Shown one piece after another: positions 1-64,000 of a stretch of 64,000 bases of DNA. Every line of letters begins with the position of its first letter. Positions within the stretch are counted from its first letter, which is position 1. The stretch lies in the NCBI GenBank assembly GCA_017427405.1, contig JAFRSV010000007.1, positions 5 through 64,004 on the forward strand, in the 5' to 3' direction. The notes under the pieces were generated by a model that saw only the letters and a program-made list of their open reading frames with translations, was not told the origin of the DNA and ran no database searches. This stretch comes from Alphaproteobacteria bacterium (GTDB taxonomy: Bacteria > Pseudomonadota > Alphaproteobacteria > Rs-D84). The position numbers and the translations under genes were made by a program.

Positions 1-69
1 TTTCCTTGTCATTGCGGCGTAGGCCGCAATAGGGAGTTTGTTTTTTGTTATATTTCATAAAAATAATTG

Positions 70-99
70 TTGCTTTTTATAATTATTATATTATATAAT
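70..99 (+). promoter_or_regulatory. Candidate sigma70-type promoter of the His-rich protein gene
   Basis: TTGCTT (70-75), 18-nt spacer, TATAAT (94-99) in an AT-rich tract 25 nt upstream of ATG 124. Confidence 0.35.
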
Positions 100-123
100 G
101 AATTTGAACCAAAGGAGATAAAC

Positions 124-417
124 ATGAAAAAAACAAATCTATTCCTTACATCTGTGGCAGTTGCGGCGGCGTTGGCGGTCGGATCGGCGAATGCGGCACC
201 GAATCGCGGTGGCGGAAATCATCATGCGCAGCGTTCGTTCGTGACGCACACGCATAGCGCACCAAGGCATGGCGGCCATCATGCGGCGCATCATAACCCG
301 CCACCTGCCCCGACACCGGTTCATGTGTCGCACCATTACCACCATCATCATCACCATGGTGTGCGAACGGGTGATTGGATTGTTGCAACGGCAATATTGC
401 TATCGGCAATAATATAA
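124..417 (+). CDS. Small secreted/anchored histidine-rich protein (97 aa)
   Basis: ATG 124 has GGAG 6 nt upstream, so the track start TTG 67 is unlikely. Signal peptide MKKTNLFLTSVAVAAALAVGSANA. The mature part is about 25% His, including HHYHHHHHHG. C-terminal hydrophobic tail WIVATAILLSAII. Terminator directly downstream. Confidence 0.7.
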   Translation: MKKTNLFLTSVAVAAALAVGSANAAPNRGGGNHHAQRSFVTHTHSAPRHGGHHAAHHNPPPAPTPVHVSHHYHHHHHHGVRTGDWIVATAILLSAII

Positions 418-422
418 AAAGA

Positions 423-444
423 AAACCGCTTCGGCGGTTTTTTT
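423..444 (+). terminator. Rho-independent terminator
   Basis: Hairpin AAACCGC-TTCG-GCGGTTT followed by a T-run, 6 nt after the stop codon at 415-417. Confidence 0.8.
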
Positions 445-536
445 ATGCGACACTCCGCCCTATGGGCACAATGCGATGTCCAATCCGTTATACCCACGAT
501 AAAATTAAAATCGGCGCACGGCCGATTTGAATTTTA

Positions 537-613
537 TGGTCGGGGCGACAGGAATCGAACCTGCGACCCCTTGCACCCCATGCAAGTACTCTACCAGGCT
601 GAGCTACGCCCCG
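537..613 (-). tRNA. tRNA-Pro (anticodon GGG)
   Basis: The reverse complement folds as a cloverleaf. Acceptor CGGGGCG/CGCCCCG, D-arm GCTC..GAGT, anticodon stem CTTGC/GCAAG with loop AT-GGG-GT, T-arm GCAGG-TTCGATT-CCTGT, discriminator A and an encoded CCA. Confidence 0.93.
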
Positions 614-661
614 ACAACAAGCAGTATGGTAAACCAAGATTACCTAAAATACAAATGTTTT

Positions 662-3600
662 TTATTCGGGTACAGTCGTTGTTTCTGTTCCTGTAACAAC
701 AATCGCTAAGTCCACTTTTCTACAACTGGAATATTCGTCTCTTTTTTTGTTTTTGCATTCTGTATCGCCATGACCGGTGGCTACAGTGGCAATCTCAACA
801 TTTGATAGGACTGTGTTAAATTGTTTTTTTAAAAAATCTGTAACCATTTCTGCACGTGCCTGCGATAATTTGGAATTATTATCAATTTTTCCACCATATG
901 ATTCTGGTAAACTTCCGATGTTGTTTTCGTATTGTTGTTTTAACTTTGAAACCCATTTTGATTTTATTGGATCTGGGTCAGTATAACCGTCCGCAGTTAT
1001 ATTTATGCTTGTGATGGTATAAGTCTCTGATACGGTATTAATAATATCATTAGCGGCCTTGGTTAAAGCATTTTTCCCCGGTTCAGTTAATGTTATGTAA
1101 CCGCTATCAAAAGTACTACTGTCAAAAGTTTCATCGCTGGTCGTTACCTTCACAGTTGTGGTAACACTGGGTTTTTGTGGCTGTTCTTCCTCTGGTTCAA
1201 CTATTTCTACTATTGGTTCTTCTGGGGTTGGTATAAATATTTCTGGATATTCTTTTTCCAATCTAGTTTTAATAGTGTTTAATTTTTGCTTTAATTCAAT
1301 TGGCTTATGATTACGGTTAACAAAATAATTTCCGATGACACCCGTGGCAATACCACCGGCGGTAAGTAATGTTCCGGTTTGCAGGTTTTGCGCGACTTCG
1401 GCTTTTTGTGCGTTCCATTGCTCGGCGTCCGCGCCTTCGGGGTTCATTAACGCGCGCGAAAGTGATGTAAATCCGCCGCTTTGCCGTTCGGCGTTGGCGT
1501 ATTGATATAAACCCGTTTCGGCGCGGTCGTATAAAACCTCGCTCTCTATTCCTGGACGCAGGTTTAATGCGGTTTTAGTTGCCTTTAGTTTGTCCGCCAA
1601 TTGTTTATATTCCGCGTAGTATTTTGCAAGGTCATTTCCGCCTGGCAATGTTTCTTCCTTGCCAAGGTTAACCTGTTGGCCGTTGCCGTATTCACAGCCC
1701 ATTGTTGTGATGTATGCGGCCATTTGTTCTTCGGCCTTTTTGTCGGCCTTTTGTTCTGCGATTGCCTGGGCGGCTTTCATTGCGCCCTCGCCTGTTAGCA
1801 GTGTTGAACCGGCGGTTATGCCCTTGTTTTCCCAGCTCTGTGCATTGTCGCGTTCGTGTTTATATGCATTTTCGGTATCCCTGCGCCACGCGGCAGAGTC
1901 AAAAATTTTTTCAACCGTTTCTGTTCCAGCATATTTGCATTCAGCACGTTCGGGATATGACAAGACGGTCTTTCCATCGGTATCCAATTCAGCACCTTTG
2001 CGTATGTAGCCATACATGCATTTACAGATACTATATTCTTTGGCATTTTCTGGATTGTATTCAACCAAATGTTTATCGGCATCGCATATGCATTTTCCAT
2101 TTTCATATTTATCGCCACCACTCTTGGTGCATTCGTATTCTTCGGTGCCCGTTGGTGCCACCTGTTCGGAACTTTGGAATTCTGTGGAGATATCATCTGA
2201 ATCATAGTTAATCTCAGATTTTGGGCTGCACCCATCACTTTTTGCCATTGGGTTCGTGTAATCATAACCACTTTTGCAATTACAGAAATACCCGGTATCA
2301 TCCAATTCCATATTTAATTCTGTGTGACATGTGCATGTGTTATTTGTGCTTCCTTGCCATGTGCCACCAGTTGGACTACAACTATTAGCCCTATCTATTT
2401 CTCTTAGATCGTATCCGTATCCTTGTGCCTTGGTTTTTGTACCGGCAATGTACGCGCCGTCTTTTAATGTTTCGCAACCGGTCCATAATTTGTTATAATA
2501 TTTTTGGTTGGCGTTGTGAGTGCATTGGCATTCATAACCCACGGCTTCGGCGCCCTCTAATTTGGTACAATTACACTCTTGTTTTTCTTCATCCCATTCA
2601 CCCCAACTTCCCACGCATTGTTTTTTTGCGTATGACCATGTATCGGTCGGTTCATCGGTGTATCGAACTTCTATGTTTGGGTTGTTGATACAAAACAGTA
2701 GATATTTGCGGTCACCAACGAAAGCCGTCTGGATGGCGGGACATTTTGATTTGTCTAGAGATTTGGTTATCTGGCTGCCACAATTATCAAACACGTTGCC
2801 GTCAATGTACAATATATTTGTTTCTGTAATTGTATCTTTTTTTAATTCTTCACAGCTTGTGGGTTTCAGATCGCGTGAAAGTTTACAATTTATATCACCT
2901 GTATTTTTGCAGGTTATGATTAATTTGTCTGATGTGTTCATAATAAAGTTTTTGTCGGTTGCGGGGGCCGGCAAAGATGGGGTCGATTGGTTGGAATTAT
3001 TTGATTTGTTTTTTTGTAAAGTGATAGTTTGATTTTTTTGGTCTAAAAGTTGCCTAACCGTCTTTGTGACTGGGGTGTGACCCGGTGCCGATATTTTAAC
3101 TTCTAATTCTTTATTTGCATCGTTCAAACACAGTGCATAGTTACCGTTTTCTTTTTGTGTTGCAATATTGTTTGGTGTGGTTAAATCGGGGTATTTAATG
3201 GATGCGCTGGTGATTGCTTTATTATCTGTATCAACAATTTTAACAACTATATCGTTGGCGTGATCGCGGTTGCAAATACCGCTGTAGTAATCCCCGCAAG
3301 TGATGATACAAGTGTTTTTTGCGTCTTGGTCTTCTCGGTGTTTCATTTTACACCGATAAAATGTTTGTTCGCTACCAGAAGTATATTTAACAAGGTACAT
3401 GTACGTCTGTTCTTTGCTTGGTATAACAGGGTCCAGACCAACATTTTGTTGACGTGACCCCTTGCAGTCCGGCAAGTCGGTATCATCATCATTAACCTTG
3501 ACCCAGCCAGCATCTGTGCATCTGTACAGATAGCGATCTTTGCCCACCACTATGTCACCTTGGGTGCATTGTGCGTCGTTTGTCGTGAAGTCACCACATT

Positions 3601-3745
3601 GAAGGTATGCAGGATAGTTTGTAAAATGAAACCGGGATTTCAGATACTGGTTGCCACTGGGGACCGGCCCATAGATATGGTTACAGGCACCGAACGACGG
3701 GCCGTATACGCAAATGGCAAATATTGGAAATATGAACTTTTTCAT
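662..3745 (-). CDS. Large secreted Cys-rich protein with EGF-like units, Gly-zipper hydrophobic segment and C-terminal OmpA/MotB-like peptidoglycan-binding domain (1027 aa)
   Basis: ATG at 3745 and signal peptide MKKFIFPIFAICVYGPSFGA. Three CxCxxGY-type EGF-like units (YECQCTHN, FCNCKSGYDY, CKCMYGYIRKG). Hydrophobic segment LLTAGGIATGVIGNYFV followed by a Pro/Glu linker. C-terminal OmpA-like signature: FDSG..L, DGYTDP, LSQARAEMVTDFL, GHGD..C..CRKVDLAIV. Confidence 0.8.
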   Translation of the reverse strand: MKKFIFPIFAICVYGPSFGACNHIYGPVPSGNQYLKSRFHFTNYPAYLQCGDFTTNDAQCTQGDIVVGKDRYLYRCTDAGWVKVNDDDTDLPDCKGSRQQNVGLDPVIPSKEQTYMYLVKYTSGSEQTFYRCKMKHREDQDAKNTCIITCGDYYSGICNRDHANDIVVKIVDTDNKAITSASIKYPDLTTPNNIATQKENGNYALCLNDANKELEVKISAPGHTPVTKTVRQLLDQKNQTITLQKNKSNNSNQSTPSLPAPATDKNFIMNTSDKLIITCKNTGDINCKLSRDLKPTSCEELKKDTITETNILYIDGNVFDNCGSQITKSLDKSKCPAIQTAFVGDRKYLLFCINNPNIEVRYTDEPTDTWSYAKKQCVGSWGEWDEEKQECNCTKLEGAEAVGYECQCTHNANQKYYNKLWTGCETLKDGAYIAGTKTKAQGYGYDLREIDRANSCSPTGGTWQGSTNNTCTCHTELNMELDDTGYFCNCKSGYDYTNPMAKSDGCSPKSEINYDSDDISTEFQSSEQVAPTGTEEYECTKSGGDKYENGKCICDADKHLVEYNPENAKEYSICKCMYGYIRKGAELDTDGKTVLSYPERAECKYAGTETVEKIFDSAAWRRDTENAYKHERDNAQSWENKGITAGSTLLTGEGAMKAAQAIAEQKADKKAEEQMAAYITTMGCEYGNGQQVNLGKEETLPGGNDLAKYYAEYKQLADKLKATKTALNLRPGIESEVLYDRAETGLYQYANAERQSGGFTSLSRALMNPEGADAEQWNAQKAEVAQNLQTGTLLTAGGIATGVIGNYFVNRNHKPIELKQKLNTIKTRLEKEYPEIFIPTPEEPIVEIVEPEEEQPQKPSVTTTVKVTTSDETFDSSTFDSGYITLTEPGKNALTKAANDIINTVSETYTITSINITADGYTDPDPIKSKWVSKLKQQYENNIGSLPESYGGKIDNNSKLSQARAEMVTDFLKKQFNTVLSNVEIATVATGHGDTECKNKKRDEYSSCRKVDLAIVVTGTETTTVPE

Positions 3746-3768
3746 CTCTCTGGGGTCCCTTTTGCCCT

Positions 3769-3797
3769 ATTCTATCAAATTTTGAATTTTCGGGCAA
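3769..3797 (-). promoter_or_regulatory. Candidate sigma70-type promoter of the 1027-aa gene
   Basis: On the minus strand: TTGCCC (3797-3792), 17-nt spacer, TAGAAT (3774-3769), about 25 nt upstream of the ATG. Confidence 0.45.
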
Positions 3798-3804
3798 GGG
3801 GAAA

Positions 3805-3954
3805 TTAGTGGTTAGTGTTAGTGTCAGTGTTAGTGGGCGACACCCTCCGACCGTTCGGTCGGACCCCTCTGGCCAGAGGGGAACTTTGTATTCTGGAATA
3901 ACTGTGTAATTATGCGGTTATTCCAGAGCCCACTAACCACTTACACTAACACTA
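3805..3954. repeat. Composite palindromic intergenic element with GTTAGT-type inverted arms
   Basis: Left arm TTAGTGGTTAGTGTTAGTGTCAGTGTTAGTGGG (3805-3837) and right arm CCCACTAACCACTTACACTAACACTA (3929-3954) are inverted copies. They bracket three perfect hairpins (3846-3863, 3864-3881, 3893-3926). The right arm ends 2 nt from the argS stop codon. Confidence 0.85.
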
Positions 3955-3956
3955 TC

Positions 3957-5669
3957 TTACATTTCTGCTGGGATTTTTAGGCCCATAAGGTCAAGTGTTT
4001 TGCCCAAAACATCAACCGCAATTTTAATTAGTGCAAGGCGCATATTGCGTGTTTCCGTGTCAACATCTTCGCGCAAAATTGGGCAATTGTGATAGAATGT
4101 ATTTACCAATTGGCACACATCATACGCATAGTTCGCGACCAAATCCGTTGCGCGTGAATCAAACGCCGATTGCACCGTGCGGTCAAAGTCCAAAAGTTCC
4201 ATAACCAAATTCCTTTCGTCCGCGCCCATTATGGCCGTTTTCGGTGTGTCAAATTTTCCGGCGCGGCGCAAAACCGAATTTAATCGCACCGCGGTATAGA
4301 GTATGTATGGCCCGGTGCGCCCTTCGAACGAAGTGATTTGCGATGGTTCGAAAATATAATCCGAACGCAAATCGTGCGACAGGTCGTTAAACTTTAACGC
4401 CGCAAGTGCGATTTCGTCGATTGTTTCGTTGTCCAATTTTTTGCCGCTTTCGGCAACGCGATCGCGGACCGCCGTTTGCACCATTTCGATAATGTCGTTC
4501 AATCCCGCGGCGTTGCCATCGCGTGTCTTGAACGGTTTGCCGTCCGTGCCATTTATTGTGCCGTATCCAATGTGTTCCAATGCGGATTCCGGAAACATCC
4601 CAAGTAACTTTGCCACCCGGAATAATTGTTCAAAGTGCAATGATTGGCGGCTGTCGGTCAAATAAATTATATGGTCGGGATTATCCGTAATTTTCCGATA
4701 ATAAAGCGCCATTATATCCGTCGCATCATATGTGGATGCGCCGCGCGAATTACGAAACATGACCGGCGGCATTGGCTTGTTATCAGTATCGCGCCGAACG
4801 ACGACGATTTCCGCACCGTCGCTTTGTTGCAATAATTTTTTGTCACGCAATATCTTTTCAACCGGGTCCGCGTATTTTGCGGCGTTGCGTTCACCAAGGT
4901 TATTATCAAACGGTAGCATATTTAGTTTCTTGATAATTTCATCCATCGATTGCAATGATACCGGGATAAATACATTATAAAGTGCATTATATCCAGGATG
5001 CCCGTTTTGCAATTCGGCGGTTATTATTTGTGCGCGTTCCATGAATTTTTCATCCGTTTTGGCAAGTGCCGCTGCCGATGGGTAATATGTGTCTAACTCT
5101 GCGACCGGCATGGCGTATCCCGAATAATCCGCGGTTGGGTCAAAGTTTTCTTGGAAAAAAGGCCAATCCGGGTGTAGTTTTTCAATCCATGCGATAACCA
5201 TGCCCATCGAACGGCCCCAATCGCCCATGTGATTATATGAAATCATCTTGTGCCCGATTGCGCGCCCAAGTCGATACAATGTATCGCCCACAATTGATGT
5301 GCGCAGGTGCCCAATATGTAGCGATTTTGCCACATTATATGCGCCATAGTCCATATCGATTGTCATCGGTTTTGTGGCGCGTGTGATTTCGGCCGCGGTT
5401 TGCGCGGCGTTCCAAAGAAAATCATCGCGGATGCGCAGGTTGATAAACCCCGGCCCCGCGATTGATGCGTCGGATACAAAATCAAGTTCCTTTATCTTTG
5501 GTAAAAGTTCGGTTGCGATTTCGCGTGGATTCTTGCCCGCGACCCGTGCCATAACCATTGCGGCGTTTGTTGAAAAATCGCCAAAGTCACGGTTGCGCGG
5601 AATTTCCAGTTTTGCCGCAAACCCCAATTTTTCATTTAGTTTATCAGATACATATTTATACAAATTCAT
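3957..5669 (-). CDS. argS: Arginine--tRNA ligase
   Basis: 570 aa. Class-I HIGH motif (SLHIGHLRTS), conserved HMGDWG segment, C-terminal anticodon-binding region ending in ...PAEM. Confidence 0.95.
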   Translation of the reverse strand: MNLYKYVSDKLNEKLGFAAKLEIPRNRDFGDFSTNAAMVMARVAGKNPREIATELLPKIKELDFVSDASIAGPGFINLRIRDDFLWNAAQTAAEITRATKPMTIDMDYGAYNVAKSLHIGHLRTSIVGDTLYRLGRAIGHKMISYNHMGDWGRSMGMVIAWIEKLHPDWPFFQENFDPTADYSGYAMPVAELDTYYPSAAALAKTDEKFMERAQIITAELQNGHPGYNALYNVFIPVSLQSMDEIIKKLNMLPFDNNLGERNAAKYADPVEKILRDKKLLQQSDGAEIVVVRRDTDNKPMPPVMFRNSRGASTYDATDIMALYYRKITDNPDHIIYLTDSRQSLHFEQLFRVAKLLGMFPESALEHIGYGTINGTDGKPFKTRDGNAAGLNDIIEMVQTAVRDRVAESGKKLDNETIDEIALAALKFNDLSHDLRSDYIFEPSQITSFEGRTGPYILYTAVRLNSVLRRAGKFDTPKTAIMGADERNLVMELLDFDRTVQSAFDSRATDLVANYAYDVCQLVNTFYHNCPILREDVDTETRNMRLALIKIAVDVLGKTLDLMGLKIPAEM

Positions 5670-5681
5670 ATTTTGCCCTTT

Positions 5682-6965
5682 TTATTGAATTGGTAAAACC
5701 ACACGCACACGCAACCCGCCCAGGTCGCCATCTTCCAAAAATATGCGACCGCCGTGATTTTCAATTGCCGTCTGTGCGATGGACAGCCCCAATCCCGTGC
5801 CACCGGTATTTGTTCCGCGTGCATCATCCAGGCGGACAAATGGGCGCATTGCGTCGGCCTTTTTGTTGTCGGGGATGCCGGGGCCGTCGTCTTCGATTAT
5901 AACCGTTGTTTCGTCCGTGCCATCGATTTCGGTTATTTTTATTTTTGTATTGGCGTATCGTGCCGCGTTTTCAATTATATTCGCAAACGCCCGCGCAAGT
6001 GCCATAGGGCGCGCATAGAATTGAACCGGGTTTTCGGGGAATTTAGTTATGATTTCTTTATCCGGGGCCGCGTCACGCGCAATCCGCAAAAGCATTGGCG
6101 GTAATTCGGTCGATTGTTCAATTTCGGGCATTTCGCCACGCGCAAAAGACAAATATCCGTTTATCATTGATGTCATACGGTCAATATCCGCAAGCAGTAC
6201 GGATTTATCGCCTGAATCCGTTTCAATCGCAAGTCGCATCCGCGCCAGGGGCGATTTCAAATCGTGGCTTACCGCGTTCAACATGTCGGTGCGTGTACGG
6301 TTGTATCTATCAAGGCGTTCTTTCATGGTTATCATGGCCGCGGCGGCATCACGTATTTCCTTGGATCCGGTCGGTTGAAAGCCCGGCACATCAAGACCAC
6401 GCCCGAAACGATTTGCTGCGTGCGCAATGCGACGAATACTGCGGTTATGCAAAATTATAAACGGCGCGGCCAATGCGGACACAATCAAAATCGCACCAAT
6501 TAGCCAAATTATAAAAACCTCTGTACTGGTGGAATAAATGCGATAAAGACTTGTGCCAAATGTTGCAATTTCGCCGTTCGCCGTTGGGACATCAATTGTA
6601 ATAAGGCGGTGGCCGCGATCAACATAGATTTCACTTTTGCGATTTATGCGTTTGGCAAGTTCTTGGGCAAGTAATCCTGCCTCACGCGAATTATTATCAT
6701 TTTTTGCGTGCCGGTGGATTTCGGGTGCAACGGTTGTATTTATTCCGATGTCATGTGCCAATGTTTCCGCCGTTTGCATGTCGCCAGAATCTATGAAATT
6801 CATAATCGTTGCAATTTCAACCGAAAGCGTTCGTGCAAGTGTCGCGTGAACGCGCGCCCAATGATTGCCGAAAAACACGTTGGCAACGATGGTTAGCGCC
6901 AAAATCAACGGAACCAATATCAACAAAATTGTTCGCCAGAAAAAACCACGTGGAATTAGTCGCAT
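5682..6965 (-). CDS. Two-component sensor histidine kinase (EnvZ-like)
   Basis: 427 aa with two TM segments flanking a periplasmic loop, then a HAMP-like linker. H-box SHDLKSPLARM, N-box IIENAARYA, G-boxes DDGPGI and GGTGLGLSIA. Separated by 3 nt from the upstream response regulator gene. Confidence 0.9.
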   Translation of the reverse strand: MRLIPRGFFWRTILLILVPLILALTIVANVFFGNHWARVHATLARTLSVEIATIMNFIDSGDMQTAETLAHDIGINTTVAPEIHRHAKNDNNSREAGLLAQELAKRINRKSEIYVDRGHRLITIDVPTANGEIATFGTSLYRIYSTSTEVFIIWLIGAILIVSALAAPFIILHNRSIRRIAHAANRFGRGLDVPGFQPTGSKEIRDAAAAMITMKERLDRYNRTRTDMLNAVSHDLKSPLARMRLAIETDSGDKSVLLADIDRMTSMINGYLSFARGEMPEIEQSTELPPMLLRIARDAAPDKEIITKFPENPVQFYARPMALARAFANIIENAARYANTKIKITEIDGTDETTVIIEDDGPGIPDNKKADAMRPFVRLDDARGTNTGGTGLGLSIAQTAIENHGGRIFLEDGDLGGLRVRVVLPIQ

Positions 6966-6968
6966 GTT

Positions 6969-7613
6969 TTATCCTTTGTTTTTGATTGGACAGACCAATT
7001 TATAACCACGACCGCGTATGGTTATGATGTCCATGTCCAATGATACATTATTTATTTTTTCGCGCAAGCGTTTTGCAACCATGGGTGATGCCGGCACGAT
7101 ATTGCCGATAGGTGTCGTTAGCCCGCGCAGTAATTTTTTTTCTTCGGCCGATAATTGCAATATGCGTGGCGTGCCGGATTTATCCGCCAAAAAAAATTCG
7201 TTGTCGGTGAATAATATGCCGTCAACCCGGGTTGGTTCGGGTTCGGGGGTAAAACGCGTCATGTTTTCAATGCGCAGAATTAATTCCTGTAATTGAAATG
7301 GTTTATCCAGGTAATCGTTCGCCCCACCACGCAGGCCGTCAATTGCATTTTCCGCCCCACCCATCGCGGTTAGCATTATTGTCGGGGTATTATTGCCCAT
7401 CGCACGCAGTTTTTGCAGAAAAGTTAGTCCGTCCATGTTCGGCATCATGCGGTCAAGAATAATTGCATCCACGGATATTCGTCCCAAGATTTGTTCCGCC
7501 GTTTCGGCATTTGGGGCGGTTAAAACATAAAAATTGGCGGCACGCAAGCCCTGCGCCAACGTTTGGCGCAATGTGTCGTCGTCGTCAATAATTAAAAGCG
7601 TTTTATTCATCAA
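6969..7613 (-). CDS. OmpR-family response regulator
   Basis: 214 aa. Receiver motifs LLIIDDDD, ILDRMMPNMDG, DYLDKPF. C-terminal winged-helix end IRGRGYKL. The start could also be ATG 7610. Confidence 0.9.
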   Translation of the reverse strand: MMNKTLLIIDDDDTLRQTLAQGLRAANFYVLTAPNAETAEQILGRISVDAIILDRMMPNMDGLTFLQKLRAMGNNTPTIMLTAMGGAENAIDGLRGGANDYLDKPFQLQELILRIENMTRFTPEPEPTRVDGILFTDNEFFLADKSGTPRILQLSAEEKKLLRGLTTPIGNIVPASPMVAKRLREKINNVSLDMDIITIRGRGYKLVCPIKNKG

Positions 7614-7677
7614 AAACCGCCATGATATTTGTTTCCTTTATCATAGCGGTTTTGGTCGTAGGTTTCAAGTATTTTAA

Positions 7678-8589
7678 CTATTTTCGTAACGGTTCAACCG
7701 CGTATTCGCCCGGCTGAATCGTTTGAATAAGGTTATTGTTTTCGTCGTATGCCGCACGGAACTGCATCCCGCCGGTTGTGAATTCAGTTTTGAACAATGC
7801 ATATCCCGTCGTGCCACCGGTGACACGGCCCTGGGTCCCAAGGGAATAATATCCGCCCAAAATTCCGTAATCAAGGTCGATATAGTCAAGATTTAATAGC
7901 AATGATACATTGCTAAATCCGTCACTTGTCAAATTGCATGTGAATTCGCGGTTTGATAGTATTGCCGACGAATTGTTTGGGATAACCAAATCCATTATCG
8001 TTGGTTCGCATACGCGACTTATTCCGTTTACAAGTAATTCATAGGTCATATTGATTGTTGCGCGCGAAAGACCCGTTGAAACATTTACCTGGGATATGGT
8101 GGCCTTTGGAATTTTTGCAAGTGCATTGGCAAGACCGGAACGCATTGGAAATGATATGCCGGATTGCAAACAGTCACGTGAAAACGGGTCCGCTTCGCAT
8201 ATATATACGCGCGAATGGGCGTTCATCATAAACATGTTCACAAGGCTATTGAACAAAAATGTACGGGTGATTTTGTCATTAAGGCGTGTGCATCCAAAAT
8301 TACGACATACAACCATCGGACGGGTGGCGAACATAACGCCGGGGTTGGCGGCCTCTTCTAATTCACGTGCGGCAAGGATGTTTTCATCATAATCAAATCC
8401 GTAATCTTCGTCCATAAATTCAAATTCGGGGATAAAATTCGGATCGTCGGGATATGCATAATATGATTGAACCGGGGTTTCGGTGTATACCGTTTGAAAA
8501 TTTTCCTGAATATATTCGGTTGTGCCGAACGCCGCAGATGCCGCAAGCATACCAAAAATCGCCACCAGATTGAACTTTGATGTATTCAT
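7678..8589 (-). CDS. Secreted hypothetical protein (303 aa)
   Basis: Signal peptide MNTSKFNLVAIFGMLAASAAFG. No domain recognised. Long uninterrupted ORF; the short antisense ORFs inside it (8051-8392 +, 8358-8555 -) look like artefacts. Confidence 0.65.
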   Translation of the reverse strand: MNTSKFNLVAIFGMLAASAAFGTTEYIQENFQTVYTETPVQSYYAYPDDPNFIPEFEFMDEDYGFDYDENILAARELEEAANPGVMFATRPMVVCRNFGCTRLNDKITRTFLFNSLVNMFMMNAHSRVYICEADPFSRDCLQSGISFPMRSGLANALAKIPKATISQVNVSTGLSRATINMTYELLVNGISRVCEPTIMDLVIPNNSSAILSNREFTCNLTSDGFSNVSLLLNLDYIDLDYGILGGYYSLGTQGRVTGGTTGYALFKTEFTTGGMQFRAAYDENNNLIQTIQPGEYAVEPLRK

Positions 8590-8713
8590 TTTGACCTTCC
8601 TTTGGGTGTATTCTAAAACATTATTTATATTTGTGTCAAAGCAAAAATTTTTATTGAAAATTCATAATCGTTTGTTCTATAAATGTGGCGTAATAAATAA
8701 AAGAAGGTGGATT

Positions 8714-9373
8714 ATGGTTGATATTATAATTTCTGGGGAAATGGGAAAATTGCATGCGGTTTATCACAAGGCGGTCGATGATGATGCGCCACTCGCCGTT
8801 GTGTTGTCGGGCAATCCGCGGCAAAAGTGTCATATGAATGACCGGATTTCTTACGCCATGTTTCGGGCGTTTATGGATATTGGTTTTTCGGTTGTGCGGT
8901 TTAACTATCGGGGCGTTGGTGATTCCGAAGGTACGCTTGGGACGACGGCGGATAATATGTTGGACATTGCAACGGTTATCGATTGGATTCAAAATCATAA
9001 CGAAGATAGTGATAAAATATGGATTGCCGGGCATCAGTTGGGTGCGTGGTATGTTTTGCAAATGCTGATGCGGCGGCCGGAAATTTCGGGGTTTGTGTTG
9101 GTATCGCCCGATACGGCGATGTCTGACTTTGCGTTTTTGTCGCCACGGCCGAATCGTGGTCTGTTGCTTCAGGGTGCCGAAGAATCGGAAGAAGCAAAAC
9201 ATTTTTCCGAACACCTGACCCAGGTATTGAAAAAACAGGCACAGATAAGTTTGGAAACAATTCGTATAAAAAATGCGAATCAAAACTATTCTGCGTCCGC
9301 CGATTTGCGCCAGATGTATAATGACCTAAAGGCGTATGTTGGACGCGAAAATGCGGATACCAAGTTATTATAA
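8714..9373 (+). CDS. Alpha/beta-hydrolase-fold protein (COG2945-like, 219 aa)
   Basis: In-frame ATG 8714 with RBS AAGAAGGTGG. The track's upstream extension from 8522 is low-complexity and overlaps the divergent gene. Motifs LAVVLSG, RFNYRGVGDSEG, nucleophile-elbow position IAGHQLGAW. Confidence 0.7.
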   Translation: MVDIIISGEMGKLHAVYHKAVDDDAPLAVVLSGNPRQKCHMNDRISYAMFRAFMDIGFSVVRFNYRGVGDSEGTLGTTADNMLDIATVIDWIQNHNEDSDKIWIAGHQLGAWYVLQMLMRRPEISGFVLVSPDTAMSDFAFLSPRPNRGLLLQGAEESEEAKHFSEHLTQVLKKQAQISLETIRIKNANQNYSASADLRQMYNDLKAYVGRENADTKLL

Positions 9374-9385
9374 CGGGAAAGTGCG

Positions 9386-10381
9386 ATGGAAAATGCAATA
9401 AACGACCGTTTTATGAATCCAAATGTACCAGATGAAATTGCCGTGTCGATTCGGCCAAAGACATTGTCTGATTTTATTGGGCATGAATCGTTAAAGCAAA
9501 ATTTGTCGGTGTTTATATCCGGGGCGCGGGCGCGCGGCGAACCAATGGACCATGTGTTGCTTTATGGGCCGCCGGGACTTGGGAAAACAACCCTTGCCCA
9601 CATTGTTGCAAATGAATTGGGTGCGAATTTTCGTGCGACATCGGCGCCGATGCTGACCAAGCAAGGGGATTTGGCGGCGATACTTACCGCACTGGAACCG
9701 ATGGATGTTTTATTTATTGACGAAATTCATCGCTTGCCCACGGCGATAGAGGAAGTTTTGTATTCCGCAATGGAAGATTTCAAGTTGGATATCATGCTTG
9801 GCGAAGGGCCGTCGGCAAAAAGTGTGCGTATCGACCTGCCCCCGTTTACTTTGGTTGGGGCGACGACACGGACGGGACTTTTGTCTAACCCGTTGCGCGA
9901 CCGGTTTGGGATTGATTTGCGGCTAAGTTTTTATTCGCCCACCGATTTGGCAAAAATTATTCGGCGCAGTGCGGGGATATTGGGAACCGAAATTGATGAA
10001 GGTGGGGCGTTGTTATTGGCCAAAAGTTCGCGCGGAACGCCGCGTATCGCGAATCGTTTATTAAAGCGCGCACGTGATTTCGCCGCGGCAACGGGAAACA
10101 GTATAATTACGGAAAACGTGGTGCGGACAACATTGGAACAGTTACATATAGATTCTGATGGCCTGGACCAGGTTGACCGTGAATATATCAATGCGATTAT
10201 AATGCATTATGCGGGTGGACCGGTTGGAATTGATAATTTGTCGGCGGCGCTTTCGGAACCAGCGGATACTATCGAAGATGTAATCGAACCGTATTTAATG
10301 CAATTGGGTTTGATACAGCGAACACCACGCGGGCGAATTGTAACGGACGCGGGATATAAACATATGGGGCTAGAGAAATAG
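9386..10381 (+). CDS. ruvB: Holliday junction branch migration ATPase RuvB
   Basis: 331 aa. Walker [10 protein letters not shown], Walker [10 protein letters not shown], sensor [17 protein letters not shown]-terminal winged helix. Confidence 0.95.
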
Positions 10382-10383
10382 TT

Positions 10384-10764
10384 ATGGATGTGCATAAATT
10401 TAAATTTTCGGTGGCGTATGCGGATACTGATGCCGGGGGTATAATGTATCATGGGCGGTATATTGAAATTGCGGAACGCGCACGTATGAATTGGCTTGGA
10501 CGAAATGCGCGGCCAAATCCGGCGGATGTTGGTTTGGTGATTCGTGATTTACAGATTCGGTATTTACGGCCGCTGTTTTTGTGTGATGAATTCGTGGTTG
10601 AAACGCGATTGTTAAAGGTTGGCGCGGCATCTGTGTCTGTAGAACAAAAATTCGTGAAAAATGATGAAATTTGTGCTATACTTACCGGGACGGCGGCGTA
10701 TTTGGATGCGAATGGTCGTCCGGCCTGTTTGCCAGATGTGTTGGTGAATGCGTTAAAAAAGTAA
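10384..10764 (+). CDS. ybgC: Tol-Pal-associated acyl-CoA thioesterase (4HBT family)
   Basis: 126 aa. Signature YADTDAGGIMYHGRY matches the YbgC hot-dog motif Y.DTDAGG..YH.RY. Lies immediately upstream of tolQ. Confidence 0.85.
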   Translation: MDVHKFKFSVAYADTDAGGIMYHGRYIEIAERARMNWLGRNARPNPADVGLVIRDLQIRYLRPLFLCDEFVVETRLLKVGAASVSVEQKFVKNDEICAILTGTAAYLDANGRPACLPDVLVNALKK

Positions 10765-10779
10765 TAAAAAGGAAGTAAT

Positions 10780-11232
10780 ATGAATACATTTTCGTTATGG
10801 AAACTGTTTACGACCGATATTGTGACGGCGATTGCGTCAATTGTGTTGGTTGTGTTTAGTGTTTTGTCTTGGGCGGTGATTGTGGAAAAAATCCGACTTT
10901 TTCGGCATGCGCGGCGGCAAAGGCCAAGTGGAAATCCAGATGTGGCGATTCGGCCGTTTGATAAAAACCTTTGGTTTTTGGCGATGGTTGCGTATATTTC
11001 GCCGTTTATCGGTCTTTTCGGGACGGTTTGGGGTGTTATGGATTCGTTTTCATCGATTGGTGCAAATCAATCGGTAAGTATTGGTGTTATTGCGCCGGGA
11101 CTTGCAATCGCACTTGGAACAACGGCGTTGGGGTTGATTGTGGCGATACCGGCGGCAATCGCACACCAGATTTTTTCCAAACGTGCCGATGATTTATATG
11201 ATTCTTTGGGGGAAAATAAACATGGTGCGTAA
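10780..11232 (+). CDS. tolQ: Tol system proton-channel protein TolQ (unusually short, 150 aa)
   Basis: MotA/TolQ/ExbB signature GLFGTVWGVMDSF and TM3 GLAIALGTTALGLIVAIPA. Three TM helices. Its position between ybgC and tolR supports the call. Confidence 0.85.
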   Translation: MNTFSLWKLFTTDIVTAIASIVLVVFSVLSWAVIVEKIRLFRHARRQRPSGNPDVAIRPFDKNLWFLAMVAYISPFIGLFGTVWGVMDSFSSIGANQSVSIGVIAPGLAIALGTTALGLIVAIPAAIAHQIFSKRADDLYDSLGENKHGA

Positions 11233-11623
11233 AAGAAGGTGGATTTCGGATGCAACAATAACATTGACACCGATGATTGACGTTATGACGGTGTTGCTTG
11301 CCGTGTTTATGGTGACAACACCGATGATGACGAACGGTATTGATTTGGATTTGCCGAACGCCGGAACGACGGTTTTAACCGGCACCGACCACGCGATGCA
11401 GGTTAGTGTCGATTCGGCCGGGCGATATTATTTGGGAACGGTGGAATTGCCGGCGGACGAAGTTGTGACGCGTGCGGTTGCAATGCGCGGGGAAAATCCA
11501 AACCTGACCATCGTTATAAATGGCGATAGGCATGCGGACTATGGCGCGGTTATGAATGTTATGGGAAAATTAAAGACCGCGGGATTCCAAAAAATTGGCC
11601 TTAGGACAAAACTGGAAAATTAA
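11222..11623 (+). CDS. tolR: Tol system protein TolR (ExbD/TolR family, 133 aa)
   Basis: In-frame ATG 11222 overlaps the tolQ stop by 11 nt and follows a GGGGGAAAA RBS. N-terminus MVRKRRWISDATITLTPMIDVMTVLLAVFMV is a typical ExbD/TolR TM region. The track start 11138 would lie deep inside tolQ. Confidence 0.85.
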   Translation: MVRKRRWISDATITLTPMIDVMTVLLAVFMVTTPMMTNGIDLDLPNAGTTVLTGTDHAMQVSVDSAGRYYLGTVELPADEVVTRAVAMRGENPNLTIVINGDRHADYGAVMNVMGKLKTAGFQKIGLRTKLEN

Positions 11624-11626
11624 AAT

Positions 11627-12385
11627 ATGGTGCGGTTCAATCATTTTACATCTGAAAATATCGGCCTTTCGGTTTTGGGGCATTTGGGGGCGGTGTGCGT
11701 GTTGGTCTTTATTGCGGGGGTTGTGATTGGCGAACGCGAACATTTTGTCGCGCCCGACCGGGTTCAGATTATGATGATTGATTTATCCCAGGTAAAAATT
11801 ACCGGCGAAGAATCCGTTTTATATAACACAACGGTGCCGGATAAAAAGGAAGAAAAAGAACCGGTAAAAGAACCGGAAATAAAGCCAACACCGGAACAAG
11901 ATGCCGCGGCAAAAACCGAACAAAAAATCGAAACACCGACCGTGATTTCCGAAGAAAAACCCGAAGAAAAGCAAGAAAATAAGCCCAAGGATGAAAAGCC
12001 CGACGACAAACCAGCGACAGTAAAAAAGACGGTTGTTCGTGTGAATCGGAATACGACATCGCTGCATACGGGATTGTCGGTTTCAATTATTGATGCGTTG
12101 CGGTATAAAATGACGCGATGTTGGGTGATTGATACATCGCGGCCCGATATTTCGGGGATTCGTGCGGTGGCGCATTTAACGATGCGGACAAACGGAACGG
12201 TCGCAAATGTGTGGTTTGAAGGGGCGTCGGCGGCGGAACGCGACCCGGCGTTTGCGTATGTGTTGGATACAATACGTAATGCAATAAACGCGTGCCAACC
12301 CTTGGACATGTTGCCGCGCGAAGAATACAAAATGTGGCGTGAGATTCAGCTTACTTTTTACCCCGCCCAAGGAACGGTTATGTAA
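11627..12385 (+). CDS. tolA: TolA-like protein (252 aa)
   Basis: N-terminal TM helix, central Lys/Glu/Pro-rich spacer (EKEPVKEPEIKPTPEQ...), C-terminal globular TonB/TolA-like domain. Follows tolR. Confidence 0.75.
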   Translation: MVRFNHFTSENIGLSVLGHLGAVCVLVFIAGVVIGEREHFVAPDRVQIMMIDLSQVKITGEESVLYNTTVPDKKEEKEPVKEPEIKPTPEQDAAAKTEQKIETPTVISEEKPEEKQENKPKDEKPDDKPATVKKTVVRVNRNTTSLHTGLSVSIIDALRYKMTRCWVIDTSRPDISGIRAVAHLTMRTNGTVANVWFEGASAAERDPAFAYVLDTIRNAINACQPLDMLPREEYKMWREIQLTFYPAQGTVM

Positions 12386-12430
12386 GTGTAAGTGTAAGTG
12401 TAAGTGTTAGTGTTAGTGTTAGTGTTAGTG
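12382..12430 (+). repeat. Hexamer microsatellite (GTAAGT)4(GTTAGT)4
   Basis: Eight perfect tandem hexamers. The tolA stop codon TAA (12383-12385) is the TAA of the first GTAAGT unit. Confidence 0.95.
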
Positions 12431-12565
12431 CGGGCGCGATGCGCCCGTTGTCTTTGTCATACCGCCGAAATGCGGTATTCTGTCGTCACATTTGAAATCA
12501 CCAGATACCGCTTTGCAGCGGTATGACGGCTTTACTGGCCACTAACACTGATTACTAACACTAAT
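12431..12565. repeat. Hairpin triplet plus inverted ACTAAC arm completing a composite palindromic element
   Basis: GC hairpin CGGGCGCGATGCGCCCG (12431-12447). Two hairpins share the stem ATACCGC/GCGGTAT (12459-12478, 12505-12524). Inverted arm CCACTAACACTGATTACTAACACTAAT ends near 12565. Same architecture as 3805-3954. Confidence 0.8.
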
Positions 12566-12710
12566 AAACTACCCCACCGGCTTTCGCCGGTCCCCCCCCT
12601 TCACACAGTGAAGGAAACTACCCCGTCCGCTTCGCGTCCACCCCTTCACACAGTGAAGGAAACTACCCCGTCCGCTTCGCGTCCACCCCTTCACACAGTG
12701 AAGGGGAACT
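12566..12710. repeat. 45-bp tandem repeat (about 3 copies)
   Basis: Unit CCCCTTCACACAGTGAAGGAAACTACCCCGTCCGCTTCGCGTCCA is identical at 12596-12640 and 12641-12685. A partial third copy runs from 12686 and a degenerate copy lies upstream (12566-12595). Each unit contains the 7-bp hairpin CCTTCAC-ACA-GTGAAGG. Confidence 0.9.
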
Positions 12711-12732
12711 AAAAATCGCCCCGATTGGGGCG
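12711..12732 (-). terminator. Rho-independent terminator of rnpB
   Basis: Minus-strand hairpin CGCCCC-AATC-GGGGCG followed by ATTTTT, a few nt after the predicted 3' end of RNase P RNA. Confidence 0.7.
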
Positions 12733-12737
12733 GATGC

Positions 12738-13070
12738 CGTGATAGCCGAATGATAAGCCGGATTCTGTTCCGCCCATATTCAGTGTTGTTCCGGCGCGTT
12801 CAACACCAAACACATGGGTGGCAGGCATAATTAATCTGTGCAATGTGTTACCACAAAGCATCAAGCCCTCTACCCGCCTCCGATTCGGGACAAATCATAG
12901 AGGCCTATTTGAAGTTGCTGCACACAGAGATTGCCCGTTTCACCCGGGTTAAACCCGTATCGTCACTGTTGCTCTAATCGTCAGATTGCTCTGCCCGGTA
13001 ATTGGCCGGTGTGCTGTCCCGCGCAGTCCGGACTTTCCTCCGCCACGGAAAAAGTCGCGACGGCTATGCC
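12738..13070 (-). ncRNA. rnpB: RNase P RNA, bacterial type A (about 333 nt; ends approximate)
   Basis: The reverse complement contains GGAGGAAAGTCCGGAC (CR-I), GCAACAG, GGGTGAAACGGG, CAAATAGG, GGGTAGAGGGCTTGA and ACAGAATCCGGCTTATC (CR-V). These are in the same order as in E. coli M1 RNA. P1 pairing ATAGCCG/CGGCTAT. Confidence 0.9.
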
Positions 13071-13088
13071 TTTATTCAACTATTCGTG

Positions 13089-13119
13089 ATTATAATACGC
13101 AAATGAAAAAAAATTGCAA
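13089..13119 (-). promoter_or_regulatory. Candidate rnpB promoter
   Basis: Minus strand: TTGCAA (13119-13114), 19-nt spacer, TATAAT (13094-13089), about 20 nt upstream of P1. The spacer is longer than optimal. Confidence 0.3.
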
Positions 13120-13159
13120 ATACTTTTTATAAAAATTTGCAAAAAAAGTATTTTTTCGG

Positions 13160-13188
13160 TTGCGCAAATTTACGTGATTTTCTACACT
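13160..13188 (+). promoter_or_regulatory. Candidate promoter of the giant ORF
   Basis: TTGCGC (13160-13165), 17-nt spacer containing ACGTGATTTT, TACACT (13183-13188), 32 nt upstream of ATG 13220. Confidence 0.4.
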
Positions 13189-13219
13189 GAGGTTATAGGA
13201 ATGGAAGGAAAGGGATTGA

Positions 13220-16200
13220 ATGTCACGTTTTCTGCGGTTTTTTAGTGCTTTGGTCGTTGTGGTTGTGTGTGCGCTTTATGGGGCATCTCTTTATTCTGCC
13301 ACAAGTTCTGGATCAACGCCAAGTACTACGATTTATTTGGATGATGATGGGGCAAAATACCCAAGTGTGCCTTCGACGCTTAGCTATAATAGTTCAACAC
13401 ATCAGTTGTCGGGTTTACCGTTAACAAGTACACCATATAAACCTGGATATCTTTATGCGGGGCATACCACAGAACAAGATTGTCAGGGTAATTTAATAAT
13501 AGATCATACTGGAGCCAAGCACGTTTATAGAGATGTTACTGAGATCGATGCGAACACGTTATATGCTTGTTGGGTGCCGGCTATTTATCTAAATTATAAG
13601 CCGGCCATATCAGATGTGGTGTACAGGAAGGTCTTTGTGTTGAATGGTAATGGCAGTTATAATGCCGGTAGTTTTGTTAATTCTATACAGGCTTCAAATT
13701 ACCAAACCGCAACTTGGGGGGGCAATGGTCAGAATTTTCAGGTAAGATATGAAAATCGTGGTGATTGGGTTTTCTTGGGTTATTATAATGGGAATTATAA
13801 GTGGTTAGTGCCAAGTAGTAGCCCAAATTCTATGATAGGACCGTTACAGGAGATTACTGGTGCTATAATCTTGGGTGGATATGATTTTGGTGGGTATTAC
13901 GAAAATATGAGTTCTCCGTGGGGGGCGGAGATTGTTGATAGTTCAAAGCAGTTGATAGATGCGAATCTGTTACCGTGGGATGCAGGTGTTTTTACTGGTT
14001 GGTACAATGAAATATATGCCAAGTGGGATCCGGCGGTTTATACCGTGACATTGAGTGGACAAAACGTTTCACCGAGTACGGTGTATCTAAAGTATGGTGT
14101 GGGTTGGTATGACACATTGGCGCATGCTCAGGCTGGTGGAACTACGGGTCTTTTGTCTGGATTGACAACGCCGCCGTCTGGAACAAGTGGTCAAGTTTTT
14201 GGCGGATACTATGCTCATGATTTGGGGTCTTTTGGGTGGGTCAAAGTTATTGAAGATGACGGACAGTTCATTATGAGCCAGACGGCGTTAACATCGATAC
14301 AAATGAATGGAACTTTGACGCCAAGTTGGAATAATTCCACATGGGCGACGTTAACAATAAATGATATGGATGAACAGACCGCGACACAACCAAAACCGTT
14401 GTATTATTCGTTGTCTGGCTGTCCAAATAATTATTATCGTGCAAATCCATATTGTTCCGATCAACAGGTGACGCAGGTTAGTATACCGCAAAAAAGTGGT
14501 TGGGTATATTATGGGCATTACGATGGTATTGGTGGAGCCGGAAATCAATATATAAACAGTATCGGTGTAATTCAAAGAGTTGTGCATTCTGATGCAAACA
14601 TATATGCGAAATGGCTTTTTAATGTGTCGTATGCAGCGGGCGAAGGTGCCAGTGGTGATCAACCTGCGGATCCGTATGCTTGTATATATGGGGTGGCATG
14701 CAATGCGCCACAGAATACATATACGAATTCCAATACTGGTATGACTTTTGCCGGATGGGCCTGTACAATATATGGTGGACAACACAATGGGACTAGTTGT
14801 GGAACGTATTTGGCGGGTCAGGATTTGTCGGGGGCGACAAGCGGCAAACAGGGAGCGACCGGTATTATCCTGACCGCGACATGGGCATCGACGGGTAATT
14901 ATCATAAATTAAATTTAAAGCCGAATAATGGCGGCTCAAGCATAAGTGATCCATATATTTATCAACGTTATGGTGTTGGGTTCTTTAAGAACAATAATAC
15001 CACGTATCCGATAACAACATCTATATTTGCACCATTGGGTAGCGGTGGTGCCGGTATTTCGCAACCAACGAACGGAACAAAGGTTTTTGATGGGTATTGG
15101 ACGACAACGAATAATAGCGGAATAAAGGTAATTAAAGAAAATGGTATTATATCGGTTGGTGCGACACAATTTCCAAACACAACAGGTTCCACAAATTTGT
15201 ATGCGCATTGGTTAACACCGCAAGAAATTGCTTTAAAAGCGGGGCAAATGGGTGACAGCGCCAGTTGGGGAACTTGTGGTGTTAATAGTATTCTGGTGGT
15301 TCCGGGGCATCCCCCGTTGCAGGATTCGTTAAGTTGTGGCCCAACGTGGGCAGGACATACCTTCCTAGGATATTATGACGAGAATGGAACACAATATTAT
15401 GATGGTAATAGAAACGCCATGTATGATGAATGGCCGGCAGCAAATGCCCCAGAAATGCTCTTTGGACATTGGGCACCGAATACATATGCGGTAAATTATT
15501 CTTGTACCGAAGGTGGTTCTGTTGTGCATACGGATTATGTTGTCAATGGTGCAACATATACGGTATGGGACGGTTCGGATGTGTGTAATACCGCCGCTAC
15601 ATCATCAGCCCCCGGTTCCCCCGGTTCCCCCGGTTCCAAGTTGACCCGGTGGGAAACTGTTGTCAGTGGTGGTATCGGGACTTCGGCAATGTATAATCCC
15701 GGGCAAGAATATAATTCGTTTAGTATTATAGCGAACTTGAATTTAAAGGGTACTTATTCCAATATCTATGTTGTGAATTTGGATCATATGGGAAACACCC
15801 CAGATATGCCATTGACCAATGTTCCATCACCGGATACCGTGTATTATGCGCAAAGAAAGTGGTACAGCGATAACAGAGCAATTACTCAAATAAATCAGAT
15901 GAATTTGGCCCCGGAAAAGATAGGGTATGACTTTAACGGATATCGGACACAGAATGATGGTGGAACAAATGTTGGCGCGTTTAATAATAATCTTAACTCT
16001 GATGTAATAACCGTAAATAATTCCACAATATATGCATATTGGCGACCAACGGTGTATGCGATACGTTTGAATCCGGGTGCAGGCAATGGTGGCACCGAGG
16101 AATTATATTACCGAATCGACAAGGGATGGGATGATGAAAATGATTTTGTGTCACCTACGAACATAACGGCGATTACGCCACCGACCCCACCGACCGGCGA

Positions 16201-19200
16201 AAGGTTTGTCGGATATTATACCGCGGATGGAACATCAAGTGGTGAATGGGGAACCCAGGTGGTTGATGAGAACGGAACAATACAGGTTAATGGCATTGTT
16301 AATGTCGCGAATATGGTTGCGTCGCTTAGTAATTGGACACTTTATGCACAATATGGTGAGGCAATTACACCGCCGTCCAATTCGAATGATTATTTTGCGG
16401 TGACAACTACGGCTTTGGCCGCCGGGGACACGTTTAAGTTTGGAATGAGCGCCGCTGGGAGTTTCTATGTTGATTGGGGTGACGGAACGGTTGTACCTAT
16501 TGTGCGTGATAATACAAATCCAACGGTTTATTCGCATACATATTCTACGAGTGGTTCAAAGGTAATTAAAATTTGGGGTGGTGCAACAGGTTATCTTTAT
16601 AGTTATGGTACACCGTATCCTGTGATATGGTTTAGTGATGATGTGGGTGGTGGAAATCTTGCCACAACCCCAACATTGGTTTATGGAATATCTGGGTCGC
16701 TTGGGGCGATTTTCCCGACACTTGGTAATGGTGGAAGTGGAAATGTTCCCGGATTTCAGCATACGTTTAGTGGTTGTACAAATTTAACAGGTTCCATTCC
16801 GGAAAATTTGTTCGGTTATGTGTCAGATGGAAGTTATATTGGTGTTACTGGTTCTGTTACGCAAATGTTTTTTCAAACATTCGGAGGTACAGAATTGAAT
16901 GGCGCGATACCGGAAACTTTGTTTGGTCGCATGGTTAATGGAACTTATTATGGTGTGACGGGTGCCGCCTCGTTTATGTTTAGTGGTATTTTTGGTAATA
17001 CAAACATAACATCTATACCAGCTGGATTGTTTAGCGGTGTTTCTGGGGCGGCAGAAGGTATGTTTTATTCTACTTTTGCTAATACAAACATAACATCTAT
17101 ACCAGCTGGATTGTTTGGTGGTATATCCGGTGCGGCACCACTTATGTTTGGCTATACATTCGCAGGCAGCGGATTGGCAGGTGACAATGCGATACCAGCC
17201 ACGTTATTTAGTGGCGTGACGGGTGCCGCCGGGCACATGTTTGAGGCCACCTTTCAAGACTGTTCTGATTTGACATCCGTGCCGGGAACGTTGTTCAGCG
17301 GTGTTTCTGGGGCGGCAGAAGGTATGTTTACAAATACCTTCATTTTTACGGGTTTGACTTCGTTGCCAAGTGGATTGTTTAGTGGTGTAACAGGAACGGC
17401 GGATGGGTTGTTTGCCGCTACATTTGCGAACAGTACTGGTGGCCTTGCCGGTAAATATATACCAAAGGATTTATTCAACCTTAATCTTAATGGTTTAACG
17501 TATGATGCAAGCAATGGTATGATGGCCAATATATTCGCTGGTACGGGGCTTATCACGGATTGTGCCGATGTTAATTTGACGCATTATCCGACGGATTATG
17601 ATGATTCCTATTGGGAAGGGAAGAAGATTTGTGCGCCGGCGGTAACGTTTAGTTGCGAAAATCCAACACTGGGGGGTGATGGGACGCCAAGTCCGAATGA
17701 AATATGGGTAGATCAGATTACGGGTTCGACCACCCTGCCCGCTACAACCAATTGTGTAGCCCCGGCACATTATACTAGCACAAATTATTGGGTTTGTGAT
17801 GGAAATAGTAATTGTAGTGGGAATCCTGGGTATTGGGAAGGTGGAACAACAAGGCCGGATTGGTTGCGAAATCTAACGCAAAATGTCAATTTTTATGTGG
17901 TATATACGCCACAACAGTATACGATGACGTTATATCAAAATCATGATGCAAATGATAATGTTACCGTTGGGACAATTACGGAGACATATAATACCTCTTG
18001 GTCGCCAAGCACGGCGCCAGTGCCACAATGGACAGAGCATACATTTTCCGGTTATTATACCGCTCGTGAAGGCGGTGTTCAAATGACCGATGGAAATGGA
18101 AACTTTATGAACGATGCTGCGACATTTACGGTTGATTCGTCAATGCCTTGGTATGCGCATTGGGGGGTTGATAATGGGCCGTTTACGGTGACGTTTGGGT
18201 ACGGTGATAATGGAAGTTGGGCAAGCGGTGTTACGCCATCTTCATTTACACCACAGACTGTTTATTATCAAGATCCACAGCATCTGTTGACTGTTCCGGC
18301 GGGTAGTGTTTGCACCCATAATCCGCAAAGTACCAGTGCCGGTTACATAAATTCGGCTTGGAGTTGTCATTATGAACATGATCCTGTTCATGGTTTTGTG
18401 CTTGGTGGAATTAATAATCAATATACGGTTCAGTATAGTTCGCGCGATAGTGCAAACTGTGTCCCGCATTGGCAACCGGTGGAAACCACGATTACATTGG
18501 ACCCACAGTTGGGAAGTGCCGGGACGTATGATCCGTGGAATACTGGGGGTGGGACTGATACCATATATACCCGGTATGATGTTGGTGCTTTTCTTGATGC
18601 GGATCGGACGCAACAGATGGGTGCCAATCAAAATGGGCTGCCTAGCTTGCCGGGCAAGTCTGTGTTGATGATATTTGATTTGAATGCTGATGATGCCGTA
18701 CTTGCGGTTGGAACGTCGCAATACAAAAACCTTGGAACATATCCTTCGTTAACTGCGCTACAAAATGCGTATCCAACCGCACAAAGTGGTAACTATGCAT
18801 TTGTTGGGAATCAGTATTATATTTGGTCAGGTACCGGGACAAATCCTGGATGGTATCAGTTTGATTGGCCGGTGCCCCCGTTTTACAGTGTGGTGAATGT
18901 TCTACCGTTTAAAGGATATTATCCCACCGTTAGTGGCGGAAACCGATATATATCTCCTAGTGGTTTGCTTGAGACCGCTGGCAACAACGCGGCGACACAA
19001 AGTACGAGCAATTCAACGTGGCACGCCCAGTGGCAAGCGGTTAATCCCAAGAAAAGTAGTTTCGATTTGCAAAATTTAAGCGATGGTTTGAATTCTCTGG
19101 TGCCGACGCGTGCAGGCAAGGTTTTTGCCGGTTGGTGGACGGAGGCCAGTGGTGGACAACAGGTTACCCAAGCTGAAAATGGAAATTTAATTTTGGGTGG

Positions 19201-22200
19201 TGACGAAAACTTGTCTTTGACGCAAAATATTACGTTGTATGCGCATTGGACAGAATGCGAACACACCCTGCCCGCGGGTTCTCATTCAAGCATGCAAGGC
19301 ATATCGTCGCAGCAGCCCGGATATTGCAGTTATCATATTACATGTGATGCGGCTGGATACGGATATAGCCAACATGGGGGAAATGATACAACGGGCGAAT
19401 TTAATGTGTCGGTTTCGGGAACCACTGGGACTTTGGAGGGGGGTAACTGTTATCCACGTGTGTATAGCATAGATTACGGTAATCTGGCGAACCATAACGC
19501 AACCATGCCGGAAAACGCCCCAGAACAGTATACGTATGGTGCCGAAACAGAAATTAATGCGAATAATGCCACGCCAACCTCCCCGACCGATGTGTTTGAA
19601 TCTTGGTGCTGGGACGCGGCGGGAACCGATCATTGTAATACAACCCAAACAATAAGCAACACCGCATACGGTAATAAAGTATATTATGCGAAATGGAGTG
19701 ATGCATGTCAGCCGGGGTATACAAGGTATAATTATGAAACTCTTAGTCATTTGATGTTTGATGATGATGGTGGTTATACATGGAATACGGCTGATAATGT
19801 ACAGGCTGTTGCGGGGGCGAATACCTGTGTTCCGATTCGCTATCACGTGAATTGTGATAAAAATTGCGACGGTGATACATGTGCCGCATGTTTGGAAGAT
19901 TTTTATATGTCGTGTAGACCAGATGCAGGAAGCGGCGCCGGTGCTGCTGGTTTGGGTGGCAATTGGCATTTTGGTGGCGGGTATAATGTTCTGGATTTTG
20001 GGACCGTCCCACCGGCTACTGGTCACTGGAGGTTATTCGATGGTGGTTTTGGTCCGGTGATTGCCAATAGCAGTAATACATGGACGGATTTGACGGGTAG
20101 CGGTTGGGATAATGTGTCAAGATTGGGGCGTGTTGAATATGGGTATAATGTTTGTATACAATCAGAAGGGGGCTTGCAACGGATTTTTCATAGAATGTAT
20201 CCAGTTTATAGCGGCGGTACGCCACGCATTACTACGGGTAATTATAACTATTTTATGGAATCTTTGTCAGGCGATGCGCATAATACAAGTACCGTTTTTG
20301 GACGCGACCATTATACATTTGACGGTTTGTGGACGGCGGCCGATGGTGGAATTCAGTATATTGATGGAAATGGCAATTTGCCGGGGTATGATTATTTGCC
20401 ATGGTCAAATGCGTTTATGATAGAAGGGTTCAATGATAGCACTTCTATTAGGAGTGCAGCACGGCAATTCCAAAACTTCTTCTTTGATAATCAGATTCAG
20501 CCGTCATCTACGTCACCATATACATTTGATGTCTATGCGCACTGGATACCGGATGTGTATAGTGTACAATTGATGAAAAATGACGGTACCAATACACAGG
20601 TTGGGAATATATATGAAGAATACGGTAATGGTTGGGCCATAAATGAAAGTGGGCCGTTTGATCCAGATTTACAATTATCGGGCGGAAATTTGCCATCGCG
20701 TTCTGGGTATACCTTTGCAGGTTATTATACACAGGCCGAAGGTGGTGATTTGGTTGGAAGTTTTTCGAATGGGGTTTGGACTTTACCGACGAATACTAAA
20801 TACCTTACACAAGATGGTGGAAAATGGTATGCACATTGGACACCAGAAGAGCATGAGGTTACATTGGACAGAAACTTAGGAAATGCAACGGGAACAAATG
20901 GTTCGACCAAAGTGTATACAAAATATGCAACGGGTGTTTATAAGAATTCGAATCGGACACAAAAGATGACGTCGAATCCGAATGGCACAAATCCGATAAC
21001 TTTGCCGACACGTAAGTATGTTATTACATATAATCCAAATTATACCGGGGGGTCGACATGGACATCTGACGTATCGTCCACATTTAATGGGTATTATAGT
21101 TCGACAACGGGCGGAACACCATACATCGATAATACAGGTTATATAACACCAACCGGTGATTCCACCGCCCAAGGTTATACGAATGATGATCAGATATGGC
21201 ATGCACAATGGACAAATGGTTGGCATGATTTACTTTTGGCGCATCGTAATGGGTATTTCATGGATGGGTGGTATGATGCGGCGGAAAATGGAAACAAGGT
21301 TGGGGAATATATGGGAACAATTACCCCGACGTCTAATATGACGTTGTATGCACACTGGACGGCCTGTGGTTGGACCGCGGGGGACCACAGTACCGCCCAA
21401 TATGTTAATCCAGTAGAAACGGATGGCAATGTATGTAAGTATCATATTACGTGCGAGTCGGGTTATACACATAATGGAGATTCACAGTTTGATGAAATAA
21501 AATCTTCAGCAAGTGGAACTTTGCCGGGATGCAGTGCGAATGAGTATACAATTACATACTATGATAATCCGGCGTACGGGACGACGGATCCGTTGAATAC
21601 GCAGGGTTATACATATAATTCAAGTGGAACCGTAACACTTTGGACACCGGGCGCGGATATTTTGGCGGCGCATCATGCATCGTCGGTTACGTGGTGCACG
21701 AATTTGAATGATGACACGACCTGTGTAAATGCCGGAGGCGCGATTTCGGCAAACAGTGGCAATATGATATTATATGCCAAATGGACCTGTGCAACGGGGT
21801 ATACGACGTATGGATACTTTACCCAAGCTATACAATATGACGATGGTCATCATGATTTTTCCCCAGGGATGTGTGCACCAATCCGTTATCGGGTAATATG
21901 TAACAGAAATTGTCCGGCTACCGACCAGAATTGTACCGCGTGTTTGGAAGATTTTAATATGCCGGACAACCAAGGAAGTGGTTATAGTTGGGGAAATTCT
22001 TATAATTCTGTGTCCATATTTTATACAGAGTTTAATATTGGCCTTCTTCCGATTCCTGTTAAGTTGGTGTCATATACACCGGTTTGGCCGTCAAACTTTA
22101 CCCAAAATCCAGACTATGAAACGATTGGGATTGGCCCAACTTGGCCAGATTCTTTAATAGATGATGTTAATGGACCAAACAGCCTGTGGGAGGCTTGGCG

Positions 22201-25200
22201 GGAAGATAAAAATTACAAAACGTTTATGGAAGAATTGGCCAGTAAATCATATAATAGCAATATAAATTTTGGTGCGGTGCATTATGATTTCGATGGTTTG
22301 TGGACGGCGGCCAATGGCGGGGAACAATATATTCGTGCAGATGGATTGTCGCCAACGGGTGGCGGTGCCTTTGATACCCAGGAAATGTCAACATTCTTTA
22401 CGTCCGATACAAATGTTTATGCCCATTGGACACCAAAGAAATATGAGGTTGTCTTGGACAAGAACGCATCCGATGCGGTGGCTGGGAACGTTGTGAAACT
22501 CTGGGAAAAATGGAACGATGGTTGGGCACTGACGCAAGATGGTACGTATAATTCCGCACAAACATTGTCCGGGAATCAATTGCCGACACGGACCGGTTAT
22601 ACCTTTGCGGGGTATTTTGATACCAATGCGGAAACCGGTGGAAATGCGATGGGTTCGGTATCAAACGGTGTGTGGACAACACCGTCGGCGACCGCGACTG
22701 ATGTAAATCCGACAAGATGGTATGCACGTTGGACACCGAATCAATATACGGTCACATATGATTGTGGTATTGGATCCGGGAATGGATCGACCGATAATAC
22801 ACCAAGATATGGTCAGCCATATACCCCGAAAACATACGTGGCGGCGGTTTGCGAACGACCGTCAAATGGGTATTATTTCAATGGTTGGAATGTAACGCCG
22901 GGTCATAGCAACAGTGATATAAAAAATGCGGGCGAGGCGTTTAATTGGGATTATACCGAAAATCAAACCTTTACCGCACGTTGGGTCGCCAAGGAATATC
23001 ATATAACGTTTAATAAAAATGGTGGCAGTGACGGAACCGACGAGGTTTGGGAACGTTATGATAGCTTTTGGCACGATGCAGGTCAGAACCATATTATAAC
23101 GATAACTTTGCCGAATTGGTCGGGGCATACATTTGCGGGCTATGCGTTTAATGGGAATACCGTTATATCGGAAACCACCCTGCCCGAGCCGACGTTTGGT
23201 TTTGGGGATACAAGCAATAATTCGACGGTTGATATTACCCTTGTTGCACAGTGGGATACGAATACATACAATGTGCGGTATAATCTTGGCGGCGGAACAA
23301 CAACTTTGCCGGTTGGATATGTGCCAGTTGAATATATAACATTTGAATATATAACATTCACCGGAACCCAGGTTATTGATACAGGGTTAAAGATTAAGAA
23401 AGGATATGAAATTCAAACGAAGTTTTATCCTACGGATACAGGTAAATATGTATATGGTGCCTTGTCGTCGGATAATTCAAAAACTGTTTCGGGTTATGTG
23501 TCGACCGCGGGTGGTGATTGGCGTTGGGGTAACAAGGCGATATCTAAGACGATGAGTTTGAATAGTGCCTATACCATTGTGCAAAATGCCAGTGCATTGA
23601 CGGTTAACGGTGTTCCGGTTGCATATGGAACGCAAGATAATTTTGAAACGGGGGTCACGCTTTCAATTGGTAAGGCGCATAGTGCATCTGGGGGAACTAA
23701 CTATGATACATCCGGATTCAAGGGCAGAATGTATTGGTTCACAATAAGGGACGATAATGGAAATGTTGTGTATCATGGTGTCCCAGTTAAGAATACCGCA
23801 AATAATCAATATGGTTTGTGCAATATCATAGATGGGACATGTTTGACCGCGTCTGGAATTAATGGGGCAACGGCGACATTACCGGCGACTTATAACTATG
23901 GAACGGCGACAACCGTGTCGGGTGCGGCTGCGCGTGCAAATAGTGTATTTAATTCATGGTGCAGTAGTCCGTCATCAAATTGTAATAGCGCACAGACCAT
24001 ACCAGCCACGGCTACAGGTAACAAAACGTTCTATGCTAAGTGGACCTGTGATGCCGGGTATTCATATTCATCCGGGGGGGCTTGTGTGGCGAACAACATT
24101 ACATTGGATTGGAATGAAAATGGTGGTATTGGGCTTACAAATGGTTCGTGTACATATAATGGTGATTTGACATTGGGTGTTGCGCCGACATATGCGGATC
24201 ATGTGTTTAATGGTTGGAAATTGGCGAATAATACCTATGGTGGGGCAAGCACGACCGTAAATGGTGGATGTGTTCAGACATATACTGGTGTTACATCTGG
24301 GACCAGTACCGCGATTACGGCACAGTGGTGCAATGCATGTAATCCGACAAATGCAACATGCGAATTGAATGCGACCGCGCAACTTGGGACATGTACATAT
24401 ACGACGAGTTGCAATACCGGATATCACCTTAGCCCTGATTCGCAGTTGAATGTGTATAACACGGTTTGTATCCCGTATACGATAACCTATCAATCTGATG
24501 GTCATGGTGATGGCGCAACAGACGATGTCCTTTATAATAGTACATTTACGACCAATGATGCCAAGAATTCATCGCAATTTAATTGGGATAATCATATTGT
24601 GACGGCGTGGACAACCGTTTCAGGTGGCAGTTTCCCGGATGTCGGTGGGTCGTATACATATAATGTTCAAAGTGATACGGTGTTAAAGGCAAACTGGGGC
24701 GAATGTCATTGTACCTTGGGCGATTATGTGACAAATTGTGTGACAACATCATTGAACAATGCCTGTGAAGTGAGCGAGGTTGAGTGTGAGACCGGACATT
24801 CGGGTGGAACCGGCAGTTGTGAGGGATTAGAGTGCACATCGACGTGTGGTGAAAGCTATACGCATATGATCAGGTTAAGACCGAGTCCGGCGACTGATGG
24901 AACAAGGGTGCTTTATGCAATTGATACAAATGGTGGCACAGATGCCGGCGTTTATCTTGATGCGGCACATCAACAACGTATGACGGAAAACGACAATCAC
25001 ATTACATTGCCTACGCCGGTCACACGTACGGTTACATATGATAAAAATGCGAATGATGCGGTTTTGGTTGGCAATACAACCGCCCAAACGTCCGCCACAT
25101 TTAATGGTTATTATAATTCAACAAGCGGAACTGAGCAGTATATTGCCGCCACAGGGTATATAACTTCTGAGGGAATTACAGAAGGAACAGAGGCGGCAAA

Positions 25201-28200
25201 CCATTTGTGGTATGCCCAATGGACAAATGGGACTGTTGTGTTGCCTTGTGTATATCGACCGGGGTATAAGTTCTTGGGTTGGTTTACTGCCACCGGAACC
25301 ACACCTGTGGGACAATGTGGTGATACATATTCTGTATCCGCCAGTCCAACACTTTATGCACATTGGGAACTGTGCGCGGATGGCGAATATTGTCCGGGGG
25401 TTGAAACGGTGAATAATCAGACGGTTTATAACGCGGTTCATGATTGCCCGGAAAACTATCCAAATAGTGCCGCAGGCAGCACAATAATAAGTGATTGCTA
25501 TTTGGTATTAACGCCGGGTAAATGGGTTGAAACGGCCGGTGCGGGTATGGTTGATTGTACAGAAAATTATTATTGCGATGATAATACAACCAAGGTTTAT
25601 TATTCTGGGGATGGGCGCAGAACGACCGGTATTCGTAAGTCGTGTGCGGCGAATGCAGGCAGTTTTAGCATGTCAAGCGCGGCCTCAGACGAGATAGGCG
25701 ATTGTTATAAAAATGTCACATTAAATAAACGTGGCGGCAGCGGAACCCTGGGGGGCGCGTCCGGTACGGCTAACGGTTCGAAAGAGTGTTACTATGGACA
25801 AAATTGCACATTGCCGGATGCGACCGTGTTGCAATTGGTGGGGCATACGTTCCATGGTGGGTGGAGTCAGACCGACGAAGATTGCAATGGGACAACGCGC
25901 GTATTTGTTGTGCCGGATGATGTTGATACATACTATGCATGCCGGACGACGAATAGTTATACCGTGACATTAAAGGATGGTCAAAATACGGGCGTTACAT
26001 TTGCAACCGTGAATGTGAACTATGGTGACCCGATGCCAAATGTTGACAGTAATGGTAATTCTTTGGTCGTGCCAACACACACACCGATATCGCCGAATAC
26101 AACGCATGTGTTCCAGGGATATTTTAGCACCAGCGGACAATCAAGTGGTAGTGGAACGCTATATTATAATGCGAATTTAACAAGTGCACGTAATTGGACC
26201 ACAGAAAATGATGGAACATTATATGCAAAATGGTACATGAAGTGCGATCCGGGTTATTATTTGCCGGCCGGAAGTTATGCTTGTGCACTTTGTCCGGCGG
26301 GTCGGTATTGTGTTGGTGGATCGGCGTTTGCGTATAGTTCCTCAACGGACAAAGGATTAAGTGGATATATTGCGGCGGGGTATTACAGCACTGGTGGGGC
26401 ATCAACGTCAAAGCCATCTGGGCATGTGACCAGTGGCAGTGGATGCTATGGGCAGGTTAATGGTGCAGATACCGCGTGCGGTTTGGTTGCCGGTGGGTAT
26501 TACAGCACCGGTGGTGGAACAAGTGCGACACCGACAGCACCCGACAATGGGTGTTTGAGCGGAAGTGGCCGGAGTTGTGGTGTGTTGGGTGCAAATTATT
26601 ACAGCAATGGTGGTGGAACGAATAGCACAGGGGCGTGTGTAACCGGTCAAACATGTGGTGCGTGTCCGACCAACTATCGGTCCAATAGTGCCACGGGCAA
26701 GACGGCTATTACACAGTGTACGGCGGGATGTTCTGATGGACAATGGATTATGACGGCCGAGGATCCAACCGTGAATAATCCAAGCGCGGAGGGTTGTACC
26801 ACATCGGCCAGTAATTATATATGGAGTAAGGCGCATACGGTTGCATATGGCAGTGCATCGCCGAGTGTTTCCGATCCGAATGAGGGTGGACGGCATTCGT
26901 GCCAGACTCTGTACCGTACACCAACAACCTATAATGCGTCTGATCATGATGACCAATCGGATTGTACGCGAAGCGTGCCATTGTTCAAGAATGGTGGTGC
27001 CACCGTCGATGGTGCGGTATGGCCGGACAATGTGACCGATGATGGTGGCACGGATAATGCGTCCGCCACGTGCGCCGAAGGTGCAACGTGCAATTTTGGT
27101 AACCCGGCGGAATTGCTGGAACAGACCGGCTATACATTCCAGGCAAATTGGGGGACAAACGCTGGTTGTACTTCTACGGTTGGGACATCGGTTACAACGC
27201 CGACCAACCTAAGGTATTATGCATGCAAGACACAAAATAATTATACATTGACATATTCTTGTGGAACCGGGACAGGAACGGCGCCGGCTCAACAGACCAA
27301 CATACATTATGGTGATACGGTTTCGGTTTCGGGCGCGGGCGGTTGTGCCAAGACGGGACATACTTTTGCCGGTTGGGCGGTAAGTGACACATCGGACGTT
27401 ATAACCGCGACCACATGGCCACACGATATTACATGGAATTATGATGGCAGTAAGACCTTTACCGCACAATGGACGGCAAATACGTACAGTATATCTTATG
27501 TTGGAAACGGTGGAACGGTGGCATCGCTGTTGCCGGATGGGTATACCGAATTGGAATATATTCAATCTGATGGAAACCAATATATACGGACTAACTTTAT
27601 CCCAAGTTCTGATTTTAAACATACGATTGTATTTGAAGGGCTTTCGGGAAATTCAAGTACATATATTGCTGGGACAAATTCAGGGGCCGCGGGACGTGCA
27701 GGTAATGTCAGAATTGATGGTAATTATATTAATGCTGTTTATGGTAATAATGCTTCAGATGGTGCCGTGAATCTTGTTAGAAGTTCGGCGGTGGGTTCGG
27801 TGTCGATATTGAATAAAAAATCCGTTTTGGTTTTGGATTTGCATAATAATGCCACAAATTCTATGACATTAAATGGTGTTCAAATTGCAAACACATCTAC
27901 GGCAAGAATAACATCGACGTCGCCTATGAGTTTGTTTGCGTTGAATTCGAGTTATCGTAGCATAATCAGATTATATCGTGATACGATTGAACAAAACGGT
28001 GTATTGGTGCATAATTACGTTCCGGCACAACGTGACGAAGATAATGAAATTGGGCTGTATGATACGGTGACGGGTGAATTCTTTACAAATGCAGGTTTGG
28101 GTTCGTTTGTCGCCGGGGATCCAGTGACAGGTGCATATCCAAATCAATATACATATGGTGTTGGGGCAACGGTGACCGGTGGTGCCGCGCGCGCGAACAG

Positions 28201-31200
28201 TGTGTTCCAAGCATGGTGCCGGACCGCGTTACTTACAAACTGTGCGGCGCCACATGAAATTACCACAACCGATTTGGATGATATAACATTGTATGCAAAG
28301 TGGGGATGCGTGGCGGGTTATCATGATGTTGATAATCAATGTGTCGCAAATGAATTTACATTGGTTTACAACGCAAATGGGCATGGAACGGTGCCGAACA
28401 ATCAAACATGTACGTATGGCCAGCAGATTAATCTTGCGGATGATTTGTCAGAAACCGGATGGTGGTTTAATGGATGGACCATTGCGGGTGAAACCTATAT
28501 GGGTGGCGAAACGATTACGTGTAATGAAGAATACCTTGGGGTGACGGGCGGAACGGTCAATGTTAATGTTAATGTAACGGCGGATTGGAGTGCAAAATGT
28601 AACAAGATTACCTTGAATAAAAACAATTCCGCTGCATCAAATGGGACAATAACCGCCCTGTATGCCAAGACGCGTGAGAATGGTAGCACGGTTGACGGTA
28701 AATGGTACAAGAACTCTACGTGCACAACCGAGTATACGTCTGCGGATTATGCAAATGTTATACCGACGCGCAGTGACAGTTGGACGTTCCGTGGATTCTA
28801 TGCGAATCTGTCTGATGCGGCGGATATAAATGCGACGCAGACAAATGGTGCGAATCGGGTTATAACGCATACCGGTGAACCAACAAGTATAACAGGCCAG
28901 AACTTTATAAACGGTCTGAATGCGCCGGCGACATTGTATGCCGGTTGGGCCAAAGACTGTGCTGGTGTAAATGGTACGTGCGTACGGACATTGGGAACGA
29001 ATACCAGTTATACGACAAGTTGTGCCACCGGGTATCATTATGGGACGGCACCAAATGGTGTGACATATAACCCGGCAACAAATGGCAACACCAGTGAATC
29101 AACATACTATCCAAATTGTGTCCCGAACACCATTACGATTATCTTGGATAAAAACGGCGGAACCGGAACATGTGGTGGTCAAAGTGGAACGACGTCCGGG
29201 ACATTGACATGCGCCTATGACGACACGTGCAATACACCAACGTGGGTGAGTAGCCCATCGTGTAGACTTACCCAATCTGGCAAGATATTTGCGGGATGGA
29301 ATACGGCGGCGGATGGCACGGGAACACAATATGGAACTGCGACCGTGGCCGGTGATGTTCAAAATATAAATGATGGCACAACAACTACAACACTTTATGC
29401 GGTATGGCAAGATGCGGTATGCAATGTCACGGATGGAAGCGCGACCGTTGCGATTCGTGCTAATCAGGTGTATTGCAATGTCACATGCAATACCGGTTAT
29501 GAACAAAACGGGGTTGTTCGCGGGCAACAACACGAATGGATTGTTGATACCGGTCAATGCAACGCGTCAACATATGATATCGATTATGAATTGTATGGCG
29601 GCAGTCGTGTAGAACCAAACGATTATACGTTGTTGGAATATGTAACAGCGGATGGGAACCAGTATTTTGATACGGGAATCGCGATTAAAAAATCGTATGA
29701 AATAAGAAGCAAGTTTGAACCAAAAATATCGGCAAAATTTTTGTACGGTGTTCGTAATACCAATGATACGTCAAGTGTGACAATGTATATTAGTGATGGG
29801 GGGAACAGTCGTTGGGGCAATCAATCTTTAACGAAACCATTGTTCATAAATACAGAGTATACGACGGTACATAATGTAAGTGGTTTGACGGTTAATGGAA
29901 CGACAACGGCATATACGACACAAAGTGTGGATTTTACAACGACAAATACGTTGATACTTGGAACAGCCCGCGCCGCCAGTGGAACGCTTAGCTCAAATAA
30001 ATTTATTGGTAATGTATATGAATTCAGAATACTTGACGGAAATCGTAATGATTTGATGAACCTGGTGCCGGCGCGGCGCAATAATGATGATGCGGTTGGA
30101 TTCTATGATACGGTTAGTGGCGAATTCTTTACGAGTATTGGCAGTGAGGATTTTGCCCCTGGACCGGCGATTTCGGAAGAGTACACTTTGTTGGATTTCA
30201 TACAATCCAGTGGAACACAGTATATTAAAACAAACTTTATTCCGACCACTGACTTTAAGCATACCATTGTGTTCGAAGGACTTAATAGTAGCAGTACATC
30301 CACATATATTGCCGGGACAGCATACACAGATGGACGGGCGGGTAATGCCAGAATAACCAGTGGGAAAATTGATCGTGTGTTTGGTAATAATCCATCAAAT
30401 AGTAATTCGTCGAGTAATTACTTAAACCTTATCAATACCAATAATATATCGGTTGTAAATACAAAATCGATTTTGGTTATGGATTTGCATAATAATGCGG
30501 CAAATACGATAACATTAAATGGCACAGATATTACCAGTAGTAATACAGGAACAATAACATCTACATCGGCGTTGTCTTTGTTTGCGTATGGGGCTGGTAG
30601 TTCTAAGAGTACCATTAAGTTATATCGTTCCACCATTGAACAAGGTGGCGTGGTTGTGCATGACTATGTCCCGGCACGGCGAAACCGTGATGGTGAACTT
30701 GGGGTGTATGATATGATTACCGGGGAATTCCTTACTAATTCGGGAACGGAAACATTCGTTGCGTCGGATAAAGTTTTGGTTTCGGCACAGGCCACATATC
30801 CGGATGAATATATGTACGGCATTGGTGCAAATGTCTATGGTGTGCCGGTGCGTGCGAACAGTGTGTTCGAAGGTTGGTGCCGGAATGCAGAATTGACCGA
30901 TGGTTGCACTATGGTTCCGCACACAATAGGTGCAACCGAAACCGGTGATAAATTATTGCATGCAAAATGGTCTTGCGTGGATGGGTATCATTTGGGGGCA
31001 AATAATCAATGCGTTGGAAACACAATTACAATAAACTATCAAAATGGTGGACATGGTGGAAACCCGTGGAATCCGCAAACATGTACCTATGGTACACAGA
31101 CCAACTTGGGCGGGGCGATGTTCGATAGTGGATATGTGTTTAGTGGTTGGGAGTTAAACGATGAAGTTTATGACGCAGAAGAAAACATATCGTGCAATTA

Positions 31201-33769
31201 TGATACATTGGGTGTTTATAGTGGATCTGTGGCGGCGGTTGCGGTTTGGGATGCGCAGGCATTTACCGTGACGTATGATTGTAACACTTCGTGGACGCCA
31301 AATAATGCGCCTGCGTCACAGAATACACAAACAGATGCACAATTTACGGTGAAAAGTAATACATGTGTGAACCCGGGTTATCGATTCGTAAAGTGGGCGG
31401 TTAGCGGGACAAATCCACAGGAATATAAAAACGAAAATGACCAGTTTATATGGGGGTATACGGAAAACAAGACATTTAGTGCGGTATGGGAAATTGATGA
31501 CACGGACGCCTTTACTGTGACGGTTGATATGCCGGCAAATACAGAATTTAAATTCAATACGATTGCAACGGGGCAATTCTGGGTTAATTGGGATGATGGT
31601 TCGAATATTGAAGAATATGCGCCAACAACAATTACAACCAAGACATGGACGCATACATATACAACCGCGGGAACATATGATATAAAGATTGGCGGGCGCG
31701 CAACGGGGTATGCGGTTAGTGGTGATGGGACCCCAGAAAAGAAATCGGCAATAAGTTTCTTTAATGGAACGCTTAGCGATTCTACTAGTATTGATGCCAC
31801 GGTGACGGCAAGTGGAACCGAACAATATATTACTGCGGTTAGTGGTAAACTGGGGTTGATATTCCCAACGATTACTGCGGGCTCATGGGGTGGTCAGCCA
31901 CGATTCTATCGCACGTTTAAAAATACGACGGCCATGACAGTATCATTGCAATCAATTGCTGATTTATTTGATGGAATTAGTGGTGTGCCGGTTCACTATA
32001 TGTTTGCCGAAACATTTGATGGGTCGGCGGTGACGGGTGCGATACCGGCCGGGTTGTTCCCTGTATCGGGGGCGCCAAAGACGGCATTATTCCTTTCCTC
32101 GTTCCGTAATTGTACCGGGTTAACCGGGACAATACCGGCGAATTTGTTTGTGAATATAAGTGGTGTGCCGGCGGTAAGTATGTTCAGTCGGACATTCCGT
32201 GGTTGTACGGGGCTTACAGGAATACCGGCGGGTTTGTTTAGAAATATAAGTGGTGCACCGGCAGAAGCCATGTTTTATGCCACATTTTTGGGTTGTACAA
32301 ATATAACCGGAACATTATCCAGTAATCTGTTTGGAAGTTTGAATGGCCCGATTGCAAAGGATATGTTCCGTAGCACATTCTATAATTGTACCAGTTTGGT
32401 TGGCAATACATCTGATGCGACAGTCGCAATTCCAAATGGAATGTTCGGAACGTTGACGGCATCCACAACGGCGGCAACACGTGCATTTTCCGCAACATTT
32501 TATGGGTGTGCCGCATTGCGGGGCAAGATTGGGGGGGCGCTGTTTGGGGGGCTGACCGGAAATCCGGCGGAATATATGTTTAGCAATACATTTAATACTT
32601 GTGGAGATCGTGATATAACCACAAATTGTTCAAACCTTAATGGGGCGATTCCGTCGAATCTGTTTGGTAATATGACCGGTGCACCAAAACAGCATATGTT
32701 TAATGCAACGTTCAAGGGGGCGTCCGGCCTTACAGGTTCGATACCGAGCAGATTGTTTGGCGGTATTACTGGTGCACCGGCAACAAGTATGTTCAAAGAA
32801 ACATTCAAAGGATGTTCAGGATTGACAGGAATTATACCGGCGAATTTGTTTGAAAACATTTCGGGACTGCCGGCGGGAAGTATGTTTTATTCAACATTTT
32901 ACGATTGCAGTCACCTTAGCGGTATAGGTGGGGCACTCTTTAGTGGAATATCTGGGCGTGCGGTTTCAAGTATGTTCTTTACAACGTTTTATAATTGTTC
33001 CGGCCTTACTGGGTCAATACCGGCGGGATTATTCGGAACACCAACCACACCGGCAAATTGGATGTTTGGCAGTACATTTTATGGATGTAGTGGACTTACC
33101 GGTGAAATTCCGAGCGGTTTGTTTGGCAGTGTAAATGGTGCTGCAAAGGAAGCGATGTTCTATCGGACATTCTATAACTGCAGCGGTTTAACCGGCACAA
33201 TACCAAGTGATTTGTTTGGAACATTGTCTGGTGATGGTGTGAAAAATATGTTCAATTACACGTTCTATAATTGTAGTCATCTGACGGGGTATGTGCCAGA
33301 GGGGTTGTTTGGGACGATGACAGTGCCGTCAACCGTGCCAGACGGGATGATGTCGTATGTGTTTGTTAATTCGGGATTGGATACGGTTTGTCCGTGTGGT
33401 ACGACCGAGGTTGACAGTGACTTTAAGCCGTATTGGCGTTCAACATCTGCGAATGCAAACCCGAAGAAAGTTTCTTGTCGGGTCGGGTTAAAACCGGGCG
33501 AACATTGGTATAATGGTAACTGCACAACCGAATGTTCGGATACGGCGATTGATGAATTGCATATTGGTAATTTGGATCCTTATATCGTTTTGGCTGATCC
33601 TGTGTCGACGGTAAAGAATTTGGCGGTAAAACATAATGATACGATATGTTATGTTCCGGTTGCGTCTGGGAATGGTGGTGCAAGCAGTTTGAATATGAAA
33701 TACAGAAATACCGTGTATCATGCTGACCGACCGAACGATACGCCGCCCGCTGGATTTGGGCAAAGGTAA
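13220..33769 (+). CDS. Giant secreted repeat protein (6849 aa): Listeria-Bacteroides-type repeats, PKD-like + ~26-residue LRR blocks, Cys-rich repeats
   Basis: Uninterrupted 20,550-nt ORF. RBS GGAAGGAAAGGGA. Signal peptide MSRFLRFFSALVVVVVCALYGASLYSA. Dozens of units with signature G(Y/H)TF.G(Y/W)...GG....(L/W)YA.W. Has its own terminator at 33797-33820. All antisense ORFs are short. Confidence 0.9.
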   Translation: MSRFLRFFSALVVVVVCALYGASLYSATSSGSTPSTTIYLDDDGAKYPSVPSTLSYNSSTHQLSGLPLTSTPYKPGYLYAGHTTEQDCQGNLIIDHTGAKHVYRDVTEIDANTLYACWVPAIYLNYKPAISDVVYRKVFVLNGNGSYNAGSFVNSIQASNYQTATWGGNGQNFQVRYENRGDWVFLGYYNGNYKWLVPSSSPNSMIGPLQEITGAIILGGYDFGGYYENMSSPWGAEIVDSSKQLIDANLLPWDAGVFTGWYNEIYAKWDPAVYTVTLSGQNVSPSTVYLKYGVGWYDTLAHAQAGGTTGLLSGLTTPPSGTSGQVFGGYYAHDLGSFGWVKVIEDDGQFIMSQTALTSIQMNGTLTPSWNNSTWATLTINDMDEQTATQPKPLYYSLSGCPNNYYRANPYCSDQQVTQVSIPQKSGWVYYGHYDGIGGAGNQYINSIGVIQRVVHSDANIYAKWLFNVSYAAGEGASGDQPADPYACIYGVACNAPQNTYTNSNTGMTFAGWACTIYGGQHNGTSCGTYLAGQDLSGATSGKQGATGIILTATWASTGNYHKLNLKPNNGGSSISDPYIYQRYGVGFFKNNNTTYPITTSIFAPLGSGGAGISQPTNGTKVFDGYWTTTNNSGIKVIKENGIISVGATQFPNTTGSTNLYAHWLTPQEIALKAGQMGDSASWGTCGVNSILVVPGHPPLQDSLSCGPTWAGHTFLGYYDENGTQYYDGNRNAMYDEWPAANAPEMLFGHWAPNTYAVNYSCTEGGSVVHTDYVVNGATYTVWDGSDVCNTAATSSAPGSPGSPGSKLTRWETVVSGGIGTSAMYNPGQEYNSFSIIANLNLKGTYSNIYVVNLDHMGNTPDMPLTNVPSPDTVYYAQRKWYSDNRAITQINQMNLAPEKIGYDFNGYRTQNDGGTNVGAFNNNLNSDVITVNNSTIYAYWRPTVYAIRLNPGAGNGGTEELYYRIDKGWDDENDFVSPTNITAITPPTPPTGERFVGYYTADGTSSGEWGTQVVDENGTIQVNGIVNVANMVASLSNWTLYAQYGEAITPPSNSNDYFAVTTTALAAGDTFKFGMSAAGSFYVDWGDGTVVPIVRDNTNPTVYSHTYSTSGSKVIKIWGGATGYLYSYGTPYPVIWFSDDVGGGNLATTPTLVYGISGSLGAIFPTLGNGGSGNVPGFQHTFSGCTNLTGSIPENLFGYVSDGSYIGVTGSVTQMFFQTFGGTELNGAIPETLFGRMVNGTYYGVTGAASFMFSGIFGNTNITSIPAGLFSGVSGAAEGMFYSTFANTNITSIPAGLFGGISGAAPLMFGYTFAGSGLAGDNAIPATLFSGVTGAAGHMFEATFQDCSDLTSVPGTLFSGVSGAAEGMFTNTFIFTGLTSLPSGLFSGVTGTADGLFAATFANSTGGLAGKYIPKDLFNLNLNGLTYDASNGMMANIFAGTGLITDCADVNLTHYPTDYDDSYWEGKKICAPAVTFSCENPTLGGDGTPSPNEIWVDQITGSTTLPATTNCVAPAHYTSTNYWVCDGNSNCSGNPGYWEGGTTRPDWLRNLTQNVNFYVVYTPQQYTMTLYQNHDANDNVTVGTITETYNTSWSPSTAPVPQWTEHTFSGYYTAREGGVQMTDGNGNFMNDAATFTVDSSMPWYAHWGVDNGPFTVTFGYGDNGSWASGVTPSSFTPQTVYYQDPQHLLTVPAGSVCTHNPQSTSAGYINSAWSCHYEHDPVHGFVLGGINNQYTVQYSSRDSANCVPHWQPVETTITLDPQLGSAGTYDPWNTGGGTDTIYTRYDVGAFLDADRTQQMGANQNGLPSLPGKSVLMIFDLNADDAVLAVGTSQYKNLGTYPSLTALQNAYPTAQSGNYAFVGNQYYIWSGTGTNPGWYQFDWPVPPFYSVVNVLPFKGYYPTVSGGNRYISPSGLLETAGNNAATQSTSNSTWHAQWQAVNPKKSSFDLQNLSDGLNSLVPTRAGKVFAGWWTEASGGQQVTQAENGNLILGGDENLSLTQNITLYAHWTECEHTLPAGSHSSMQGISSQQPGYCSYHITCDAAGYGYSQHGGNDTTGEFNVSVSGTTGTLEGGNCYPRVYSIDYGNLANHNATMPENAPEQYTYGAETEINANNATPTSPTDVFESWCWDAAGTDHCNTTQTISNTAYGNKVYYAKWSDACQPGYTRYNYETLSHLMFDDDGGYTWNTADNVQAVAGANTCVPIRYHVNCDKNCDGDTCAACLEDFYMSCRPDAGSGAGAAGLGGNWHFGGGYNVLDFGTVPPATGHWRLFDGGFGPVIANSSNTWTDLTGSGWDNVSRLGRVEYGYNVCIQSEGGLQRIFHRMYPVYSGGTPRITTGNYNYFMESLSGDAHNTSTVFGRDHYTFDGLWTAADGGIQYIDGNGNLPGYDYLPWSNAFMIEGFNDSTSIRSAARQFQNFFFDNQIQPSSTSPYTFDVYAHWIPDVYSVQLMKNDGTNTQVGNIYEEYGNGWAINESGPFDPDLQLSGGNLPSRSGYTFAGYYTQAEGGDLVGSFSNGVWTLPTNTKYLTQDGGKWYAHWTPEEHEVTLDRNLGNATGTNGSTKVYTKYATGVYKNSNRTQKMTSNPNGTNPITLPTRKYVITYNPNYTGGSTWTSDVSSTFNGYYSSTTGGTPYIDNTGYITPTGDSTAQGYTNDDQIWHAQWTNGWHDLLLAHRNGYFMDGWYDAAENGNKVGEYMGTITPTSNMTLYAHWTACGWTAGDHSTAQYVNPVETDGNVCKYHITCESGYTHNGDSQFDEIKSSASGTLPGCSANEYTITYYDNPAYGTTDPLNTQGYTYNSSGTVTLWTPGADILAAHHASSVTWCTNLNDDTTCVNAGGAISANSGNMILYAKWTCATGYTTYGYFTQAIQYDDGHHDFSPGMCAPIRYRVICNRNCPATDQNCTACLEDFNMPDNQGSGYSWGNSYNSVSIFYTEFNIGLLPIPVKLVSYTPVWPSNFTQNPDYETIGIGPTWPDSLIDDVNGPNSLWEAWREDKNYKTFMEELASKSYNSNINFGAVHYDFDGLWTAANGGEQYIRADGLSPTGGGAFDTQEMSTFFTSDTNVYAHWTPKKYEVVLDKNASDAVAGNVVKLWEKWNDGWALTQDGTYNSAQTLSGNQLPTRTGYTFAGYFDTNAETGGNAMGSVSNGVWTTPSATATDVNPTRWYARWTPNQYTVTYDCGIGSGNGSTDNTPRYGQPYTPKTYVAAVCERPSNGYYFNGWNVTPGHSNSDIKNAGEAFNWDYTENQTFTARWVAKEYHITFNKNGGSDGTDEVWERYDSFWHDAGQNHIITITLPNWSGHTFAGYAFNGNTVISETTLPEPTFGFGDTSNNSTVDITLVAQWDTNTYNVRYNLGGGTTTLPVGYVPVEYITFEYITFTGTQVIDTGLKIKKGYEIQTKFYPTDTGKYVYGALSSDNSKTVSGYVSTAGGDWRWGNKAISKTMSLNSAYTIVQNASALTVNGVPVAYGTQDNFETGVTLSIGKAHSASGGTNYDTSGFKGRMYWFTIRDDNGNVVYHGVPVKNTANNQYGLCNIIDGTCLTASGINGATATLPATYNYGTATTVSGAAARANSVFNSWCSSPSSNCNSAQTIPATATGNKTFYAKWTCDAGYSYSSGGACVANNITLDWNENGGIGLTNGSCTYNGDLTLGVAPTYADHVFNGWKLANNTYGGASTTVNGGCVQTYTGVTSGTSTAITAQWCNACNPTNATCELNATAQLGTCTYTTSCNTGYHLSPDSQLNVYNTVCIPYTITYQSDGHGDGATDDVLYNSTFTTNDAKNSSQFNWDNHIVTAWTTVSGGSFPDVGGSYTYNVQSDTVLKANWGECHCTLGDYVTNCVTTSLNNACEVSEVECETGHSGGTGSCEGLECTSTCGESYTHMIRLRPSPATDGTRVLYAIDTNGGTDAGVYLDAAHQQRMTENDNHITLPTPVTRTVTYDKNANDAVLVGNTTAQTSATFNGYYNSTSGTEQYIAATGYITSEGITEGTEAANHLWYAQWTNGTVVLPCVYRPGYKFLGWFTATGTTPVGQCGDTYSVSASPTLYAHWELCADGEYCPGVETVNNQTVYNAVHDCPENYPNSAAGSTIISDCYLVLTPGKWVETAGAGMVDCTENYYCDDNTTKVYYSGDGRRTTGIRKSCAANAGSFSMSSAASDEIGDCYKNVTLNKRGGSGTLGGASGTANGSKECYYGQNCTLPDATVLQLVGHTFHGGWSQTDEDCNGTTRVFVVPDDVDTYYACRTTNSYTVTLKDGQNTGVTFATVNVNYGDPMPNVDSNGNSLVVPTHTPISPNTTHVFQGYFSTSGQSSGSGTLYYNANLTSARNWTTENDGTLYAKWYMKCDPGYYLPAGSYACALCPAGRYCVGGSAFAYSSSTDKGLSGYIAAGYYSTGGASTSKPSGHVTSGSGCYGQVNGADTACGLVAGGYYSTGGGTSATPTAPDNGCLSGSGRSCGVLGANYYSNGGGTNSTGACVTGQTCGACPTNYRSNSATGKTAITQCTAGCSDGQWIMTAEDPTVNNPSAEGCTTSASNYIWSKAHTVAYGSASPSVSDPNEGGRHSCQTLYRTPTTYNASDHDDQSDCTRSVPLFKNGGATVDGAVWPDNVTDDGGTDNASATCAEGATCNFGNPAELLEQTGYTFQANWGTNAGCTSTVGTSVTTPTNLRYYACKTQNNYTLTYSCGTGTGTAPAQQTNIHYGDTVSVSGAGGCAKTGHTFAGWAVSDTSDVITATTWPHDITWNYDGSKTFTAQWTANTYSISYVGNGGTVASLLPDGYTELEYIQSDGNQYIRTNFIPSSDFKHTIVFEGLSGNSSTYIAGTNSGAAGRAGNVRIDGNYINAVYGNNASDGAVNLVRSSAVGSVSILNKKSVLVLDLHNNATNSMTLNGVQIANTSTARITSTSPMSLFALNSSYRSIIRLYRDTIEQNGVLVHNYVPAQRDEDNEIGLYDTVTGEFFTNAGLGSFVAGDPVTGAYPNQYTYGVGATVTGGAARANSVFQAWCRTALLTNCAAPHEITTTDLDDITLYAKWGCVAGYHDVDNQCVANEFTLVYNANGHGTVPNNQTCTYGQQINLADDLSETGWWFNGWTIAGETYMGGETITCNEEYLGVTGGTVNVNVNVTADWSAKCNKITLNKNNSAASNGTITALYAKTRENGSTVDGKWYKNSTCTTEYTSADYANVIPTRSDSWTFRGFYANLSDAADINATQTNGANRVITHTGEPTSITGQNFINGLNAPATLYAGWAKDCAGVNGTCVRTLGTNTSYTTSCATGYHYGTAPNGVTYNPATNGNTSESTYYPNCVPNTITIILDKNGGTGTCGGQSGTTSGTLTCAYDDTCNTPTWVSSPSCRLTQSGKIFAGWNTAADGTGTQYGTATVAGDVQNINDGTTTTTLYAVWQDAVCNVTDGSATVAIRANQVYCNVTCNTGYEQNGVVRGQQHEWIVDTGQCNASTYDIDYELYGGSRVEPNDYTLLEYVTADGNQYFDTGIAIKKSYEIRSKFEPKISAKFLYGVRNTNDTSSVTMYISDGGNSRWGNQSLTKPLFINTEYTTVHNVSGLTVNGTTTAYTTQSVDFTTTNTLILGTARAASGTLSSNKFIGNVYEFRILDGNRNDLMNLVPARRNNDDAVGFYDTVSGEFFTSIGSEDFAPGPAISEEYTLLDFIQSSGTQYIKTNFIPTTDFKHTIVFEGLNSSSTSTYIAGTAYTDGRAGNARITSGKIDRVFGNNPSNSNSSSNYLNLINTNNISVVNTKSILVMDLHNNAANTITLNGTDITSSNTGTITSTSALSLFAYGAGSSKSTIKLYRSTIEQGGVVVHDYVPARRNRDGELGVYDMITGEFLTNSGTETFVASDKVLVSAQATYPDEYMYGIGANVYGVPVRANSVFEGWCRNAELTDGCTMVPHTIGATETGDKLLHAKWSCVDGYHLGANNQCVGNTITINYQNGGHGGNPWNPQTCTYGTQTNLGGAMFDSGYVFSGWELNDEVYDAEENISCNYDTLGVYSGSVAAVAVWDAQAFTVTYDCNTSWTPNNAPASQNTQTDAQFTVKSNTCVNPGYRFVKWAVSGTNPQEYKNENDQFIWGYTENKTFSAVWEIDDTDAFTVTVDMPANTEFKFNTIATGQFWVNWDDGSNIEEYAPTTITTKTWTHTYTTAGTYDIKIGGRATGYAVSGDGTPEKKSAISFFNGTLSDSTSIDATVTASGTEQYITAVSGKLGLIFPTITAGSWGGQPRFYRTFKNTTAMTVSLQSIADLFDGISGVPVHYMFAETFDGSAVTGAIPAGLFPVSGAPKTALFLSSFRNCTGLTGTIPANLFVNISGVPAVSMFSRTFRGCTGLTGIPAGLFRNISGAPAEAMFYATFLGCTNITGTLSSNLFGSLNGPIAKDMFRSTFYNCTSLVGNTSDATVAIPNGMFGTLTASTTAATRAFSATFYGCAALRGKIGGALFGGLTGNPAEYMFSNTFNTCGDRDITTNCSNLNGAIPSNLFGNMTGAPKQHMFNATFKGASGLTGSIPSRLFGGITGAPATSMFKETFKGCSGLTGIIPANLFENISGLPAGSMFYSTFYDCSHLSGIGGALFSGISGRAVSSMFFTTFYNCSGLTGSIPAGLFGTPTTPANWMFGSTFYGCSGLTGEIPSGLFGSVNGAAKEAMFYRTFYNCSGLTGTIPSDLFGTLSGDGVKNMFNYTFYNCSHLTGYVPEGLFGTMTVPSTVPDGMMSYVFVNSGLDTVCPCGTTEVDSDFKPYWRSTSANANPKKVSCRVGLKPGEHWYNGNCTTECSDTAIDELHIGNLDPYIVLADPVSTVKNLAVKHNDTICYVPVASGNGGASSLNMKYRNTVYHADRPNDTPPAGFGQR

Positions 33770-33796
33770 AAAAAGTTTCACAACACAACAAACGTT

Positions 33797-33820
33797 AACC
33801 GGGCAAATGCCCGGTTTTTT
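33797..33820 (+). terminator. Rho-independent terminator of the giant ORF
   Basis: AACCGGGC-AAAT-GCCCGGTT followed by TTTTTT, 28 nt after the stop codon. Confidence 0.85.
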
Positions 33821-33863
33821 AGTGGTTTCTGAAATCAATCCACTTACACTGTCCACTAACACT
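33819..33863. repeat. Short member of the GTNAGT repeat family
   Basis: TTAGTGG (33819-33825) faces CCACTTACACTGTCCACTAACACT (33840-33863). The stop codon (TAG, 33856-33858 on the minus strand) of the 71-aa ORF lies inside the GTGTTAGTG motif. Confidence 0.7.
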
Positions 33864-34071
33864 TGGTTCCCATCGTGCGGGCGGATTTAAGTGCCGCGTG
33901 CAACGATTCACGCGCAATTTCATTTATGCGGCCCGAAAATGTGCGCATATTCATGGAATCGGCAAAGTTTTTTGTAAAAATCCCAGCAATATATTCAATT
34001 TGCGCCGGCGAAATCAGGAAAATATCACTGGTTATATCCCGGGAATCCAACTGTTTTATTGAATTTTTCAT
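33856..34071 (-). CDS. Small hypothetical protein (71 aa)
   Basis: ATG 34071 preceded by AGGGGAAAG. No signal peptide or recognisable motif. Divergent from secA. Confidence 0.45.
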   Translation of the reverse strand: MKNSIKQLDSRDITSDIFLISPAQIEYIAGIFTKNFADSMNMRTFSGRINEIARESLHAALKSARTMGTKC

Positions 34072-34140
34072 CTTTCCCCTACTCTTTTTTTGCTTTTTGT
34101 TCTTGTTTATTGCTTTTGTTGCATTATATCATAAAGTATC

Positions 34141-34170
34141 TTGACCGCAAGGTGTAAAATATGCTATACA
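34141..34170 (+). promoter_or_regulatory. Candidate secA promoter
   Basis: TTGACC (34141-34146), 18-nt spacer ending in TGC, TATACA (34165-34170), 27 nt upstream of ATG 34197. Confidence 0.45.
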
Positions 34171-34196
34171 GATAGAAAATAAGACAAGGAAAAACA

Positions 34197-36806
34197 ATGG
34201 CTATGAACATTATTCAAAAAATATTGGGGTCTGCAAATGACCGATTGGTAAAATCTTATGACAAAACGGTGTCGTTGATTAACGATTTGGAACCGAAATA
34301 TCATGAAATGACTGATGATGAATTGCGGGCGCAAACGGATGTGTTGCGCGGTCGAATTGCGTCGGGCGAAAAGGAAAAAAATGTCTTGCCGGATGCGTTT
34401 GCATTGGTACGTGAAGCGGCCAAACGTTCAATCGGTTTGCGTCATTTTGATGTGCAATTGATTGGCGGTATGGTTTTGAATAATGGTCAAATTGCCGAAA
34501 TGAAAACCGGCGAAGGTAAAACACTTGTTGCAACATTGGCGTTGTATCTTAAGGCATTGCATGGGCGCGGGGCGCACCTTATTACCGTGAATGATTACCT
34601 GGCATCGCGCGATGCAAAATGGATGGGGCGCGTGTACGAATTTTTAGGTTTGACCGTTGGAATTATTCAGCATGATATGACCGATGAAGAACGACGTGCG
34701 GCATATGCGTGTGATATTACGTATGTGACCAATTCGGAACTGGGGTTCGATTATTTGCGTGACAATATGAAATTTTCAAAAAAGCAACAGGTTTTACGCC
34801 CATTGTTCTTTGGAATCGTTGACGAAGTCGATAGTATTTTAATTGACGAAGCGCGAACCCCACTTATCATTTCCGGGCCGTCCGAAGATATTAGTGAACT
34901 TTACAATCGGGTTGATGCGGTTGTGGCAAAACTTGCCCCCGACGATTATAAAAAAGATGAAAAGGACCGGCATGTCACACTTACCGAAACTGGTGTGGAT
35001 TCCGTGACAAAATTGCTAATGGATGCGGGGCTTCTTGTTGGTGATAATTTATATGCGCCGGAAAATGCCGCGGTGGTTATGCATGTGCAACAATCATTAT
35101 TGGCGCACCATTTGTTCCAAAAAAATGTGAACTATGTTGTCAGAAATGGCGAGGTTTTGATTGTTGATGAATTTACCGGACGCGTTATGACCGGGCGGCG
35201 GTTCGGACGTGGCCTGCACCAGGCAATAGAGGCCAAAGAACATGTGACGGTGCAACCGGAAAATCAGACAGTGTCCAGTATTTCGTATCAAAATTTATTC
35301 CGGCTTTATGAAACACTTGCGGGAATGACCGGAACCGCAATGACCGAAGCCGCCGAATTTGAAGAAATTTATAAGTTGCGCGTTGTGTCGATCCCGACCA
35401 ATCGTCCGGTTGCGCGTGTGGATCATCATGACGAAATTTATAGAAACAAAGACGAAAAATATGACGCAATTATCAATCAGATAGATGAATGTATTAAACG
35501 AAAACAACCGGTTTTGGTTGGCACCGTTTCAATCGAAAAATCCGAAGAGTTGGCGGAAATTGTTCGCAAACGGTTGAGCATAAATCCGGCGGTATTAAAT
35601 GCAAAGCATCATGAATCAGAGGCGAAAATTGTGGCCCAGGCGGGTGCGCCGGGTGCGGTCACAATTGCGACAAATATGGCGGGACGCGGAACGGATATTA
35701 AACTTGGCGGAAATGCCGAAGATTTAATTGCGGATTTGGATAAAGATGCCCCAGATTACGAGGATAAAAAGAAAGAAATTTATGATACAATCGAAAAAAA
35801 CAAGAAAATCGTTCTTGATGCGGGTGGGCTTTATGTGATTGGGACCGAACGTCACGAATCGCGCCGTATTGATAACCAATTGCGTGGGCGCAGTGGGCGT
35901 CAGGGTGACCCCGGGGATTCAAAATTCTTTTTAGCGTTGGATGATGATTTGATGCGAATCTTTGGCGCAAGTCGGTTGAGTGGTATGCTTACCACACTTG
36001 GACTTAAGCCGGGCGAAGCGATTACGCACCCATGGATAACCAAGGCATTGGAAAAGGCGCAGAAACGGGTCGAAGCCCGGTATTTCGAAGCACGCAAAGA
36101 ATTGCTTAAATACGACGATGTTATGAATGAACAACGCGGTGTGGTGTATAAGCAGCGCGACGATTTGATGACATCGGATGATTTGTCGGGCTTGGCACAT
36201 GAAATGATTGGCGATGTTGTGGAAATAATTTGTGAAAACAATATACCGGAAAAAACTTTGCCGGCGGATTGGAATATAAAGGGGCTGCATGATGCAATGG
36301 TGCGTGTGTTTGCGTTGGATATTACCGATATTGAAAGTTGGAAAACAGATGAAAATATAAATGAACGCAAGGCGTATGATACTTTGTTGCAACTTGCGAT
36401 GCAACGGTATAATCAACAGGCCGAAAAATATGGCCCTGATATGATGCAGGCGGCGACGCGGCAAATGATGCTTGGGGCGTTGGATTCGGTTTGGAAACAA
36501 CACTTGCAACAAATGGATTATTTGCAAACCGGAATTGGGCTGCGTGGGTATGCCCAGAAAAATCCGCTTTATGAATACAAACGCGAAGCGTTGGGGTTGT
36601 TCAAAAACACAATAAACAATTTCAAAATTATGTCGGTTGCGTATATTTCGCGTATGGAACTTACGCGGGCGGACGTTGATGCCACGGAAAAACAGCGTGC
36701 CGAACACGATCAATCGTTAAATTCGGGTGCGGATGCGCGGCGAAATGCGCCTTGCCCGTGTGGTTCGGGATTAAAGTATAAGCATTGTTGTGGTAAATTG
36801 AAATAG
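34197..36806 (+). CDS. secA: Preprotein translocase ATPase SecA
   Basis: 869 aa. MKTGEGKT, DEVDSILIDEARTPLIISG, TNMAGRGTDIKLGG. C-terminal zinc-binding tail CPCGSGLKYKHCCG. Confidence 0.97.
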   Translation: MAMNIIQKILGSANDRLVKSYDKTVSLINDLEPKYHEMTDDELRAQTDVLRGRIASGEKEKNVLPDAFALVREAAKRSIGLRHFDVQLIGGMVLNNGQIAEMKTGEGKTLVATLALYLKALHGRGAHLITVNDYLASRDAKWMGRVYEFLGLTVGIIQHDMTDEERRAAYACDITYVTNSELGFDYLRDNMKFSKKQQVLRPLFFGIVDEVDSILIDEARTPLIISGPSEDISELYNRVDAVVAKLAPDDYKKDEKDRHVTLTETGVDSVTKLLMDAGLLVGDNLYAPENAAVVMHVQQSLLAHHLFQKNVNYVVRNGEVLIVDEFTGRVMTGRRFGRGLHQAIEAKEHVTVQPENQTVSSISYQNLFRLYETLAGMTGTAMTEAAEFEEIYKLRVVSIPTNRPVARVDHHDEIYRNKDEKYDAIINQIDECIKRKQPVLVGTVSIEKSEELAEIVRKRLSINPAVLNAKHHESEAKIVAQAGAPGAVTIATNMAGRGTDIKLGGNAEDLIADLDKDAPDYEDKKKEIYDTIEKNKKIVLDAGGLYVIGTERHESRRIDNQLRGRSGRQGDPGDSKFFLALDDDLMRIFGASRLSGMLTTLGLKPGEAITHPWITKALEKAQKRVEARYFEARKELLKYDDVMNEQRGVVYKQRDDLMTSDDLSGLAHEMIGDVVEIICENNIPEKTLPADWNIKGLHDAMVRVFALDITDIESWKTDENINERKAYDTLLQLAMQRYNQQAEKYGPDMMQAATRQMMLGALDSVWKQHLQQMDYLQTGIGLRGYAQKNPLYEYKREALGLFKNTINNFKIMSVAYISRMELTRADVDATEKQRAEHDQSLNSGADARRNAPCPCGSGLKYKHCCGKLK

Positions 36807-36810
36807 CAAG

Positions 36811-36833
36811 TCCCCGAATTTTCGGGGATTTTT
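36811..36833 (+). terminator. Rho-independent terminator of secA
   Basis: TCCCCGAA/TTCGGGGA hairpin followed by TTTTT, 5 nt after the TAG stop. Confidence 0.8.
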
Positions 36834-36853
36834 GTTGGATAAAATTTTGTTAA

Positions 36854-36884
36854 ATTATGTTATGGACGGGAACATAATTTTTTT
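36854..36884 (+). terminator. Second hairpin plus T7 tract directly in front of the dnaE start
   Basis: ATTATGTT-N9-AACATAAT stem followed by TTTTTTT, ending 4 nt before ATG 36888. Function (terminator or leader structure) unknown. Confidence 0.3.
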
Positions 36885-36887
36885 GCT

Positions 36888-39800
36888 ATGGTTTTTGTCA
36901 TGCAAGGGAACTTTATTCATCTTAGGACACATACGCGGCTTTCCATTGGGGCAAGTACCCTGCGGGTCAAGGATATTCCAAAGTTGTGTGCGGAAAACGG
37001 TATGTTTGCGTGTGCGATTACCGATACAAATATGATGTCGGGCTGTGCGGAGTTTTCTGATGTTATGCCATCCGCAAAAATTCAACCGATAATCGGCGTG
37101 GAAATATCACTTAATCATCATACGGCGGATCCGAAAATTTTGCGTGAATCATCGTTGTCCAAGATAGTGTTGCTTGCCCAAAATCACGCGGGGTATTTGA
37201 ACCTTTGTGAACTTAGCCGTATAATGTATATGCGGGACGAAAATCATCATTTGGGGCCATATATAACATTTGAAGAGGTTGCGGCACATTCGGATGGTAT
37301 TATATGTTTGTCAGGGGCGCATTTGGGGCCGATTGGTATGGCGATTTTGAACGGTCAAGATACACTGGCGCGGGAATACGCAGGGCGTTTTCTTAAAGTT
37401 TTTGGCGATAGGTTTTATATGGAAATTCAACGGCATGGTTTGGAAAATGAAATAAGAACAGAGCCGATGTTTTTAGAAATCGCCAAGGAATTAAATATAC
37501 CAATTGTTGCAACGAATGATGTTTGTTTTGCGCATGCCGCGGATTACGAGGCGGCAGATGCACTAAGTTGTGTTTTGGGGCAAACAAAAGTTATCGATCC
37601 TGAACGGCCACGAAAGTCGTCGGAACAGTATTTTAAGACCGCAACGGAAATGATAGAATTGTTTAACGATTTGCCAGAATCGATTGAAAATACTGTGCAA
37701 ATTGCAAAACGATGTGCGTTTTTTGTAAATGTGCATGAAAAGCCACTTTTGCCACGTTTTGGTGATGATTTTGAATCAGAGTGCCAAATGTTGCGTGATA
37801 TGACCATGAATGGTTTGGCAGAGCGGTTAAAACAACAGGGTATAACCGATACGGCCCCATATTTTGACCAAGCGAAGTACGAATTAGATGTTATTATTGG
37901 TATGGGTTTTCCGGGGTACTTCCTTATTGTGGCCGATTATATCGATTGGTGTCGCAAGCATGATATTCTAACCGGACCGGGGCGTGGTTCGGGTGCCGGG
38001 TCAATCGTGGCGTGGGCCATGGGTATTACGCACGTGAATCCGTTGAAATATGGGTTGTTGTTCGAAAGGTTTTTGAACCCGGATCGTATATCTATGCCGG
38101 ATTTTGATGTGGATTTTGAACCAACGGGTATCGAACAGGTATTGGCGTATATATGTGATAAGTATGGTCATGATTCGGTGTGTCGGATTATCACGTTTGG
38201 CAGTTTGCAGGCGCGCGGTGCAATTCGTGATATTGGGCGTGTTTATGGTATGCCATATTCAAAGTCGGATCGACTTTCAAAAATGATACCTATGGATGCA
38301 AAAACATTAAAGGAAGCCGTTGATACGTCGCAAGAAATTCAAAATGTATTAAGCACAGATTCGGACATGAATAAGGTTGTTTCTGTGGCTGAAGAATTGG
38401 AAGGTTCGTTCCGAAATTTGGGCCAGCATGCGTGTGGGGTGGTTATCGGTGACCGGCCGACAACAAAAATTGCCCCGGTGTATCGCGACCCGGCAAACCC
38501 GTTGCCGTCGTGTCAGTTTGATGGGCATTATTTGGAATCGGCGGGACTTATCAAGTTTGACTTTTTGGGTTTGGAAACCCTGGTTGTGTTAAAATACGCA
38601 ACAAAACTTATTCAAAAAACACGTCGTATTAATGTGATACTTGATGAAATTCCCACAGATGATAAAAAGACTTTGGAACTTTGGCAATCGGGTATGACCG
38701 AAGGTATATTCCAATTCGATGCCCCGTTTGTGCAACAAACATTGCGTAAAATGCATCCGACAAGTTTTTTGGAAATATCGGCGTTAAATGCGTTAAACCG
38801 TCCGGGGCCAATCGCCTTTATTCCGCAATTTATTGCACGTATGCATGGTGAAGAAGAAATTGAATATGTTCACCCAAAGGCAGAACCGATATTAAAAGAA
38901 ACATATGGAATTATTGTGTATCAAGAACAAGTTATGCAATTGACAAGGGCGCTTGCGGGTTTTACGCGCGGGGAATCCGATACTGTGCGCAAGGCGATGG
39001 GTAAAAAGAAATTGGAATTACTTGCCAAATTAGAGGTTAAATTTCAAGAGGGATGTAAAAAAGAAGGAACTTTGGACGAGGCAACGGCCAAAGATTTGTG
39101 GGAAAAGTTCAAGGAATTTGCAAAATATGCGTTTAATAAATCGCATGCTATCGCCTATTCTATTGTGGCAAACCAATGCGCGTATCTGAAAGCGCACTAT
39201 ACGCCGGAATTTTTGGCGGCGTCCATGTCCAGTAATATGAATGACACGGACCAATTGTCGTTGTTTGTTGATGATGCAAAGACAAATTTTGGAATTGAAA
39301 TTGTTCCGCCGGATATAAATAAAAGTGAATCACTGTTCACCGTTGTTGATGGTAAAATTATTTATGCACTTGCCGCGATCAAGGGGGTTGGTGTTGCGGC
39401 GACCGATGCGATAATTGCGGAACGTGCCAAGGGGCCATTTAAAAACATAACTGATTTTGCAAAACGCACAGCATCGATAATGAACAAACGAATTTTAGAA
39501 GCGTTTGCCAAGGTTGGTGTTTTGGATTCCATAAATCCAAATCGGGCAGAGATATTTATGAACGCGGATGCGATTTTGTCCTATGCATCAAAGTCCAAGG
39601 AAAATGCGAATTCGTTGTCGCTGTTTGCAAATACGGTTGAAGACGATGTTGACGAAGATCGACTTGCCAAGAATTTGGTTAAAACAGCACCGTGGTCGTT
39701 CGGGCAAAAATTGGAAAATGAATTGTCGGCGTTGGGGTTCTATATTTCGGCGCATCCGTTGGATCAATACAAACATTTAATAGAACGTGAACATTTGGCG

Positions 39801-40307
39801 ACAAGTACAAAACTGGCCGAATTACCCGACCGCGCGAATGTGAAAATTGCCGCAAACGTGGCGTCTTATTCCCATCGCAAAACCAAGGCGGGCAAAGATA
39901 TGTTGACGATAAACGCATCGGACGGTGGTGGAAATATCGATGCTATTGCGTTTGGTGATGCGGCAAATGAATTGATGCCGATTGTTGCGGCAGAAAGTGC
40001 GGTTGTGCTTTGTGGGCGGTTATCAAACAAAGACGACCGGGTTTCGGTTTTTGTGGATTCAATTATACCACTTGCCGGGTGGGTGGCGCAAATTGCAAAG
40101 AAAATCACACTTGATATTCGTAATAAAAATGTGTTGGTTGATATTAAAAAGGCACTTGCGACACTGCGGCCCGGGCGGACCAAGGTTGTGTTGAACCTTT
40201 ATTCGGGTGATAAAAAAACAACACTTGCAATCAATGGCGGCGTGGAACTTGGAAAAAATACCGTTTCAGATTTCACGGGTTTGGGAATAAAGGTGGATAT
40301 AGAATGA
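36888..40307 (+). CDS. dnaE: DNA polymerase III alpha subunit
   Basis: 1139 aa. PHP N-terminus FIHLRTHTRLS, palm GPGRGSGAGSIVAW, FDFLGLETL, NKSHAIAY, C-terminal OB-fold region. No clear SD sequence, so the start could be ATG 36900. Confidence 0.93.
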   Translation: MVFVMQGNFIHLRTHTRLSIGASTLRVKDIPKLCAENGMFACAITDTNMMSGCAEFSDVMPSAKIQPIIGVEISLNHHTADPKILRESSLSKIVLLAQNHAGYLNLCELSRIMYMRDENHHLGPYITFEEVAAHSDGIICLSGAHLGPIGMAILNGQDTLAREYAGRFLKVFGDRFYMEIQRHGLENEIRTEPMFLEIAKELNIPIVATNDVCFAHAADYEAADALSCVLGQTKVIDPERPRKSSEQYFKTATEMIELFNDLPESIENTVQIAKRCAFFVNVHEKPLLPRFGDDFESECQMLRDMTMNGLAERLKQQGITDTAPYFDQAKYELDVIIGMGFPGYFLIVADYIDWCRKHDILTGPGRGSGAGSIVAWAMGITHVNPLKYGLLFERFLNPDRISMPDFDVDFEPTGIEQVLAYICDKYGHDSVCRIITFGSLQARGAIRDIGRVYGMPYSKSDRLSKMIPMDAKTLKEAVDTSQEIQNVLSTDSDMNKVVSVAEELEGSFRNLGQHACGVVIGDRPTTKIAPVYRDPANPLPSCQFDGHYLESAGLIKFDFLGLETLVVLKYATKLIQKTRRINVILDEIPTDDKKTLELWQSGMTEGIFQFDAPFVQQTLRKMHPTSFLEISALNALNRPGPIAFIPQFIARMHGEEEIEYVHPKAEPILKETYGIIVYQEQVMQLTRALAGFTRGESDTVRKAMGKKKLELLAKLEVKFQEGCKKEGTLDEATAKDLWEKFKEFAKYAFNKSHAIAYSIVANQCAYLKAHYTPEFLAASMSSNMNDTDQLSLFVDDAKTNFGIEIVPPDINKSESLFTVVDGKIIYALAAIKGVGVAATDAIIAERAKGPFKNITDFAKRTASIMNKRILEAFAKVGVLDSINPNRAEIFMNADAILSYASKSKENANSLSLFANTVEDDVDEDRLAKNLVKTAPWSFGQKLENELSALGFYISAHPLDQYKHLIEREHLATSTKLAELPDRANVKIAANVASYSHRKTKAGKDMLTINASDGGGNIDAIAFGDAANELMPIVAAESAVVLCGRLSNKDDRVSVFVDSIIPLAGWVAQIAKKITLDIRNKNVLVDIKKALATLRPGRTKVVLNLYSGDKKTTLAINGGVELGKNTVSDFTGLGIKVDIE

Positions 40308-41152
40308 CAAAACATGTTCCGGTTTTGTTGGATTCGGTGATGAATTCAATTGGCGATTTGCGTGGTGCGCGCGTGTTGGATGCGACATTTGGTGCGGGCG
40401 GATATAGTCGGGCGTTTTTAAATGTGGGTGCAACGGTTGTTGCGTTTGATTGTGACCCGACGGTTATGGAAACGGTAAAAGAATTTTCTGATGAATTTGG
40501 TGCGCGTTTTCGTTTTATTCCGAAAAGGTTTTCGTCTATGGCGGAATTAGATGAAAAATTTGATGCGATTGTGTTTGACCTTGGGATATCTTCGATGCAG
40601 ATTGATGATGCATCGCGTGGGTTTTCGTTTCGGGCGGATGCGCCTATTGATATGCGGATGTCGATTGATGGACCGACAATTGCGGATATGTTCGATGTTT
40701 GGACGGTGGACGATTTAACAAAAATTCTGCGCGATTTTGGCGATGTGCGACCGGCGCGTGCAATTGCGTGTGCGATAAAAGATAAACGGCCCAAAACAAC
40801 ATTTGAATTAAAAGATTTAATTCATAGCCCGCGCGATATTGCCCCGGTTTTTCAGGCGTTGCGTATTGCCCTTAATGATGAAATGGGTGAAATTACACGT
40901 GCATTGGATGTGGTGCCTGGGTTATTAAATGTTGGTGGGCGGTGTATATGTGTGACCTTTCATTCAATCGAAGATAGAATTGTAAAAAATACATTTCGCG
41001 ATTGGACATCCGTGGCGGGTGATGCGCGCATGCCAACACTTAGCAAACCGCAATTTGAATTGATGCGGCCGCAGGCACCGACGGATGACGAAATTAAAAA
41101 CAACCCCCGTGCGCGCAGCGCACATATGCGTGGGGTTATAAAATTGTGTTGA
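40304..41152 (+). CDS. rsmH: 16S rRNA (cytosine1402-N4)-methyltransferase
   Basis: 282 aa. HVPVLL, DATFGAGGYS, DLGISSMQIDDASRGFSF, FHSIEDRIVK. ATGA overlap with the dnaE stop. Confidence 0.93.
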   Translation: MTKHVPVLLDSVMNSIGDLRGARVLDATFGAGGYSRAFLNVGATVVAFDCDPTVMETVKEFSDEFGARFRFIPKRFSSMAELDEKFDAIVFDLGISSMQIDDASRGFSFRADAPIDMRMSIDGPTIADMFDVWTVDDLTKILRDFGDVRPARAIACAIKDKRPKTTFELKDLIHSPRDIAPVFQALRIALNDEMGEITRALDVVPGLLNVGGRCICVTFHSIEDRIVKNTFRDWTSVAGDARMPTLSKPQFELMRPQAPTDDEIKNNPRARSAHMRGVIKLC

Positions 41153-41211
41153 CCGGGGCGGCATGATTTTTGTAGCATGCAAGAAAGGATTAAAAAAACA
41201 AGGAAAGGAAA

Positions 41212-41760
41212 ATGAAAAACTATTTGAAATTAGTGTTATTTTCGTGCTTTTGTGCGATGTGTGTTATGTCGGTGGCATATGCGGTTTGTCCCGTTTGTAC
41301 CATTGCGATTGGTGCCGGGTTGGAAGGTATGCGTATGCTTGGGGTCAAGGATGTTATTACCGGAATTTGGGCGGGTGGGTTAACCATTTCCCTTATTGGA
41401 TGGACGGCAAATTATATGCGACGCCGTAATGTTAAGGGATGGTTTTGGTATTTGTTAAATGTCGTGGTTTATGTTGCATTGTTGGCCGGGGTTTATTTTG
41501 TGCCGCGCGCAAATCCGATTGTAAAGTGGTGGGAAAATTGTATGTGGGGAATTGACCAATTTTTGCTTGGGTCGTTGGTTGGTGCAATTACATTTATATT
41601 GATGGAAATTTGGTATATGCGCATAAAGCGTAATAATGGTGGGCATGCCCTATTCCCATTTCAAAAGGTTGTTATGCCGTTTGGTGGGTTGGTTATAATG
41701 ACGGTTATATTCTGGCTTATTATAAAGGTGTTGCCGGGTATGGGCATAGTGCTTTGTTAA
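41212..41760 (+). CDS. Integral membrane protein, function unknown (182 aa)
   Basis: RBS AAGGAAAGGAAA. Four to five predicted TM helices. CPVC motif in the first hydrophobic segment. Confidence 0.6.
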   Translation: MKNYLKLVLFSCFCAMCVMSVAYAVCPVCTIAIGAGLEGMRMLGVKDVITGIWAGGLTISLIGWTANYMRRRNVKGWFWYLLNVVVYVALLAGVYFVPRANPIVKWWENCMWGIDQFLLGSLVGAITFILMEIWYMRIKRNNGGHALFPFQKVVMPFGGLVIMTVIFWLIIKVLPGMGIVLC

Positions 41761-41785
41761 AGATTTAATATAAAAGGAAAGAAAA

Positions 41786-42367
41786 ATGAAAGAAAAGAAA
41801 ATGTCTTTGGAAGAAATGGTGCGGAAAATTGACGATTCGAAAAAGGTGAATCCGCTTGATTTATCGTCGGACCAGGATTTGTCCATCGCGCTGATGAATT
41901 TGGTGTCATTGGAAGAACATTTCTTTTTTAGTGGTGCCAAGACCAAGAAGCCCGGGTTCTATGATTTAATAAATGTTGTGCGGAATATGCGCAAGGAACT
42001 TATGGAACGAATCGTTGATAAAAACAAACACGACGGGGCGGAGGTTTGGTGTATATCGAAGCACCTGCTTGCGGCATCGATGCGTATTTACGAGGTTGGA
42101 ACAAAAGCACTGGGGGCCGGAAACAAGGCGGACGCGTATAAAATGTTTGAAAAAGCGTATGAGTTATATTCGCTCTTTTGGGGATTGAATATGGATATGA
42201 TTGATTTGGCCGGGGTAAAACAGATGGAACCGGTTTTGTATGATTCAGTGATAAAGGCGGATAAAAAAAGTGATAAGGCGGTAAAGGAAGAAATGGTGAA
42301 ATCCAAGTCAACAGTCCAGAAACTGGGCGATTGGGTAAAAAAGACGGTCAATTGTTGTATTGAATAA
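41786..42367 (+). CDS. Hypothetical soluble protein (193 aa)
   Basis: RBS AAAGGAAAGAAAA. Helical and Lys/Glu-rich, with no signal peptide. Ends in ...NCCIE. Confidence 0.55.
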   Translation: MKEKKMSLEEMVRKIDDSKKVNPLDLSSDQDLSIALMNLVSLEEHFFFSGAKTKKPGFYDLINVVRNMRKELMERIVDKNKHDGAEVWCISKHLLAASMRIYEVGTKALGAGNKADAYKMFEKAYELYSLFWGLNMDMIDLAGVKQMEPVLYDSVIKADKKSDKAVKEEMVKSKSTVQKLGDWVKKTVNCCIE

Positions 42368-42373
42368 TTTGGC

Positions 42374-42403
42374 TTGATTAAAATTCGTGATTTTTTCTAT
42401 AAT
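42374..42403 (+). promoter_or_regulatory. Near-consensus sigma70-type promoter of the five-gene fibre operon
   Basis: TTGATT (42374-42379), 18-nt spacer, TATAAT (42398-42403), 20 nt upstream of the TTG start at 42424. Confidence 0.6.
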
Positions 42404-42407
42404 CACG
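42386..42407. promoter_or_regulatory. Palindrome CGTGATT-N8-AATCACG overlapping the -10 box (candidate operator)
   Basis: Perfect 7-bp inverted repeat at 42386-42392 / 42401-42407. The CGTGATT half-site recurs in the giant-ORF promoter region and in the 63.5-kb leader. Confidence 0.45.
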
Positions 42408-42423
42408 TAAAGGGGAGTAAATT

Positions 42424-44712
42424 TTGATAGGAAGGATGGGAATTTTCGCTGGATGTGCGATTGCGGTGATTATGGCCGCAGTGGCCGATAACGCACAAAA
42501 TCCACGCGCCCTGTCCACCAATATCGACACAAAATCCGATACCAGGGTATTATCAAGAACGGCGACCGTTGGGGCGTTGACACGACGTGCGATTGGTGAA
42601 TCGCGGACACGCGCGGGCACATCGCCGCGTATGGCGGTGCAATCACGGCGTGGAACGGTGGGTGGCGAAACGCGCGCAGTCCCCGATTCGAATCGGACAT
42701 CAATTGCACGGTCGGGTGTGGCACAACCCGCAAATCCGCGGGGTGCGGCGCGCAGTGTGACGGGGCCAGTGGCGGGGATATCGCGGGCGGCGACAACGGC
42801 GCGCGCAACGGCGGTGTTTAATGATTTGTCCAAGATTGGTTCGGGATATGCCGCGTGTCGCGAATCGTATGCAACATGTATGGATCAAATGTGTGCCAAT
42901 GCAAATGATACCTATCGTCGGTGTTTTTGTAGTGATAAATTTTTGAAATTCCGCGATGTAGAAGAATCTTTGGACGAAGCGATGATCATGTTGCAACAAT
43001 TCCAAGATAATAATTTAGAGGCCATTGATAAAACTGCGGACGAAGTAAATGCCATGTATTCCGCCAGTATTGGCGAGGCAGCGATAAAACGCGACACCAG
43101 TGCGTCGGCAAGATTATTGGATAATATAACGAAACTGTTGTCGGGTGGCGGAACGAATTCGACCGCGACGAATATGAATAATTCCATTGGTATATTGGAT
43201 TTGGATTTTTCGGTGGACTTTGATGATGTTTGGTCGGGTGGCGGATTTTCGTTGTTTGATACGGGAAATCAAGATTTGTCCACGTTGGAAGGCACGGCGC
43301 TGTTTAATGCGGCACAGCGGCAATGCACACGCCTTACACAGAATCAATGTGAAAATAACGCAGTATTCACAATGTCGCGCAGTTCGTATAATATCCTTAT
43401 AAGTCAGGATTGTAATACATATGAAAAGGCATTGAACAAGAAAAAAGAAACCGTGGCCCAGGCGGTGCGGACGGCGGAGAAGTATCTGCGCGAAGCAAGA
43501 TTAGAAGAATATCGTGCGCATAATTCGATGGATGTGAATGAATGTTTGGCCAAGGTTCGGACGGCAATGTTGGCCAATACGGCGTGCGGGGAAAACTATA
43601 AACGGTGTTTGGACCCGACGGGTGCGTATATTAATGGTGCAACCGGTGAACCGATTTATTCGCCGCGGCTGTTTCAGTTGGAAAAGACCATAAAGTTGCC
43701 GGGTGTTACGGATGACAATATAAATACAGATATATTGGGCGTAAATTCAACCTATGAAAAATTCTTGGATGGTTATCGTCAATATGTGACCCAGCAACTT
43801 GATACTTGCCGCAGTATTGCTGATTTCGTATGGACGGAATTCAAACGTAATGCGATTATTGAAATTGCCCAGGCGCAGTCGAACAAGATAGAAGAAGTTA
43901 AATCATCTTGTGTTGACACAATTGCGGAATGTTATGATACGCAATCACAATCTCTTGTAAATTTAGGAAGCAAAAAGACGGCGACGACCGCGGGTGCGTT
44001 GGGACGTTATACCGCACGGGATATGTGCCGGGAACAGGTTATGGCGTGTGCAACATTATATAGCCGTGATGGTATGGATTGCACATTTGATGAACGTGGA
44101 CATATTAATAATGGTGGGACGTGCGGCCTTAGTTCATTGATAACTTATGTCAACACGGTTGATGATTTGATGGTTGTTGAAAAGTGCAAGGCGGCGGTCG
44201 ATGAATACTTGGCCGACCTTTGCACGCCGGATGATGATACATACGAATATCCGTATAAATGTAAGGGGTTAGGATCGGATACTTTGAAAGAATATATAAC
44301 GAATTATATTAATGAATATTGCGGTGATCCAATAGATAGAGATAAGAAACCAAGTGATGATGCGCAGTTAAGTGCCTATATAGATTCCGCAACGAATGAT
44401 ATTGTGGCGGAAATGCAATATGAACTTGCCGATATTTGCGAAGGTTTGGGTGGATATTGGCGTAATACCGCGCAAGATGGTGAGACGTCCTTTGATTTAT
44501 TCTATAACAATGTTTATGGCGGTACTGTAAATAATGGCTGGGGATATTGTTATGAAAATTCGGAACGGATGGCGTGCGAAAATTATGGTGATGAATATGC
44601 CGCGTGGAACGCATCAACACAGCAATGCACGTTTAACGATGATTGGTATAAAATGAAATGTCAACAATTGGATGGGGTTTACGAAGGTGGAATTTGTTAT
44701 ATACCGGAATAA
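42424..44712 (+). CDS. Secreted Cys-rich helical protein (762 aa), first gene of fibre operon
   Basis: TTG start 6 nt after GGGGAG (alternative ATG 42436). Signal peptide MGIFAGCAIAVIMAAVA. Arg/Thr/Ala/Gly-rich N-terminal tract, then more than 30 Cys in motifs such as YATCMDQMCANANDTYRRCFCS. Confidence 0.75.
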   Translation: MIGRMGIFAGCAIAVIMAAVADNAQNPRALSTNIDTKSDTRVLSRTATVGALTRRAIGESRTRAGTSPRMAVQSRRGTVGGETRAVPDSNRTSIARSGVAQPANPRGAARSVTGPVAGISRAATTARATAVFNDLSKIGSGYAACRESYATCMDQMCANANDTYRRCFCSDKFLKFRDVEESLDEAMIMLQQFQDNNLEAIDKTADEVNAMYSASIGEAAIKRDTSASARLLDNITKLLSGGGTNSTATNMNNSIGILDLDFSVDFDDVWSGGGFSLFDTGNQDLSTLEGTALFNAAQRQCTRLTQNQCENNAVFTMSRSSYNILISQDCNTYEKALNKKKETVAQAVRTAEKYLREARLEEYRAHNSMDVNECLAKVRTAMLANTACGENYKRCLDPTGAYINGATGEPIYSPRLFQLEKTIKLPGVTDDNINTDILGVNSTYEKFLDGYRQYVTQQLDTCRSIADFVWTEFKRNAIIEIAQAQSNKIEEVKSSCVDTIAECYDTQSQSLVNLGSKKTATTAGALGRYTARDMCREQVMACATLYSRDGMDCTFDERGHINNGGTCGLSSLITYVNTVDDLMVVEKCKAAVDEYLADLCTPDDDTYEYPYKCKGLGSDTLKEYITNYINEYCGDPIDRDKKPSDDAQLSAYIDSATNDIVAEMQYELADICEGLGGYWRNTAQDGETSFDLFYNNVYGGTVNNGWGYCYENSERMACENYGDEYAAWNASTQQCTFNDDWYKMKCQQLDGVYEGGICYIPE

Positions 44713-44727
44713 TAAAAGGGAAGAAAG

Positions 44728-47700
44728 ATGTTAAAGGGCTATAAAATTTTGACCAGTTTTTGCGTTATCTGCGCGACACTTTATGGTGGCGCGTATGGCG
44801 CGGCGAGTGTTCGGGGCGGTGCGACATCACGTGCCGGTTCGATACGGACACTTGGTGCGGGAACAACCGCATCGGTCAAGACAACGACAGCCAGGACGCA
44901 ACCCACCACGACCGCGGCCAATGCAAATACTGAAAGCACGGAATCCGTGGGCGGCATGCGTATGTCGCACGCAACGGGGCTTGGTGGGACAAAGTTACCG
45001 GGCAAGGTATCGGGAACATCAACATCATCGACGGCGTCGAACCAAAATGTTGCGGAACTTCGCCAGGCAATCGAACAACTGCGGAACGACTATGATGCGT
45101 TGGGGGAACAATATAACAATTTGCTGGGCGATGTATCGAATGTTTCCGACACGGCTCAGGTTGCGCATGAAACCGCGACGAATAATACAAATACACTTAC
45201 CGTTGTGCGCAGTGACCTTAGTGTCGCGAAATCTGATATCGAAGATTTAAAGGCGACCGGCGGTTTTGATGAAGAACGCGTGCAGGAGGCGTTGGATACA
45301 ACATTGGCCCAGCGGAATTATGCAACGCGCGGTGAATTGGCCGCAACCGATGCGGTGGCGCGTGGCGCGGTCCAGGTTGCAGATTTGTCGCAAACGTTGA
45401 ACGCATTAAATATCGCCGACAAAGATTATGTGGCAAGTCGCACCCAAGGTGTCGTGAACGATTCGCTTAATATCACATTGGAAAATTATTATACGAAAAA
45501 GCAGGTTAACGATGCCATTGATGTGGCAAAGGTCGGCATGGTTGATAAAAACTATGTTGATAATCAAATTGATGGTTTGGCGGCCAAAACCTATGTCGAT
45601 AATCGCGTGGCCAGTATTCAAACCGGTGTTAGCGAAGGCGCCGTCCAAGGAATTATCAATAATTCGATTGATACACGTTTGGGAAATTATTATACCAAGG
45701 GCGATATTGATAATGCCATTGTTGATGCAATTGGTGCCGCCAAAGATGGTATGGCCGACCGGGATTATGTTGATAACCAGGTTCGTGATTTGGCATCAAC
45801 GGAATATGTTAATGAAAAGGTTGCCGAAATAGAAAGTGGCGTTGATGCGGGCACACTTTACAATATCCTTGAAACCCGCGGGTATAAAACTAGCGCAGAG
45901 GTTCAGGGTATAGTGAACGATTCGATTAATAATACCGTGGCGAATTATTACACCAAGGGTCAGGTTGATAATGCGATTAAGGTCGCGAAAAACGGTATGG
46001 CCGATAGAAATTATGTTGATAATCAAATTGATGGTTTGGCACCGAAAAATTGGGTCAATACGGTTGTGGATGCCAAGGTTAATGCCCTGCCCTTGGGACT
46101 TGATCAAAACGCGGTCCAGGCCATGGTTGAAGGATATGGGTATAAAGATGAAGCCGGTGTTCAAGAAATGATAAACGCGTCCGGGCATGTAAAAACAAGC
46201 GAACTTCCGGATTTGATTAAACAATGGGCCCCAGGTGCGGAAATACAATATGCGGATGGGAAATTGTATTTTGTGGATAAGGATGGAAATGATCGTGTTG
46301 TTGATATCCGTGGGCTTGATGGCCAAGATGGTGCGCAGGTTGAAATTCAGCAAAACGATGGATGGATTCAATGGCATTATGAAGGTGATACAGAGTGGAA
46401 TAATTTGGTTGCTATGTCTGATTTGAAAGGTGCGGATGGAAAGTCTGTTGATATTGGCGTTATTTCAATGTCTGGAATTAAGAATGCCTTGGTATGGAAA
46501 AAAGAAGGCGAAACAAATTCAGATTGGAGATTTTTATACAATTTGGACGATATAAATGGTATCGATGGCTGTGGTGTTCGGGCGGAAAAAACATCTACTG
46601 AAATTGGAACAACGGTGACACTGTTAAAAGATTGTCCAGGGCAACAAGGCCACGGTGATGTCTTGGTTTCGTTTGATGTTTTAAATGGTGCTAAAGGAAC
46701 CGTTGATGATCAACAGATTATAGATGCATTAGAATCCAATAGTGATTTTATGCAATTAAGGCAGTTAAAAAATAAGGTGAATGATCCATCAACAGGATTG
46801 GAAAGTACATATAATTTGGTCGTTGACTTGTATGATAGAGTTGATCATGAAAAAACTGGTCTTGGTGCGACAAATACATTGGCGAATGATGCCTGGGACA
46901 AAGTTAAAGATTTGGATTATGGTGTTACGGCAAAAACTTATGTTAACAGCAGAATTGGCGAATTGGGTATTAATGGTGTTACGCATAGAGAGTTTGAAAG
47001 TGTTGCCGCCAAAATTGGTGACGTTGGCTATACAAATACAGTAAAGGATTATATTGATACCGCGATTGCCGGGGTCAATACGAATATCAAAGTAAGACAG
47101 GGTCGTGATGGTTATACATATATCTGTAAGACCGGAAATAATTGTACGGGTGAACCCGATATATATTCTGACGAATGGGCACGGATTTCTGTGGATGTGT
47201 CGGGTTATCTTAAAAAGGGTGATGCGGATGGGTATTATGCATCCATTTCCACCGAAGGTGTAGCAAATACGGCACAAACCACTGCGACCGAGGCAAAAAC
47301 CAGGGCGAATGATGCGTGGGCTAAGTTAGAAGATTTGGGCAACAATGTAACAGTAAAGAGTTACGTTGATGACTATGTTTCGAATATGGTGGGTAACCTT
47401 GGAATTGATTATATAACGGGTGAAAAATATACTGTTCGTGGTAAAATAGGTAATTTCCCGGGCACCGTTCAGGACTATATTGATACCAAAATCGCCAGCG
47501 TTAGCACAAATGTTCGTGTAGAGGTTGGTTGGGATGGTGGTACGTATATTTGTAAAAAGGGAAGCAGTTGCCAAACGCAAGCCGGCCCGTACAATACTGA
47601 TGAATGGGCGCGGGTAACCGTTGATATGTCGGATTATCTTACCGAAGATGATACAGATAAACTTTATGCGCCGATTTCGACTGTTGCCACCGCGAACGAG

Positions 47701-50697
47701 GCAAAGACCGCCGCCAACACTGCGCAACAAACCGCAAGCCAGGCACAGTCAACCGCGACCGCCGCACAGTCAACGGCGAACGATGCGTGGGGTAAGTTGA
47801 GTGGTCTTAGTGGGACGGTAAAGGACTATGTTGATGATAAGGTTGGGGCTACGGGGTTGGCTATTCGGGTTGAGACTGGTACTGACGGTTATACTTATAT
47901 TTGTACTGCAAGTAACTCGGACTGTCGTGATGGGCCGTCACAAAGTTCTTCTTATTGGAAGAAAATAGATTTTACTATACCTAGTGAATACCTTACGGAA
48001 ACCGAAGGTAACGCTTGGTATGCGCCAAAGGCGGAATATGCGCTGAAATCTGATATCGGTACATTGGGGGGCAGTTTCTCGAGTGTTGCGGACAAAATTG
48101 GGCTTAATAATAATAGTGATTGGACTAATTCGAATAAATCGGTGAAACAATATGTTGATGATAAGTTCAGCAGTATTAGCACAGATATTCAGGTAGAAAC
48201 CGGTACGGATGGGTTTACATATATTTGTAAGACCGGAAGTGGTTGTACGGGCGAACCGAGTCAAAATCCAAGTCAGTGGACTAAGGTTAATGTAGATTTG
48301 GGGACGTTGGGGACGAATCCGTCGTCTGGTCAGGTCTATAATGTCGCTCAGAAAATCGGTTTGACTGATGCTGCAAATGTAAATAAAACGGTTGTTGGGT
48401 ATATCAGTGAGCAGATTGGTTCGTTGGGGTCTTATTATGATACTAGTACATACACATATAAACCCTATGATGTAAAAACTTATATGCAGGCAAATTATGT
48501 TCCGCTTGCAAAACTTGGGGACGATATTAAGAATTCCGAACAAACTGTGGCGGCGTATATTGGGGGTAAGATCGGTGCCCTAGGAAATTATTATGATGCT
48601 GGTACATCTGGTTATGTGCCTTATGCCAGTGTAAAACAATATGTTGATAGTAATTTCGCATTAAAAAGCACTATTGGTGATTTGGGGGCATCTTATACCA
48701 CCGTTGCACAAAAAATAGGACTTACTGATAGTAATGCAAGCAAGACGGTAAAGCAATATGTTGATGAGGCTATCGGGAGTTTGGGGGGGAGTCATACAAG
48801 TGTTGCGGGGAAACTTGGACCTGCAATTGTCAATGGCAGTCAAACCGTGGCTGATTATATCACAGCACAACTTTCCACAGTTAGTACGAGTGTAATAGTC
48901 AGACCAAGTTCTAATGGTAATGATACGTATATTTGCACAGGTACGAATTGTACAACACATTACAATGATCCGGAAAATGATGGTGGCAATTGGACGAAAC
49001 TTAATGTTGATTTGACAGCAATAAATACGATACTTTCTGGGTTTGGAAGTGGTGATGATAAAATACCGACAGTAAAGGGTTATGTTGACGATAAGATCGG
49101 CACACTTGGTAAAATAGATTCTGCGACCAATGCGACCAGTGTTGCGGTAAAATTAGGCTCTGAGATTACCAGTGCAGAAAAAACAGTGGCGCAATATATC
49201 AATGATAAAATTGGTGATATGGGTGGGTATAATAACGGGGTGTATAATGTTTATTATAATGTTGCAAGCAAGATTGGTGATATAGGATCAACCCAAACCG
49301 TAAAGGGGTATGTTGATAATGCGATTAGTGGGTTGTCGAGTACTTATGCGGCAAAGAGTACGGAAGATACGGCGAATAATGCGTGGGATCGGGTAAAGAA
49401 TTTAGGCAAGGATGTGAATGGTGATGATTATACAACTGTTGCGGGGCGGCTTGGGTTTGGTACCGATAACAATACTAAAACTGTAAAGCAATATATTGAC
49501 GATAAGGTTGCGGATGTAAAACCGACTATTATGACGGAAACATATCAGGGAACAACGTATATCTGTTCGTCTGGTAATTGTACGAATCATGCACCAAATA
49601 CTGGTTGGGAAGAGTTGAGTGTTGATTTGTCTGCTTTGGATGACATAGAAGCGATACTTGACGGGTTTGGTGGAGAGGATGAACCGGAAAAAGTAAAGCA
49701 ATATGTGGATAATAAATTTGGTAATCTTGGCACGTACGTAAATGATAATGGTCAGACGCGTTCGTATTCCGTGGAGAATAAACTTGGTCTTCCGAGTGAT
49801 TATGCAAACAAGACGGTGACAAAATATATTGTCGATCGGCTTGGGTTCACAGACGACGATGCCAATAAAACCGTGGCGCAATATGTTGCGGAACACGCGG
49901 CAAGTGGTGGTGTACAGGTACAAACCGTTAGTGGGACAACATATATTTGTAGCGAGAATTGCGACGGTGTGGGTACCCCACCGTGTGCGGATGGTACGTA
50001 TCCGTCCACGTGTGGTTGGCAGAAGTTAGAGGTGAATTTGAACGGTTATGCCACAGAGCAATATGTTGATGATGCGATTGGTACGCTAGGTGGCGATTAT
50101 ACGAATGTTGGTGACAAGATTAATATTAATAGTGGAACGGTAAAATCCTATGTTGATGCGGTTGATAATAAAATTGGGAGTTTGGGATCTCGCGAGGTTG
50201 ATGGTGAGCAGAAACCGTATACCGTTGAAACAAAAATTGGTGGCATACCGGCCGTACAAACAATCAAAGAGTATATTGATAACAATATGCCGAATATTGA
50301 TGTACGACCAGGGACCGGCGATGAGAATAAGAACAAATTGTATATTTGCACAAAGCCGTCTTGTGATACAGAAAATATTCCTGGGGGGACCGATTCTGGT
50401 TGGATCGAACTTGATATTGCAAGTGCGATAAATTTAAGCCTTTATTTGACAAAAACTGATGCGGAGGATATGTACCTTAAACAAAATGGTATTAAATTGA
50501 AACGCGAAGGCAAGGATATCAAAATATGGGGTGGCGGTATTGCGCAAGGTAATGCTTACAAAGTTGCCGATGTTGAAGATTTGATGTGCGCATCGTATAG
50601 GATGGAAGAAATTGGGTCTGATGATCCGGCTTATCAGGCGGATAAAACATCTTTCCGGTTGGTTTGTGAAACAGTTAGCGAAGACGACAATGATTAA
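44728..50697 (+). CDS. Secreted fibre protein with tail-fibre-like repeats (1989 aa)
   Basis: RBS AAGGGAAG. Signal peptide MLKGYKILTSFCVICATLYGGAYG. Coiled-coil-like region. Three copies of NYYTK..(V/I)DNAI...DYVDNQ. Segment IQWHYEGDTEWNNLVAMSDLKGADG. Eight modules containing TYIC...C. Recurrent VK.YVD motifs. Confidence 0.85.
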   Translation: MLKGYKILTSFCVICATLYGGAYGAASVRGGATSRAGSIRTLGAGTTASVKTTTARTQPTTTAANANTESTESVGGMRMSHATGLGGTKLPGKVSGTSTSSTASNQNVAELRQAIEQLRNDYDALGEQYNNLLGDVSNVSDTAQVAHETATNNTNTLTVVRSDLSVAKSDIEDLKATGGFDEERVQEALDTTLAQRNYATRGELAATDAVARGAVQVADLSQTLNALNIADKDYVASRTQGVVNDSLNITLENYYTKKQVNDAIDVAKVGMVDKNYVDNQIDGLAAKTYVDNRVASIQTGVSEGAVQGIINNSIDTRLGNYYTKGDIDNAIVDAIGAAKDGMADRDYVDNQVRDLASTEYVNEKVAEIESGVDAGTLYNILETRGYKTSAEVQGIVNDSINNTVANYYTKGQVDNAIKVAKNGMADRNYVDNQIDGLAPKNWVNTVVDAKVNALPLGLDQNAVQAMVEGYGYKDEAGVQEMINASGHVKTSELPDLIKQWAPGAEIQYADGKLYFVDKDGNDRVVDIRGLDGQDGAQVEIQQNDGWIQWHYEGDTEWNNLVAMSDLKGADGKSVDIGVISMSGIKNALVWKKEGETNSDWRFLYNLDDINGIDGCGVRAEKTSTEIGTTVTLLKDCPGQQGHGDVLVSFDVLNGAKGTVDDQQIIDALESNSDFMQLRQLKNKVNDPSTGLESTYNLVVDLYDRVDHEKTGLGATNTLANDAWDKVKDLDYGVTAKTYVNSRIGELGINGVTHREFESVAAKIGDVGYTNTVKDYIDTAIAGVNTNIKVRQGRDGYTYICKTGNNCTGEPDIYSDEWARISVDVSGYLKKGDADGYYASISTEGVANTAQTTATEAKTRANDAWAKLEDLGNNVTVKSYVDDYVSNMVGNLGIDYITGEKYTVRGKIGNFPGTVQDYIDTKIASVSTNVRVEVGWDGGTYICKKGSSCQTQAGPYNTDEWARVTVDMSDYLTEDDTDKLYAPISTVATANEAKTAANTAQQTASQAQSTATAAQSTANDAWGKLSGLSGTVKDYVDDKVGATGLAIRVETGTDGYTYICTASNSDCRDGPSQSSSYWKKIDFTIPSEYLTETEGNAWYAPKAEYALKSDIGTLGGSFSSVADKIGLNNNSDWTNSNKSVKQYVDDKFSSISTDIQVETGTDGFTYICKTGSGCTGEPSQNPSQWTKVNVDLGTLGTNPSSGQVYNVAQKIGLTDAANVNKTVVGYISEQIGSLGSYYDTSTYTYKPYDVKTYMQANYVPLAKLGDDIKNSEQTVAAYIGGKIGALGNYYDAGTSGYVPYASVKQYVDSNFALKSTIGDLGASYTTVAQKIGLTDSNASKTVKQYVDEAIGSLGGSHTSVAGKLGPAIVNGSQTVADYITAQLSTVSTSVIVRPSSNGNDTYICTGTNCTTHYNDPENDGGNWTKLNVDLTAINTILSGFGSGDDKIPTVKGYVDDKIGTLGKIDSATNATSVAVKLGSEITSAEKTVAQYINDKIGDMGGYNNGVYNVYYNVASKIGDIGSTQTVKGYVDNAISGLSSTYAAKSTEDTANNAWDRVKNLGKDVNGDDYTTVAGRLGFGTDNNTKTVKQYIDDKVADVKPTIMTETYQGTTYICSSGNCTNHAPNTGWEELSVDLSALDDIEAILDGFGGEDEPEKVKQYVDNKFGNLGTYVNDNGQTRSYSVENKLGLPSDYANKTVTKYIVDRLGFTDDDANKTVAQYVAEHAASGGVQVQTVSGTTYICSENCDGVGTPPCADGTYPSTCGWQKLEVNLNGYATEQYVDDAIGTLGGDYTNVGDKININSGTVKSYVDAVDNKIGSLGSREVDGEQKPYTVETKIGGIPAVQTIKEYIDNNMPNIDVRPGTGDENKNKLYICTKPSCDTENIPGGTDSGWIELDIASAINLSLYLTKTDAEDMYLKQNGIKLKREGKDIKIWGGGIAQGNAYKVADVEDLMCASYRMEEIGSDDPAYQADKTSFRLVCETVSEDDND

Positions 50698-50712
50698 TTG
50701 AAGGGATGAAAA

Positions 50713-53700
50713 ATGAGAAAGAATATGATTTTGGGTATAATTGGTTTTGCTTTGGCATTGGTTTCGGGTGGACAGGTGTTTGCCGCATTGGGACCAAATG
50801 ATATTTCCATGGGAACATTTGCAATTCCCCTGCCCGGTTGTGCACCAGAAGTGACTATTGGCGACAAGGATACAAGTACCGGTTGCTATACCATGACGAT
50901 ACAAAGTAAAACACTTCAAAATGGTGTTTGCAGTAGCAGTGAAATATCCCCAACCACAAAACAGGTCTGTGATGGCAAGGATGGTGTCGGTGGCGAAGGG
51001 TGTAGTTCAAAAACCAATGTTACTGGTCCGGATAGTAACGGGTGCTATACGGTTACATTTCAGAAAATGAAGGTAGAAAATGAAGAATGTGTAGAGGATG
51101 GAGAGCCGTTAACTTATACAACTTGTGATGGGGCGACCGAAGTTGTAGATGAAAGGTATGTGCCGTATCCGCAGTCGATGACTTATGATACGGGAAACGA
51201 TGTTCAAATTGGACACGAGGGGTATCGTAGGTTAGAGATAAAGTTTAAGGGGGACGAAAATTCGCGGGTGCTGAAATTCCCGGATCTTTGTGAAGAAGGC
51301 GAGGATGTGGAAGGTCAGAGAATCAAGACATGTATCGCTCAGGGGAATGCCACAAGCTATCCTAATGCTGACGGCAGTCATAGTCTATATCTAACGGACG
51401 ATAAGTATGCTTTTGTTATTGGAGAATCGGAAAGTGGGTTCCCAAGATATGAATATACCGCCCCAAGGTCGGTGAGTGGTTCTGTGGTGGCAAAGGGTTT
51501 CACGCAAAAGGTGTACGCGTATACGGATGGGCGCAGGGTTACTGAGACCGGTGCGACAGATGAGTGTAAGGAATATGCGAAACCTAATGATCGGAGTGCG
51601 CGTGTTACAAAGTGCACCGTTCAAAGTTATCAGTATCCTTCGAATCTGTTGTCAACATGGGTGCCGGGTACTACAGAATATTGTTTGGGTAATCATCAAA
51701 GCGATTGTAGTCAATACACCTTGCTGGTTGGGGCGGTCGATGCGTGTGCGGGGTTGACATCGTCTGATGATGCATGGGAAACGAGAGTCGTTCATTCGGA
51801 ATCAGAATATGTTGAACATGTTTATAATACAGGTTGTACGACAAATTGCACTGGAACCGTTGGATATAAATTAATCAAGGAAGAGATGTGCAATGGGGAT
51901 GTCAATGAAAGTACGAATTTGGATCCGTGTGAGTATGCGACACTGCCTGTGGGTGTTACGTGTGGATCTGGCTATGCATATCAAAGTTGCACACCGCAAG
52001 TGACTGCCTCTGGTTCAACGGCGAGCGCGTATTATGGATGTTTTCCGGATAATTGGAGCGATTTTGCACACAAGAATGATATAGTGCCGGCAAATTTTGC
52101 ATCAGATGGCACTAATCTGTATTGGTGTCAAATTCAAGATTGTGAAAATACGTCTGCTTGCTGGATTGGTGTCAATAAGGCAAATGGGCCAAACCCAAGT
52201 GGGCAATCCGATGGTACTAATTGTTGGGGCGTTGTGTCTATAGATGGACTTCAGGGTGACGCGGGCCCGGGATGTTCGTTTGCCTATTATAACGATAAAT
52301 GGCAGGTGTGTTGTTTGCCGGTCGATTCATCGGGTAATATTAATGTGAATGGTCAGTGGGATTGTAAAGAAGTCACAGATTCCAGCATTTTAAACCAGTT
52401 AAATAATTGGATGTGCAAACCAACGTATACCACAAAATATATAAACAAGAAATCTGATGGAACTTATGAATACAAACCAACGGACACCAATAATAGAACC
52501 GCTGCAACGGTTGGTGTTAGGACAACAATAACAAATTGTGACGGGACAAATGGTGGTGATGTTGATGTGTTTGATGGTCCGGCAGGGGATGATTATGATC
52601 CGTGTGATGGTTTGACGGCGGGAAGTCAGGCGGCACAAACAACGATACTAAATCAAACAAAAGTGTATCGTTCACATCAATATTCAAACAATCACTATAG
52701 CCCTGCGCGTGGGTATTATGAAACGACGGTTACATATTGCGAAGGTAGCGCAACAACCTATACACCAGCGGATGAATGCACGCCTGTGGCGGATGCAAGG
52801 TTGGCACGTAGCACGGGTCAGAGTTGTGCCGACAACCAGGTATTAAAGCGTTGCACGCCACAAGAGGGAACGCAAACACCGTATTTTATATGTGATACAA
52901 CCGAAGTAAGCGGTTATCCAAAGAAAAAGTATTTTGTGCCCACAATTGAAAATGGGAAAATTACCAAAGAGGGTTATACCGCATGGGTGCATAAGTATAC
53001 CAGTACTGGGACAGAAATAGAAGGCGACTTGGCAGATAAAGACGAATGTCACACGGTTTATAAGGTGCAACATTCGAGGTCTGGGGATAATAATGAAATA
53101 TTAACGGCGACGACGCAAACCACACAGAAATGTACTGTGCAAAGTTATACATATCCTAACCCTTCTTCGCCGTGGACAGTGGGCGCGACATATTGCAAGA
53201 ATACAAATGCAAGTGGTAGTTGCACTGGATATAGTGACAGTATTTCGGATTCAGAAACATCGACATTGAAATATAGAGCGCCACTTTTGTCTTCGAGTGA
53301 TTCTGGAGTTCCGGTTAGTGCGGGGTATACGTACTATGATGTGACGGATGGAGATGATGTAAGTGTTCGCGAAATAATAGGCGTAAAAGATGAGTGTTGG
53401 CCGGTTTATAGGACATCAAGTGTTGCGACGACTTATCCGGAAATGACCTGGAAATGCGAGGTTCAATACCCCGGTGATACAACCTCTGGTGCGACATATA
53501 TAACCGGTTACAAATATTGTCTTAATATTACAAACGAAGTGTGTGGAAATTATCAAACAACGCCACCGCAAGAGTTGGATCAATGTAATGGCGGCACTTC
53601 TGCGACAGCGGTTAAAAAGGTGGTGAGTCGGACATACACACGCACCACGGGTAGCCAAGGGGCTTTGACATCGGTGTACAAGATGTGTAACGATGATGAT

Positions 53701-54957
53701 CATGCTGAAACTACACCAGATGAATGCTATGAAATCCCGACCCCGGCTGGTGAAACTTGTACGAACGGTGTTTGGATGCAGTGTAAGCGCCAGGCCGATG
53801 AAGGAACTGCGTCTGCGACGGCACGTGGAACGACTTATGGGTACTGTGCAACATATCCGCAGTGTGTCGGTAACGAGAATTCGACAACCATAGTCAAAAA
53901 GACAGAACGGGCGTATACGGCACCAACTAAAACTGGAACAAATTCTTACTATGATACGCCCGGTAAAATGGTTACAAACAAGATTCCGTGCAGTTCAAGT
54001 GCAAGCGCCATAGTTGATTCGTCAGAGGATGACCAGTGCGAAGAAATTCCGGATACGGGTTCAATATGCCCGACGAATAAGGTGCTTAAGAGTTGCAAAC
54101 GCAAGGGTGATGAAAGTGCCACATTGAAGGCCGAATCGACATATAACCTTTGCACAACCGGAACGTCAATATTTGATTCTATTTCTGAAAACGATCCGTG
54201 CGGGGGGGATACAACCAGTGATAACGCGAAGAAAAAAGTCAAAAGTATTCAATACGAATATGTTACCCCGGTTTCTGAAACCCAATCAAAACGTGTCGGG
54301 TATAGTGTAAAGACGACGACGATGTGTAACCCAGCCGGAAATACAACTGAGTACATATACGATACTTGTGAACCACTTGCGGCAAGTGATAATTGTAAAA
54401 ACGGGACAACGTACAAGCCGTATTATAAATGTCATAAACAGATGTATGATGCCACCAGTGCAAATGCATCGAATCGCGAGTATAATGCATGTGATCCTTT
54501 GTCGGCGGCGGTGGCGTTGTCCAGTGCGGTTGCAAACAAGTTGGATAGTGATGTCACGTTTTCGACTGGGACATATGAAAACAAAGATTATATTTTGATG
54601 AGTGCGGGTGGGGTGACCAATAAACCGGTTGTGGCGGTTGATACTTTGAAACCACAGTCGTTGTTCAGCATTTGGAAAGAACAGTATAAGGAATTGTCAT
54701 CGACAAAATGTCAGGCATTGTTTGGTAAGTCAGATTGTGAGACAGGGTTGAATGAAACAGATATGCTGGGCAATATCAACGCCTATGGTGTTTGGAAAAC
54801 GGATCAGGTTGTTAATAAGGACAATACAACTGCTACGGATTTAACGTTTGATAAGTATCAAGAGAGTTTGCAACCGTGCCAGGGTGGAATTTCTATTACA
54901 GCGGACGGACAAGATGAGAATGGCGGAAATAAATATAAGATGACTTGTACGGAATGA
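50713..54957 (+). CDS. Secreted Cys-rich repeat protein (1414 aa), paralog family with the next two genes
   Basis: RBS GAAGGGA. Signal peptide MRKNMILGIIGFALALVSGGQVFA. Repeated D.C(E/Y).(I/P)...C......C modules. The C-terminal ~150 aa are homologous to the C-terminus of the 575-aa protein (both end ...GGNKY.MTCTE). Confidence 0.85.
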   Translation: MRKNMILGIIGFALALVSGGQVFAALGPNDISMGTFAIPLPGCAPEVTIGDKDTSTGCYTMTIQSKTLQNGVCSSSEISPTTKQVCDGKDGVGGEGCSSKTNVTGPDSNGCYTVTFQKMKVENEECVEDGEPLTYTTCDGATEVVDERYVPYPQSMTYDTGNDVQIGHEGYRRLEIKFKGDENSRVLKFPDLCEEGEDVEGQRIKTCIAQGNATSYPNADGSHSLYLTDDKYAFVIGESESGFPRYEYTAPRSVSGSVVAKGFTQKVYAYTDGRRVTETGATDECKEYAKPNDRSARVTKCTVQSYQYPSNLLSTWVPGTTEYCLGNHQSDCSQYTLLVGAVDACAGLTSSDDAWETRVVHSESEYVEHVYNTGCTTNCTGTVGYKLIKEEMCNGDVNESTNLDPCEYATLPVGVTCGSGYAYQSCTPQVTASGSTASAYYGCFPDNWSDFAHKNDIVPANFASDGTNLYWCQIQDCENTSACWIGVNKANGPNPSGQSDGTNCWGVVSIDGLQGDAGPGCSFAYYNDKWQVCCLPVDSSGNINVNGQWDCKEVTDSSILNQLNNWMCKPTYTTKYINKKSDGTYEYKPTDTNNRTAATVGVRTTITNCDGTNGGDVDVFDGPAGDDYDPCDGLTAGSQAAQTTILNQTKVYRSHQYSNNHYSPARGYYETTVTYCEGSATTYTPADECTPVADARLARSTGQSCADNQVLKRCTPQEGTQTPYFICDTTEVSGYPKKKYFVPTIENGKITKEGYTAWVHKYTSTGTEIEGDLADKDECHTVYKVQHSRSGDNNEILTATTQTTQKCTVQSYTYPNPSSPWTVGATYCKNTNASGSCTGYSDSISDSETSTLKYRAPLLSSSDSGVPVSAGYTYYDVTDGDDVSVREIIGVKDECWPVYRTSSVATTYPEMTWKCEVQYPGDTTSGATYITGYKYCLNITNEVCGNYQTTPPQELDQCNGGTSATAVKKVVSRTYTRTTGSQGALTSVYKMCNDDDHAETTPDECYEIPTPAGETCTNGVWMQCKRQADEGTASATARGTTYGYCATYPQCVGNENSTTIVKKTERAYTAPTKTGTNSYYDTPGKMVTNKIPCSSSASAIVDSSEDDQCEEIPDTGSICPTNKVLKSCKRKGDESATLKAESTYNLCTTGTSIFDSISENDPCGGDTTSDNAKKKVKSIQYEYVTPVSETQSKRVGYSVKTTTMCNPAGNTTEYIYDTCEPLAASDNCKNGTTYKPYYKCHKQMYDATSANASNREYNACDPLSAAVALSSAVANKLDSDVTFSTGTYENKDYILMSAGGVTNKPVVAVDTLKPQSLFSIWKEQYKELSSTKCQALFGKSDCETGLNETDMLGNINAYGVWKTDQVVNKDNTTATDLTFDKYQESLQPCQGGISITADGQDENGGNKYKMTCTE

Positions 54958-54988
54958 TCTAAGTAGTTTAAGATGGCGAAGGTATAAA

Positions 54989-56716
54989 ATGAGGAAGAGT
55001 TGGTTTGTTGGGGCGATTTTGACCACATTTGTGGCAGGTGTTGCAAATGCTGAGTATACGATAGGTCGTTTTACTGCCCCAAGGGGTGCGACCGGTGCCA
55101 CGGGTGGCACAGGTTCGACAGGACCTGAGGGGCCAGCGGGACCGCAGGGGTGCAGTGTGAGTGCATCAAAGTCGAATATTTATCAAAACCCCAGTGATCC
55201 AACTAGTCGTGTGGTTGGAACACATGTTGTGTTAACCGATTCTTGTAATAGTGAAAATAATCAAGAGTTTGATGTTAATCATGGAAATGATGGAACATCG
55301 TTTAATTTTAAGGGCAAAAAGGATACTTGTGCTGAATTAGAGGCGATTACAGGGGCACAACAGAATGATGCCTGGTTGGTAGCTGAAGATGGATTGCTTT
55401 ATATTTATAATGGAACGAGTTTCCCATCTTGCCCAAATGGTGGGGCGGCGTTTACGGGGCCCGCCGGTGAAGGTGTGTGCACAAATGTTTCCACGCCGTC
55501 GACGGCGGTAAAGAATACTGTGCGGTCGTATAGCGGGCCAAGTGGTCCACATACTGTTACTGTAAGTGGCACGTCATATACATATTATGATGTGGCGGGG
55601 CATATAACCCTTACGCATCATATGTGCAGTGGTAGTAGCAATGACGATACATCGGATACCCAGGACGATAGGTGTGTTCCCGTGGTTGCGCCAAATGGGG
55701 TTTGCACGGGTAAGACATATTATGAATGTAAGACACAGGCGGCGACCACTGGTTGGACCGCGGCGCAGGTTTATTATTTGTGTGTTGCAACGACTTATAG
55801 TTCGGTTACAAGTGCGATTGATAATCCGTGTATGGGGGTGGCATCAGGTAATCTTTCAACAACCGAAAGAACCCAAACTACGGCATATACTGTGCCGAAT
55901 GGTAGCAAGACCACGATTGGAGGTTACTCTTATTATACCAACAATCCGGGTAAAATAGTAACAACCAGTGTTAAATGTGATCCGGGGACAGGTGGTGCCA
56001 ACAATACGGTGATAGGTAGTGTGCAAGATGACTGTGATGAAATTGAAAAACCGAACACAAGTGTTTGCGCAAATGCGTCTAAGAAGTTCTACAAGTGCAG
56101 GCCGCAAGGCAAGATAGGTAGTTCCACGGATCCATATTATATTTGCACAAGTCCATTGGGTGAATCTGTGCTGGATGCGATTGGCACGGTGGCTGCCGAT
56201 GTGTCCACCGTTTCCGGTAAGGTTACTACGTTGGAAACCACGGTTGGAAATAGTACCAGTGGCTTGGTTCAACAAACAAATAATCTGGAAGCATCCGTTG
56301 CAAATAAATTGAACAAGGATGTTAGTTTTTCCAAGGCAAACGGATATATAACGATGAGTGCGACCGGAATATCAACCCCGGTAAATGTTGTGGCGGTTGC
56401 GGATATCAAGGGTGATCCTGGCAGTAACGGCGCGTCGGCATTGGAGCTTTGGCAGGAGCAACAGACCGATAACGCCACGTGTCAAAAATTGTTTGGCAAA
56501 AACTGTAATGCCTTGGGGTTAACAGAGTTTATGCAGGACATATCAGACTATGGCGTTTGGGCGCGTGCGGAATATCAGGCAAATGGTGCAAATGCAAATG
56601 TGTCGCGTTCGGCGTATCGTGCAACATTGCAACCGTGTCAGGGTGGAATTACGCTTACACCAAATGGGACGGATGGTAGTGGTGGAAATAAGTATACTAT
56701 GACCTGTACAGAATAA
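54989..56716 (+). CDS. Secreted collagen-like/Cys-rich fibre protein (575 aa)
   Basis: Signal peptide MRKSWFVGAILTTFVAGVANA. Seven GXY triplets (GATGATGGTGSTGPEGPAGPQG). Segment GNDGTSFNFKG...LLYIYNGTSFPSC..FTGPAGEG. Two Cys-rich modules and the conserved C-terminal domain. Confidence 0.85.
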   Translation: MRKSWFVGAILTTFVAGVANAEYTIGRFTAPRGATGATGGTGSTGPEGPAGPQGCSVSASKSNIYQNPSDPTSRVVGTHVVLTDSCNSENNQEFDVNHGNDGTSFNFKGKKDTCAELEAITGAQQNDAWLVAEDGLLYIYNGTSFPSCPNGGAAFTGPAGEGVCTNVSTPSTAVKNTVRSYSGPSGPHTVTVSGTSYTYYDVAGHITLTHHMCSGSSNDDTSDTQDDRCVPVVAPNGVCTGKTYYECKTQAATTGWTAAQVYYLCVATTYSSVTSAIDNPCMGVASGNLSTTERTQTTAYTVPNGSKTTIGGYSYYTNNPGKIVTTSVKCDPGTGGANNTVIGSVQDDCDEIEKPNTSVCANASKKFYKCRPQGKIGSSTDPYYICTSPLGESVLDAIGTVAADVSTVSGKVTTLETTVGNSTSGLVQQTNNLEASVANKLNKDVSFSKANGYITMSATGISTPVNVVAVADIKGDPGSNGASALELWQEQQTDNATCQKLFGKNCNALGLTEFMQDISDYGVWARAEYQANGANANVSRSAYRATLQPCQGGITLTPNGTDGSGGNKYTMTCTE

Positions 56717-56748
56717 AATATAAAGAAGATAAATAGAGAGGATAAAAA

Positions 56749-59007
56749 ATGAAAAGAAAAATTTTTGTTTTTACGATTTTGGGGGCTTGCGTGACCATGC
56801 CAGTGATGGCGGATTATATAATAGGTGACTTTATTGCACCAAAAGGGGCGGATGGTATAAATGGTACTAATGGGACGAATGGAACGGATTGCAGACCGAC
56901 CGAGACCAGGACCCGTTGTTATGGAACGGGAAGTAGTAAATGTGATGATTCAACGCGCAGTGGGGTTAAAATCGTGACAACACAGTGTGATGGCAGTGGT
57001 TCAACAACTTCGTATATATACGATAATAATTGTGGAATTACGGTTGCAAGCACTACGGATGTACACCAAGATGACGATGCAACAAAACCGGTCACGCATA
57101 AGAGGGTGACGTTCAAAAATACATGCACGGACGAGACATTGTCAACAACGGCGGATGTGCCGGCGGGCTGTACACCTACATATACCACAAAATATATAAA
57201 CAAGGAGACAAATGGTACCTATTCTTATAATAATTCCTCTAGGAGTGAAAATACCGTTGGGGCGCGTACAACTGTGTCGGGTTGCGGGACAGATACAACC
57301 TTTGATACATATGATGGTAATGATGGAACGTCGTTCAATTATATGGGATCGGTTGCAAGTTGTAGTGCTTTGAATAATGTTTCTAATCCGGCACAAAACG
57401 ATGCGTATATAGTCAATGGTGATGGAAATGGAAAGTTATGTATTTATAATGGTAGTTCTTGGCCAACATGCCCAAGTGGTTGTGCGGAATTTACCGGACC
57501 GGCGGGTGATAATAATTGCACAGGTTTTGAAAGTTCAACAACAGCGGTAAAGAACACATTGCGGACATATAGTGGTCCGTCGGATCCCACAACAAATGGT
57601 GACGTAACATTTTATGCGACACGTGGAAAAATGGTGTTAACACATAAAATGTGTAATACAAGTTTGGATGATACGGTTGATAATGAAAACGATCCATGTG
57701 TTCCGATTATTGCGCCCAGTGGTGTTACGTGTAATGGAACATATATGGAATGCAAACGCGGTGACAATTCATCGTTATATAATGTGTGCGAGGCAACAAC
57801 TGGAACAACATTTTCATCGGCGTTGAGCAATAAAGAAGATGCGGTCTGTGTTGGAACAAATGCTAATTTATCATCGGTGGAAAGGAAAAAAACGGTTTCG
57901 TATACTGCGCCGACGGGTTCCGGGTCTTATGGGACGTATTCTTGGAAAACGGCGGTTGGTAAAGTTGTAAACAAGAGCATAAAATGTGATAACAGTGAAA
58001 CAACAATAAGTTCAACGCCGGATAAGTGTGAAGAAGAAATTGCAAAACCAAATGGTGTTTGCGCTGAAAATGGTAAAGTCTATTATAAATGCACACAACA
58101 AAATGATGGTACCGAGTACAATCTTTGTGCAGATGGTACATCGGTATTGGGTGCAGCACAGAGCGCAGCACAAAGTGCGGCGGAAACGGCCGTGGCGGCG
58201 GTGGACCCGTGTGCGGGGAATACGAATTCTTCTACAATAATAAAAACAACATCAACGACGGCGTATAGTCGGGGGACGAAAAGCAGTGAGGTTTATTCGA
58301 CTATTGGTAAAAAGACCGTTACAAAAACGGCATGCAATGGGGATACGTACACGACAGACGAACAAGACGATTGTATAGAGGTTGCTAAACCGACGAATGT
58401 GTGTACTGGGGCAACGTCGGCATATTTGCGTTGTTATAATGCCCAGGCAAGTTCGGACAAAACATACTATGTGTGTCAAGATTTGGGGACAAATAATAAT
58501 TCATTAGCAAATAAAATTGATGCCAAGGCGGATGCGAGTACGGTAACCACGCTTTCTGGCAAGATAACAACGGCAGAAAATAATATATCAACCTTACAAA
58601 CCACGGTAAACAACAAGGCAGATGCAAGTGCGGTTACACTGTCTGCATTAGCAAATACTTTGGGAAACACGTATTTAAAACCAAGTGATACCATTTCCAC
58701 AAGCCAATTACCAAGCAATGTGGTAACAACAACTGACGGAAAGATTAATGCTGGGGTCTTGCCGTCCACGGTTATTACAACAACAAATCTTGGGAATCAA
58801 TTACAAACAGGTGGGGCGTTGGCAAGTGTCGTGACAAATGATACGCTTAAACAACAAATTCTTGATACTTCTGTTTTGGGGGAATGCAGCACAGATACAA
58901 CAGCTGATAAAGTGACGACAACGTGCACTTCTGGTAGCATAATGGCACAAATTTATGACCAGTTGAAAGATGCTATTGATGCCGCTGGAAATAGTAGTAG
59001 AAATTAA
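56749..59007 (+). CDS. Secreted collagen-like/Cys-rich fibre protein (752 aa)
   Basis: Signal peptide MKRKIFVFTILGACVTMPVMA. Five GXY triplets (GADGINGTNGTNGTD). Paralogous GNDGTSFNYMG...LCIYNGSSWPTC..FTGPAGDN segment. Three Cys-rich modules. C-terminal Ala/Thr/Asn-rich fibre-like tail (LANKIDAKADASTVTTLSGKITTAENNISTLQ). Confidence 0.85.
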   Translation: MKRKIFVFTILGACVTMPVMADYIIGDFIAPKGADGINGTNGTNGTDCRPTETRTRCYGTGSSKCDDSTRSGVKIVTTQCDGSGSTTSYIYDNNCGITVASTTDVHQDDDATKPVTHKRVTFKNTCTDETLSTTADVPAGCTPTYTTKYINKETNGTYSYNNSSRSENTVGARTTVSGCGTDTTFDTYDGNDGTSFNYMGSVASCSALNNVSNPAQNDAYIVNGDGNGKLCIYNGSSWPTCPSGCAEFTGPAGDNNCTGFESSTTAVKNTLRTYSGPSDPTTNGDVTFYATRGKMVLTHKMCNTSLDDTVDNENDPCVPIIAPSGVTCNGTYMECKRGDNSSLYNVCEATTGTTFSSALSNKEDAVCVGTNANLSSVERKKTVSYTAPTGSGSYGTYSWKTAVGKVVNKSIKCDNSETTISSTPDKCEEEIAKPNGVCAENGKVYYKCTQQNDGTEYNLCADGTSVLGAAQSAAQSAAETAVAAVDPCAGNTNSSTIIKTTSTTAYSRGTKSSEVYSTIGKKTVTKTACNGDTYTTDEQDDCIEVAKPTNVCTGATSAYLRCYNAQASSDKTYYVCQDLGTNNNSLANKIDAKADASTVTTLSGKITTAENNISTLQTTVNNKADASAVTLSALANTLGNTYLKPSDTISTSQLPSNVVTTTDGKINAGVLPSTVITTTNLGNQLQTGGALASVVTNDTLKQQILDTSVLGECSTDTTADKVTTTCTSGSIMAQIYDQLKDAIDAAGNSSRN

Positions 59008-59023
59008 ATTAACCCACACAAAG

Positions 59024-59050
59024 CCGTCACCAAGATTGGTGGCGGTTTTT
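59024..59050. terminator. Rho-independent terminator closing the fibre operon (may serve both convergent genes)
   Basis: CCGTCACC-AAGATT-GGTGGCGG hairpin followed by TTTTT. Lies 17 nt after the operon stop and 15 nt from the stop of the convergent XRE gene. Confidence 0.75.
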
Positions 59051-59064
59051 GTTAGCAAAATATA

Positions 59065-59478
59065 TTATTCGCCTTCGGTTAGTGATTTTAGCAAATTCAT
59101 TACGGATTCACGCTGTTTATCATTTGCCAATTTCCAATACATACGGACCAATTCCAATGTTTCGGTACGAATCAACGGGTCGTCCGAACTTGGTGAATGG
59201 ACGTGGATTGAACGCGACGATTTCGTTTCGTCCGGCATATTCCCCGGTAGTCCAACAAAAAAGAACGAAACCGGTGTTTGCATCGCACGGCCAATTTCAA
59301 ACAGGCGCGATGCAGATATGCGGTTGTCCGCGGTTTCGTATTTTTGAATTTGCTGAAACGTGACACCACATACGTGTGCCAAATCCTTTAATGACATTCC
59401 CATCATTGTGCGGCGCAATTGCATGCGTTTGCCGATGTGTTGATCAATAACCGACGGTATGTATGCTTTTCCAGACAT
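59065..59478 (-). CDS. XRE-family helix-turn-helix transcriptional regulator (138 aa)
   Basis: HTH core MSLKDLAHVCGVTFQQIQKYETADNRISASRLFEIGRAM. Preferred start is ATG 59478 with RBS AAGGGA. The track start 59550 adds an unlikely 24-aa extension. Confidence 0.8.
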   Translation of the reverse strand: MSGKAYIPSVIDQHIGKRMQLRRTMMGMSLKDLAHVCGVTFQQIQKYETADNRISASRLFEIGRAMQTPVSFFFVGLPGNMPDETKSSRSIHVHSPSSDDPLIRTETLELVRMYWKLANDKQRESVMNLLKSLTEGE

Positions 59479-59540
59479 TGTTAGTCCCTTTGGTATGATA
59501 TATTTCCTATTGTCGTTTTTATACAATAATTTTTTTTGTT

Positions 59541-59569
59541 TTGCAATCAAAAAAGCCTTGTGTTATTAT
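59541..59569 (+). promoter_or_regulatory. Candidate gpmI promoter
   Basis: TTGCAA (59541-59546), 17-nt spacer ending in TGT, TATTAT (59564-59569), 24 nt upstream of ATG 59593. Confidence 0.5.
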
Positions 59570-59592
59570 GTTTTCAATATGGGAGAAAAGAT

Positions 59593-61065
59593 ATGAAAAA
59601 AACAGTTGTTTTATGTATATTAGATGGTGTCGGATATAGCGAAAATGTAAAGCATAATGCGGTGGCGATGGCGAAAATGCCGTGTTTTGATGGGTTGGTT
59701 AAAAAATATCCAAATTCGTTTTTGCGTGCGTCGGGGACGGCGGTTGGTTTGCCAGGAAATCTTATGGGAAATTCAGAGGTTGGACATATTTGTATCGGTG
59801 CCGGACGTGTGGTTATGCAGTATTTATTGCGATTCGCGCGTGAAGATTGGACAAAAAACAAACCGTTAAACAAATTTATTGCTGATGTTCGGCTGGACGG
59901 CGGAATCGTGCATTTTGCGGGTCTGATGTCCGATGGGCGGGTGCATGCGGATGTGCGGGACGAAGTAAAGATTATGAAATATATTTTGGATGCGGGACTA
60001 ACGGTTTGTATCCACTTTATTGCCGATGGGCGCGATACGCCACCGCGTTCCGCAATGAAATATGTGCGAACAATTAAACGGATGCTGGCGCCGTATTTTG
60101 CCAATGGACGTGCGTTCTTTGGAACATTGTCGGGACGATACTATACGATGGACCGGAATAAAAATATGGACCGGACGGAAATGGCGTTCAATGCGATTGC
60201 AAATGCGCGTGCGGATGCGCGTGCCGATACGATAGAGGACGCAATTAAAAAATCCTATGCGGCGGGCGTGACCGATGAATTTATTAAACCGACCATTATC
60301 AATCCAACACCAATTTCGGCGCGTGATGGGTTTGTCTTTGGCAATTACCGTAGTGACCGCGCGCGGCAAATCGTTCGCGCATTGTTAAAGACACGGGCGC
60401 ATATATTATGCTTTTCGCAATATGGCGAAGGGTTAAACGAACATTGCCCTGCACTGCTTGCTGATATTCCAGTGGAAAATACTTTGGGTGATGTCGTTGC
60501 GGCGGCGGGGCTTTCGCAATTACGGATTGCGGAAACGGAAAAGTATAATCATGTGACATATTTTATGGATGCGGAACGGACGATTGATTACCCAAACGAA
60601 GAAAAGGTCTTGGTTGATTCGCCATCTGTTGCGACATTTGATATGAAACCTGAAATGTCCGCAAATGAAATTACGGCGGCATTGTTGAAACGCATTGGAA
60701 AATTTGATGTGGTGCTGTTGAACTTTGCCAACGGCGATATGGTTGGACATACCGGGAACGCGGCGGCAACCGTGCGGGCGATGGAATGTTTAGACGGGCA
60801 ACTTGCGCAAATTGTGCCGGCGGTGCTTTCGGTCGGTGGGAAAATGCTGATTATTGCCGACCACGGTAATGCGGAAAAAATGTGGGATGATAAATCGAAC
60901 GCCCCGTGGACTGCGCACACGAATAATAAGGTGCGCGCAATTTTGGTAAGCGAACCACCATATAAAAAGATAAAAAATGGCGGTTTGGCCGATGTTGCTC
61001 CAACGATTTTGAAACTGCTGGGGGTGACGCAACCGGCGGATATGACTGGAAAGGCGTTAGTGTAA
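59593..61065 (+). CDS. gpmI: 2,3-bisphosphoglycerate-independent phosphoglycerate mutase
   Basis: 490 aa from ATG 59593 (RBS GGGAGA). Motifs ILDGVGYS, GNSEVGH, ADHGNAE. The last codons TTA GTG TAA are part of a GTNAGT repeat. Confidence 0.92.
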   Translation: MKKTVVLCILDGVGYSENVKHNAVAMAKMPCFDGLVKKYPNSFLRASGTAVGLPGNLMGNSEVGHICIGAGRVVMQYLLRFAREDWTKNKPLNKFIADVRLDGGIVHFAGLMSDGRVHADVRDEVKIMKYILDAGLTVCIHFIADGRDTPPRSAMKYVRTIKRMLAPYFANGRAFFGTLSGRYYTMDRNKNMDRTEMAFNAIANARADARADTIEDAIKKSYAAGVTDEFIKPTIINPTPISARDGFVFGNYRSDRARQIVRALLKTRAHILCFSQYGEGLNEHCPALLADIPVENTLGDVVAAAGLSQLRIAETEKYNHVTYFMDAERTIDYPNEEKVLVDSPSVATFDMKPEMSANEITAALLKRIGKFDVVLLNFANGDMVGHTGNAAATVRAMECLDGQLAQIVPAVLSVGGKMLIIADHGNAEKMWDDKSNAPWTAHTNNKVRAILVSEPPYKKIKNGGLADVAPTILKLLGVTQPADMTGKALV

Positions 61066-61074
61066 GTGTTAGTG
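61057..61074 (+). repeat. Short GTNAGT-family array overlapping the gpmI stop codon
   Basis: TTAGTGTAAGTGTTAGTG. The gpmI TAA (61063-61065) lies inside it. Followed directly by a hairpin terminator. Confidence 0.75.
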
Positions 61075-61102
61075 AAAATCCCGCATGCGCGGGATTTTTT
61101 TT
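61075..61102. terminator. Bidirectional rho-independent terminator
   Basis: AAAA-ATCCCGC-ATGC-GCGGGAT-TTTTTTTT lies between the convergent gpmI and the 152-aa ORF. Confidence 0.85.
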
Positions 61103-61559
61103 AGCGTTGTTTTGCTAAGAATTTTTTGCGACGTTCCTCAAAAGAAAGGTTGTACTCGATACATAAACTATGGTTTTGCGCTTGCCATACCAATACTTCG
61201 TCACCTGTGTATACATTATGATTATTGGTGTACATTTTTATTGTCTGACAGCCGAATTCTTTACCAAATAATTGAACAAGTGTATATTTGACACCATCCG
61301 TATCAACAGTATTTCTCATAGATTCAACAAGCATAGTATCATAAGTGTACTTCGCGTTGAGTGGACTAGATAAAACAGGTTTGCCATTTGTGTTTGGACT
61401 GTATTTTATTGTGTCCCCGCAAGCAAAGTTGTCATGAATAGATGCGGATAGAGCTTCCGGAACAGTAATCTCTATTGGGGTGCCTGCTTGATACAGTGGG
61501 ACAAGTTTAACGGAATAAGGTTTTTTGTTGATTTGCATATCTGTGATTGTGGCTAACAT
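61101..61559 (-). CDS. Hypothetical protein (152 aa), translationally coupled to tadA
   Basis: ATG 61559 lies 3 nt after the tadA stop. A consensus AAGGAG RBS lies inside the tadA 3' end. No signal peptide and no recognised domain. Looks more AT-rich than its neighbours by eye. Confidence 0.6.
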   Translation of the reverse strand: MLATITDMQINKKPYSVKLVPLYQAGTPIEITVPEALSASIHDNFACGDTIKYSPNTNGKPVLSSPLNAKYTYDTMLVESMRNTVDTDGVKYTLVQLFGKEFGCQTIKMYTNNHNVYTGDEVLVWQAQNHSLCIEYNLSFEERRKKFLAKQR

Positions 61560-61562
61560 TTT

Positions 61563-62039
61563 TTACTCCTTTTTGTTATCTTTACGTCGTTTGGCAAAGA
61601 ATTCGCGCAGCAATCCGGCGGACGCATCCGCGTATTCCGGCAATTGCACTATGTTTGGGTGCCAAAGGTGTCGGTCATTATCGAACACGCGTGCGTTTGC
61701 GGTAATACCGCCGCCCTTGTCATCCGTCGCCGCAAAATAGATATTGCGGATTCGCGCAAATGAAATTGCAGTTGCGCACATTGCACACGGTTCCAATGAA
61801 ACATAAATATCGCAATCGTCCAGGAACTTTTGCCCCAGTTTTTTACATGCGCGGTTTATCGCGACGATTTCCGCGTGCAATGTTGGGTTCATCTTTCGTT
61901 GGACCAAGTTTTCACCACGCGCGATAATTTTCCCGTCGCGGACAATTACCGCACCAACCGGAACATCGCCACCCGCGCCCGCGCGCCGTGCCAAATTTAA
62001 AACTTGCGTCATTATGTTCATTGCTATAAAGTGTAGCAT
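61563..62039 (-). CDS. tadA: tRNA adenosine(34) deaminase
   Basis: CDA zinc motifs HAEIVAI and PCAMCA. 158 aa if started at 62039. Internal ATGs at 62021 or 62012 are equally possible. Confidence 0.88.
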   Translation of the reverse strand: MLHFIAMNIMTQVLNLARRAGAGGDVPVGAVIVRDGKIIARGENLVQRKMNPTLHAEIVAINRACKKLGQKFLDDCDIYVSLEPCAMCATAISFARIRNIYFAATDDKGGGITANARVFDNDRHLWHPNIVQLPEYADASAGLLREFFAKRRKDNKKE

Positions 62040-62606
62040 ATGGATTCAAAATTGCAAATTATTTCCGGGGAATTACGCGCGCGAAAGTTGCGGGTGCCCC
62101 AGTCTGCGCGTCCAACCCAGAATATGGCGCGGGCGGCGGTGTTTAATATGCTTGCCGAAATACTGGTGGAACCGTATCAAAAATCGGCGGTTTGGGACGC
62201 GTTTGCCGGGTCCGGTGCGTTGGGAATCGAAGTCTTGTCGCGATATAATGATTCGACCGCGATTTTTACCGATGTTTCGGATGATTCTTTGAACGCGGTG
62301 CGACAAAATGTTCGTGATATTGATTGGGCGCGGGTTAAAATTGATGCGTCTGACGCGGCAAATCGTATCTGGAAATATGCGCCGAGCGTGAATTTGGTTT
62401 TTGTTGATCCGCCATATGAAGATGCGCGTGTTGGAATTGACTTTGTGGCAAATTTGTCGGATTCTGTGCGTGCAGGTACGATTGTTGTTCAAGAAATCGA
62501 AAAGGTTGTGCCCTATTCGCCCGATGAAACAAAATGGGAAATTTTGCGTGATAAAACATACGGCCGGGCGCGTTTTTTGATTTTGCGGCGGCGCGGCAAT
62601 AAATAA
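62040..62606 (+). CDS. rsmD: 16S rRNA (guanine966-N2)-methyltransferase
   Basis: 188 aa. IISGELRARKL..P....RPT, SAM motif DAFAGSGALGIE, catalytic VFVDPPY. Confidence 0.88.
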   Translation: MDSKLQIISGELRARKLRVPQSARPTQNMARAAVFNMLAEILVEPYQKSAVWDAFAGSGALGIEVLSRYNDSTAIFTDVSDDSLNAVRQNVRDIDWARVKIDASDAANRIWKYAPSVNLVFVDPPYEDARVGIDFVANLSDSVRAGTIVVQEIEKVVPYSPDETKWEILRDKTYGRARFLILRRRGNK

Positions 62607-62607
62607 C

Positions 62608-62636
62608 TTGCATTTTCAATAATTTTGGTGCATAAT
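62608..62636 (+). promoter_or_regulatory. Candidate rplY promoter
   Basis: TTGCAT (62608-62613), 17-nt spacer, CATAAT (62631-62636). Followed by the 5'-UTR hairpin CGCACAAC/GTTGTGCG (62643-62668). Confidence 0.45.
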
Positions 62637-62700
62637 ACGGTCCGCACAACACCCTTGGAGGTTGTGCGACATAAAAAATGATAAATCAAAAGGATAAAAA

Positions 62701-63330
62701 ATGGCAATTGAATTAAATGCAGAAATTCGCAACGTTGCCGGCAAGGGGGCCGCACGTGCAATTCGTAATAACAAAAATATCCCCGCCGTCATTTATGGCG
62801 AAAAGAAAGATCCGGTCGCAATCGAAATTTCTGGCCGTGATTTTGCGCCGATTGTTCAAATTCCGGCGTTACGGACAAAACTGTTTCATATTACGACAAA
62901 AAATGGTAAAGAAGACGCAATGTTGATGGATATTCAATATCATCCGGTGTCTGATAAAATCGTTCATGTTGATTTCAAACGCATCGATGTTAAAAAGCCT
63001 GTTTGCGTTTCGGTGCCGGTAGAGGTTATAAATGTCGACACGTCCAAGGGATTAAAATTGGGGGGTGTTTTGAACTTTGCGGTGCGTAAGGTTTCGTTGG
63101 TCGCACTGGTTGATAAATTACCGGAAAAAATCGTCCTTGATTTGGCGGATTTAACAATTGGTGACACCGTCCACGGTTCGGATTTGGTTTTGCCGGACGG
63201 CGTGGCACTGGGCCTGCACCAGGCGGAATTGGCGTTCGCCACAATCGGTGGTAAGATGCCGGAAGAAGCCGATGCGAAGAAACCGGCGGCGGCAACCGCG
63301 GCACCTGCAGCGGCACCGGCCAAGAAATAA
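62701..63330 (+). CDS. rplY: 50S ribosomal protein L25 (Ctc form)
   Basis: 209 aa. N-terminal L25 domain (RNVAGKGAARAIRNNKNIPAVIYG), Ctc C-domain, Ala/Pro/Lys-rich tail AAATAAPAAAPAKK. Confidence 0.93.
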   Translation: MAIELNAEIRNVAGKGAARAIRNNKNIPAVIYGEKKDPVAIEISGRDFAPIVQIPALRTKLFHITTKNGKEDAMLMDIQYHPVSDKIVHVDFKRIDVKKPVCVSVPVEVINVDTSKGLKLGGVLNFAVRKVSLVALVDKLPEKIVLDLADLTIGDTVHGSDLVLPDGVALGLHQAELAFATIGGKMPEEADAKKPAAATAAPAAAPAKK

Positions 63331-63368
63331 TTAGTGGTTAGTGTAAGTGATAAGTGTAAGTGTTAGTG
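63331..63368 (+). repeat. GTNAGT-family array immediately after the rplY stop codon
   Basis: TTAGTGGTTAGTGTAAGTGATAAGTGTAAGTGTTAGTG. It is followed by almost the same GC hairpin as at 12431-12447. Confidence 0.85.
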
Positions 63369-63394
63369 CGGGCGCGATTGCGCCCGTATTTTTT
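63369..63394 (+). terminator. Rho-independent terminator of rplY
   Basis: CGGGCGCGATTGCGCCCG hairpin followed by TATTTTTT. Confidence 0.8.
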
Positions 63395-63396
63395 AC

Positions 63397-63426
63397 TTGA
63401 CCTGAAATTATAAAATCTGATAAAAT
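63397..63426 (+). promoter_or_regulatory. Candidate promoter driving the 63.43-63.67 kb structured RNA/leader
   Basis: TTGACC (63397-63402), 18-nt spacer, TAAAAT (63421-63426). Same CTTGACC -35 as the secA promoter candidate. Confidence 0.45.
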
Positions 63427-63432
63427 GTTTTC

Positions 63433-63671
63433 GAACCGGGTGGGAACTTGGTTCGGGGCTTTGACAGGCCCAGCATTCTCGGTGCATGGCATCGTAATCC
63501 GTTCGTGTTTTTCGTGCGTGATTTTTCCATGCTTTTGCATCGTAAAAAAATACCCCGAATGGTTCGGGGTGCCGATGGTGATACAACAGGGTTCGCCCGA
63601 AAACCGTCGGGATCATCGGAATGCTGATTTGTCAACACCCCGACCGCTTGGTTTCCCAAAGGCGGTTTTTT
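63433..63671 (+). ncRNA. Candidate structured sRNA or terminator-containing 5' leader (class unknown)
   Basis: Bounded by a promoter-like element and by terminator CCGCTTGG-TTTC-CCAAAGGCGG plus T6 (63644-63671). Long-range helix GGGG..TTGACA..AGCATTC (63455-63478) pairs with GAATGCT..TGTCAA..CCCC (63619-63641). The helix encloses several hairpins. The only ORF here (91 aa) has implausible composition. Confidence 0.4.
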
Positions 63672-63703
63672 GTTATGTAAAAAGGAAAAAAGGAGAGTAA
63701 ATC

Positions 63704-64000
63704 ATGCGAATCGGAAATTTATTGTTGTGCGGAATTGTTATGATTGGCACCGCATATGCGGAAACGACACCGGCCGACCGTAAGACTGTATCGTCCAAGG
63801 CATACGTTGATACATCGGTTGAAACACGACAACAGAAAATTCCCGCCGCAAATCCGAATAATACAAATATCGGTGTTTCGGTTGTGATGTACACCGAAGA
63901 TGGCGATGGTGAAATTGGCGAACGTGGAATATATGATAACCCCGCCAATTATACCGCGGGCACAGACGCGAATAAATTGGTGACCGCATCGGCACTGAAA
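63704..64000 (+). CDS. Secreted protein, 5' partial (runs off window), YVD-motif family
   Basis: RBS AGGAGAG 6 nt upstream of ATG 63704. Signal peptide MRIGNLLLCGIVMIGTAYA. SKAYVDTSVETRQQKI resembles the K.YVD motifs of the 1989-aa fibre. Open to the last base (99 codons). Confidence 0.7.
   Translation, partial: MRIGNLLLCGIVMIGTAYAETTPADRKTVSSKAYVDTSVETRQQKIPAANPNNTNIGVSVVMYTEDGDGEIGERGIYDNPANYTAGTDANKLVTASALK

Follow-up and report, generated by a model that had tools for sequence, protein, structure and literature searches.

Background

Several kinds of short extragenic repeat in bacteria resemble the element considered here. MITEs such as Correia/NEMIS, ERIC, RUP and Nezha are 60-300 bp long and intergenic with inverted ends, are often terminators or RNase III substrates and show presence/absence polymorphism. 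The STRR of cyanobacteria are heptamer arrays, and the intervening sequences (IVS) of 23S rRNA are excised by RNase III. The GTAG- and CGTC-tagged REPs, the BIMEs and the REPINs are extragenic palindromes associated with RAYTs (PMC3733652, PMC2817692, PMC3116915), the REPINs having been described in PMC3116915. GTAG-tagged REPs are found downstream of genes and as inverted dimers, and the flanking ORF often takes its TAG stop from their termini (PMC3733652). Direct repeats of the heptamer TAACTGA are found in Beggiatoaceae, Cyanobacteria and Bacteroidetes, mostly as sets just upstream of start codons (PMC4679880). The IVS is presented in PMC4990558 as a selfish element carrying an S23p/PF05635 ORF.

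The window analysed here is the whole stretch of 64,000 nt, and the element at 12382-12565 within it is probably a member of an abundant, lineage-specific mosaic repeat family of the REP/BIME/REPIN type in uncultured ruminant-gut Alphaproteobacteria. With tandem repeats for arms it is then an unusual form of the REP/BIME-type extragenic repeats already known, and not a system of a new kind. Like REPs, BIMEs and REPINs, the elements are high-copy extragenic GC-rich palindromes in mosaic clusters and lie mainly after genes, where neighbouring ORFs converge or point the same way; inverted dimers are predicted to fold into larger hairpins, termini often give a TAG stop, and CGTC-tagged hairpins like those of the tagged REPs occur among the interior cassettes. 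Against this likeness, the tag is a reiterated TAGTG and not a strict GTAG, repeated 3 to 18 times as a tandem array of 6/7-nt units that makes up the hairpin arms, the central GC palindromes are diverse and swappable, and a RAYT was not found in the window or in the ~1.9 Mb scanned. Like the MITEs, the elements measure 60-300 bp, lie between genes, have inverted ends and show presence/absence polymorphism, but they have no conserved interior, fixed terminal sequence or demonstrable target duplication, and their arms are tandem repeats of variable length. Oriented intergenic tandem arrays of 6-7-nt units, stops in three frames, unit-number indels between strains and a patchy cross-phylum distribution are shared with the TAACTGA and STRR arrays; the TAACTGA sets, however, are direct repeats (in BOGUAY immediately upstream of starts), whereas the arrays here begin at stops and form inverted pairs around hairpins. 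A further likeness, to the IVS, is a PF05635 gene bracketed by inverted arrays in three loci (L138, L213 and L129), much as an IVS ORF lies between stem-forming repeats, but these copies adjoin lepA and are not in rRNA, and most elements are without an ORF.

A literature search by sequence string returned nothing relevant and no description of the (G)T[T/A]AGTG array family was found, which agrees in part with the original prediction that this is not a described element, although gene-end palindromes that supply a TAG are already described for the GTAG-tagged REPs (PMC3733652). The comparison with MITEs and REPs made in the original prediction stands for the palindromic units; they are not classical MITEs, as their interiors are unrelated, fixed ends are missing and native terminators persist.

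Repeat loci in the window

Arrays of (G)T[T/A]AGTG units, in which 6-mers and 7-mers are mixed around an invariant AGTG core, are carried by five loci in the window. The sequence GTWAGTGTWAGT was matched 19 times with at most one mismatch against 0.60 expected, and none of 100 shuffles got to 19. All five loci named in the original prediction are present at or near the positions it gave, and the repeats form a genuine family, enriched in the window and present in related genomes. Mixed arrays are indeed stop-dense, not in two of three frames as had been thought but in all three, owing to the mixture of 6- and 7-mers around AGTG.

At the tolA/rnpB locus (12382-13083) the GT-rich left arm, (GTAAGT)4(GTTAGT)4G, occupies 12382-12430 on the plus strand. 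The TAA of a tolA/TonB-like gene is the first TAA of the (GTAAGT)4 tract (12383-12385), as claimed, and three more TAA codons follow in frame within the array. Next on the plus strand are a terminator-like GC hairpin CGGGCGCGATGCGCCCG with a T-rich tail (12431-12447), for which pattern matching predicts a stem at 12430-12448 and the tail TGTCTTTGTC, and an interior cassette (12459-12524) of two ATACCGC...GCGGTAT hairpins (12459-12478 and 12505-12524), which L201 and L166 have as well, but at different gene ends. The right arm CCACTAACACTGATTACTAACACTAAT (12539-12565) is inverted, its GT-rich strand being the minus strand; it pairs with the arm at 12382-12430 and lies downstream of rnpB in the sense direction of that gene. 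A 45-bp perfect tandem repeat of 2.4 copies (12596-12704, unstranded) is a further mosaic module, the unit of which reappears adjoining arrays in L111 and L237. It is followed on the minus strand by the rnpB terminator (12717-12732) and by the RNase P RNA gene rnpB itself (12738-13083; Rfam), convergent with tolA. This gene had been missed in the earlier examination. At the gathering threshold Rfam placed no family over the elements in the window, only rnpB and a tRNA being matched.

The locus at argS (3804-3959) begins with a GT-rich arm ATTAGTGGTTAGTGTTAGTGTCAGTGTTAGTG (3804-3835, plus strand), which points at the start of a 1027-aa gene and not at a stop. Its interior (3847-3927, plus strand) is a cassette of three hairpins, CCGACCGTTCGGTCGG, CCCCTCTGGCCAGAGGGG and TCTGGAATAAC...GTTATTCCAGA, kept in at least 12 other loci. 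The right arm, TAA-GATAGTGTTAGTGTAAGTGGTTAGTGG on the minus strand (3930-3956), comes directly after the argS stop (3957-3959); the argS TAA is followed by GATAGTG. Related-strain DNA contigs aligned to 3400-4300 matched in the flanks up to 3804, the arrays and modules being multi-copy, and yielded no full alternative alleles; BLAST of the argS element against a plasmid collection gave no match.

A small element at 33819-33866 (minus strand) consists of a single TTAGTGG unit after the terminator of a giant gene (33819-33825, plus strand), a 14-nt interior and a minus-strand arm (33840-33866). The arm contains the TAG (33856-33858) of a 71-aa ORF (33856-34071, minus strand), which ends in the TAG of GTGTTAGTG. 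At gpmI there is a solo array, G-TTAGTG-TAAGTG-TTAGTG (61056-61074, plus strand), and the 3' end of the gene, TTA GTG TAA (61057-61065), places its last two codons (Leu, Val) and its TAA inside the array. A native bidirectional terminator AAAATCCCGCATGCGCGGGATTTTTTTT, recognised by inspection at 61075-61102, is also present in relatives without the array. At rplY the TAA (63328-63330) abuts the TTAGTGG of an array (A)TTAGTG GTTAGTG TAAGTG ATAAGTG TAAGTG TTAGTG (63330-63368, plus strand), which runs into a terminator-like GC hairpin CGGGCGCGATTGCGCCCG (63369-63386) with a T-run (63369-63394, plus strand); pattern matching predicts an 11-pair stem at 63365-63390 with the tail TTTTACTTGA. The hairpins after the arrays at tolA (12431-12447) and rplY (63369-63386) are nearly identical, as had been noticed, and both score as terminator-like. 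Features of intrinsic (Rho-independent) terminators, a GC stem-loop and a T-run, are thus seen by pattern match at 12430-12448, 63365-63390 and 61075-61102. The stops of gpmI, the 71-aa ORF, rplY and argS all proved to be placed as described, which with tolA accounts for the five named genes; sense orientation at a stop in every case does not hold, since the arm at 3804-3835 faces a gene start.

Position and orientation in related genomes

A survey that took in ~120 related contigs from gut metagenomes and syntenic loci from MAGs, in which array edges were scored against ORFs of at least 100 aa, bore out the proposed sense orientation and anchoring at stops. An array had an ORF ending in the sense direction at its 5' edge in 67 cases and one ending at its 3' edge in 6 (p=4e-14), and among arrays not selected by the search pattern there were 20 sense stops against 3 antisense stops. 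Arrays began a median of 0 nt from the stop, whereas gene starts lay at a median of 63-186 nt from arrays, and only 7 of 199 arrays were located within ORFs. The modal junction was NNN-TAG-TGG-TTAGTG and TAG was the stop in 47/75 of the array-abutting genes compared with 112/563 genes overall; in genes with a TGA stop the array comes after the stop. An apparent excess of in-frame TAG stops in the first unit (27/67) was not upheld in the pattern-free arrays, with 6/20 in the first unit and 7 in the second. Of the convergent regions 36% had arrays, as against 15% of the tandem and 14% of the divergent ones. The same genomes also have numerous gene ends that lack an array, and in 12 regions arms face gene starts or are sited in divergent regions. 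The AGTG core was constant across the surveyed loci with spacers of 2-3 nt that vary, arrays having from 3 to 18 units. The same architecture was seen in the 120 metagenome contigs and in the related MAG loci L007, L073, L080, L111, L108 and L060.

Palindromic organisation and cassettes

The presence of hairpins after arrays and of palindromic, MITE/REP-like units was well supported, with 44 array pairs convergent, 4 divergent and 13 tandem; solo arms made up 111/199. Full elements are predicted to fold strongly into long hairpins (-83.4 and -75.6 kcal/mol, z ~-7.9), the inner hairpins of which score as terminators by pattern match. At least six unrelated types of cassette lie between paired arrays. 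These include GC terminator hairpins, CGTC-tagged REP-like hairpins (CCGTCACG..., CGTCATACCGC... and GCCGTCATACCGC) and one with a PF05635 gene, bracketed by inverted arrays in L138, L213 and L129, where the copies adjoin lepA; rRNA was not found in the fetched loci, including as a setting for IVS-like arrays. GC hairpins of 14-25 nt recur next to arrays, both in the window and at over 100 loci, and in 85% of cases the hairpin is adjoined by a TTAGTG unit and not by GTAG. Arm complementarity was 0.738 in true pairs against 0.743 in permuted pairs and arm lengths were correlated at -0.05. The arms of one element are therefore no more alike than those of different elements, and there is no sign of copying as a unit; hairpin-templated copying and selection for arm complementarity are rejected on the same values. 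A fixed terminal motif at the outer ends was absent from 66 pattern-free arrays, the ends of which fade into degenerate units, and appears only in arrays picked by the search pattern itself.

Variation among relatives

Array length at one gene end differs by whole units among close relatives. Between the gpmI stop and the conserved native hairpin orthologues have 2 to 22 nt of units, the outgroup L250 has zero units, and in L247 a CGTC-tagged hairpin is inserted between the stop and the native hairpin. In the orthologous series at rplY an array-hairpin-array exactly fills the interval that separates the stop from the dnaK promoter region; native terminators persist between or adjoining arrays at both gpmI and rplY. 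Synteny comparison placed an array at the same tolA stop in L111 as in the window, with a different interior. One cassette is at tolA in the window and at the 71-aa ORF in L201, the flanks being 92-98% identical, and L201 has ~240 nt at the site of the window element 33819-33866. Filled and empty sites were found in L208 and L158, and between array-bearing genomes and sister clades, ~83 kb of syntenic sequence from a GC-37% sister clade and L250 containing no arrays. The sole empty/filled pair compared for target duplication was imprecise.

The idea that stop-codon capture had altered C-termini fails on orthologous gene ends. The GpmI terminus MTGK[S/A]L[V/I]* is constant in nearly all of 120 homologues, ArgS ends in ...PAEM, this Met being the usual C-terminus of ArgS, and orthologous ends differ solely at the stop, in TAA-T-TAGTGG against TAG-TGG; remodelling of C-termini is thereby rejected.

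Distribution and mobility

No ORF matched in a motif scan for RAYTs (HxH...Y..NP) over ~1.9 Mb of fetched loci, the 64-kb window contained no RAYT or other transposase that could be found, and no parent IS was seen in the fetched loci. Similar stop-anchored arrays are found in groundwater Nitrospinota MAGs and in a GC-67% MAG, which suggests something beyond one lineage's selfish repeat; in Nitrospinota the arrays themselves make the terminator stem, followed by a T-run. Pure (GTTAGT)n and (GTAAGT)n tracts are present in many phyla. Tracts of GT[AT]AGT in unrelated genomes lay inside ORFs (48) or elsewhere (43) and almost never at stops, which excludes stop anchoring as a general property of such microsatellites, as outside the special lineages they are mostly within ORFs.

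Origin of the elements

It is possible, though doubtful, that a dedicated system, spread horizontally, recognises the arrays and works through a ssDNA enzyme (HUH/RAYT-like or other) or at the RNA level. An enzyme would install cassettes precisely at stop-codon/terminator junctions, while in the RNA-level version an RNA-binding protein or RNase III would process IVS-like cassettes, some with a PF05635 protein. Either version would explain why gut Alphaproteobacteria, groundwater Nitrospinota and the high-GC MAG all have stop-anchored arrays that share one unit and have inverted partners. The Nitrospinota arrays, as an independent occurrence in the terminator stem, also suit a rather unlikely reading in which a 3'-UTR/terminator module is selected at the RNA level and its spread is secondary. 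The GU-rich, C-free array would then be a three-frame stop and a spacer or stem extension of the terminator, and the inverted arm would create an extended double-stranded stem open to RNase III, as in the IVS of rRNA, or the AGUG core a platform for an RNA-binding protein. The strict sense polarity and stop anchoring, the recurrence of arrays at the same gene ends in different species, the fixed AGTG core between spacers of 2-3 nt that vary, which a homogeneous product of slippage would not show, and the bracketing of a gene for PF05635 (the 23S rRNA IVS protein) all favour such a module. Yet arrays are gained, lost and resized among close relatives without apparent consequence, many gene ends in the same genomes have none, arms face gene starts or sit in divergent regions in 12 regions and the two arms of an element do not covary.

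Classical MITEs, with arrays as TIRs of reiterated transposase-binding units in a non-autonomous, IS630/mariner-like DDE transposon that inserts at TA, are distinctly unlikely. Insertion into the TA of TAA or TAG would join TA to GTGG and so give TAG, and the modal junction of NNN-TA followed by GTGGTTAGTG with its surplus of TAG stops, the position of arrays after the stop in TGA-stop genes, the 44 inverted pairs to 4, the filled and empty sites (L208 against L158, sister clades) and the recurrence of one cassette at different loci all fit. The junctions fit a TA duplication too, but TA is part of the unit, so that duplication is indistinguishable from unit. Moreover, the interiors are unrelated and without a common parent sequence, outer ends in pattern-free arrays have no fixed terminal sequence, gpmI and rplY keep native terminators between or adjoining arrays, solo arms are frequent (111/199) and a transposase was not seen in the window or by motif scan of ~1.9 Mb. 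Ordinary microsatellites, slippage-prone hexamer tracts of chance origin tolerated only outside genes, are very improbable; unit number does vary at orthologous sites and pure tracts do occur in many phyla, but the units here are a heterogeneous 6/7-mer mix and the arrays have common non-periodic starts such as ATTAGTGGTTAGTG. This explanation is already largely refuted by the orientation (67 to 6), the pairing around hairpins (44 to 4) and the positions of tracts in unrelated genomes, mostly in ORFs (48) or elsewhere (43) and almost never at stops. Hardly credible at all is a DNA-level signal (for uptake or segregation, or a Chi-like site) sited incidentally in terminators. The inverted DUS/USS pairs of Neisseria and Haemophilus form terminators downstream of genes, a likeness in its favour, and AAGTGCGG at array-hairpin junctions resembles the Haemophilus USS core. 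For an uptake signal one copy would be enough, however, whereas an array here has 3 to 18 units; genes often contain USS sites, but arrays are almost absent from coding DNA (7/199), and their orientation tracks genes and not the chromosome, both strands being used within 64 kb.

Under the REP/BIME/REPIN-type reading the full element would be a long imperfect hairpin with a 5' arm of tandem (G)T[T/A]AGTG, a complementary 3' arm of CACT[A/T]A(C) and a centre of one or more swappable GC-rich stem-loop cassettes, usually with an intrinsic-terminator-like hairpin; partial elements of one arm and a hairpin are common. Elements occupy the space from the stop codon to the next constrained signal, the outermost unit abutting the stop or supplying it, from TAGTG(G) in the case of TAG and from TAAGTG in that of TAA. 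Slippage may lengthen and shorten arrays, which could extend as far as the stop codon, since a stop is part of the unit, and cassettes and arrays may move by recombination among arrays and hairpins or by a HUH/RAYT-like or other enzyme. The likely effect would be that translation stops whichever frame is read and that genes gain a terminator, or a longer one, at their 3' ends.

If this reading is right, the family is a clean natural example of extragenic palindromes with stop-encoding tandem micro-repeat arms and joins REP/REPIN-type hairpins with oriented short tandem repeats (STRR, TAACTGA), which are usually treated apart. At the gpmI, rplY and tolA ends, orthologous series allow the gain and resizing of arrays and the exchange of cassettes to be traced among close relatives. 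Should a specific enzyme or RNA-binding protein recognise the arrays, it would be a new way to target the boundary between translation end and transcription terminator. The arrays can shift called stop codons in rumen/gut Alphaproteobacteria MAGs and will break their short-read assemblies; Logan contigs from three metatranscriptome runs and one of unknown type break at the array on rplY.

Repeat loci in the window

The window (GC 44.8%) derives from an uncultured bacterium of gut metagenomes; related sequence occurs in sheep and goat gut runs, with 26-40% of sampled words in common, and related metagenome-assembled genomes (MAGs) are labelled Alphaproteobacteria or proteobacterium. The five predicted repeat loci were all found, at 3804-3956, 12382-12565, 33819-33866, 61056-61074 and 63330-63368, and the dimer pattern GTWAGTGTWAGT with at most one mismatch gave 19 matches in the window against 0.60 expected from shuffles. 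The predicted gene names were also borne out: argS (3957-5669, minus strand), tolQ, tolR and a TolA/TonB-like gene ending at 12385, secA, gpmI (ending at 61065) and rplY/L25 (ending at 63330). A tRNA is located at 540-613 on the minus strand. The repeat unit had been given as GTAAGT/GTTAGT; the family is real, but it mixes 7-mer and 6-mer units of the form (G)T[T/A]AGTG, in which the AGTG core never varies and the spacers are GTT (250), TT (218), TA (103) and ATT (33).

Each reported association with a stop codon could be reproduced. The tolA TAA falls within the first GTAAGT, the terminal TTA GTG TAA of gpmI is contained in the array, a 71-aa ORF (33856-34071, minus strand) ends in the TAG of GTGTTAGTG, TTAGTGG directly adjoins the rplY TAA, and GATAGTG comes after that of argS. 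That every array lies at the stop of its upstream gene was an overstatement, as the arm at 3804-3835 faces a gene start instead. The element at 12382-12565 sits between convergent tolA and rnpB, because Rfam places the class A RNase P RNA gene at 12738-13083 on the minus strand (182.8 bits; terminator at 12717-12732, minus strand), and its right arm is likewise in sense relative to rnpB, the gene facing it downstream. A perfect 45-bp tandem repeat (2.4 copies, 12596-12704, unit AAACTACCCCGTCCGCTTCGCGTCCACCCCTTCACACAGTGAAGG) separates the element from the rnpB terminator; since the unit also adjoins arrays in two related loci, L111 and L237, it is another mosaic module.

Distribution and placement of arrays

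When one genome per species was scanned for four perfect hexamer units, many phyla yielded plain microsatellites. Among these matches only MAGs of gut Alphaproteobacteria/'proteobacterium' (L007, L073, L080, L111, L108 and L060) shared the architecture of the window, in which a heterogeneous array opens non-periodically, for instance with ATTAGTGGTTAGTG, and runs straight into a GC hairpin. A metagenome scan with TAGTGGTTAGTGTWAGTG recovered at least 120 contigs, almost all of 40-50% GC and with the same architecture.

Placement was surveyed in 118 loci (671 kb) containing 199 arrays with three or more units, only 7 of which lay within ORFs. For 103 arrays the 5' neighbour was the end of a same-strand gene, with a median distance of 0 from stop to array start, and 63 of these began between -12 and +9 nt from the stop; no comparable pile-up occurred on the 3' side (medians 107 and 186 nt). 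By a stricter count a sense ORF of at least 100 aa ended at the 5' edge 67 times and an opposite-strand ORF at the 3' edge 6 times (p=4e-14), and arrays lacking the search pattern gave 20 against 3 (p=5e-4). The original prediction had named random orientation and position as the result that would count against it; in the related loci both are non-random, and that objection therefore fails. The existence of a stop-anchored array family is confirmed, and its interpretation as a whole is partly supported. The commonest junction was NNN-TAG-TGG-TTAGTG, and TAG was the stop of 47/75 genes abutting arrays as against 112/563 genes overall. Arrays were present in 36% of convergent, 15% of tandem and 14% of divergent intergenic regions.

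Protein ends and orthologous sites

The suggestion that arrays had remodelled protein C-termini did not hold, the GpmI end MTGK[S/A]L[V/I] being present in nearly all of 120 homologues. The TTA GTG TAA of the window is the native Leu-Val-stop, its codons coinciding with array units, and relatives encode the same end as CTG/TTG GTT TAG. ArgS ends in ...PAEM. Orthologues differing as TAA-T-TAGTGG versus TAG-TGG are of equal protein length. The gpmI ORF as listed begins with TTG (region 59536-59592); almost all homologues are of 490 aa, so the real start is probably 19 codons further downstream.

Syntenic loci retrieved through GpmI homologues, and hence without selection for arrays, form a graded series. 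No arrays were found in ~83 kb of distinct sequence from a GC-37% clade (GpmI 68-81% identical) and the outgroup L250 (79%), L242 (84%) retained only a remnant, TAGTGTTAGTA, and L246-L249 (82-94%) carried arrays at both gpmI and rplY ends. A counterpart of the gpmI terminator AAAATCCCGC...GCGGGATTTT can be recognised in L250 as AAAAATAACCCGCAATCGCGGGTTT; the units between stop and hairpin number 0 there and span 2, 7, 9, 15, 21 or 22 nt among relatives, and the L247 array is interrupted by a CGTC-tagged hairpin insertion. At rplY, array, hairpin and inverted array exactly fill the interval between the stop and TTTTTATTCCTATGGTCTTGAAAT, a conserved sequence upstream of dnaK, where outgroups have TAA, a ~20-30 nt spacer and their own terminator. 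L111, ~91% identical to the window in the tolQRA region, also has an array at the tolA stop (ATG TAG TGG TTAGTG...) but with a different interior. L201 (flanks 92-98% identical) has ~240 nt, made up of array and 'tolA' cassette, at a site where the window has 39 nt. Between close relatives, then, arrays gain or lose whole units and cassettes turn up at differing sites.

Anatomy of the elements

Paired arrays were predominantly convergent, a GT-rich array, a centre and an AC-rich array (44 pairs, with 4 divergent and 13 tandem). The centres are mutually unrelated, swappable cassettes: single GC terminator hairpins; a TCTGGAAT...ATTCCAGA hairpin with AAAGTTCCCCTCTAGAGAGGGG, seen in the argS element (3804-3956) and shared by at least 12 loci; paired ATACCGC hairpins, in the tolA element (12382-12565), L201 and L166; TCCCAC...GTGGGA; a CGTC-tagged CCGTCACG...CGTGACGG hairpin; and, at three loci, a complete gene for a PF05635 (23S rRNA intervening-sequence) protein. 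The two full window elements are predicted to fold with long array-built stems around multi-branch hairpins (-83.4 and -75.6 kcal/mol, z -7.9 each), and the inner hairpins at 12430-12448 and 63365-63390 match the intrinsic-terminator pattern. The arms are generic, those of the same element being no closer than those of different elements (similarity 0.738 versus 0.743), and their lengths are uncorrelated. A fixed outer terminal sequence was absent among arrays not selected by the search pattern.

The PF05635 genes, which are bAvd-like, lie between inverted arrays in L138 (1481-1887), L213 (214-677) and L129 (2235-2642). Their C-terminus runs through the AC strand of one array (...TLTTNTNH-stop), and that array adjoins the start codon of lepA in L138 and the start of another gene in L213; no obvious Shine-Dalgarno sequence was seen there.

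Nature of the repeat family

On the evidence, the family is best read as a lineage-specific set of mosaic palindromic repeats, REP/BIME/REPIN-like, with arms made of tandem micro-repeats; its mode of spread and any function are inferred. As is typical of REPs, the elements follow genes, in gaps between convergent or unidirectional ORFs, pair as inverted dimers folding into larger hairpins, and occur in mosaic clusters. REPINs have been described (PMC3116915), the termini of tagged REPs are known to supply TAG stops (PMC3733652), and the alphaproteobacterial CGTC tag is present on some interior cassettes. Unlike described REPs, however, the arms are built from a reiterated TAGTG-like unit, the centres are diverse, and no RAYT, the enzyme tied to tagged REPs, was found in the window or the fetched loci.

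A classical MITE targeting TA would account for the junctions of TA with GTGG, but is disfavoured by interiors unrelated to one another, fuzzy element ends, frequent solo arms and native terminators still present beside arrays. Plain microsatellites were excluded by array polarity, heterogeneous units and comparison with other genomes, in which comparable tracts lay mostly within ORFs (48) or at other positions (43) and hardly ever at stops. A selected role at the RNA level is a candidate, whether as a three-frame stop, an extension of the terminator stem, an RNase III substrate or a platform for a protein recognising the AGUG core, and is made more interesting by stop-anchored hairpins and T-runs after real genes in Nitrospinota.

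Arrays outside the gut clade

In groundwater MAGs of Nitrospinota (L061, L074, L075, L082, L090, L116, L047 and L053) the stops of real genes are followed immediately by (TAAGTG)n and (CACTTR)n around an AT-rich loop, with a T-run behind them. The genes, named by eye from their translations, are an ispB-like gene of 381 aa, a sigma-54 regulator/LpxC fusion of 754 aa and fliP of 261 aa. The same unit and stop anchoring thus occur in an unrelated phylum. A MAG of GC ~0.67 labelled Clostridia (SRP263991_co7_839; L004, L020, L032, L034, L065, L066, L098 and L109) has recurring CGAACTC-(TTAGTG)4-5...CGAACT after ORF ends, low-GC arrays that contrast sharply with their very GC-rich surroundings. Metagenome contigs L124, L141, L156 and L212 (GC 0.58-0.66) carry GGTTAGTG/GCTAGTG arrays beside CCCTCTCC...GGGAGAGGG-type hairpins, which suggests that the array type is more widespread than the gut clade; ORFs of 150-210 aa terminate there within the first array unit.

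Large ORFs

The window also contains a giant ORF (13220-33769, plus strand, 6849 aa), in whose first 4000 aa the sole Pfam match is the Listeria-Bacteroides repeat (Flg_new), and a later series of very large ORFs (1989, 1414, 575 and 752 aa; 44728-50697, 50713-54957 and 54989-59007) without a significant Pfam domain. Giant ORFs occur near the same region in relatives (6326 aa in L249 and 3057 aa in L248).

What the first reader, a model, noticed from the sequence alone, without database searches (positions are those of the whole stretch)
13220..33769. Uninterrupted 20.5-kb ORF encoding a 6849-aa secreted mosaic protein
A single ORF fills one third of the window and has its own promoter-like element, RBS, Sec signal peptide and strong terminator. 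It is built from dozens of ~70-90-aa units carrying the Listeria-Bacteroides repeat signature (GYTF.GYY....GG.....WYAHW). These are interspersed with two PKD-like plus LRR blocks, Cys-rich eukaryote-like repeats and four copies of an unassigned ~185-aa module. I see no C-terminal beta-barrel-like tail, LPXTG motif, tandem GGxGxD array or other recognisable outer-membrane export or anchoring signal. How a protein of roughly 0.7 MDa (estimated from length) leaves the periplasm of a Gram-negative cell is therefore unexplained. secA lies about 430 nt downstream.
Basis: partly seen in the sequence, partly recalled or inferred. Interest (0 to 1): 0.8.

Follow-up and report, generated by a model that had tools for sequence, protein, structure and literature searches.

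The report
Giant adhesin with unannotated C-terminal domain
A small-genome gut alphaproteobacterium spends about 2% of its DNA on one real 6849-residue secreted adhesin-like protein. It ends in a conserved, so far unannotated 95-residue domain that may be how such proteins are sorted to or held on the cell surface.

Summary
The 20,550-nt ORF (13220..33769, +) is real. It has no internal stop. Independent assemblies give 6849 and 6848 aa. Its internal DNA repeats are at most 82% identical. A collinear orthologue has dN/dS 0.28.

The organism is an uncultured gut alphaproteobacterium related to Rs-D84/Ca. Enterousia, whose genomes are under 1 Mb.

The protein consists of:
- a Sec-type signal peptide;
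- about 36 Flg_new repeats;
- two PKD-like plus 28-31-aa solenoid-repeat blocks, which do not match LRR_5 and are nearest to PARCEL/TIGR02167, just below its cut-off;
- Cys-rich spacers;
- four copies of a module that I now assign to the LamG/ConA-like lectin fold.

It missed the last ~95 aa, which form a conserved domain. That domain matches 83 protein clusters (64-7432 aa) and lies at the extreme C-terminus in 80 of them. Named members are all Alphaproteobacteria MAGs. It has no Pfam or NCBIfam model and no PDB fold match. Among 120 solenoid paralogues it never occurs together with an N-terminal domain that 86 of them carry.

Best reading: a giant surface adhesin whose C-terminal domain is a lineage-specific sorting or anchoring module. 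How it crosses the outer membrane remains unresolved.

The parts
13203..13215 (+). Shine-Dalgarno-like purine run GGAAGGAAAGGGA, 4 nt before the ATG
   Evidence: read from the sequence
13220..33769 (+). giant ORF, 6849 aa plus stop
   Evidence: independent assemblies; collinear orthologue and dN/dS 0.28
13220..13300 (+). Sec-type signal peptide, aa 1-27. The MSRFLRFF n-region is conserved in the giant orthologues. The lipobox is not canonical (VVVC).
   Evidence: only hydrophobic segment in the protein; orthologue N-termini
13349..16357 (+). N-terminal run of about 9 Flg_new-like (Listeria-Bacteroides) repeats, aa 44-1046
   Evidence: self-built HMM
16382..16594 (+). PKD-like beta-sandwich 1 (F.F..SAAG.FYVDWGDG), aa 1055-1125
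   Evidence: self-similarity to block 2; homologues carry PF00801/PF18911 on record; this copy is below the Pfam cut-off
16595..17629 (+). solenoid (LRR/PARCEL-like) block 1, about 7-9 units of 28-31 aa, with a Cys-containing cap, aa 1126-1470
17951..23257 (+). central region of Flg_new-like repeats interspersed with small Cys-containing modules, aa 1578-3346
23273..23854 (+). LamG/ConA-like lectin module 1, aa 3352-3545
23861..26236 (+). Flg_new-like pairs (aa 3548-3704, 3930-4050, 4178-4339) alternating with Cys-rich spacers
26237..26719 (+). Cys-rich C.PG.Y...C..CP.G.YC repeats (GCC2_GCC3-like by eye, no Pfam hit), aa 4340-4500
   Evidence: sequence; negative Pfam scan; relatives carry PF07699 on record
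27515..28114 (+). LamG/ConA-like lectin module 2, aa 4766-4965 (the copy that was modelled)
   Evidence: AF2 pLDDT 88.7; Foldseek hits to neurexin LNS, laminin G, pentraxin and CBM66
28115..29410 (+). Flg_new-like repeats and Cys-containing spacers, aa 4966-5397
29573..30739 (+). LamG/ConA-like lectin modules 3 and 4 in tandem, aa 5452-5840
30782..31492 (+). last 3-4 Flg_new-like repeats, aa 5855-6091
31505..31714 (+). PKD-like beta-sandwich 2, aa 6096-6165
   Evidence: Pfam PKD E 0.066, below cut-off; homologues pass
31715..33454 (+). solenoid (LRR/PARCEL-like) block 2, about 15 units of ~30 aa (MF..TF.GCSGLTG.IP..LF..ISG.PA), aa 6166-6745
   Evidence: TIGR02167 27.8 bits against a cut-off of 30; more than 770 homologues
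33467..33766 (+). conserved C-terminal domain (Cys-hairpin, LH.G, CYVP., YHA, GFGQR), aa 6750-6849; candidate sorting or anchoring module
   Evidence: 83 clusters match, 80 of them at the extreme C-terminus; alignment; AF2 pLDDT 89.1; no PDB fold match; no Pfam or NCBIfam hit
33797..33822 (+). intrinsic-terminator-like hairpin AACCGGGCAAATGCCCGGTT plus T-run

Best explanation
The ORF encodes a giant modular surface adhesin of an uncultured gut alphaproteobacterium with a reduced genome (related to Rs-D84/Ca. Enterousia), which is probably dependent on a partner or host.

Shown:
- It is one intact, selected gene with a Sec-type signal peptide.
- The protein is built like beads on a string, from about 36 Flg_new repeats and Cys-rich spacers.
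- It carries likely ligand-binding units: two PKD-like plus solenoid-repeat blocks and four LamG/ConA-like lectin modules.
- It evolves about ten times faster (by dN/dS) than its housekeeping neighbours, and its length varies from 2640 to 7432 aa among orthologues.
- Its last ~95 aa are a conserved, unannotated domain found at the very C-terminus of many otherwise different secreted proteins of related Alphaproteobacteria.

Inferred:
- SecA/SecYEG exports it, and its 157 cysteines form disulfides in the periplasm.
- The C-terminal domain is the module that targets it to, or holds it on, the cell envelope. It would be analogous in position and size to a T9SS C-terminal domain or a non-covalent wall-binding module.
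- The stalk then displays the lectin and solenoid modules to bind a host, protist or bacterial partner.

The machinery that takes it across the outer membrane was not identified.
For: Gene integrity:
-.
- A collinear orthologue in L005 is 68.6% identical over 3854 aa.
- dN/dS is 0.28, against 0.03 for secA and 0.05 for dnaE, at similar dS.

Taxon and lifestyle:
- Relatives are Alphaproteobacteria / Ca. Enterousia MAGs.
- GcrA and ruvB-ybgC-tolQRA synteny are present.
- Rs-D84 genomes are under 1 Mb, lack amino-acid, nucleotide and lipid biosynthesis, and are proposed to depend on a partner (PMC12306168).

Domains:
- Flg_new.
- LamG-like fold, pLDDT 88.7, Foldseek probability 1.0, TM about 0.5-0.6.
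- The PKD-like plus solenoid family has more than 770 homologues, many with PKD Pfam hits on record.

C-terminal domain:
- The profile search finds 83 clusters, and 80 matches end within 16 aa of the C-terminus, in proteins of 64-7432 aa.
- Three near-invariant Cys and the CY.P and YHA motifs are conserved.
- It occurs with LRR, Cys-rich-only, LamG or Flg_new N-terminal parts. 43 of the 63 proteins examined have a hydrophobic N-terminus.
- Among 120 solenoid paralogues, 86 have an N-terminal domain directly after the signal peptide, 17 have the tail, and none has both.
- A positional orthologue of only 1254 aa at the same tolA-secA site also ends in the tail.

Diderm markers.
Against: - There is no experimental or proteomic evidence of localisation.
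- No partner translocon was found. Tail-bearing genes sit at four or more unrelated loci with no conserved neighbour.
- The tail could equally be a distal binding tip.
- Its model has no structural relative, so function cannot be read from the fold.
- The mutual-exclusion statistic is not corrected for shared ancestry.
- BamA, LptD and Lpx genes were not seen in the 590 kb of lineage DNA I could scan, so even the envelope type rests on indirect markers.
- The signal peptide was judged by eye and by hydropathy, not by a dedicated predictor.
Confidence: 0.6

Rival explanations
1. The protein is a surface or released adhesin, but the conserved C-terminal domain is the distal ligand-binding tip or an oligomerisation knob, not a sorting or anchoring signal. 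Attachment to the cell, if any, is through the N-terminus or through another protein.
For: - The tail is a compact, Cys-stabilised beta domain, like many binding tips.
- No partner gene was found.
- The weak best BFVD matches are uncharacterised gut-phage proteins (E 0.2-0.6, TM 0.45), which could be receptor-binding proteins.
Against: - 80 of 83 matches are strictly C-terminal, whatever the architecture or length. Binding domains usually also occur internally or in tandem.
- The tail is mutually exclusive with an N-terminal domain placed directly after the signal peptide. That fits two alternative attachment ends better than two alternative ligands.
- tblastn of the tail against 50,697 phage genomes finds nothing.
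Confidence: 0.22
2. It is a type 1 secretion (LapA/SiiE-like) giant adhesin. The conserved C-terminus is a non-RTX T1SS signal used with a TolC-like channel, and the N-terminal hydrophobic segment is a retention element rather than a Sec signal.
For: - Giant size, acidic pI of 4.7 and repetitive stalk.
- A conserved domain at the extreme C-terminus.
- A TolC-family OEP exists in a related genome, E 1e-40.
Against: - The N-terminus is a classical n-h-c signal peptide, conserved across the family.
- There are 157 cysteines (2.3%). From my own knowledge, T1SS substrates are typically Cys-poor.
- There are no GGxGxD nonapeptides and no T1SS or RTX model hits.
- No ABC/MFP genes lie next to any of the five loci inspected.
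Confidence: 0.08
3. The lineage has lost a conventional outer membrane, or has a very leaky one. Sec export alone would then put the protein on the cell surface and there is no periplasm-exit problem.
For: - Rs-D84 genomes lack lipid biosynthesis (PMC12306168).
- No BamA, LptD, LpxA/B/D, TolB, Pal or secretin homologue was found in 590 kb of window plus related loci.
Against: - That sample is only a fraction of about 25 genomes.
- TolQ-TolR-TolA-like genes, an OmpA-like lipoprotein, a TolC-like OEP, a SurA-like chaperone and MlaE are present. All make sense only with an outer membrane.
Confidence: 0.07
4. The ORF is an assembly chimera or a decaying pseudogene that merely stays open.
For: It is a metagenomic short-read assembly of a repetitive gene.
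Against: - Two independent sample assemblies give 6849 and 6848 aa.
- Internal DNA repeats are at most 82% identical and under 100 nt.
- Orthologues of 2640-7432 aa share the same N- and C-termini.
- dN/dS is 0.18-0.36 in every 300-codon window.
Confidence: 0.02

Closest known systems
Giant fibrillar adhesins of Gram-negative bacteria secreted by T1SS (LapA, SiiE, MpIBP)
   Same: Size of 0.3-1.5 MDa, acidic, with a long stalk of small beta-rich repeats that carries ligand-binding modules near one end. The functionally important element is at the extreme C-terminus.
   Different: This protein has a Sec signal peptide, many cysteines, no RTX repeats, no adjacent ABC/MFP genes, and Flg_new rather than BIg stalk units.
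T9SS cargo with a C-terminal domain (Por_Secre_tail, TIGR04183) in Bacteroidota
   Same: Sec signal peptide at the N-terminus. A 70-100-aa beta-rich domain sits at the extreme C-terminus of many unrelated secreted proteins in one lineage, and the genes are scattered without a partner nearby.
   Different: Different phylum. There is no sequence hit to the CTD models and no PDB fold match to any CTD structure. The tail here carries conserved cysteines.
BspA-like / PARCEL (DUF285, TIGR02167) repeat surface proteins of Mollicutes, Treponema, Listeria and Trichomonas (PMC2996958)
   Same: Amphipathic repeats of 26-30 residues with F..C..L and IP..F-type motifs, in surface proteins of host-associated microbes with small genomes. 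They are often combined with Flg_new.
   Different: The units here are 28-31 aa. They score 27.8 bits, just under the TIGR02167 cut-off of 30, and do not hit Pfam LRR_5 or DUF285. The hosts are diderm Alphaproteobacteria.
Listeria internalin B (LRR, B-repeat/Flg_new, C-terminal GW modules)
   Same: It combines a solenoid binding domain and Flg_new-type repeats with a C-terminal non-covalent surface-attachment module. This comparison rests on my own knowledge.
   Different: InlB is monoderm, 630 aa, and uses GW/SH3-like anchors. Here the protein is about 11 times longer, the host is diderm, and the C-terminal domain is unrelated.
LamG/LNS/pentraxin/CBM66 concanavalin-like lectin domains
   Same: The four ~190-aa modules adopt this jelly-roll fold (Foldseek probability 1.0, TM 0.5-0.63).
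   Different: There is no sequence-level match to any Pfam, NCBIfam or PDB entry. Homologues are mostly stand-alone 190-335-aa proteins of uncultured Alphaproteobacteria.

Membership tests
Flg_new / Listeria-Bacteroides repeat (PF09479, TIGR02543) | profile match above the curated cut-off | tested here: met
   PF09479 scores 38.3 and 91.4 bits against a cut-off of 27. TIGR02543 scores 32.1 and 26.5 against 20.95. About 36 units were found with a self-built HMM.
PKD domain (PF00801 / PF18911) | profile match above the gathering score | tested here: inconclusive
   This protein reaches only E 0.066, 13.7 bits against 23.5. Many homologues of the same block have PF00801/PF18911 on record.
BspA-type LRR (LRR_5, PF13306) | profile match | tested here: not met
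   No hit at E<=1 on either solenoid block. Only 1 of the 120 listed homologues has PF13306 on record.
PARCEL / 26-residue surface repeat (TIGR02167; DUF285) | profile match above cut-off; about 26-aa amphipathic repeat | tested here: inconclusive
   TIGR02167 scores E 1.5e-6 and 27.8 bits against a cut-off of 30. The units are 28-31 aa. There is no Pfam DUF285 hit.
GCC2_GCC3 (PF07699) Cys-rich repeat | profile match | tested here: not met
   No hit at E<=1 on aa 4150-4700. The motif C.PG.Y..C..CP.G.YC is visible by eye, and three relatives have PF07699 on record.
Concanavalin A-like lectin / LamG superfamily | jelly-roll fold | tested here: met
   AF2 pLDDT 88.7. Foldseek PDB hits to neurexin LNS, laminin G, pentraxins and CBM66, with probability 1.0 and TM 0.5-0.63. 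The match is at fold level only.
Type 5 secretion (autotransporter, two-partner, trimeric) | C-terminal beta-barrel or YadA anchor, or N-terminal TPS domain | tested here: not met
   There are no Pfam or NCBIfam hits at either end. Only ~100 aa follow the last solenoid unit. The predicted strands are 4-9 residues long. No barrel-like PDB match was found.
Type 1 secretion RTX adhesin | GGxGxD repeats | tested here: not met
   No GGxGxD motif is present.
Type 1 secretion RTX adhesin | no Sec signal peptide | tested here: not met
   A hydrophobic n-h-c N-terminus is present and conserved across the family.
Type 1 secretion RTX adhesin | adjacent ABC/MFP genes | tested here: not met
   The neighbours are the tolQRA genes, rnpB and secA.
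Sortase (LPXTG), exosortase (PEP-CTERM), rhombosortase (GlyGly-CTERM) | C-terminal motif followed by a TM helix and a basic tail | tested here: not met
   No LPXTG motif. No hydrophobic window lies outside aa 1-30 (maximum Kyte-Doolittle score 1.27).
T9SS C-terminal domain (TIGR04183 / Por_Secre_tail) | profile or fold match; Bacteroidota host | tested here: not met
   No NCBIfam or Pfam hit on the last 150 aa at E<=1. No PDB fold match. The host is an alphaproteobacterium.
Bacterial lipoprotein | lipobox [LVI][ASTVI][GAS]C | tested here: not met
   The only Cys in the signal peptide lies in VVVC, with V at position -1. Orthologues have varied residues at that position.
Proposed new family: Alphaproteobacteria C-terminal 'CYVP...YHA' domain | about 95-aa domain at the extreme C-terminus of signal-peptide proteins | tested here: met
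   Window aa 6750-6849 seeded the profile, which recovered 83 clusters, 80 of them C-terminal. Conserved columns are C19, C23, C61, Y62, G68, Y84 and H85.

The most novel reading that the evidence does not exclude
The ~95-aa C-terminal domain, and perhaps the mutually exclusive N-terminal 'VNVxYIH' domain of the paralogues, marks cargo of a so far undescribed sorting or anchoring route. This route would move Sec-exported proteins of up to ~0.8 MDa to the surface of reduced-genome diderm gut Alphaproteobacteria. It would be functionally analogous to T9SS C-terminal domains or sortase signals but unrelated to them in sequence and fold.
Probability: 0.3. Interest if true: 0.8.

Novelty: new variant of a known kind. 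Interest (0 to 1): 0.6.

Why it matters
Rs-D84/Enterousia bacteria are widespread in animal and human guts. They have genomes under 1 Mb and are thought to live off a partner, yet nothing is known about how they attach. This gene takes roughly 2-2.7% of such a genome, evolves fast and varies three-fold in length between species. It is therefore the obvious candidate for the attachment organelle.

The conserved C-terminal domain gives a concrete, searchable handle on the lineage's surface proteome: at least 83 protein clusters carry it. It also turns 'how does a 0.7-MDa protein leave the periplasm' into a testable question. One can ask which envelope gene co-varies with the domain, and whether the domain is cleaved or retained.

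Tried and rejected
Searches that found nothing:
- PDB sequence searches with the LamG module, solenoid block 2 and the Cys-rich region gave nothing useful.
- The word-seeded search with the tail found only 3 near-orthologues. The exhaustive profile search was needed to see the family.
- I looked for a phage link for the tail and the LamG module. The best BFVD fold hits are not significant (E 0.2), and tblastn against INPHARED phages found no match. The idea was dropped.
- A paper search for the sample identifiers found nothing.

Tests with partial or negative results:
- E. coli BamA, LptD, LpxA/B/D, TolB, Pal, GspD and related proteins were searched against 590 kb of lineage DNA. Only ybgC, tolQ, tolR, a prepilin peptidase, a GspE-like ATPase and a TolC-like protein matched. 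The absence of the others is inconclusive.
- I searched for a conserved partner gene beside tail-bearing genes and found none at five loci.
- The assembly-artefact and pseudogene readings were rejected.

Mistakes:
- Two look-ups were wasted on wrong minus-strand coordinates.
Full report
**Observation**

The window holds one ORF from 13220 to 33769 on the + strand. It has an ATG start, 6849 codons and no internal stop. The calculated mass is 732 kDa and the pI is 4.7. The protein is rich in T, G, S and N and has 157 Cys.

A purine-rich SD-like run (13203-13215) precedes the ATG. A hairpin with a T-run follows the stop codon at 33797-33822. The consensus scan finds no sigma-70-like site on the + strand upstream. 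The - strand site at 13120-13092 fits the RNase P RNA gene that Rfam places at 12738-13083. secA starts 428 nt downstream.

The gene is not an assembly artefact.
- Two sample assemblies call it as 6849 and 6848 aa.
- The longest internal DNA repeats are under 100 nt and at most 82% identical.
- Protein-level repeats are 25-55% identical.

**Organism**

DNA encoding relatives of the last 349 aa is found only in uncultured gut Alphaproteobacteria, many of them labelled Candidatus Enterousia. The flanks show ruvB-ybgC-tolQ-tolR-tolA-like synteny and, just outside the window, GcrA. Both are typical of Alphaproteobacteria.

Rs-D84/Enterousia genomes are below 1 Mb, lack amino-acid, nucleotide and lipid biosynthesis, and are proposed to depend on a partner (PMC12306168). 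On such a genome this gene takes about 2-2.7% of the DNA.

Several markers point to an outer membrane.
- The Tol genes are present in the window.
- A 1027-aa lipoprotein in the window has an OmpA-like C-terminus (E 7e-5, below the Pfam cut-off).
- Related loci carry a TolC-family OEP (E 1e-40), SurA-like proteins and MlaE.

BamA, LptD and Lpx homologues were not seen in the 590 kb I could scan. That proves nothing either way.

**Anatomy**

- *Signal peptide.* Only aa 1-30 are hydrophobic. The N-terminus is a normal n-h-c signal peptide without a canonical lipobox.
- *Flg_new repeats.* Pfam and NCBIfam recognise only Flg_new/List_Bact_rpt. An HMM built from the protein itself finds about 36 such units.
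- *Solenoid blocks.* Two blocks (aa ~1055-1470 and ~6096-6745) each consist of a PKD-like sandwich followed by 28-31-aa solenoid repeats. They do not match LRR_5. The closest model is the PARCEL 26-residue repeat TIGR02167, at 27.8 bits against a cut-off of 30 (PMC2996958). This block has more than 770 homologues, all unnamed or 'hypothetical protein [Alphaproteobacteria bacterium]', and many have PKD hits on record.
- *The ~190-aa module.* It occurs four times. With 31 homologues it folds confidently (pLDDT 88.7) into a LamG/ConA-like jelly roll. Foldseek matches neurexin LNS, laminin G, pentraxin and CBM66 with TM 0.5-0.63. It is therefore a lectin-type binding module.
- *Cys-rich stretches.* They look like GCC2_GCC3 repeats but do not hit that model.

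**The C-terminus**

No LPXTG, GGxGxD, C-terminal TM helix, barrel or known C-terminal domain is present.

The last ~95 aa are nevertheless conserved. A word-seeded search found only three near-orthologues. An exhaustive profile search of 1.84 billion representatives found 83 clusters, 24 of them at E<=1e-10. In 80 of the 83 the match ends within 16 residues of the C-terminus, in proteins of 64 to 7432 aa.

The alignment shows a Cys hairpin (WYNG.C...C), L[KH][TV].G, TTP..N, CY[VI]P and YHA, often followed by P.GF[GT]Q. Named members are all Alphaproteobacteria MAGs.

The N-terminal parts of these proteins differ. They include the giant orthologues, short PKD-like plus solenoid proteins, Cys-rich-only proteins, a LamG protein and Flg_new proteins. 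43 of the 63 examined have a hydrophobic N-terminus, and most of the rest are fragments.

The domain folds confidently (pLDDT 89.1, all-beta). It has no PDB relative (best E 0.56) and no significant BFVD relative.

Among 120 solenoid paralogues, 86 carry an N-terminal 'VNVxYIH' domain directly after the signal peptide, 17 carry the tail, and none carries both (Fisher p 1e-11, not corrected for relatedness). Two alternative terminal modules on the same kind of secreted protein are most simply read as two alternative ways of attaching it.

**Evolution and synteny**

In L005, a sister species, the order giant-orf71-secA-dnaE-rsmH is kept. SecA is 97% identical and DnaE 95%, but the giant protein only 69-72%. 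dN/dS is 0.28, against 0.03-0.05 for the neighbours at similar dS, and 0.18-0.36 in every 300-codon window. The gene is therefore constrained but evolves fast, as surface proteins do.

Orthologues with the same MSRFLRFF signal peptide and the same tail range from 2640 to 7432 aa, with 7-35 Flg_new units and 2-5 LamG modules. In another MAG the same tolA-secA site holds a 1688-aa gene and a 1254-aa tail-bearing gene. Other tail-bearing genes lie at three further locus types without a shared neighbour.

**Interpretation**

The evidence supports a giant, Sec-exported, disulfide-rich fibrillar adhesin that displays lectin and solenoid modules.

It is sharpened in another: the protein ends in a lineage-specific domain with the distribution of a sorting or anchoring signal. 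I rate that reading above the rivals, which are a binding tip, a T1SS signal, the absence of an outer membrane, and an artefact. It remains an inference.

The finding is a new variant of a known kind (giant bacterial adhesins). There is a fair chance that the C-terminal domain marks something more novel.

Noticed in passing
window 12738-13083 (-): A bacterial class A RNase P RNA gene (182.8 bits) lies between the tolA-like gene and the giant ORF. The only promoter-like match in the intergenic region (13120-13092, - strand) fits this gene rather than the giant ORF.
   Followed up: partly
window 12381-12430, 3815-3835, 3938-3952, 33841-33862, 61060-61074, 63341-63368: Arrays of GTGTAA/GTGTTA hexamers lie just past the stop codons of several unrelated genes, in the orientation of the gene they follow (at 3815-3835 no preceding gene was identified). 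Each unit carries a TAA. This looks like a genome-wide post-gene repeat of unknown role.
   Followed up: partly
window 12596-12704: A perfect 45-nt tandem repeat (2.4 copies) containing the palindrome CTTCACACAGTGAAG lies between the tolA-like gene and rnpB.
   Followed up: no
window 42424-59007 (+): Five consecutive large ORFs (762, 1989, 1414, 575 and 752 aa) have signal-peptide-like N-termini and no Pfam hit. The 1414- and 575-aa products share their own C-terminal motif, LQPCQGGIxxTxxGxDxxGGNKYxMTCTE. The 762-aa product has relatives in other Enterousia loci (L011, L012, L014).
   Followed up: partly
loci L009-L025 and P0039-P0158 (paralogues of the solenoid block): Most short PKD-like plus solenoid paralogues (86 of 120) carry an unannotated ~80-aa N-terminal domain (VNVxYIH...ANMKYLL..VD.AN) directly after the signal peptide. 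They end in a conserved cap, ...GPSARINGQYLYEIWPD...GLSDY..IP..WK.
   Followed up: partly
window 33899-34114 (-): A 71-aa ORF with no family hit sits between the giant gene and secA. It is conserved at the same position in L005 (78% identical) and in L042.
   Followed up: no
N-termini of P0088, P0159, P0161-P0164, P0166, P0170, P0181, P0183, P0228 and the 1688-aa gene of L042: Large (over 1.1 kaa) secreted proteins of the lineage share a conserved signal-peptide n-region, MS[RGS]F[LI]R[FK]. The short tail-bearing proteins start with MKR/MKK-type signal peptides instead. This may be common descent or a specialised signal-peptide class.
   Followed up: partly
L033 17517-21476 (about 3.8-7.7 kb left of the window start): A prepilin peptidase (Peptidase_A24, 159 aa) is followed by 513-aa and 647-aa ORFs with no family hit. 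This may be a remnant or a divergent form of a type IV filament or Tad-like system.
   Followed up: partly
window 662-3745 (-): A 1027-aa protein has a lipobox-like signal peptide (SFGAC) and a sub-threshold OmpA-family C-terminus (E 7e-5, 23.5 bits against 27.2). It may be a giant Pal/OmpA-like envelope tether. TolB and Pal are missing from their usual place after tolA.
   Followed up: partly
L007 (OZ246409.1): This 716-kb 'chromosome' is labelled uncultured Muribaculaceae but carries a close relative of the alphaproteobacterial solenoid protein (59% identity). The public record is probably mislabelled.
   Followed up: no

Follow-up and report, generated by a model that had tools for sequence, protein, structure and literature searches.

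Phage tail fibres and receptor-binding proteins are long and modular, with a conserved N-terminal attachment part, variable distal parts and exchange of modules. In the nap of the Bacillus exosporium, the collagen-like protein BclA is docked via an N-terminal motif on a Cys-rich basal layer of ExsY/CotY and BxpB. The chlamydial cysteine-rich outer membrane complex, composed of OmcA, OmcB and MOMP, belongs to a host-dependent, genome-reduced diderm. Trimeric autotransporters of the YadA family are long repetitive fibres in which coiled-coil segments occur along with repeats of short motifs, and variable adhesin loci at chromosomal hot spots combine a conserved frame with a variable set of exported proteins that is gained or lost between close relatives.

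The locus described here, five genes (O1–O5) of the uncultured gut alphaproteobacterium Candidatus Enterousia (order Rs-D84), recalls each of these systems in part. The proteins O2–O5, hereafter the cargo, share the modular layout of phage fibres, one stretch of O2 is similar to them in sequence, and the best viral matches of the O4 model are of this kind. Unlike phage fibres, they carry predicted Sec signal peptides, keep a fixed chromosomal position in ~87 species without virion genes, and have neither a PHROG assignment nor relatives on viral contigs; for their 6-Cys and TYIC modules no phage counterpart was found. With the exosporium nap the locus shares a short N-terminal motif, a collagen-like run, a globular distal domain and a disulfide-rich base, docking being putative here; however, no relation in sequence or fold was detected, Enterousia is a non-sporulating diderm, and its GXY runs comprise only 5–8 triplets. 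The chlamydial complex likewise consists of exported, Cys-rich proteins of the envelope, in a diderm that depends on its host and has a reduced genome, but the Enterousia cargo is dispensable, hypervariable and fibre-like or repeat-based, and a search for homology to OmcB or OmcA (Pfam, NCBIfam) found none, so that the resemblance is functional only. The proteins may be long, repetitive, trimeric fibres like those of the YadA family, but they lack a C-terminal beta-barrel anchor and head, neck or stalk Pfam domains (no YadA_anchor, stalk or head match at E≤1), and their conserved part is N-terminal. In contrast to variable adhesin loci, finally, invertases, inverted repeats and within-species variation were not seen here, and the families are undescribed.

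Anatomy of the locus

Rs-D84 bacteria, Enterousia among them, occur widely in the guts of ruminants, birds and humans; their genomes, smaller than about 1 Mb, are devoid of respiration, of parts of glycolysis and of standard transporters. Enterousia genomes are 0.75–1.0 Mb in size, encode no flagella and no standard transporters, and a partner-dependent lifestyle has been proposed (PMC12306168). Rs-D84 bacteria are suspected of living off partner cells (PMC12306168).

Within the 64-kb window (the whole stretch of DNA analysed), five plus-strand ORFs at 42424–59007, separated by gaps of 15, 15, 31 and 32 nt, were confirmed exactly where a previous sequence-only reading had placed them. Their flanks in the window are all housekeeping according to Pfam (argS, ruvB, tolQR, secA, dnaE, rsmH, gpmI, rsmD and the L25 gene), in support of the chromosomal location claimed for the locus, and the GC content of the cassette is the same as that of the flanks. 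The features are as follows.

41212..41760, + strand: S1, small membrane protein with several passes, its signal peptide immediately followed by CPVC; conserved upstream neighbour in most relatives
41786..42367, + strand: S2, small, highly conserved protein lacking a signal peptide, with an NCCIE end; conserved upstream neighbour
42374..42403, + strand: promoter-like site TTGATT-N18-TATAAT inside the 56-nt gap between S2 and O1, best-scoring in the region (10/12)
42424..44712, + strand: O1, 762 aa, TTG start; Sec-exported-looking, 28 Cys in the mature part
42487..42828, + strand: O1 aa 22–135, disordered Arg/Ser/Ala/Thr-rich repeats ('ARSAT/VSRSAT' type) with invariant Arg positions
44221..44709, + strand: O1 aa 600–762, hypervariable C-terminal domain, the best-modelled part (pLDDT 71–89)
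44728..50697, + strand: O2, 1989 aa, class A; Cys content 1.2%
46285..46578, + strand: O2 aa 520–617, phage-fibre-like module (tblastn), the only stretch of O2 resembling annotated phage tail fibre proteins
47080..50472, + strand: O2 aa 785–1915, array of eight [T/L]YIC..C modules (regular expression matches at 797, 939, 1056, 1164, 1400, 1610, 1738 and 1871)
50713..54957, + strand: O3, 1414 aa, class B; predicted signal peptide, N-terminal 'MGTFAIP', 68 Cys, C-terminal domain of the O4 type
54989..56716, + strand: O4, 575 aa, class B; with a predicted signal peptide, the motif 'IGRFTAPRGATG' and 8 GXY triplets (nt 55085–55156)
56749..59007, + strand: O5, 752 aa, class B; with a predicted signal peptide, the motif 'IGDFIAPKGADG', 5 GXY triplets (nt 56845–56889) and three 6-Cys modules
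59023..59053, + strand: terminator-like site with hairpin and T-run at 59023–59043, 16 nt past the O5 stop, between the convergent O5 and XRE genes
59065..59550, - strand: convergent XRE-type HTH gene (Pfam HTH_3), conserved downstream border of the variable slot

The promoter-like and terminator-like sites that had been said to bracket O1–O5 are both present, and are plausible by position rather than by statistics, because such sites are no commoner in the region than in shuffled sequence (55 against 50.1 for promoter-like and 19 against 17.3 for terminator-like sites). RBS-like purine-rich motifs precede all five starts, as had been read. Classical signal peptides had also been claimed for all five proteins, and a heuristic scan of our own, used in place of SignalP, points the same way: K/R residues, then a hydrophobic stretch with an AXA-like site near residues 21–24, resembling the n-region, h-region and cleavage site of a Sec-exported non-lipoprotein, were found in 5/5. 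The region is probably a genuine operon yielding a single transcript. The genes themselves are real, with hundreds of full-length homologues of O1 and sister-species homologues of O2–O5. S1 and S2 had been regarded as two small flanking ORFs; they are present as such, but they are also conserved neighbours of O1 in most relatives. S2 is 95–98% identical in near relatives, and S1 is missing from some lineages. Neither has a family match in Pfam, NCBIfam, PHROGs or PADLOC, and their membership of the system is uncertain.

The conserved O1 and the variable slot

O1, a Cys-rich and predicted helical protein of no described family, is a gene that defines its clade. At least 976 homologues were retrieved with a trimmed query (806 representatives at the 50% identity level). 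Behind a predicted signal peptide, the mature protein starts with 'APxNPR', continues with ~100 aa of disordered repeats rich in R/S/A/T, has a conserved helical core and ends in an alpha/beta domain that varies. In the AF2 model, which is of modest confidence (pLDDT 60.8), residues 136–670 are predicted to be helical and residues 1–135 have a pLDDT below 50. Its best Foldseek match in the PDB has an E-value of 0.89 and a low TM-score. O1–O5 contain 29, 24, 68, 20 and 33 Cys, respectively, the count for O1 replacing an earlier estimate of more than 30. All 28 Cys are invariant in the family while the N- and C-termini diverge: identity among relatives is 27–60% in the N-terminal region, where the core stays at 58–90%, and 34–79% in the C-terminal domain, compared to 58–97% in the core (aa 150–550), and distant members align only to profile positions ~20–590. 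Membership of the O1 family is marked by the 28 invariant Cys, the 'APxNPR' motif, the Arg-rich disordered region and a place between rsmH/S1/S2 and XRE/gpmI, all of which were found.

Three other assignments for O1 were rejected. A 1027-aa Cys-rich ORF at 662–3745 is not a paralogue (hhalign probability 0.5%). Membership of the dcw cluster, which a position after rsmH might indicate, does not hold since the neighbours are dnaE and gpmI. Nor is O1 a lipoprotein, as its 'FAGC' lies too near the start and an AXA-type site is found instead.

Among 87 related loci the common order is dnaE–rsmH–S1–S2–O1–slot–XRE–gpmI, with the XRE position kept in 59. The slot is empty in 10 loci, contains ~0.9–2 kb (one ~400-aa Cys-rich protein) in 37 and other sets of 3–9 kb in 12; the family of this ~400-aa protein, unrelated to O2–O5, occupies the slot in 47 loci. 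Even in two species with 94–96% identical DnaE (L014, L033) the slot is empty, and O1 directly precedes XRE. Identity to the nearest species is 98% for DnaE, 96% for RsmH, 97% for S1 and for S2 and 91% for O1, compared to 58, 55, 38 and 34% for O2, O3, O4 and O5. The five genes had been regarded as a self-contained, chromosomally fixed apparatus, a view that is contradicted by these data: only O1, usually with S1 and S2, is constant among the 87 loci, and the contents of the slot differ. The five-gene synteny that had been proposed as a check was found only in the closest species, where the order O1-O2-O3-(O4)-O5 recurs with varying gene number (L010, L012, L013, L093 and L095; O4 is absent from L094 and L095). 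Judging by gene order and similarity, O1 is the one gene kept throughout the clade, and O2–O5 make up an optional, lineage-specific cargo whose slot is filled differently from one species to the next.

This variation is between species. Contigs from at least five samples are 99.98–100% identical, i.e. within-species variation was not found, and there is therefore no sign of active within-species switching. Invertible segments, cassettes and DGR-like repeats were sought at the locus without success, as were inverted repeats and invertases, and the only repeats are old in-frame module duplications of 65–80% identity. The type of O1 C-terminus shows no clear co-variation with the presence of cargo.

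Modules and relatives of the cargo proteins

Two classes of cargo were distinguished. Class A, to which O2 belongs, is recognised by an N-terminal RAGSLR motif in common among relatives. In O2 the predicted signal peptide and the corresponding 'RAGSIR' are followed by a coiled-coil-like segment, NYYTK/YVDNQ repeats, the phage-fibre-like module and eight TYIC modules among 'TVKxYVDxxI' motifs. The NYYTK/DYVDNQ repeats and the eight TYIC modules that had been described were all recovered (8 [T/L]YIC, 3 NYYTK and 3 [D/N]YVDNQ, with ~24 'TVKxYVDxxI'), and the DNA repeat families D3, D4, D6 and D8 in the array are 65–80% identical. In a tblastn search of 50,697 phage records, aa 520–617 showed 32–37% identity, with E-values down to 7e-7, to Erwinia, Pantoea and Pseudomonas phages, the match in Erwinia phage Fifi011 lying in a 792-aa tail fibre protein (gp33). 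This module represents 5% of O2. A homologue search with an O2 fragment returned 3 proteins and missed O2 itself, a sign of a saturated word index, and is not a measure of its distribution.

Class B relatives (O3–O5-like) feature an IGxFxxPxGxxG motif and then a short collagen-like run. Collagen GXY runs had been ascribed to all three paralogs; they are present in O4 (aa 33–56) and O5 (aa 33–47), but O3 has no run of at least four triplets, and O4 and O5 (8 and 5 triplets) have no match to Pfam Collagen (PF01391) at E≤1. The C-terminal domain, likewise described as common to the three, is conserved between O3 and O4 (aa 875–1414 of O3 align with aa 94–575 of O4, DNA repeat family D5), but O5 ends differently, in the alternative type with 'LPSxVVTT' repeats and then CT..TTCTSGS. 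In O4, a knob comes after the collagen-like run, along with a pair of 6-Cys beta modules, a helical segment and a C-terminus of the O3 type. Homologues of O4 are rare (only 21 among 5.8 billion proteins, trimmed query). Modules are reshuffled between relatives, and two alternative C-termini occur. The 3/3 class B relatives found on metagenome contigs sit in the slot between O1 and XRE, the order of class A then class B with their N-terminal motifs recurs in ~20 loci, and in one relative class A and class B modules are fused in a single 1215-aa protein.

The AF2 model of O4 is also of modest confidence (pLDDT 57.7), with the 6-Cys beta modules confidently predicted. Its best BFVD matches come from phages, namely tail fibre, minor tail and collagen-repeat proteins (8 at E≤1e-3, low TM-scores), and a weak local match to the trimerisation domain of collagen XVIII was obtained in the PDB with Foldseek (probability 0.91, E-value 0.55, low TM-score). 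The parts had been judged structural and exported-looking, and fibre-, collagen- and tail-fibre-like modules are indeed evident, but the likeness to phage fibres is limited to single modules.

O1–O5 gave nothing significant in Pfam, NCBIfam, PHROGs and PADLOC. PDB sequence searches with O2, the O1 profile and the class B profile gave no match, and among the 2.9 million viral contigs of IMG/VR no relatives of O1 (profile), O2, O4 or the class B profile were found. The earlier statement that the locus matches no described system is thus upheld for Pfam, NCBIfam, PADLOC and PDB sequences, as is the absence of phage, usher, T1SS, T5SS and sortase genes from operon and flanks (Pfam, 64-kb window). 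Tail tube, sheath, baseplate, terminase, capsid and integrase genes are missing from the window and from related loci by Pfam. Chaperone-usher and sortase domains are lacking in the locus and flanks, with no LPXTG at the C-termini; as regards T1SS RTX/BAP proteins, the N-termini are Sec-type, and RTX or ABC exporter domains are absent from locus and flanks.

Nature and possible role of the cassette

With a probability of about one half, the locus represents a lineage-specific cassette for fibres that are stabilised by disulfides and belong to the envelope or surface, beside a conserved and exposed O1, rather than the remains of a prophage or a five-part machine of fixed make-up. Sec would carry O1–O5 across the inner membrane, and their folding would be oxidative. 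The operon may be read as two layers. The first is O1, putatively stapled by up to 14 disulfides, with a conserved core that is helical, an Arg-rich tether, disordered, at the N-terminus and a head at the C-terminus that evolves fast. The second is the cargo, which would build long fibres, probably trimers, within the envelope or on it, with the RAGSLR motif, coiled coil and long repeat arrays of class A, and with the IGxFxxPxGxxG motif, short collagen-like run, trimerisation-domain-like knob, 6-Cys beta modules and exchangeable C-termini of class B. The conserved N-terminal motifs could be docking or assembly handles, and the variable distal parts could bind ligands on partner cells, host or particles, so that module swaps and gain or loss of whole genes in the slot might alter specificity, or allow evasion of phage or immunity. 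Since species can do without the cargo, whose occurrence does not follow the type of O1 C-terminus, docking on O1 itself is suggested by linkage only.

An extracellular fibre or adhesion apparatus of five obligate components would fit the tight spacing and co-orientation of the genes, the single pair of promoter-like and terminator-like sites and the recurring gene order in the closest species. It is nevertheless very improbable, being already contradicted by synteny: the slot is empty in close relatives, most of the clade has one unrelated ~400-aa protein instead, O4 is dispensed with in two loci, and S1 and S2, outside the proposed unit, are steadier partners of O1 than O2–O5 are. Descent from a prophage, as a domesticated or decaying tail-fibre cassette or tailocin remnant, is suggested by the O2 module, by the matches of the O4 model and by the combination of conserved N-terminus and variable C-terminus, which recalls phage receptor-binding proteins. 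Full-length homology to phage tail fibre families was not found, however (none in PHROGs, and phage DNA matches only 5% of O2), the 64 kb contain housekeeping genes and no phage genes, and the same chromosomal position in ~87 species, the lack of relatives on viral contigs, a GC content as in the flanks and predicted Sec signal peptides, atypical of virion fibres, make such an origin highly improbable.

Alternatively, the proteins could build a periplasmic or outer-membrane-associated, disulfide-cross-linked envelope lattice like the chlamydial Cys-rich complex, and not external fibres. The very high Cys content with conserved Cys positions, the universal presence of O1 in the clade, further Cys-rich exported proteins in the genome and a distant O1-like gene beside a Pom porin-like gene are consistent with this. 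So are the Sec signals, with no outer-membrane export system seen in the locus or flanks, and a periplasmic location would suit a diderm with tolQ and tolR within the window. Against a lattice speak the dispensable and extremely fast-evolving O2–O5 and the hypervariable termini of O1. Shuffled modules and C-termini of alternative types would be more natural in proteins that are exposed and face ligands than in a scaffold inside the envelope, and the presence of fibre- and collagen-like modules favours the same view; we consider a lattice rather unlikely. Secreted effectors or polymorphic toxins whose C-terminal payloads can be exchanged would also have conserved N-termini and alternative, variable C-termini, and their cassettes could be gained and lost between species as observed. 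Yet no toxin, peptidase or nuclease domain was detected (Pfam, NCBIfam, PADLOC), the gaps of 15–32 nt have no room for immunity ORFs, T5SS, T6SS, T7SS or CDI partners are lacking, and each protein consists mostly of repetitive structural modules, all of which renders toxins very unlikely.

The preferred reading, a lineage-specific cassette of fibres beside O1, may be extended, tentatively, to a previously undescribed modular surface-fibre system of Rs-D84, in which O1 would be the disulfide-rich base or exposed protein and the slot would accept, in plug-and-play fashion, fibres (class A) and tips (class B) with N-terminal docking motifs, swapped between species as tail fibres are among phages and setting the partner cell or host surface of attachment. 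For bacteria suspected of living off partner cells, O1 and its variable slot are a concrete candidate determinant of attachment or specificity. If instead the proteins are periplasmic, the locus would indicate that an anaerobic alphaproteobacterium has an unusual envelope based on disulfides. Either way, O1, class A, class B and the ~400-aa slot protein are large families in need of names. Together with a neighbouring 6849-aa ORF (20.5 kb), the operon (~16.6 kb) takes up roughly 4% of such a reduced genome, a share devoted to exported, Cys-rich, repetitive proteins outside any known family.

The conserved frame and its variable slot

The key result of the comparison with other Rs-D84 genomes and metagenomes is a conserved frame enclosing a variable slot. 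The gene order dnaE-rsmH-(S1)-(S2)-O1-[slot]-XRE-gpmI, in which S1 and S2 are two small ORFs and O1 is the first of the five genes under study, is retained in 87 related loci. O1 is kept in these loci while the genes behind it are optional, which contradicts the fixed five-part apparatus proposed in the sequence-only reading.

41212-41760, + strand: S1, small multi-pass membrane protein with CPVC right after the signal peptide and further conserved Cys
41786-42367, + strand: S2, 193 aa, without signal peptide, C-terminal NCCIE
42374-42403: promoter-like sequence, TTGATT-N18-TATAAT
42424-44712, + strand: O1, 762 aa, TTG start
44728-50697, + strand: O2, 1989 aa
50713-54957, + strand: O3, 1414 aa
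54989-56716, + strand: O4, 575 aa
56749-59007, + strand: O5, 752 aa
59023-59043: terminator-like hairpin with T-run

As had been read from the sequence, the five ORFs are co-oriented and separated by 15, 15, 31 and 32 nt, with a purine-rich RBS-like motif at all five starts and, in a heuristic scan, five signal-peptide-like N-termini featuring K/R, a hydrophobic core and an AXA-like site at about residue 21-24. The promoter-like sequence is the top such match of the region and the hairpin lies 3′ of O5, again as described; promoter-like and terminator-like matches as classes show no enrichment relative to shuffled sequence, so that it is position that speaks for these two sites. The two small ORFs upstream are present as noted, but are conserved partners of O1 rather than mere flank. 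Most relatives keep S1 between rsmH and O1, some lack it, and S2 is 95-98% identical in near relatives, above any operon gene. Neither has a family match in Pfam or NCBIfam, and S1 could be a putative dedicated thiol-disulfide oxidoreductase for its Cys-rich neighbours.

The slot, measured between the O1 end and XRE, is empty (50-183 bp) in 10 loci, spans about 0.9-2.0 kb in 37 loci and 3-9 kb in 12, and reaches 14.3 kb in the window. Empty slots occur at all phylogenetic depths, including in L014 and L033, two loci with DnaE 94-96% identical to that of the window. Each slot of 1-2 kb encodes a single protein, about 400 aa long, that has a signal peptide and 5-6% Cys. This is an undescribed family with EGF-like motifs ('CVWLCRDGWTGPEC') and no relation to O2-O5, found in 47 loci (L006:12407-13600 and 46 others) from more distant Enterousia-like species. 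The five-gene synteny, O1-O2-O3-(O4)-O5, does exist, but only in the nearest species (loci L010, L012, L013, L093 and L095); O4 is missing from L094 and L095. All three class B relatives (the class of O3-O5, see below) from JGI metagenome contigs are located in the same slot.

Divergence climbs steeply along the operon. Between the window and L010, identity is 98% for DnaE, 96% for RsmH and 97% for both S1 and S2, then 91% for O1, 58% for O2, 55% for O3, 38% for O4 and 34% for O5. At least 976 close homologues of O1 were found, and its family counts 806 representatives at the 50% level (1.84 billion representative proteins searched), against only 21 for the O4 family (5.8 billion proteins searched). 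Positions 44989-64000 of the window, covering O2-O5 and downstream sequence, are 99.98-100% identical to contigs L001-L005 from at least 5 different ruminant samples, which indicates that this hypervariable-looking cassette is stable in this species or population. A DNA repeat search found neither inverted repeats nor cassettes, and there was no sign of active switching, the samples being without variation. Diversity is found between species.

O1 and the two classes of slot protein

The mature O1 protein starts with a conserved 'APxNPR' motif after the signal peptide, followed by about 100 disordered Arg/Ser/Ala/Thr-rich repeat residues with invariant Arg positions. The predicted model (pLDDT 60.8) is mostly helical over aa 136-670 and ends in a small alpha/beta domain. 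More than 30 Cys had been announced for O1; the count is 29, of which 28 are invariant in 49 sequences 48-91% identical to O1, every close relative examined keeping all of them. Identity among relatives is 58-97% in the core (aa 150-550), falls to 27-60% in the N-terminal region, and is 34-79% over the C-terminal 160 residues. Such a fixed Cys scaffold with fast-changing ends fits, as we infer, an oxidatively folded, exposed protein. No match to the O1 model was found in the PDB (best E 0.89), nor any sequence relative of the O1 profile. Distant family members match at profile positions of about 20-590 only and have C-termini of other types. One of them, P0271 (1176 aa, L090:10001-13531), lies in a different genomic context, with a DUF3078 gene and a Pom (Protochlamydia outer membrane protein)-like gene in divergent orientation and PBP1a and alpha-2-macroglobulin genes nearby.

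Within the subclade sharing at least 52% O1 identity with the window, slot proteins come in two classes. The first slot gene always encodes class A, which includes O2. This class carries a signal peptide, then R[AS]G[ST][LI]R some 10-20 residues on, often followed by 'SRMA', and is Cys-poor and 270-2000 aa long; 'TRAGTSPRMAV' in the O1 N-terminus resembles this motif. Class B, encoded by one to three genes after class A and including O3, O4 and O5, combines a signal peptide with [IM]Gx[FI]xxPxGxxG, contains 3-5% Cys and often has a short GXY run. Its alignment features a conserved N-terminus, a knob ('GTSFNxxG...NDAYxV...GKLxIYxGxxWPxCP'), a module of about 100 aa with six conserved Cys in varying copy number, and a C-terminus of two alternative types, that of O3/O4 and that of O5. 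The C-terminal domain once attributed to all three paralogs is common to O3 and O4 only, O5 ending differently, and the GXY runs reported for the three are present in O4 and O5, with 8 and 5 triplets, but not in O3. In three loci (L007, L024, L028) a single fusion protein joins an O2-like N-terminus, TYIC and 'IQW' to O3-O5-like Cys modules. The repeats described in O2 were recovered (8 [T/L]YIC modules, 3 NYYTK and 3 [D/N]YVDNQ motifs), together with about 24 'TVKxYVDxxI' motifs. A C-terminal Cys-x(1-4)-Glu recurs in several of the proteins (O1 '...ICYIPE', O3/O4 '...MTCTE', S2 '...NCCIE'), which may be chance.

Sequence similarity to phage tail fibres is limited to aa 520-617 of O2 (32-37% identity, E down to 7e-7), for example to gp33 (792 aa) of Erwinia phage Fifi011. 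The O4 model (pLDDT 57.7, beta modules confident) gave nothing significant against the PDB beyond a short stretch of 42 columns that aligns locally with the trimerisation domain of collagen XVIII (probability 0.91, E 0.55). Against predicted viral structures its top matches were tail fibre, minor tail and collagen-repeat phage proteins (8 at E<=1e-3, local probabilities up to 1.0), with low TM-scores, as would be expected of extended multi-domain proteins. No relatives of O1, O2 or class B were found on 2.9 million viral contigs.

Proposed function and its rival

The locus comprises five packed genes for proteins whose N-termini look Sec-type, the first gene conserved and the rest optional, modular and fast-evolving, and in the encoded slot proteins N-terminal motifs are conserved while distal parts vary. 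The best overall explanation, to which we give a probability of about 0.5, is that the slot encodes exported, probably trimeric fibre cargo with N-terminal handles and variable ligand-contacting ends. A single transcript would run from the promoter-like site through all five genes to the terminator-like hairpin, and the proteins would be exported by Sec and then folded oxidatively. Class A and B proteins would form elongated fibres, probably trimeric in view of the coiled-coil-like segment, the GXY runs and knob, and the phage fibre similarity. Their N-terminal motifs may be handles for docking or assembly, either on O1 or on a common envelope component. Species can do without the cargo, and its presence shows no correspondence with the O1 C-terminal type, so that linkage is the one argument for docking on O1. 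The variable C-terminal parts, together with the C-terminal head of O1, might touch ligands on partner cells, host or particles, and gain or loss of slot genes and exchange of modules could alter specificity or allow phage or immune escape.

A periplasmic, disulfide-cross-linked envelope lattice, by analogy with the chlamydial outer membrane complex, would place the same proteins inside the cell envelope. The presence of tolQ and tolR indicates a diderm organism, and since no outer-membrane translocator was found, such a lattice is a serious rival, even if we hold it to be rather unlikely; the locus does not belong with the chlamydial Omc proteins themselves. Nor does it qualify as a prophage cassette, trimeric autotransporter, chaperone-usher pilus, sortase pilus, RTX adhesin, Pfam Collagen member or polymorphic toxin. 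PHROGs, Pfam, NCBIfam and PADLOC searches were all without hits, in line with the original impression that no described system matches. The nearest parallels in logic are phage tail fibres and receptor-binding proteins and, as a second analogue, Bacillus exosporia, with BclA on a Cys-rich basal layer. Variable loci of exported fibre- or adhesin-like proteins are an already known kind of thing; neither the families and their N-terminal motifs nor the O1 anchor gene nor the host clade have been described before. For a gut lineage that is widespread, uncultured and genome-reduced, the locus offers a concrete candidate for the means of contact with its surroundings.

Host lineage and neighbouring Cys-rich ORFs

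In its gene content the window is an ordinary piece of chromosome: argS, two-component system genes, ruvB, tolQ, tolR, RNase P RNA, a 6849-aa ORF and secA are followed by dnaE, rsmH, S1, S2, O1-O5, the convergent XRE gene, gpmI, a tadA-like deaminase gene, rsmD and the L25 gene. Neither phage genes nor a GC anomaly were found within its 64 kb. Contigs of several ruminant gut metagenomes carry an identical O4-encoding sequence and match the window at 99.98-100% over 10-19 kb. Scanning species-representative genomes with the O1 profile matched 250 genomes; the 80 kept bear the label 'uncultured Alphaproteobacteria' or Candidatus Enterousia, and their hosts are ruminants, chickens, horses, rabbits and humans. 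Enterousia has been assigned to the uncultured order Rs-D84 in PMC12306168, which reports rods with peptidoglycan and without flagella, whose genomes measure about 0.75-1.0 Mb, lack a TCA cycle, a respiratory chain and standard transporters and encode an incomplete glycolysis; a partner-dependent lifestyle is proposed there.

537-613, - strand: tRNA-Pro(GGG)
662-3745, - strand: exported Cys-rich protein, 1027 aa, no Pfam match at E<=1e-3
10780-12385, + strand: tolQ (MotA_ExbB), tolR (ExbD), then a 252-aa ORF
12738-13083, - strand: RNase P RNA, class A, 182.8 bits
13220-33769, + strand: giant ORF, 6849 aa, 157 Cys, signal-like N-terminus MSRFLRFF..., Flg_new (Listeria-Bacteroides) repeats

By eye, the Cys spacing of the 1027-aa protein is EGF-like and its C-terminus ('DGYTDPDPI...SQARAEMV') OmpA-like; the protein was ruled out as an O1 paralogue (hhalign probability 0.5%). 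The 252-aa ORF has no clear family and is possibly tolA, and 3′ of it stand RNase P RNA and the giant ORF in place of tolB or pal. The giant ORF occupies about 20.5 kb in a lineage with genomes below about 1 Mb, and homologues of 3031 and 4605 aa are found in the same place upstream of secA in L006 and L007. In another related locus (L061:13884-20486) a protein of 2200 aa and 68 Cys fills the slot; its signal peptide (MSRFLRFCAF...) resembles that of the giant ORF, suggesting that this giant-protein family may also occupy the slot.
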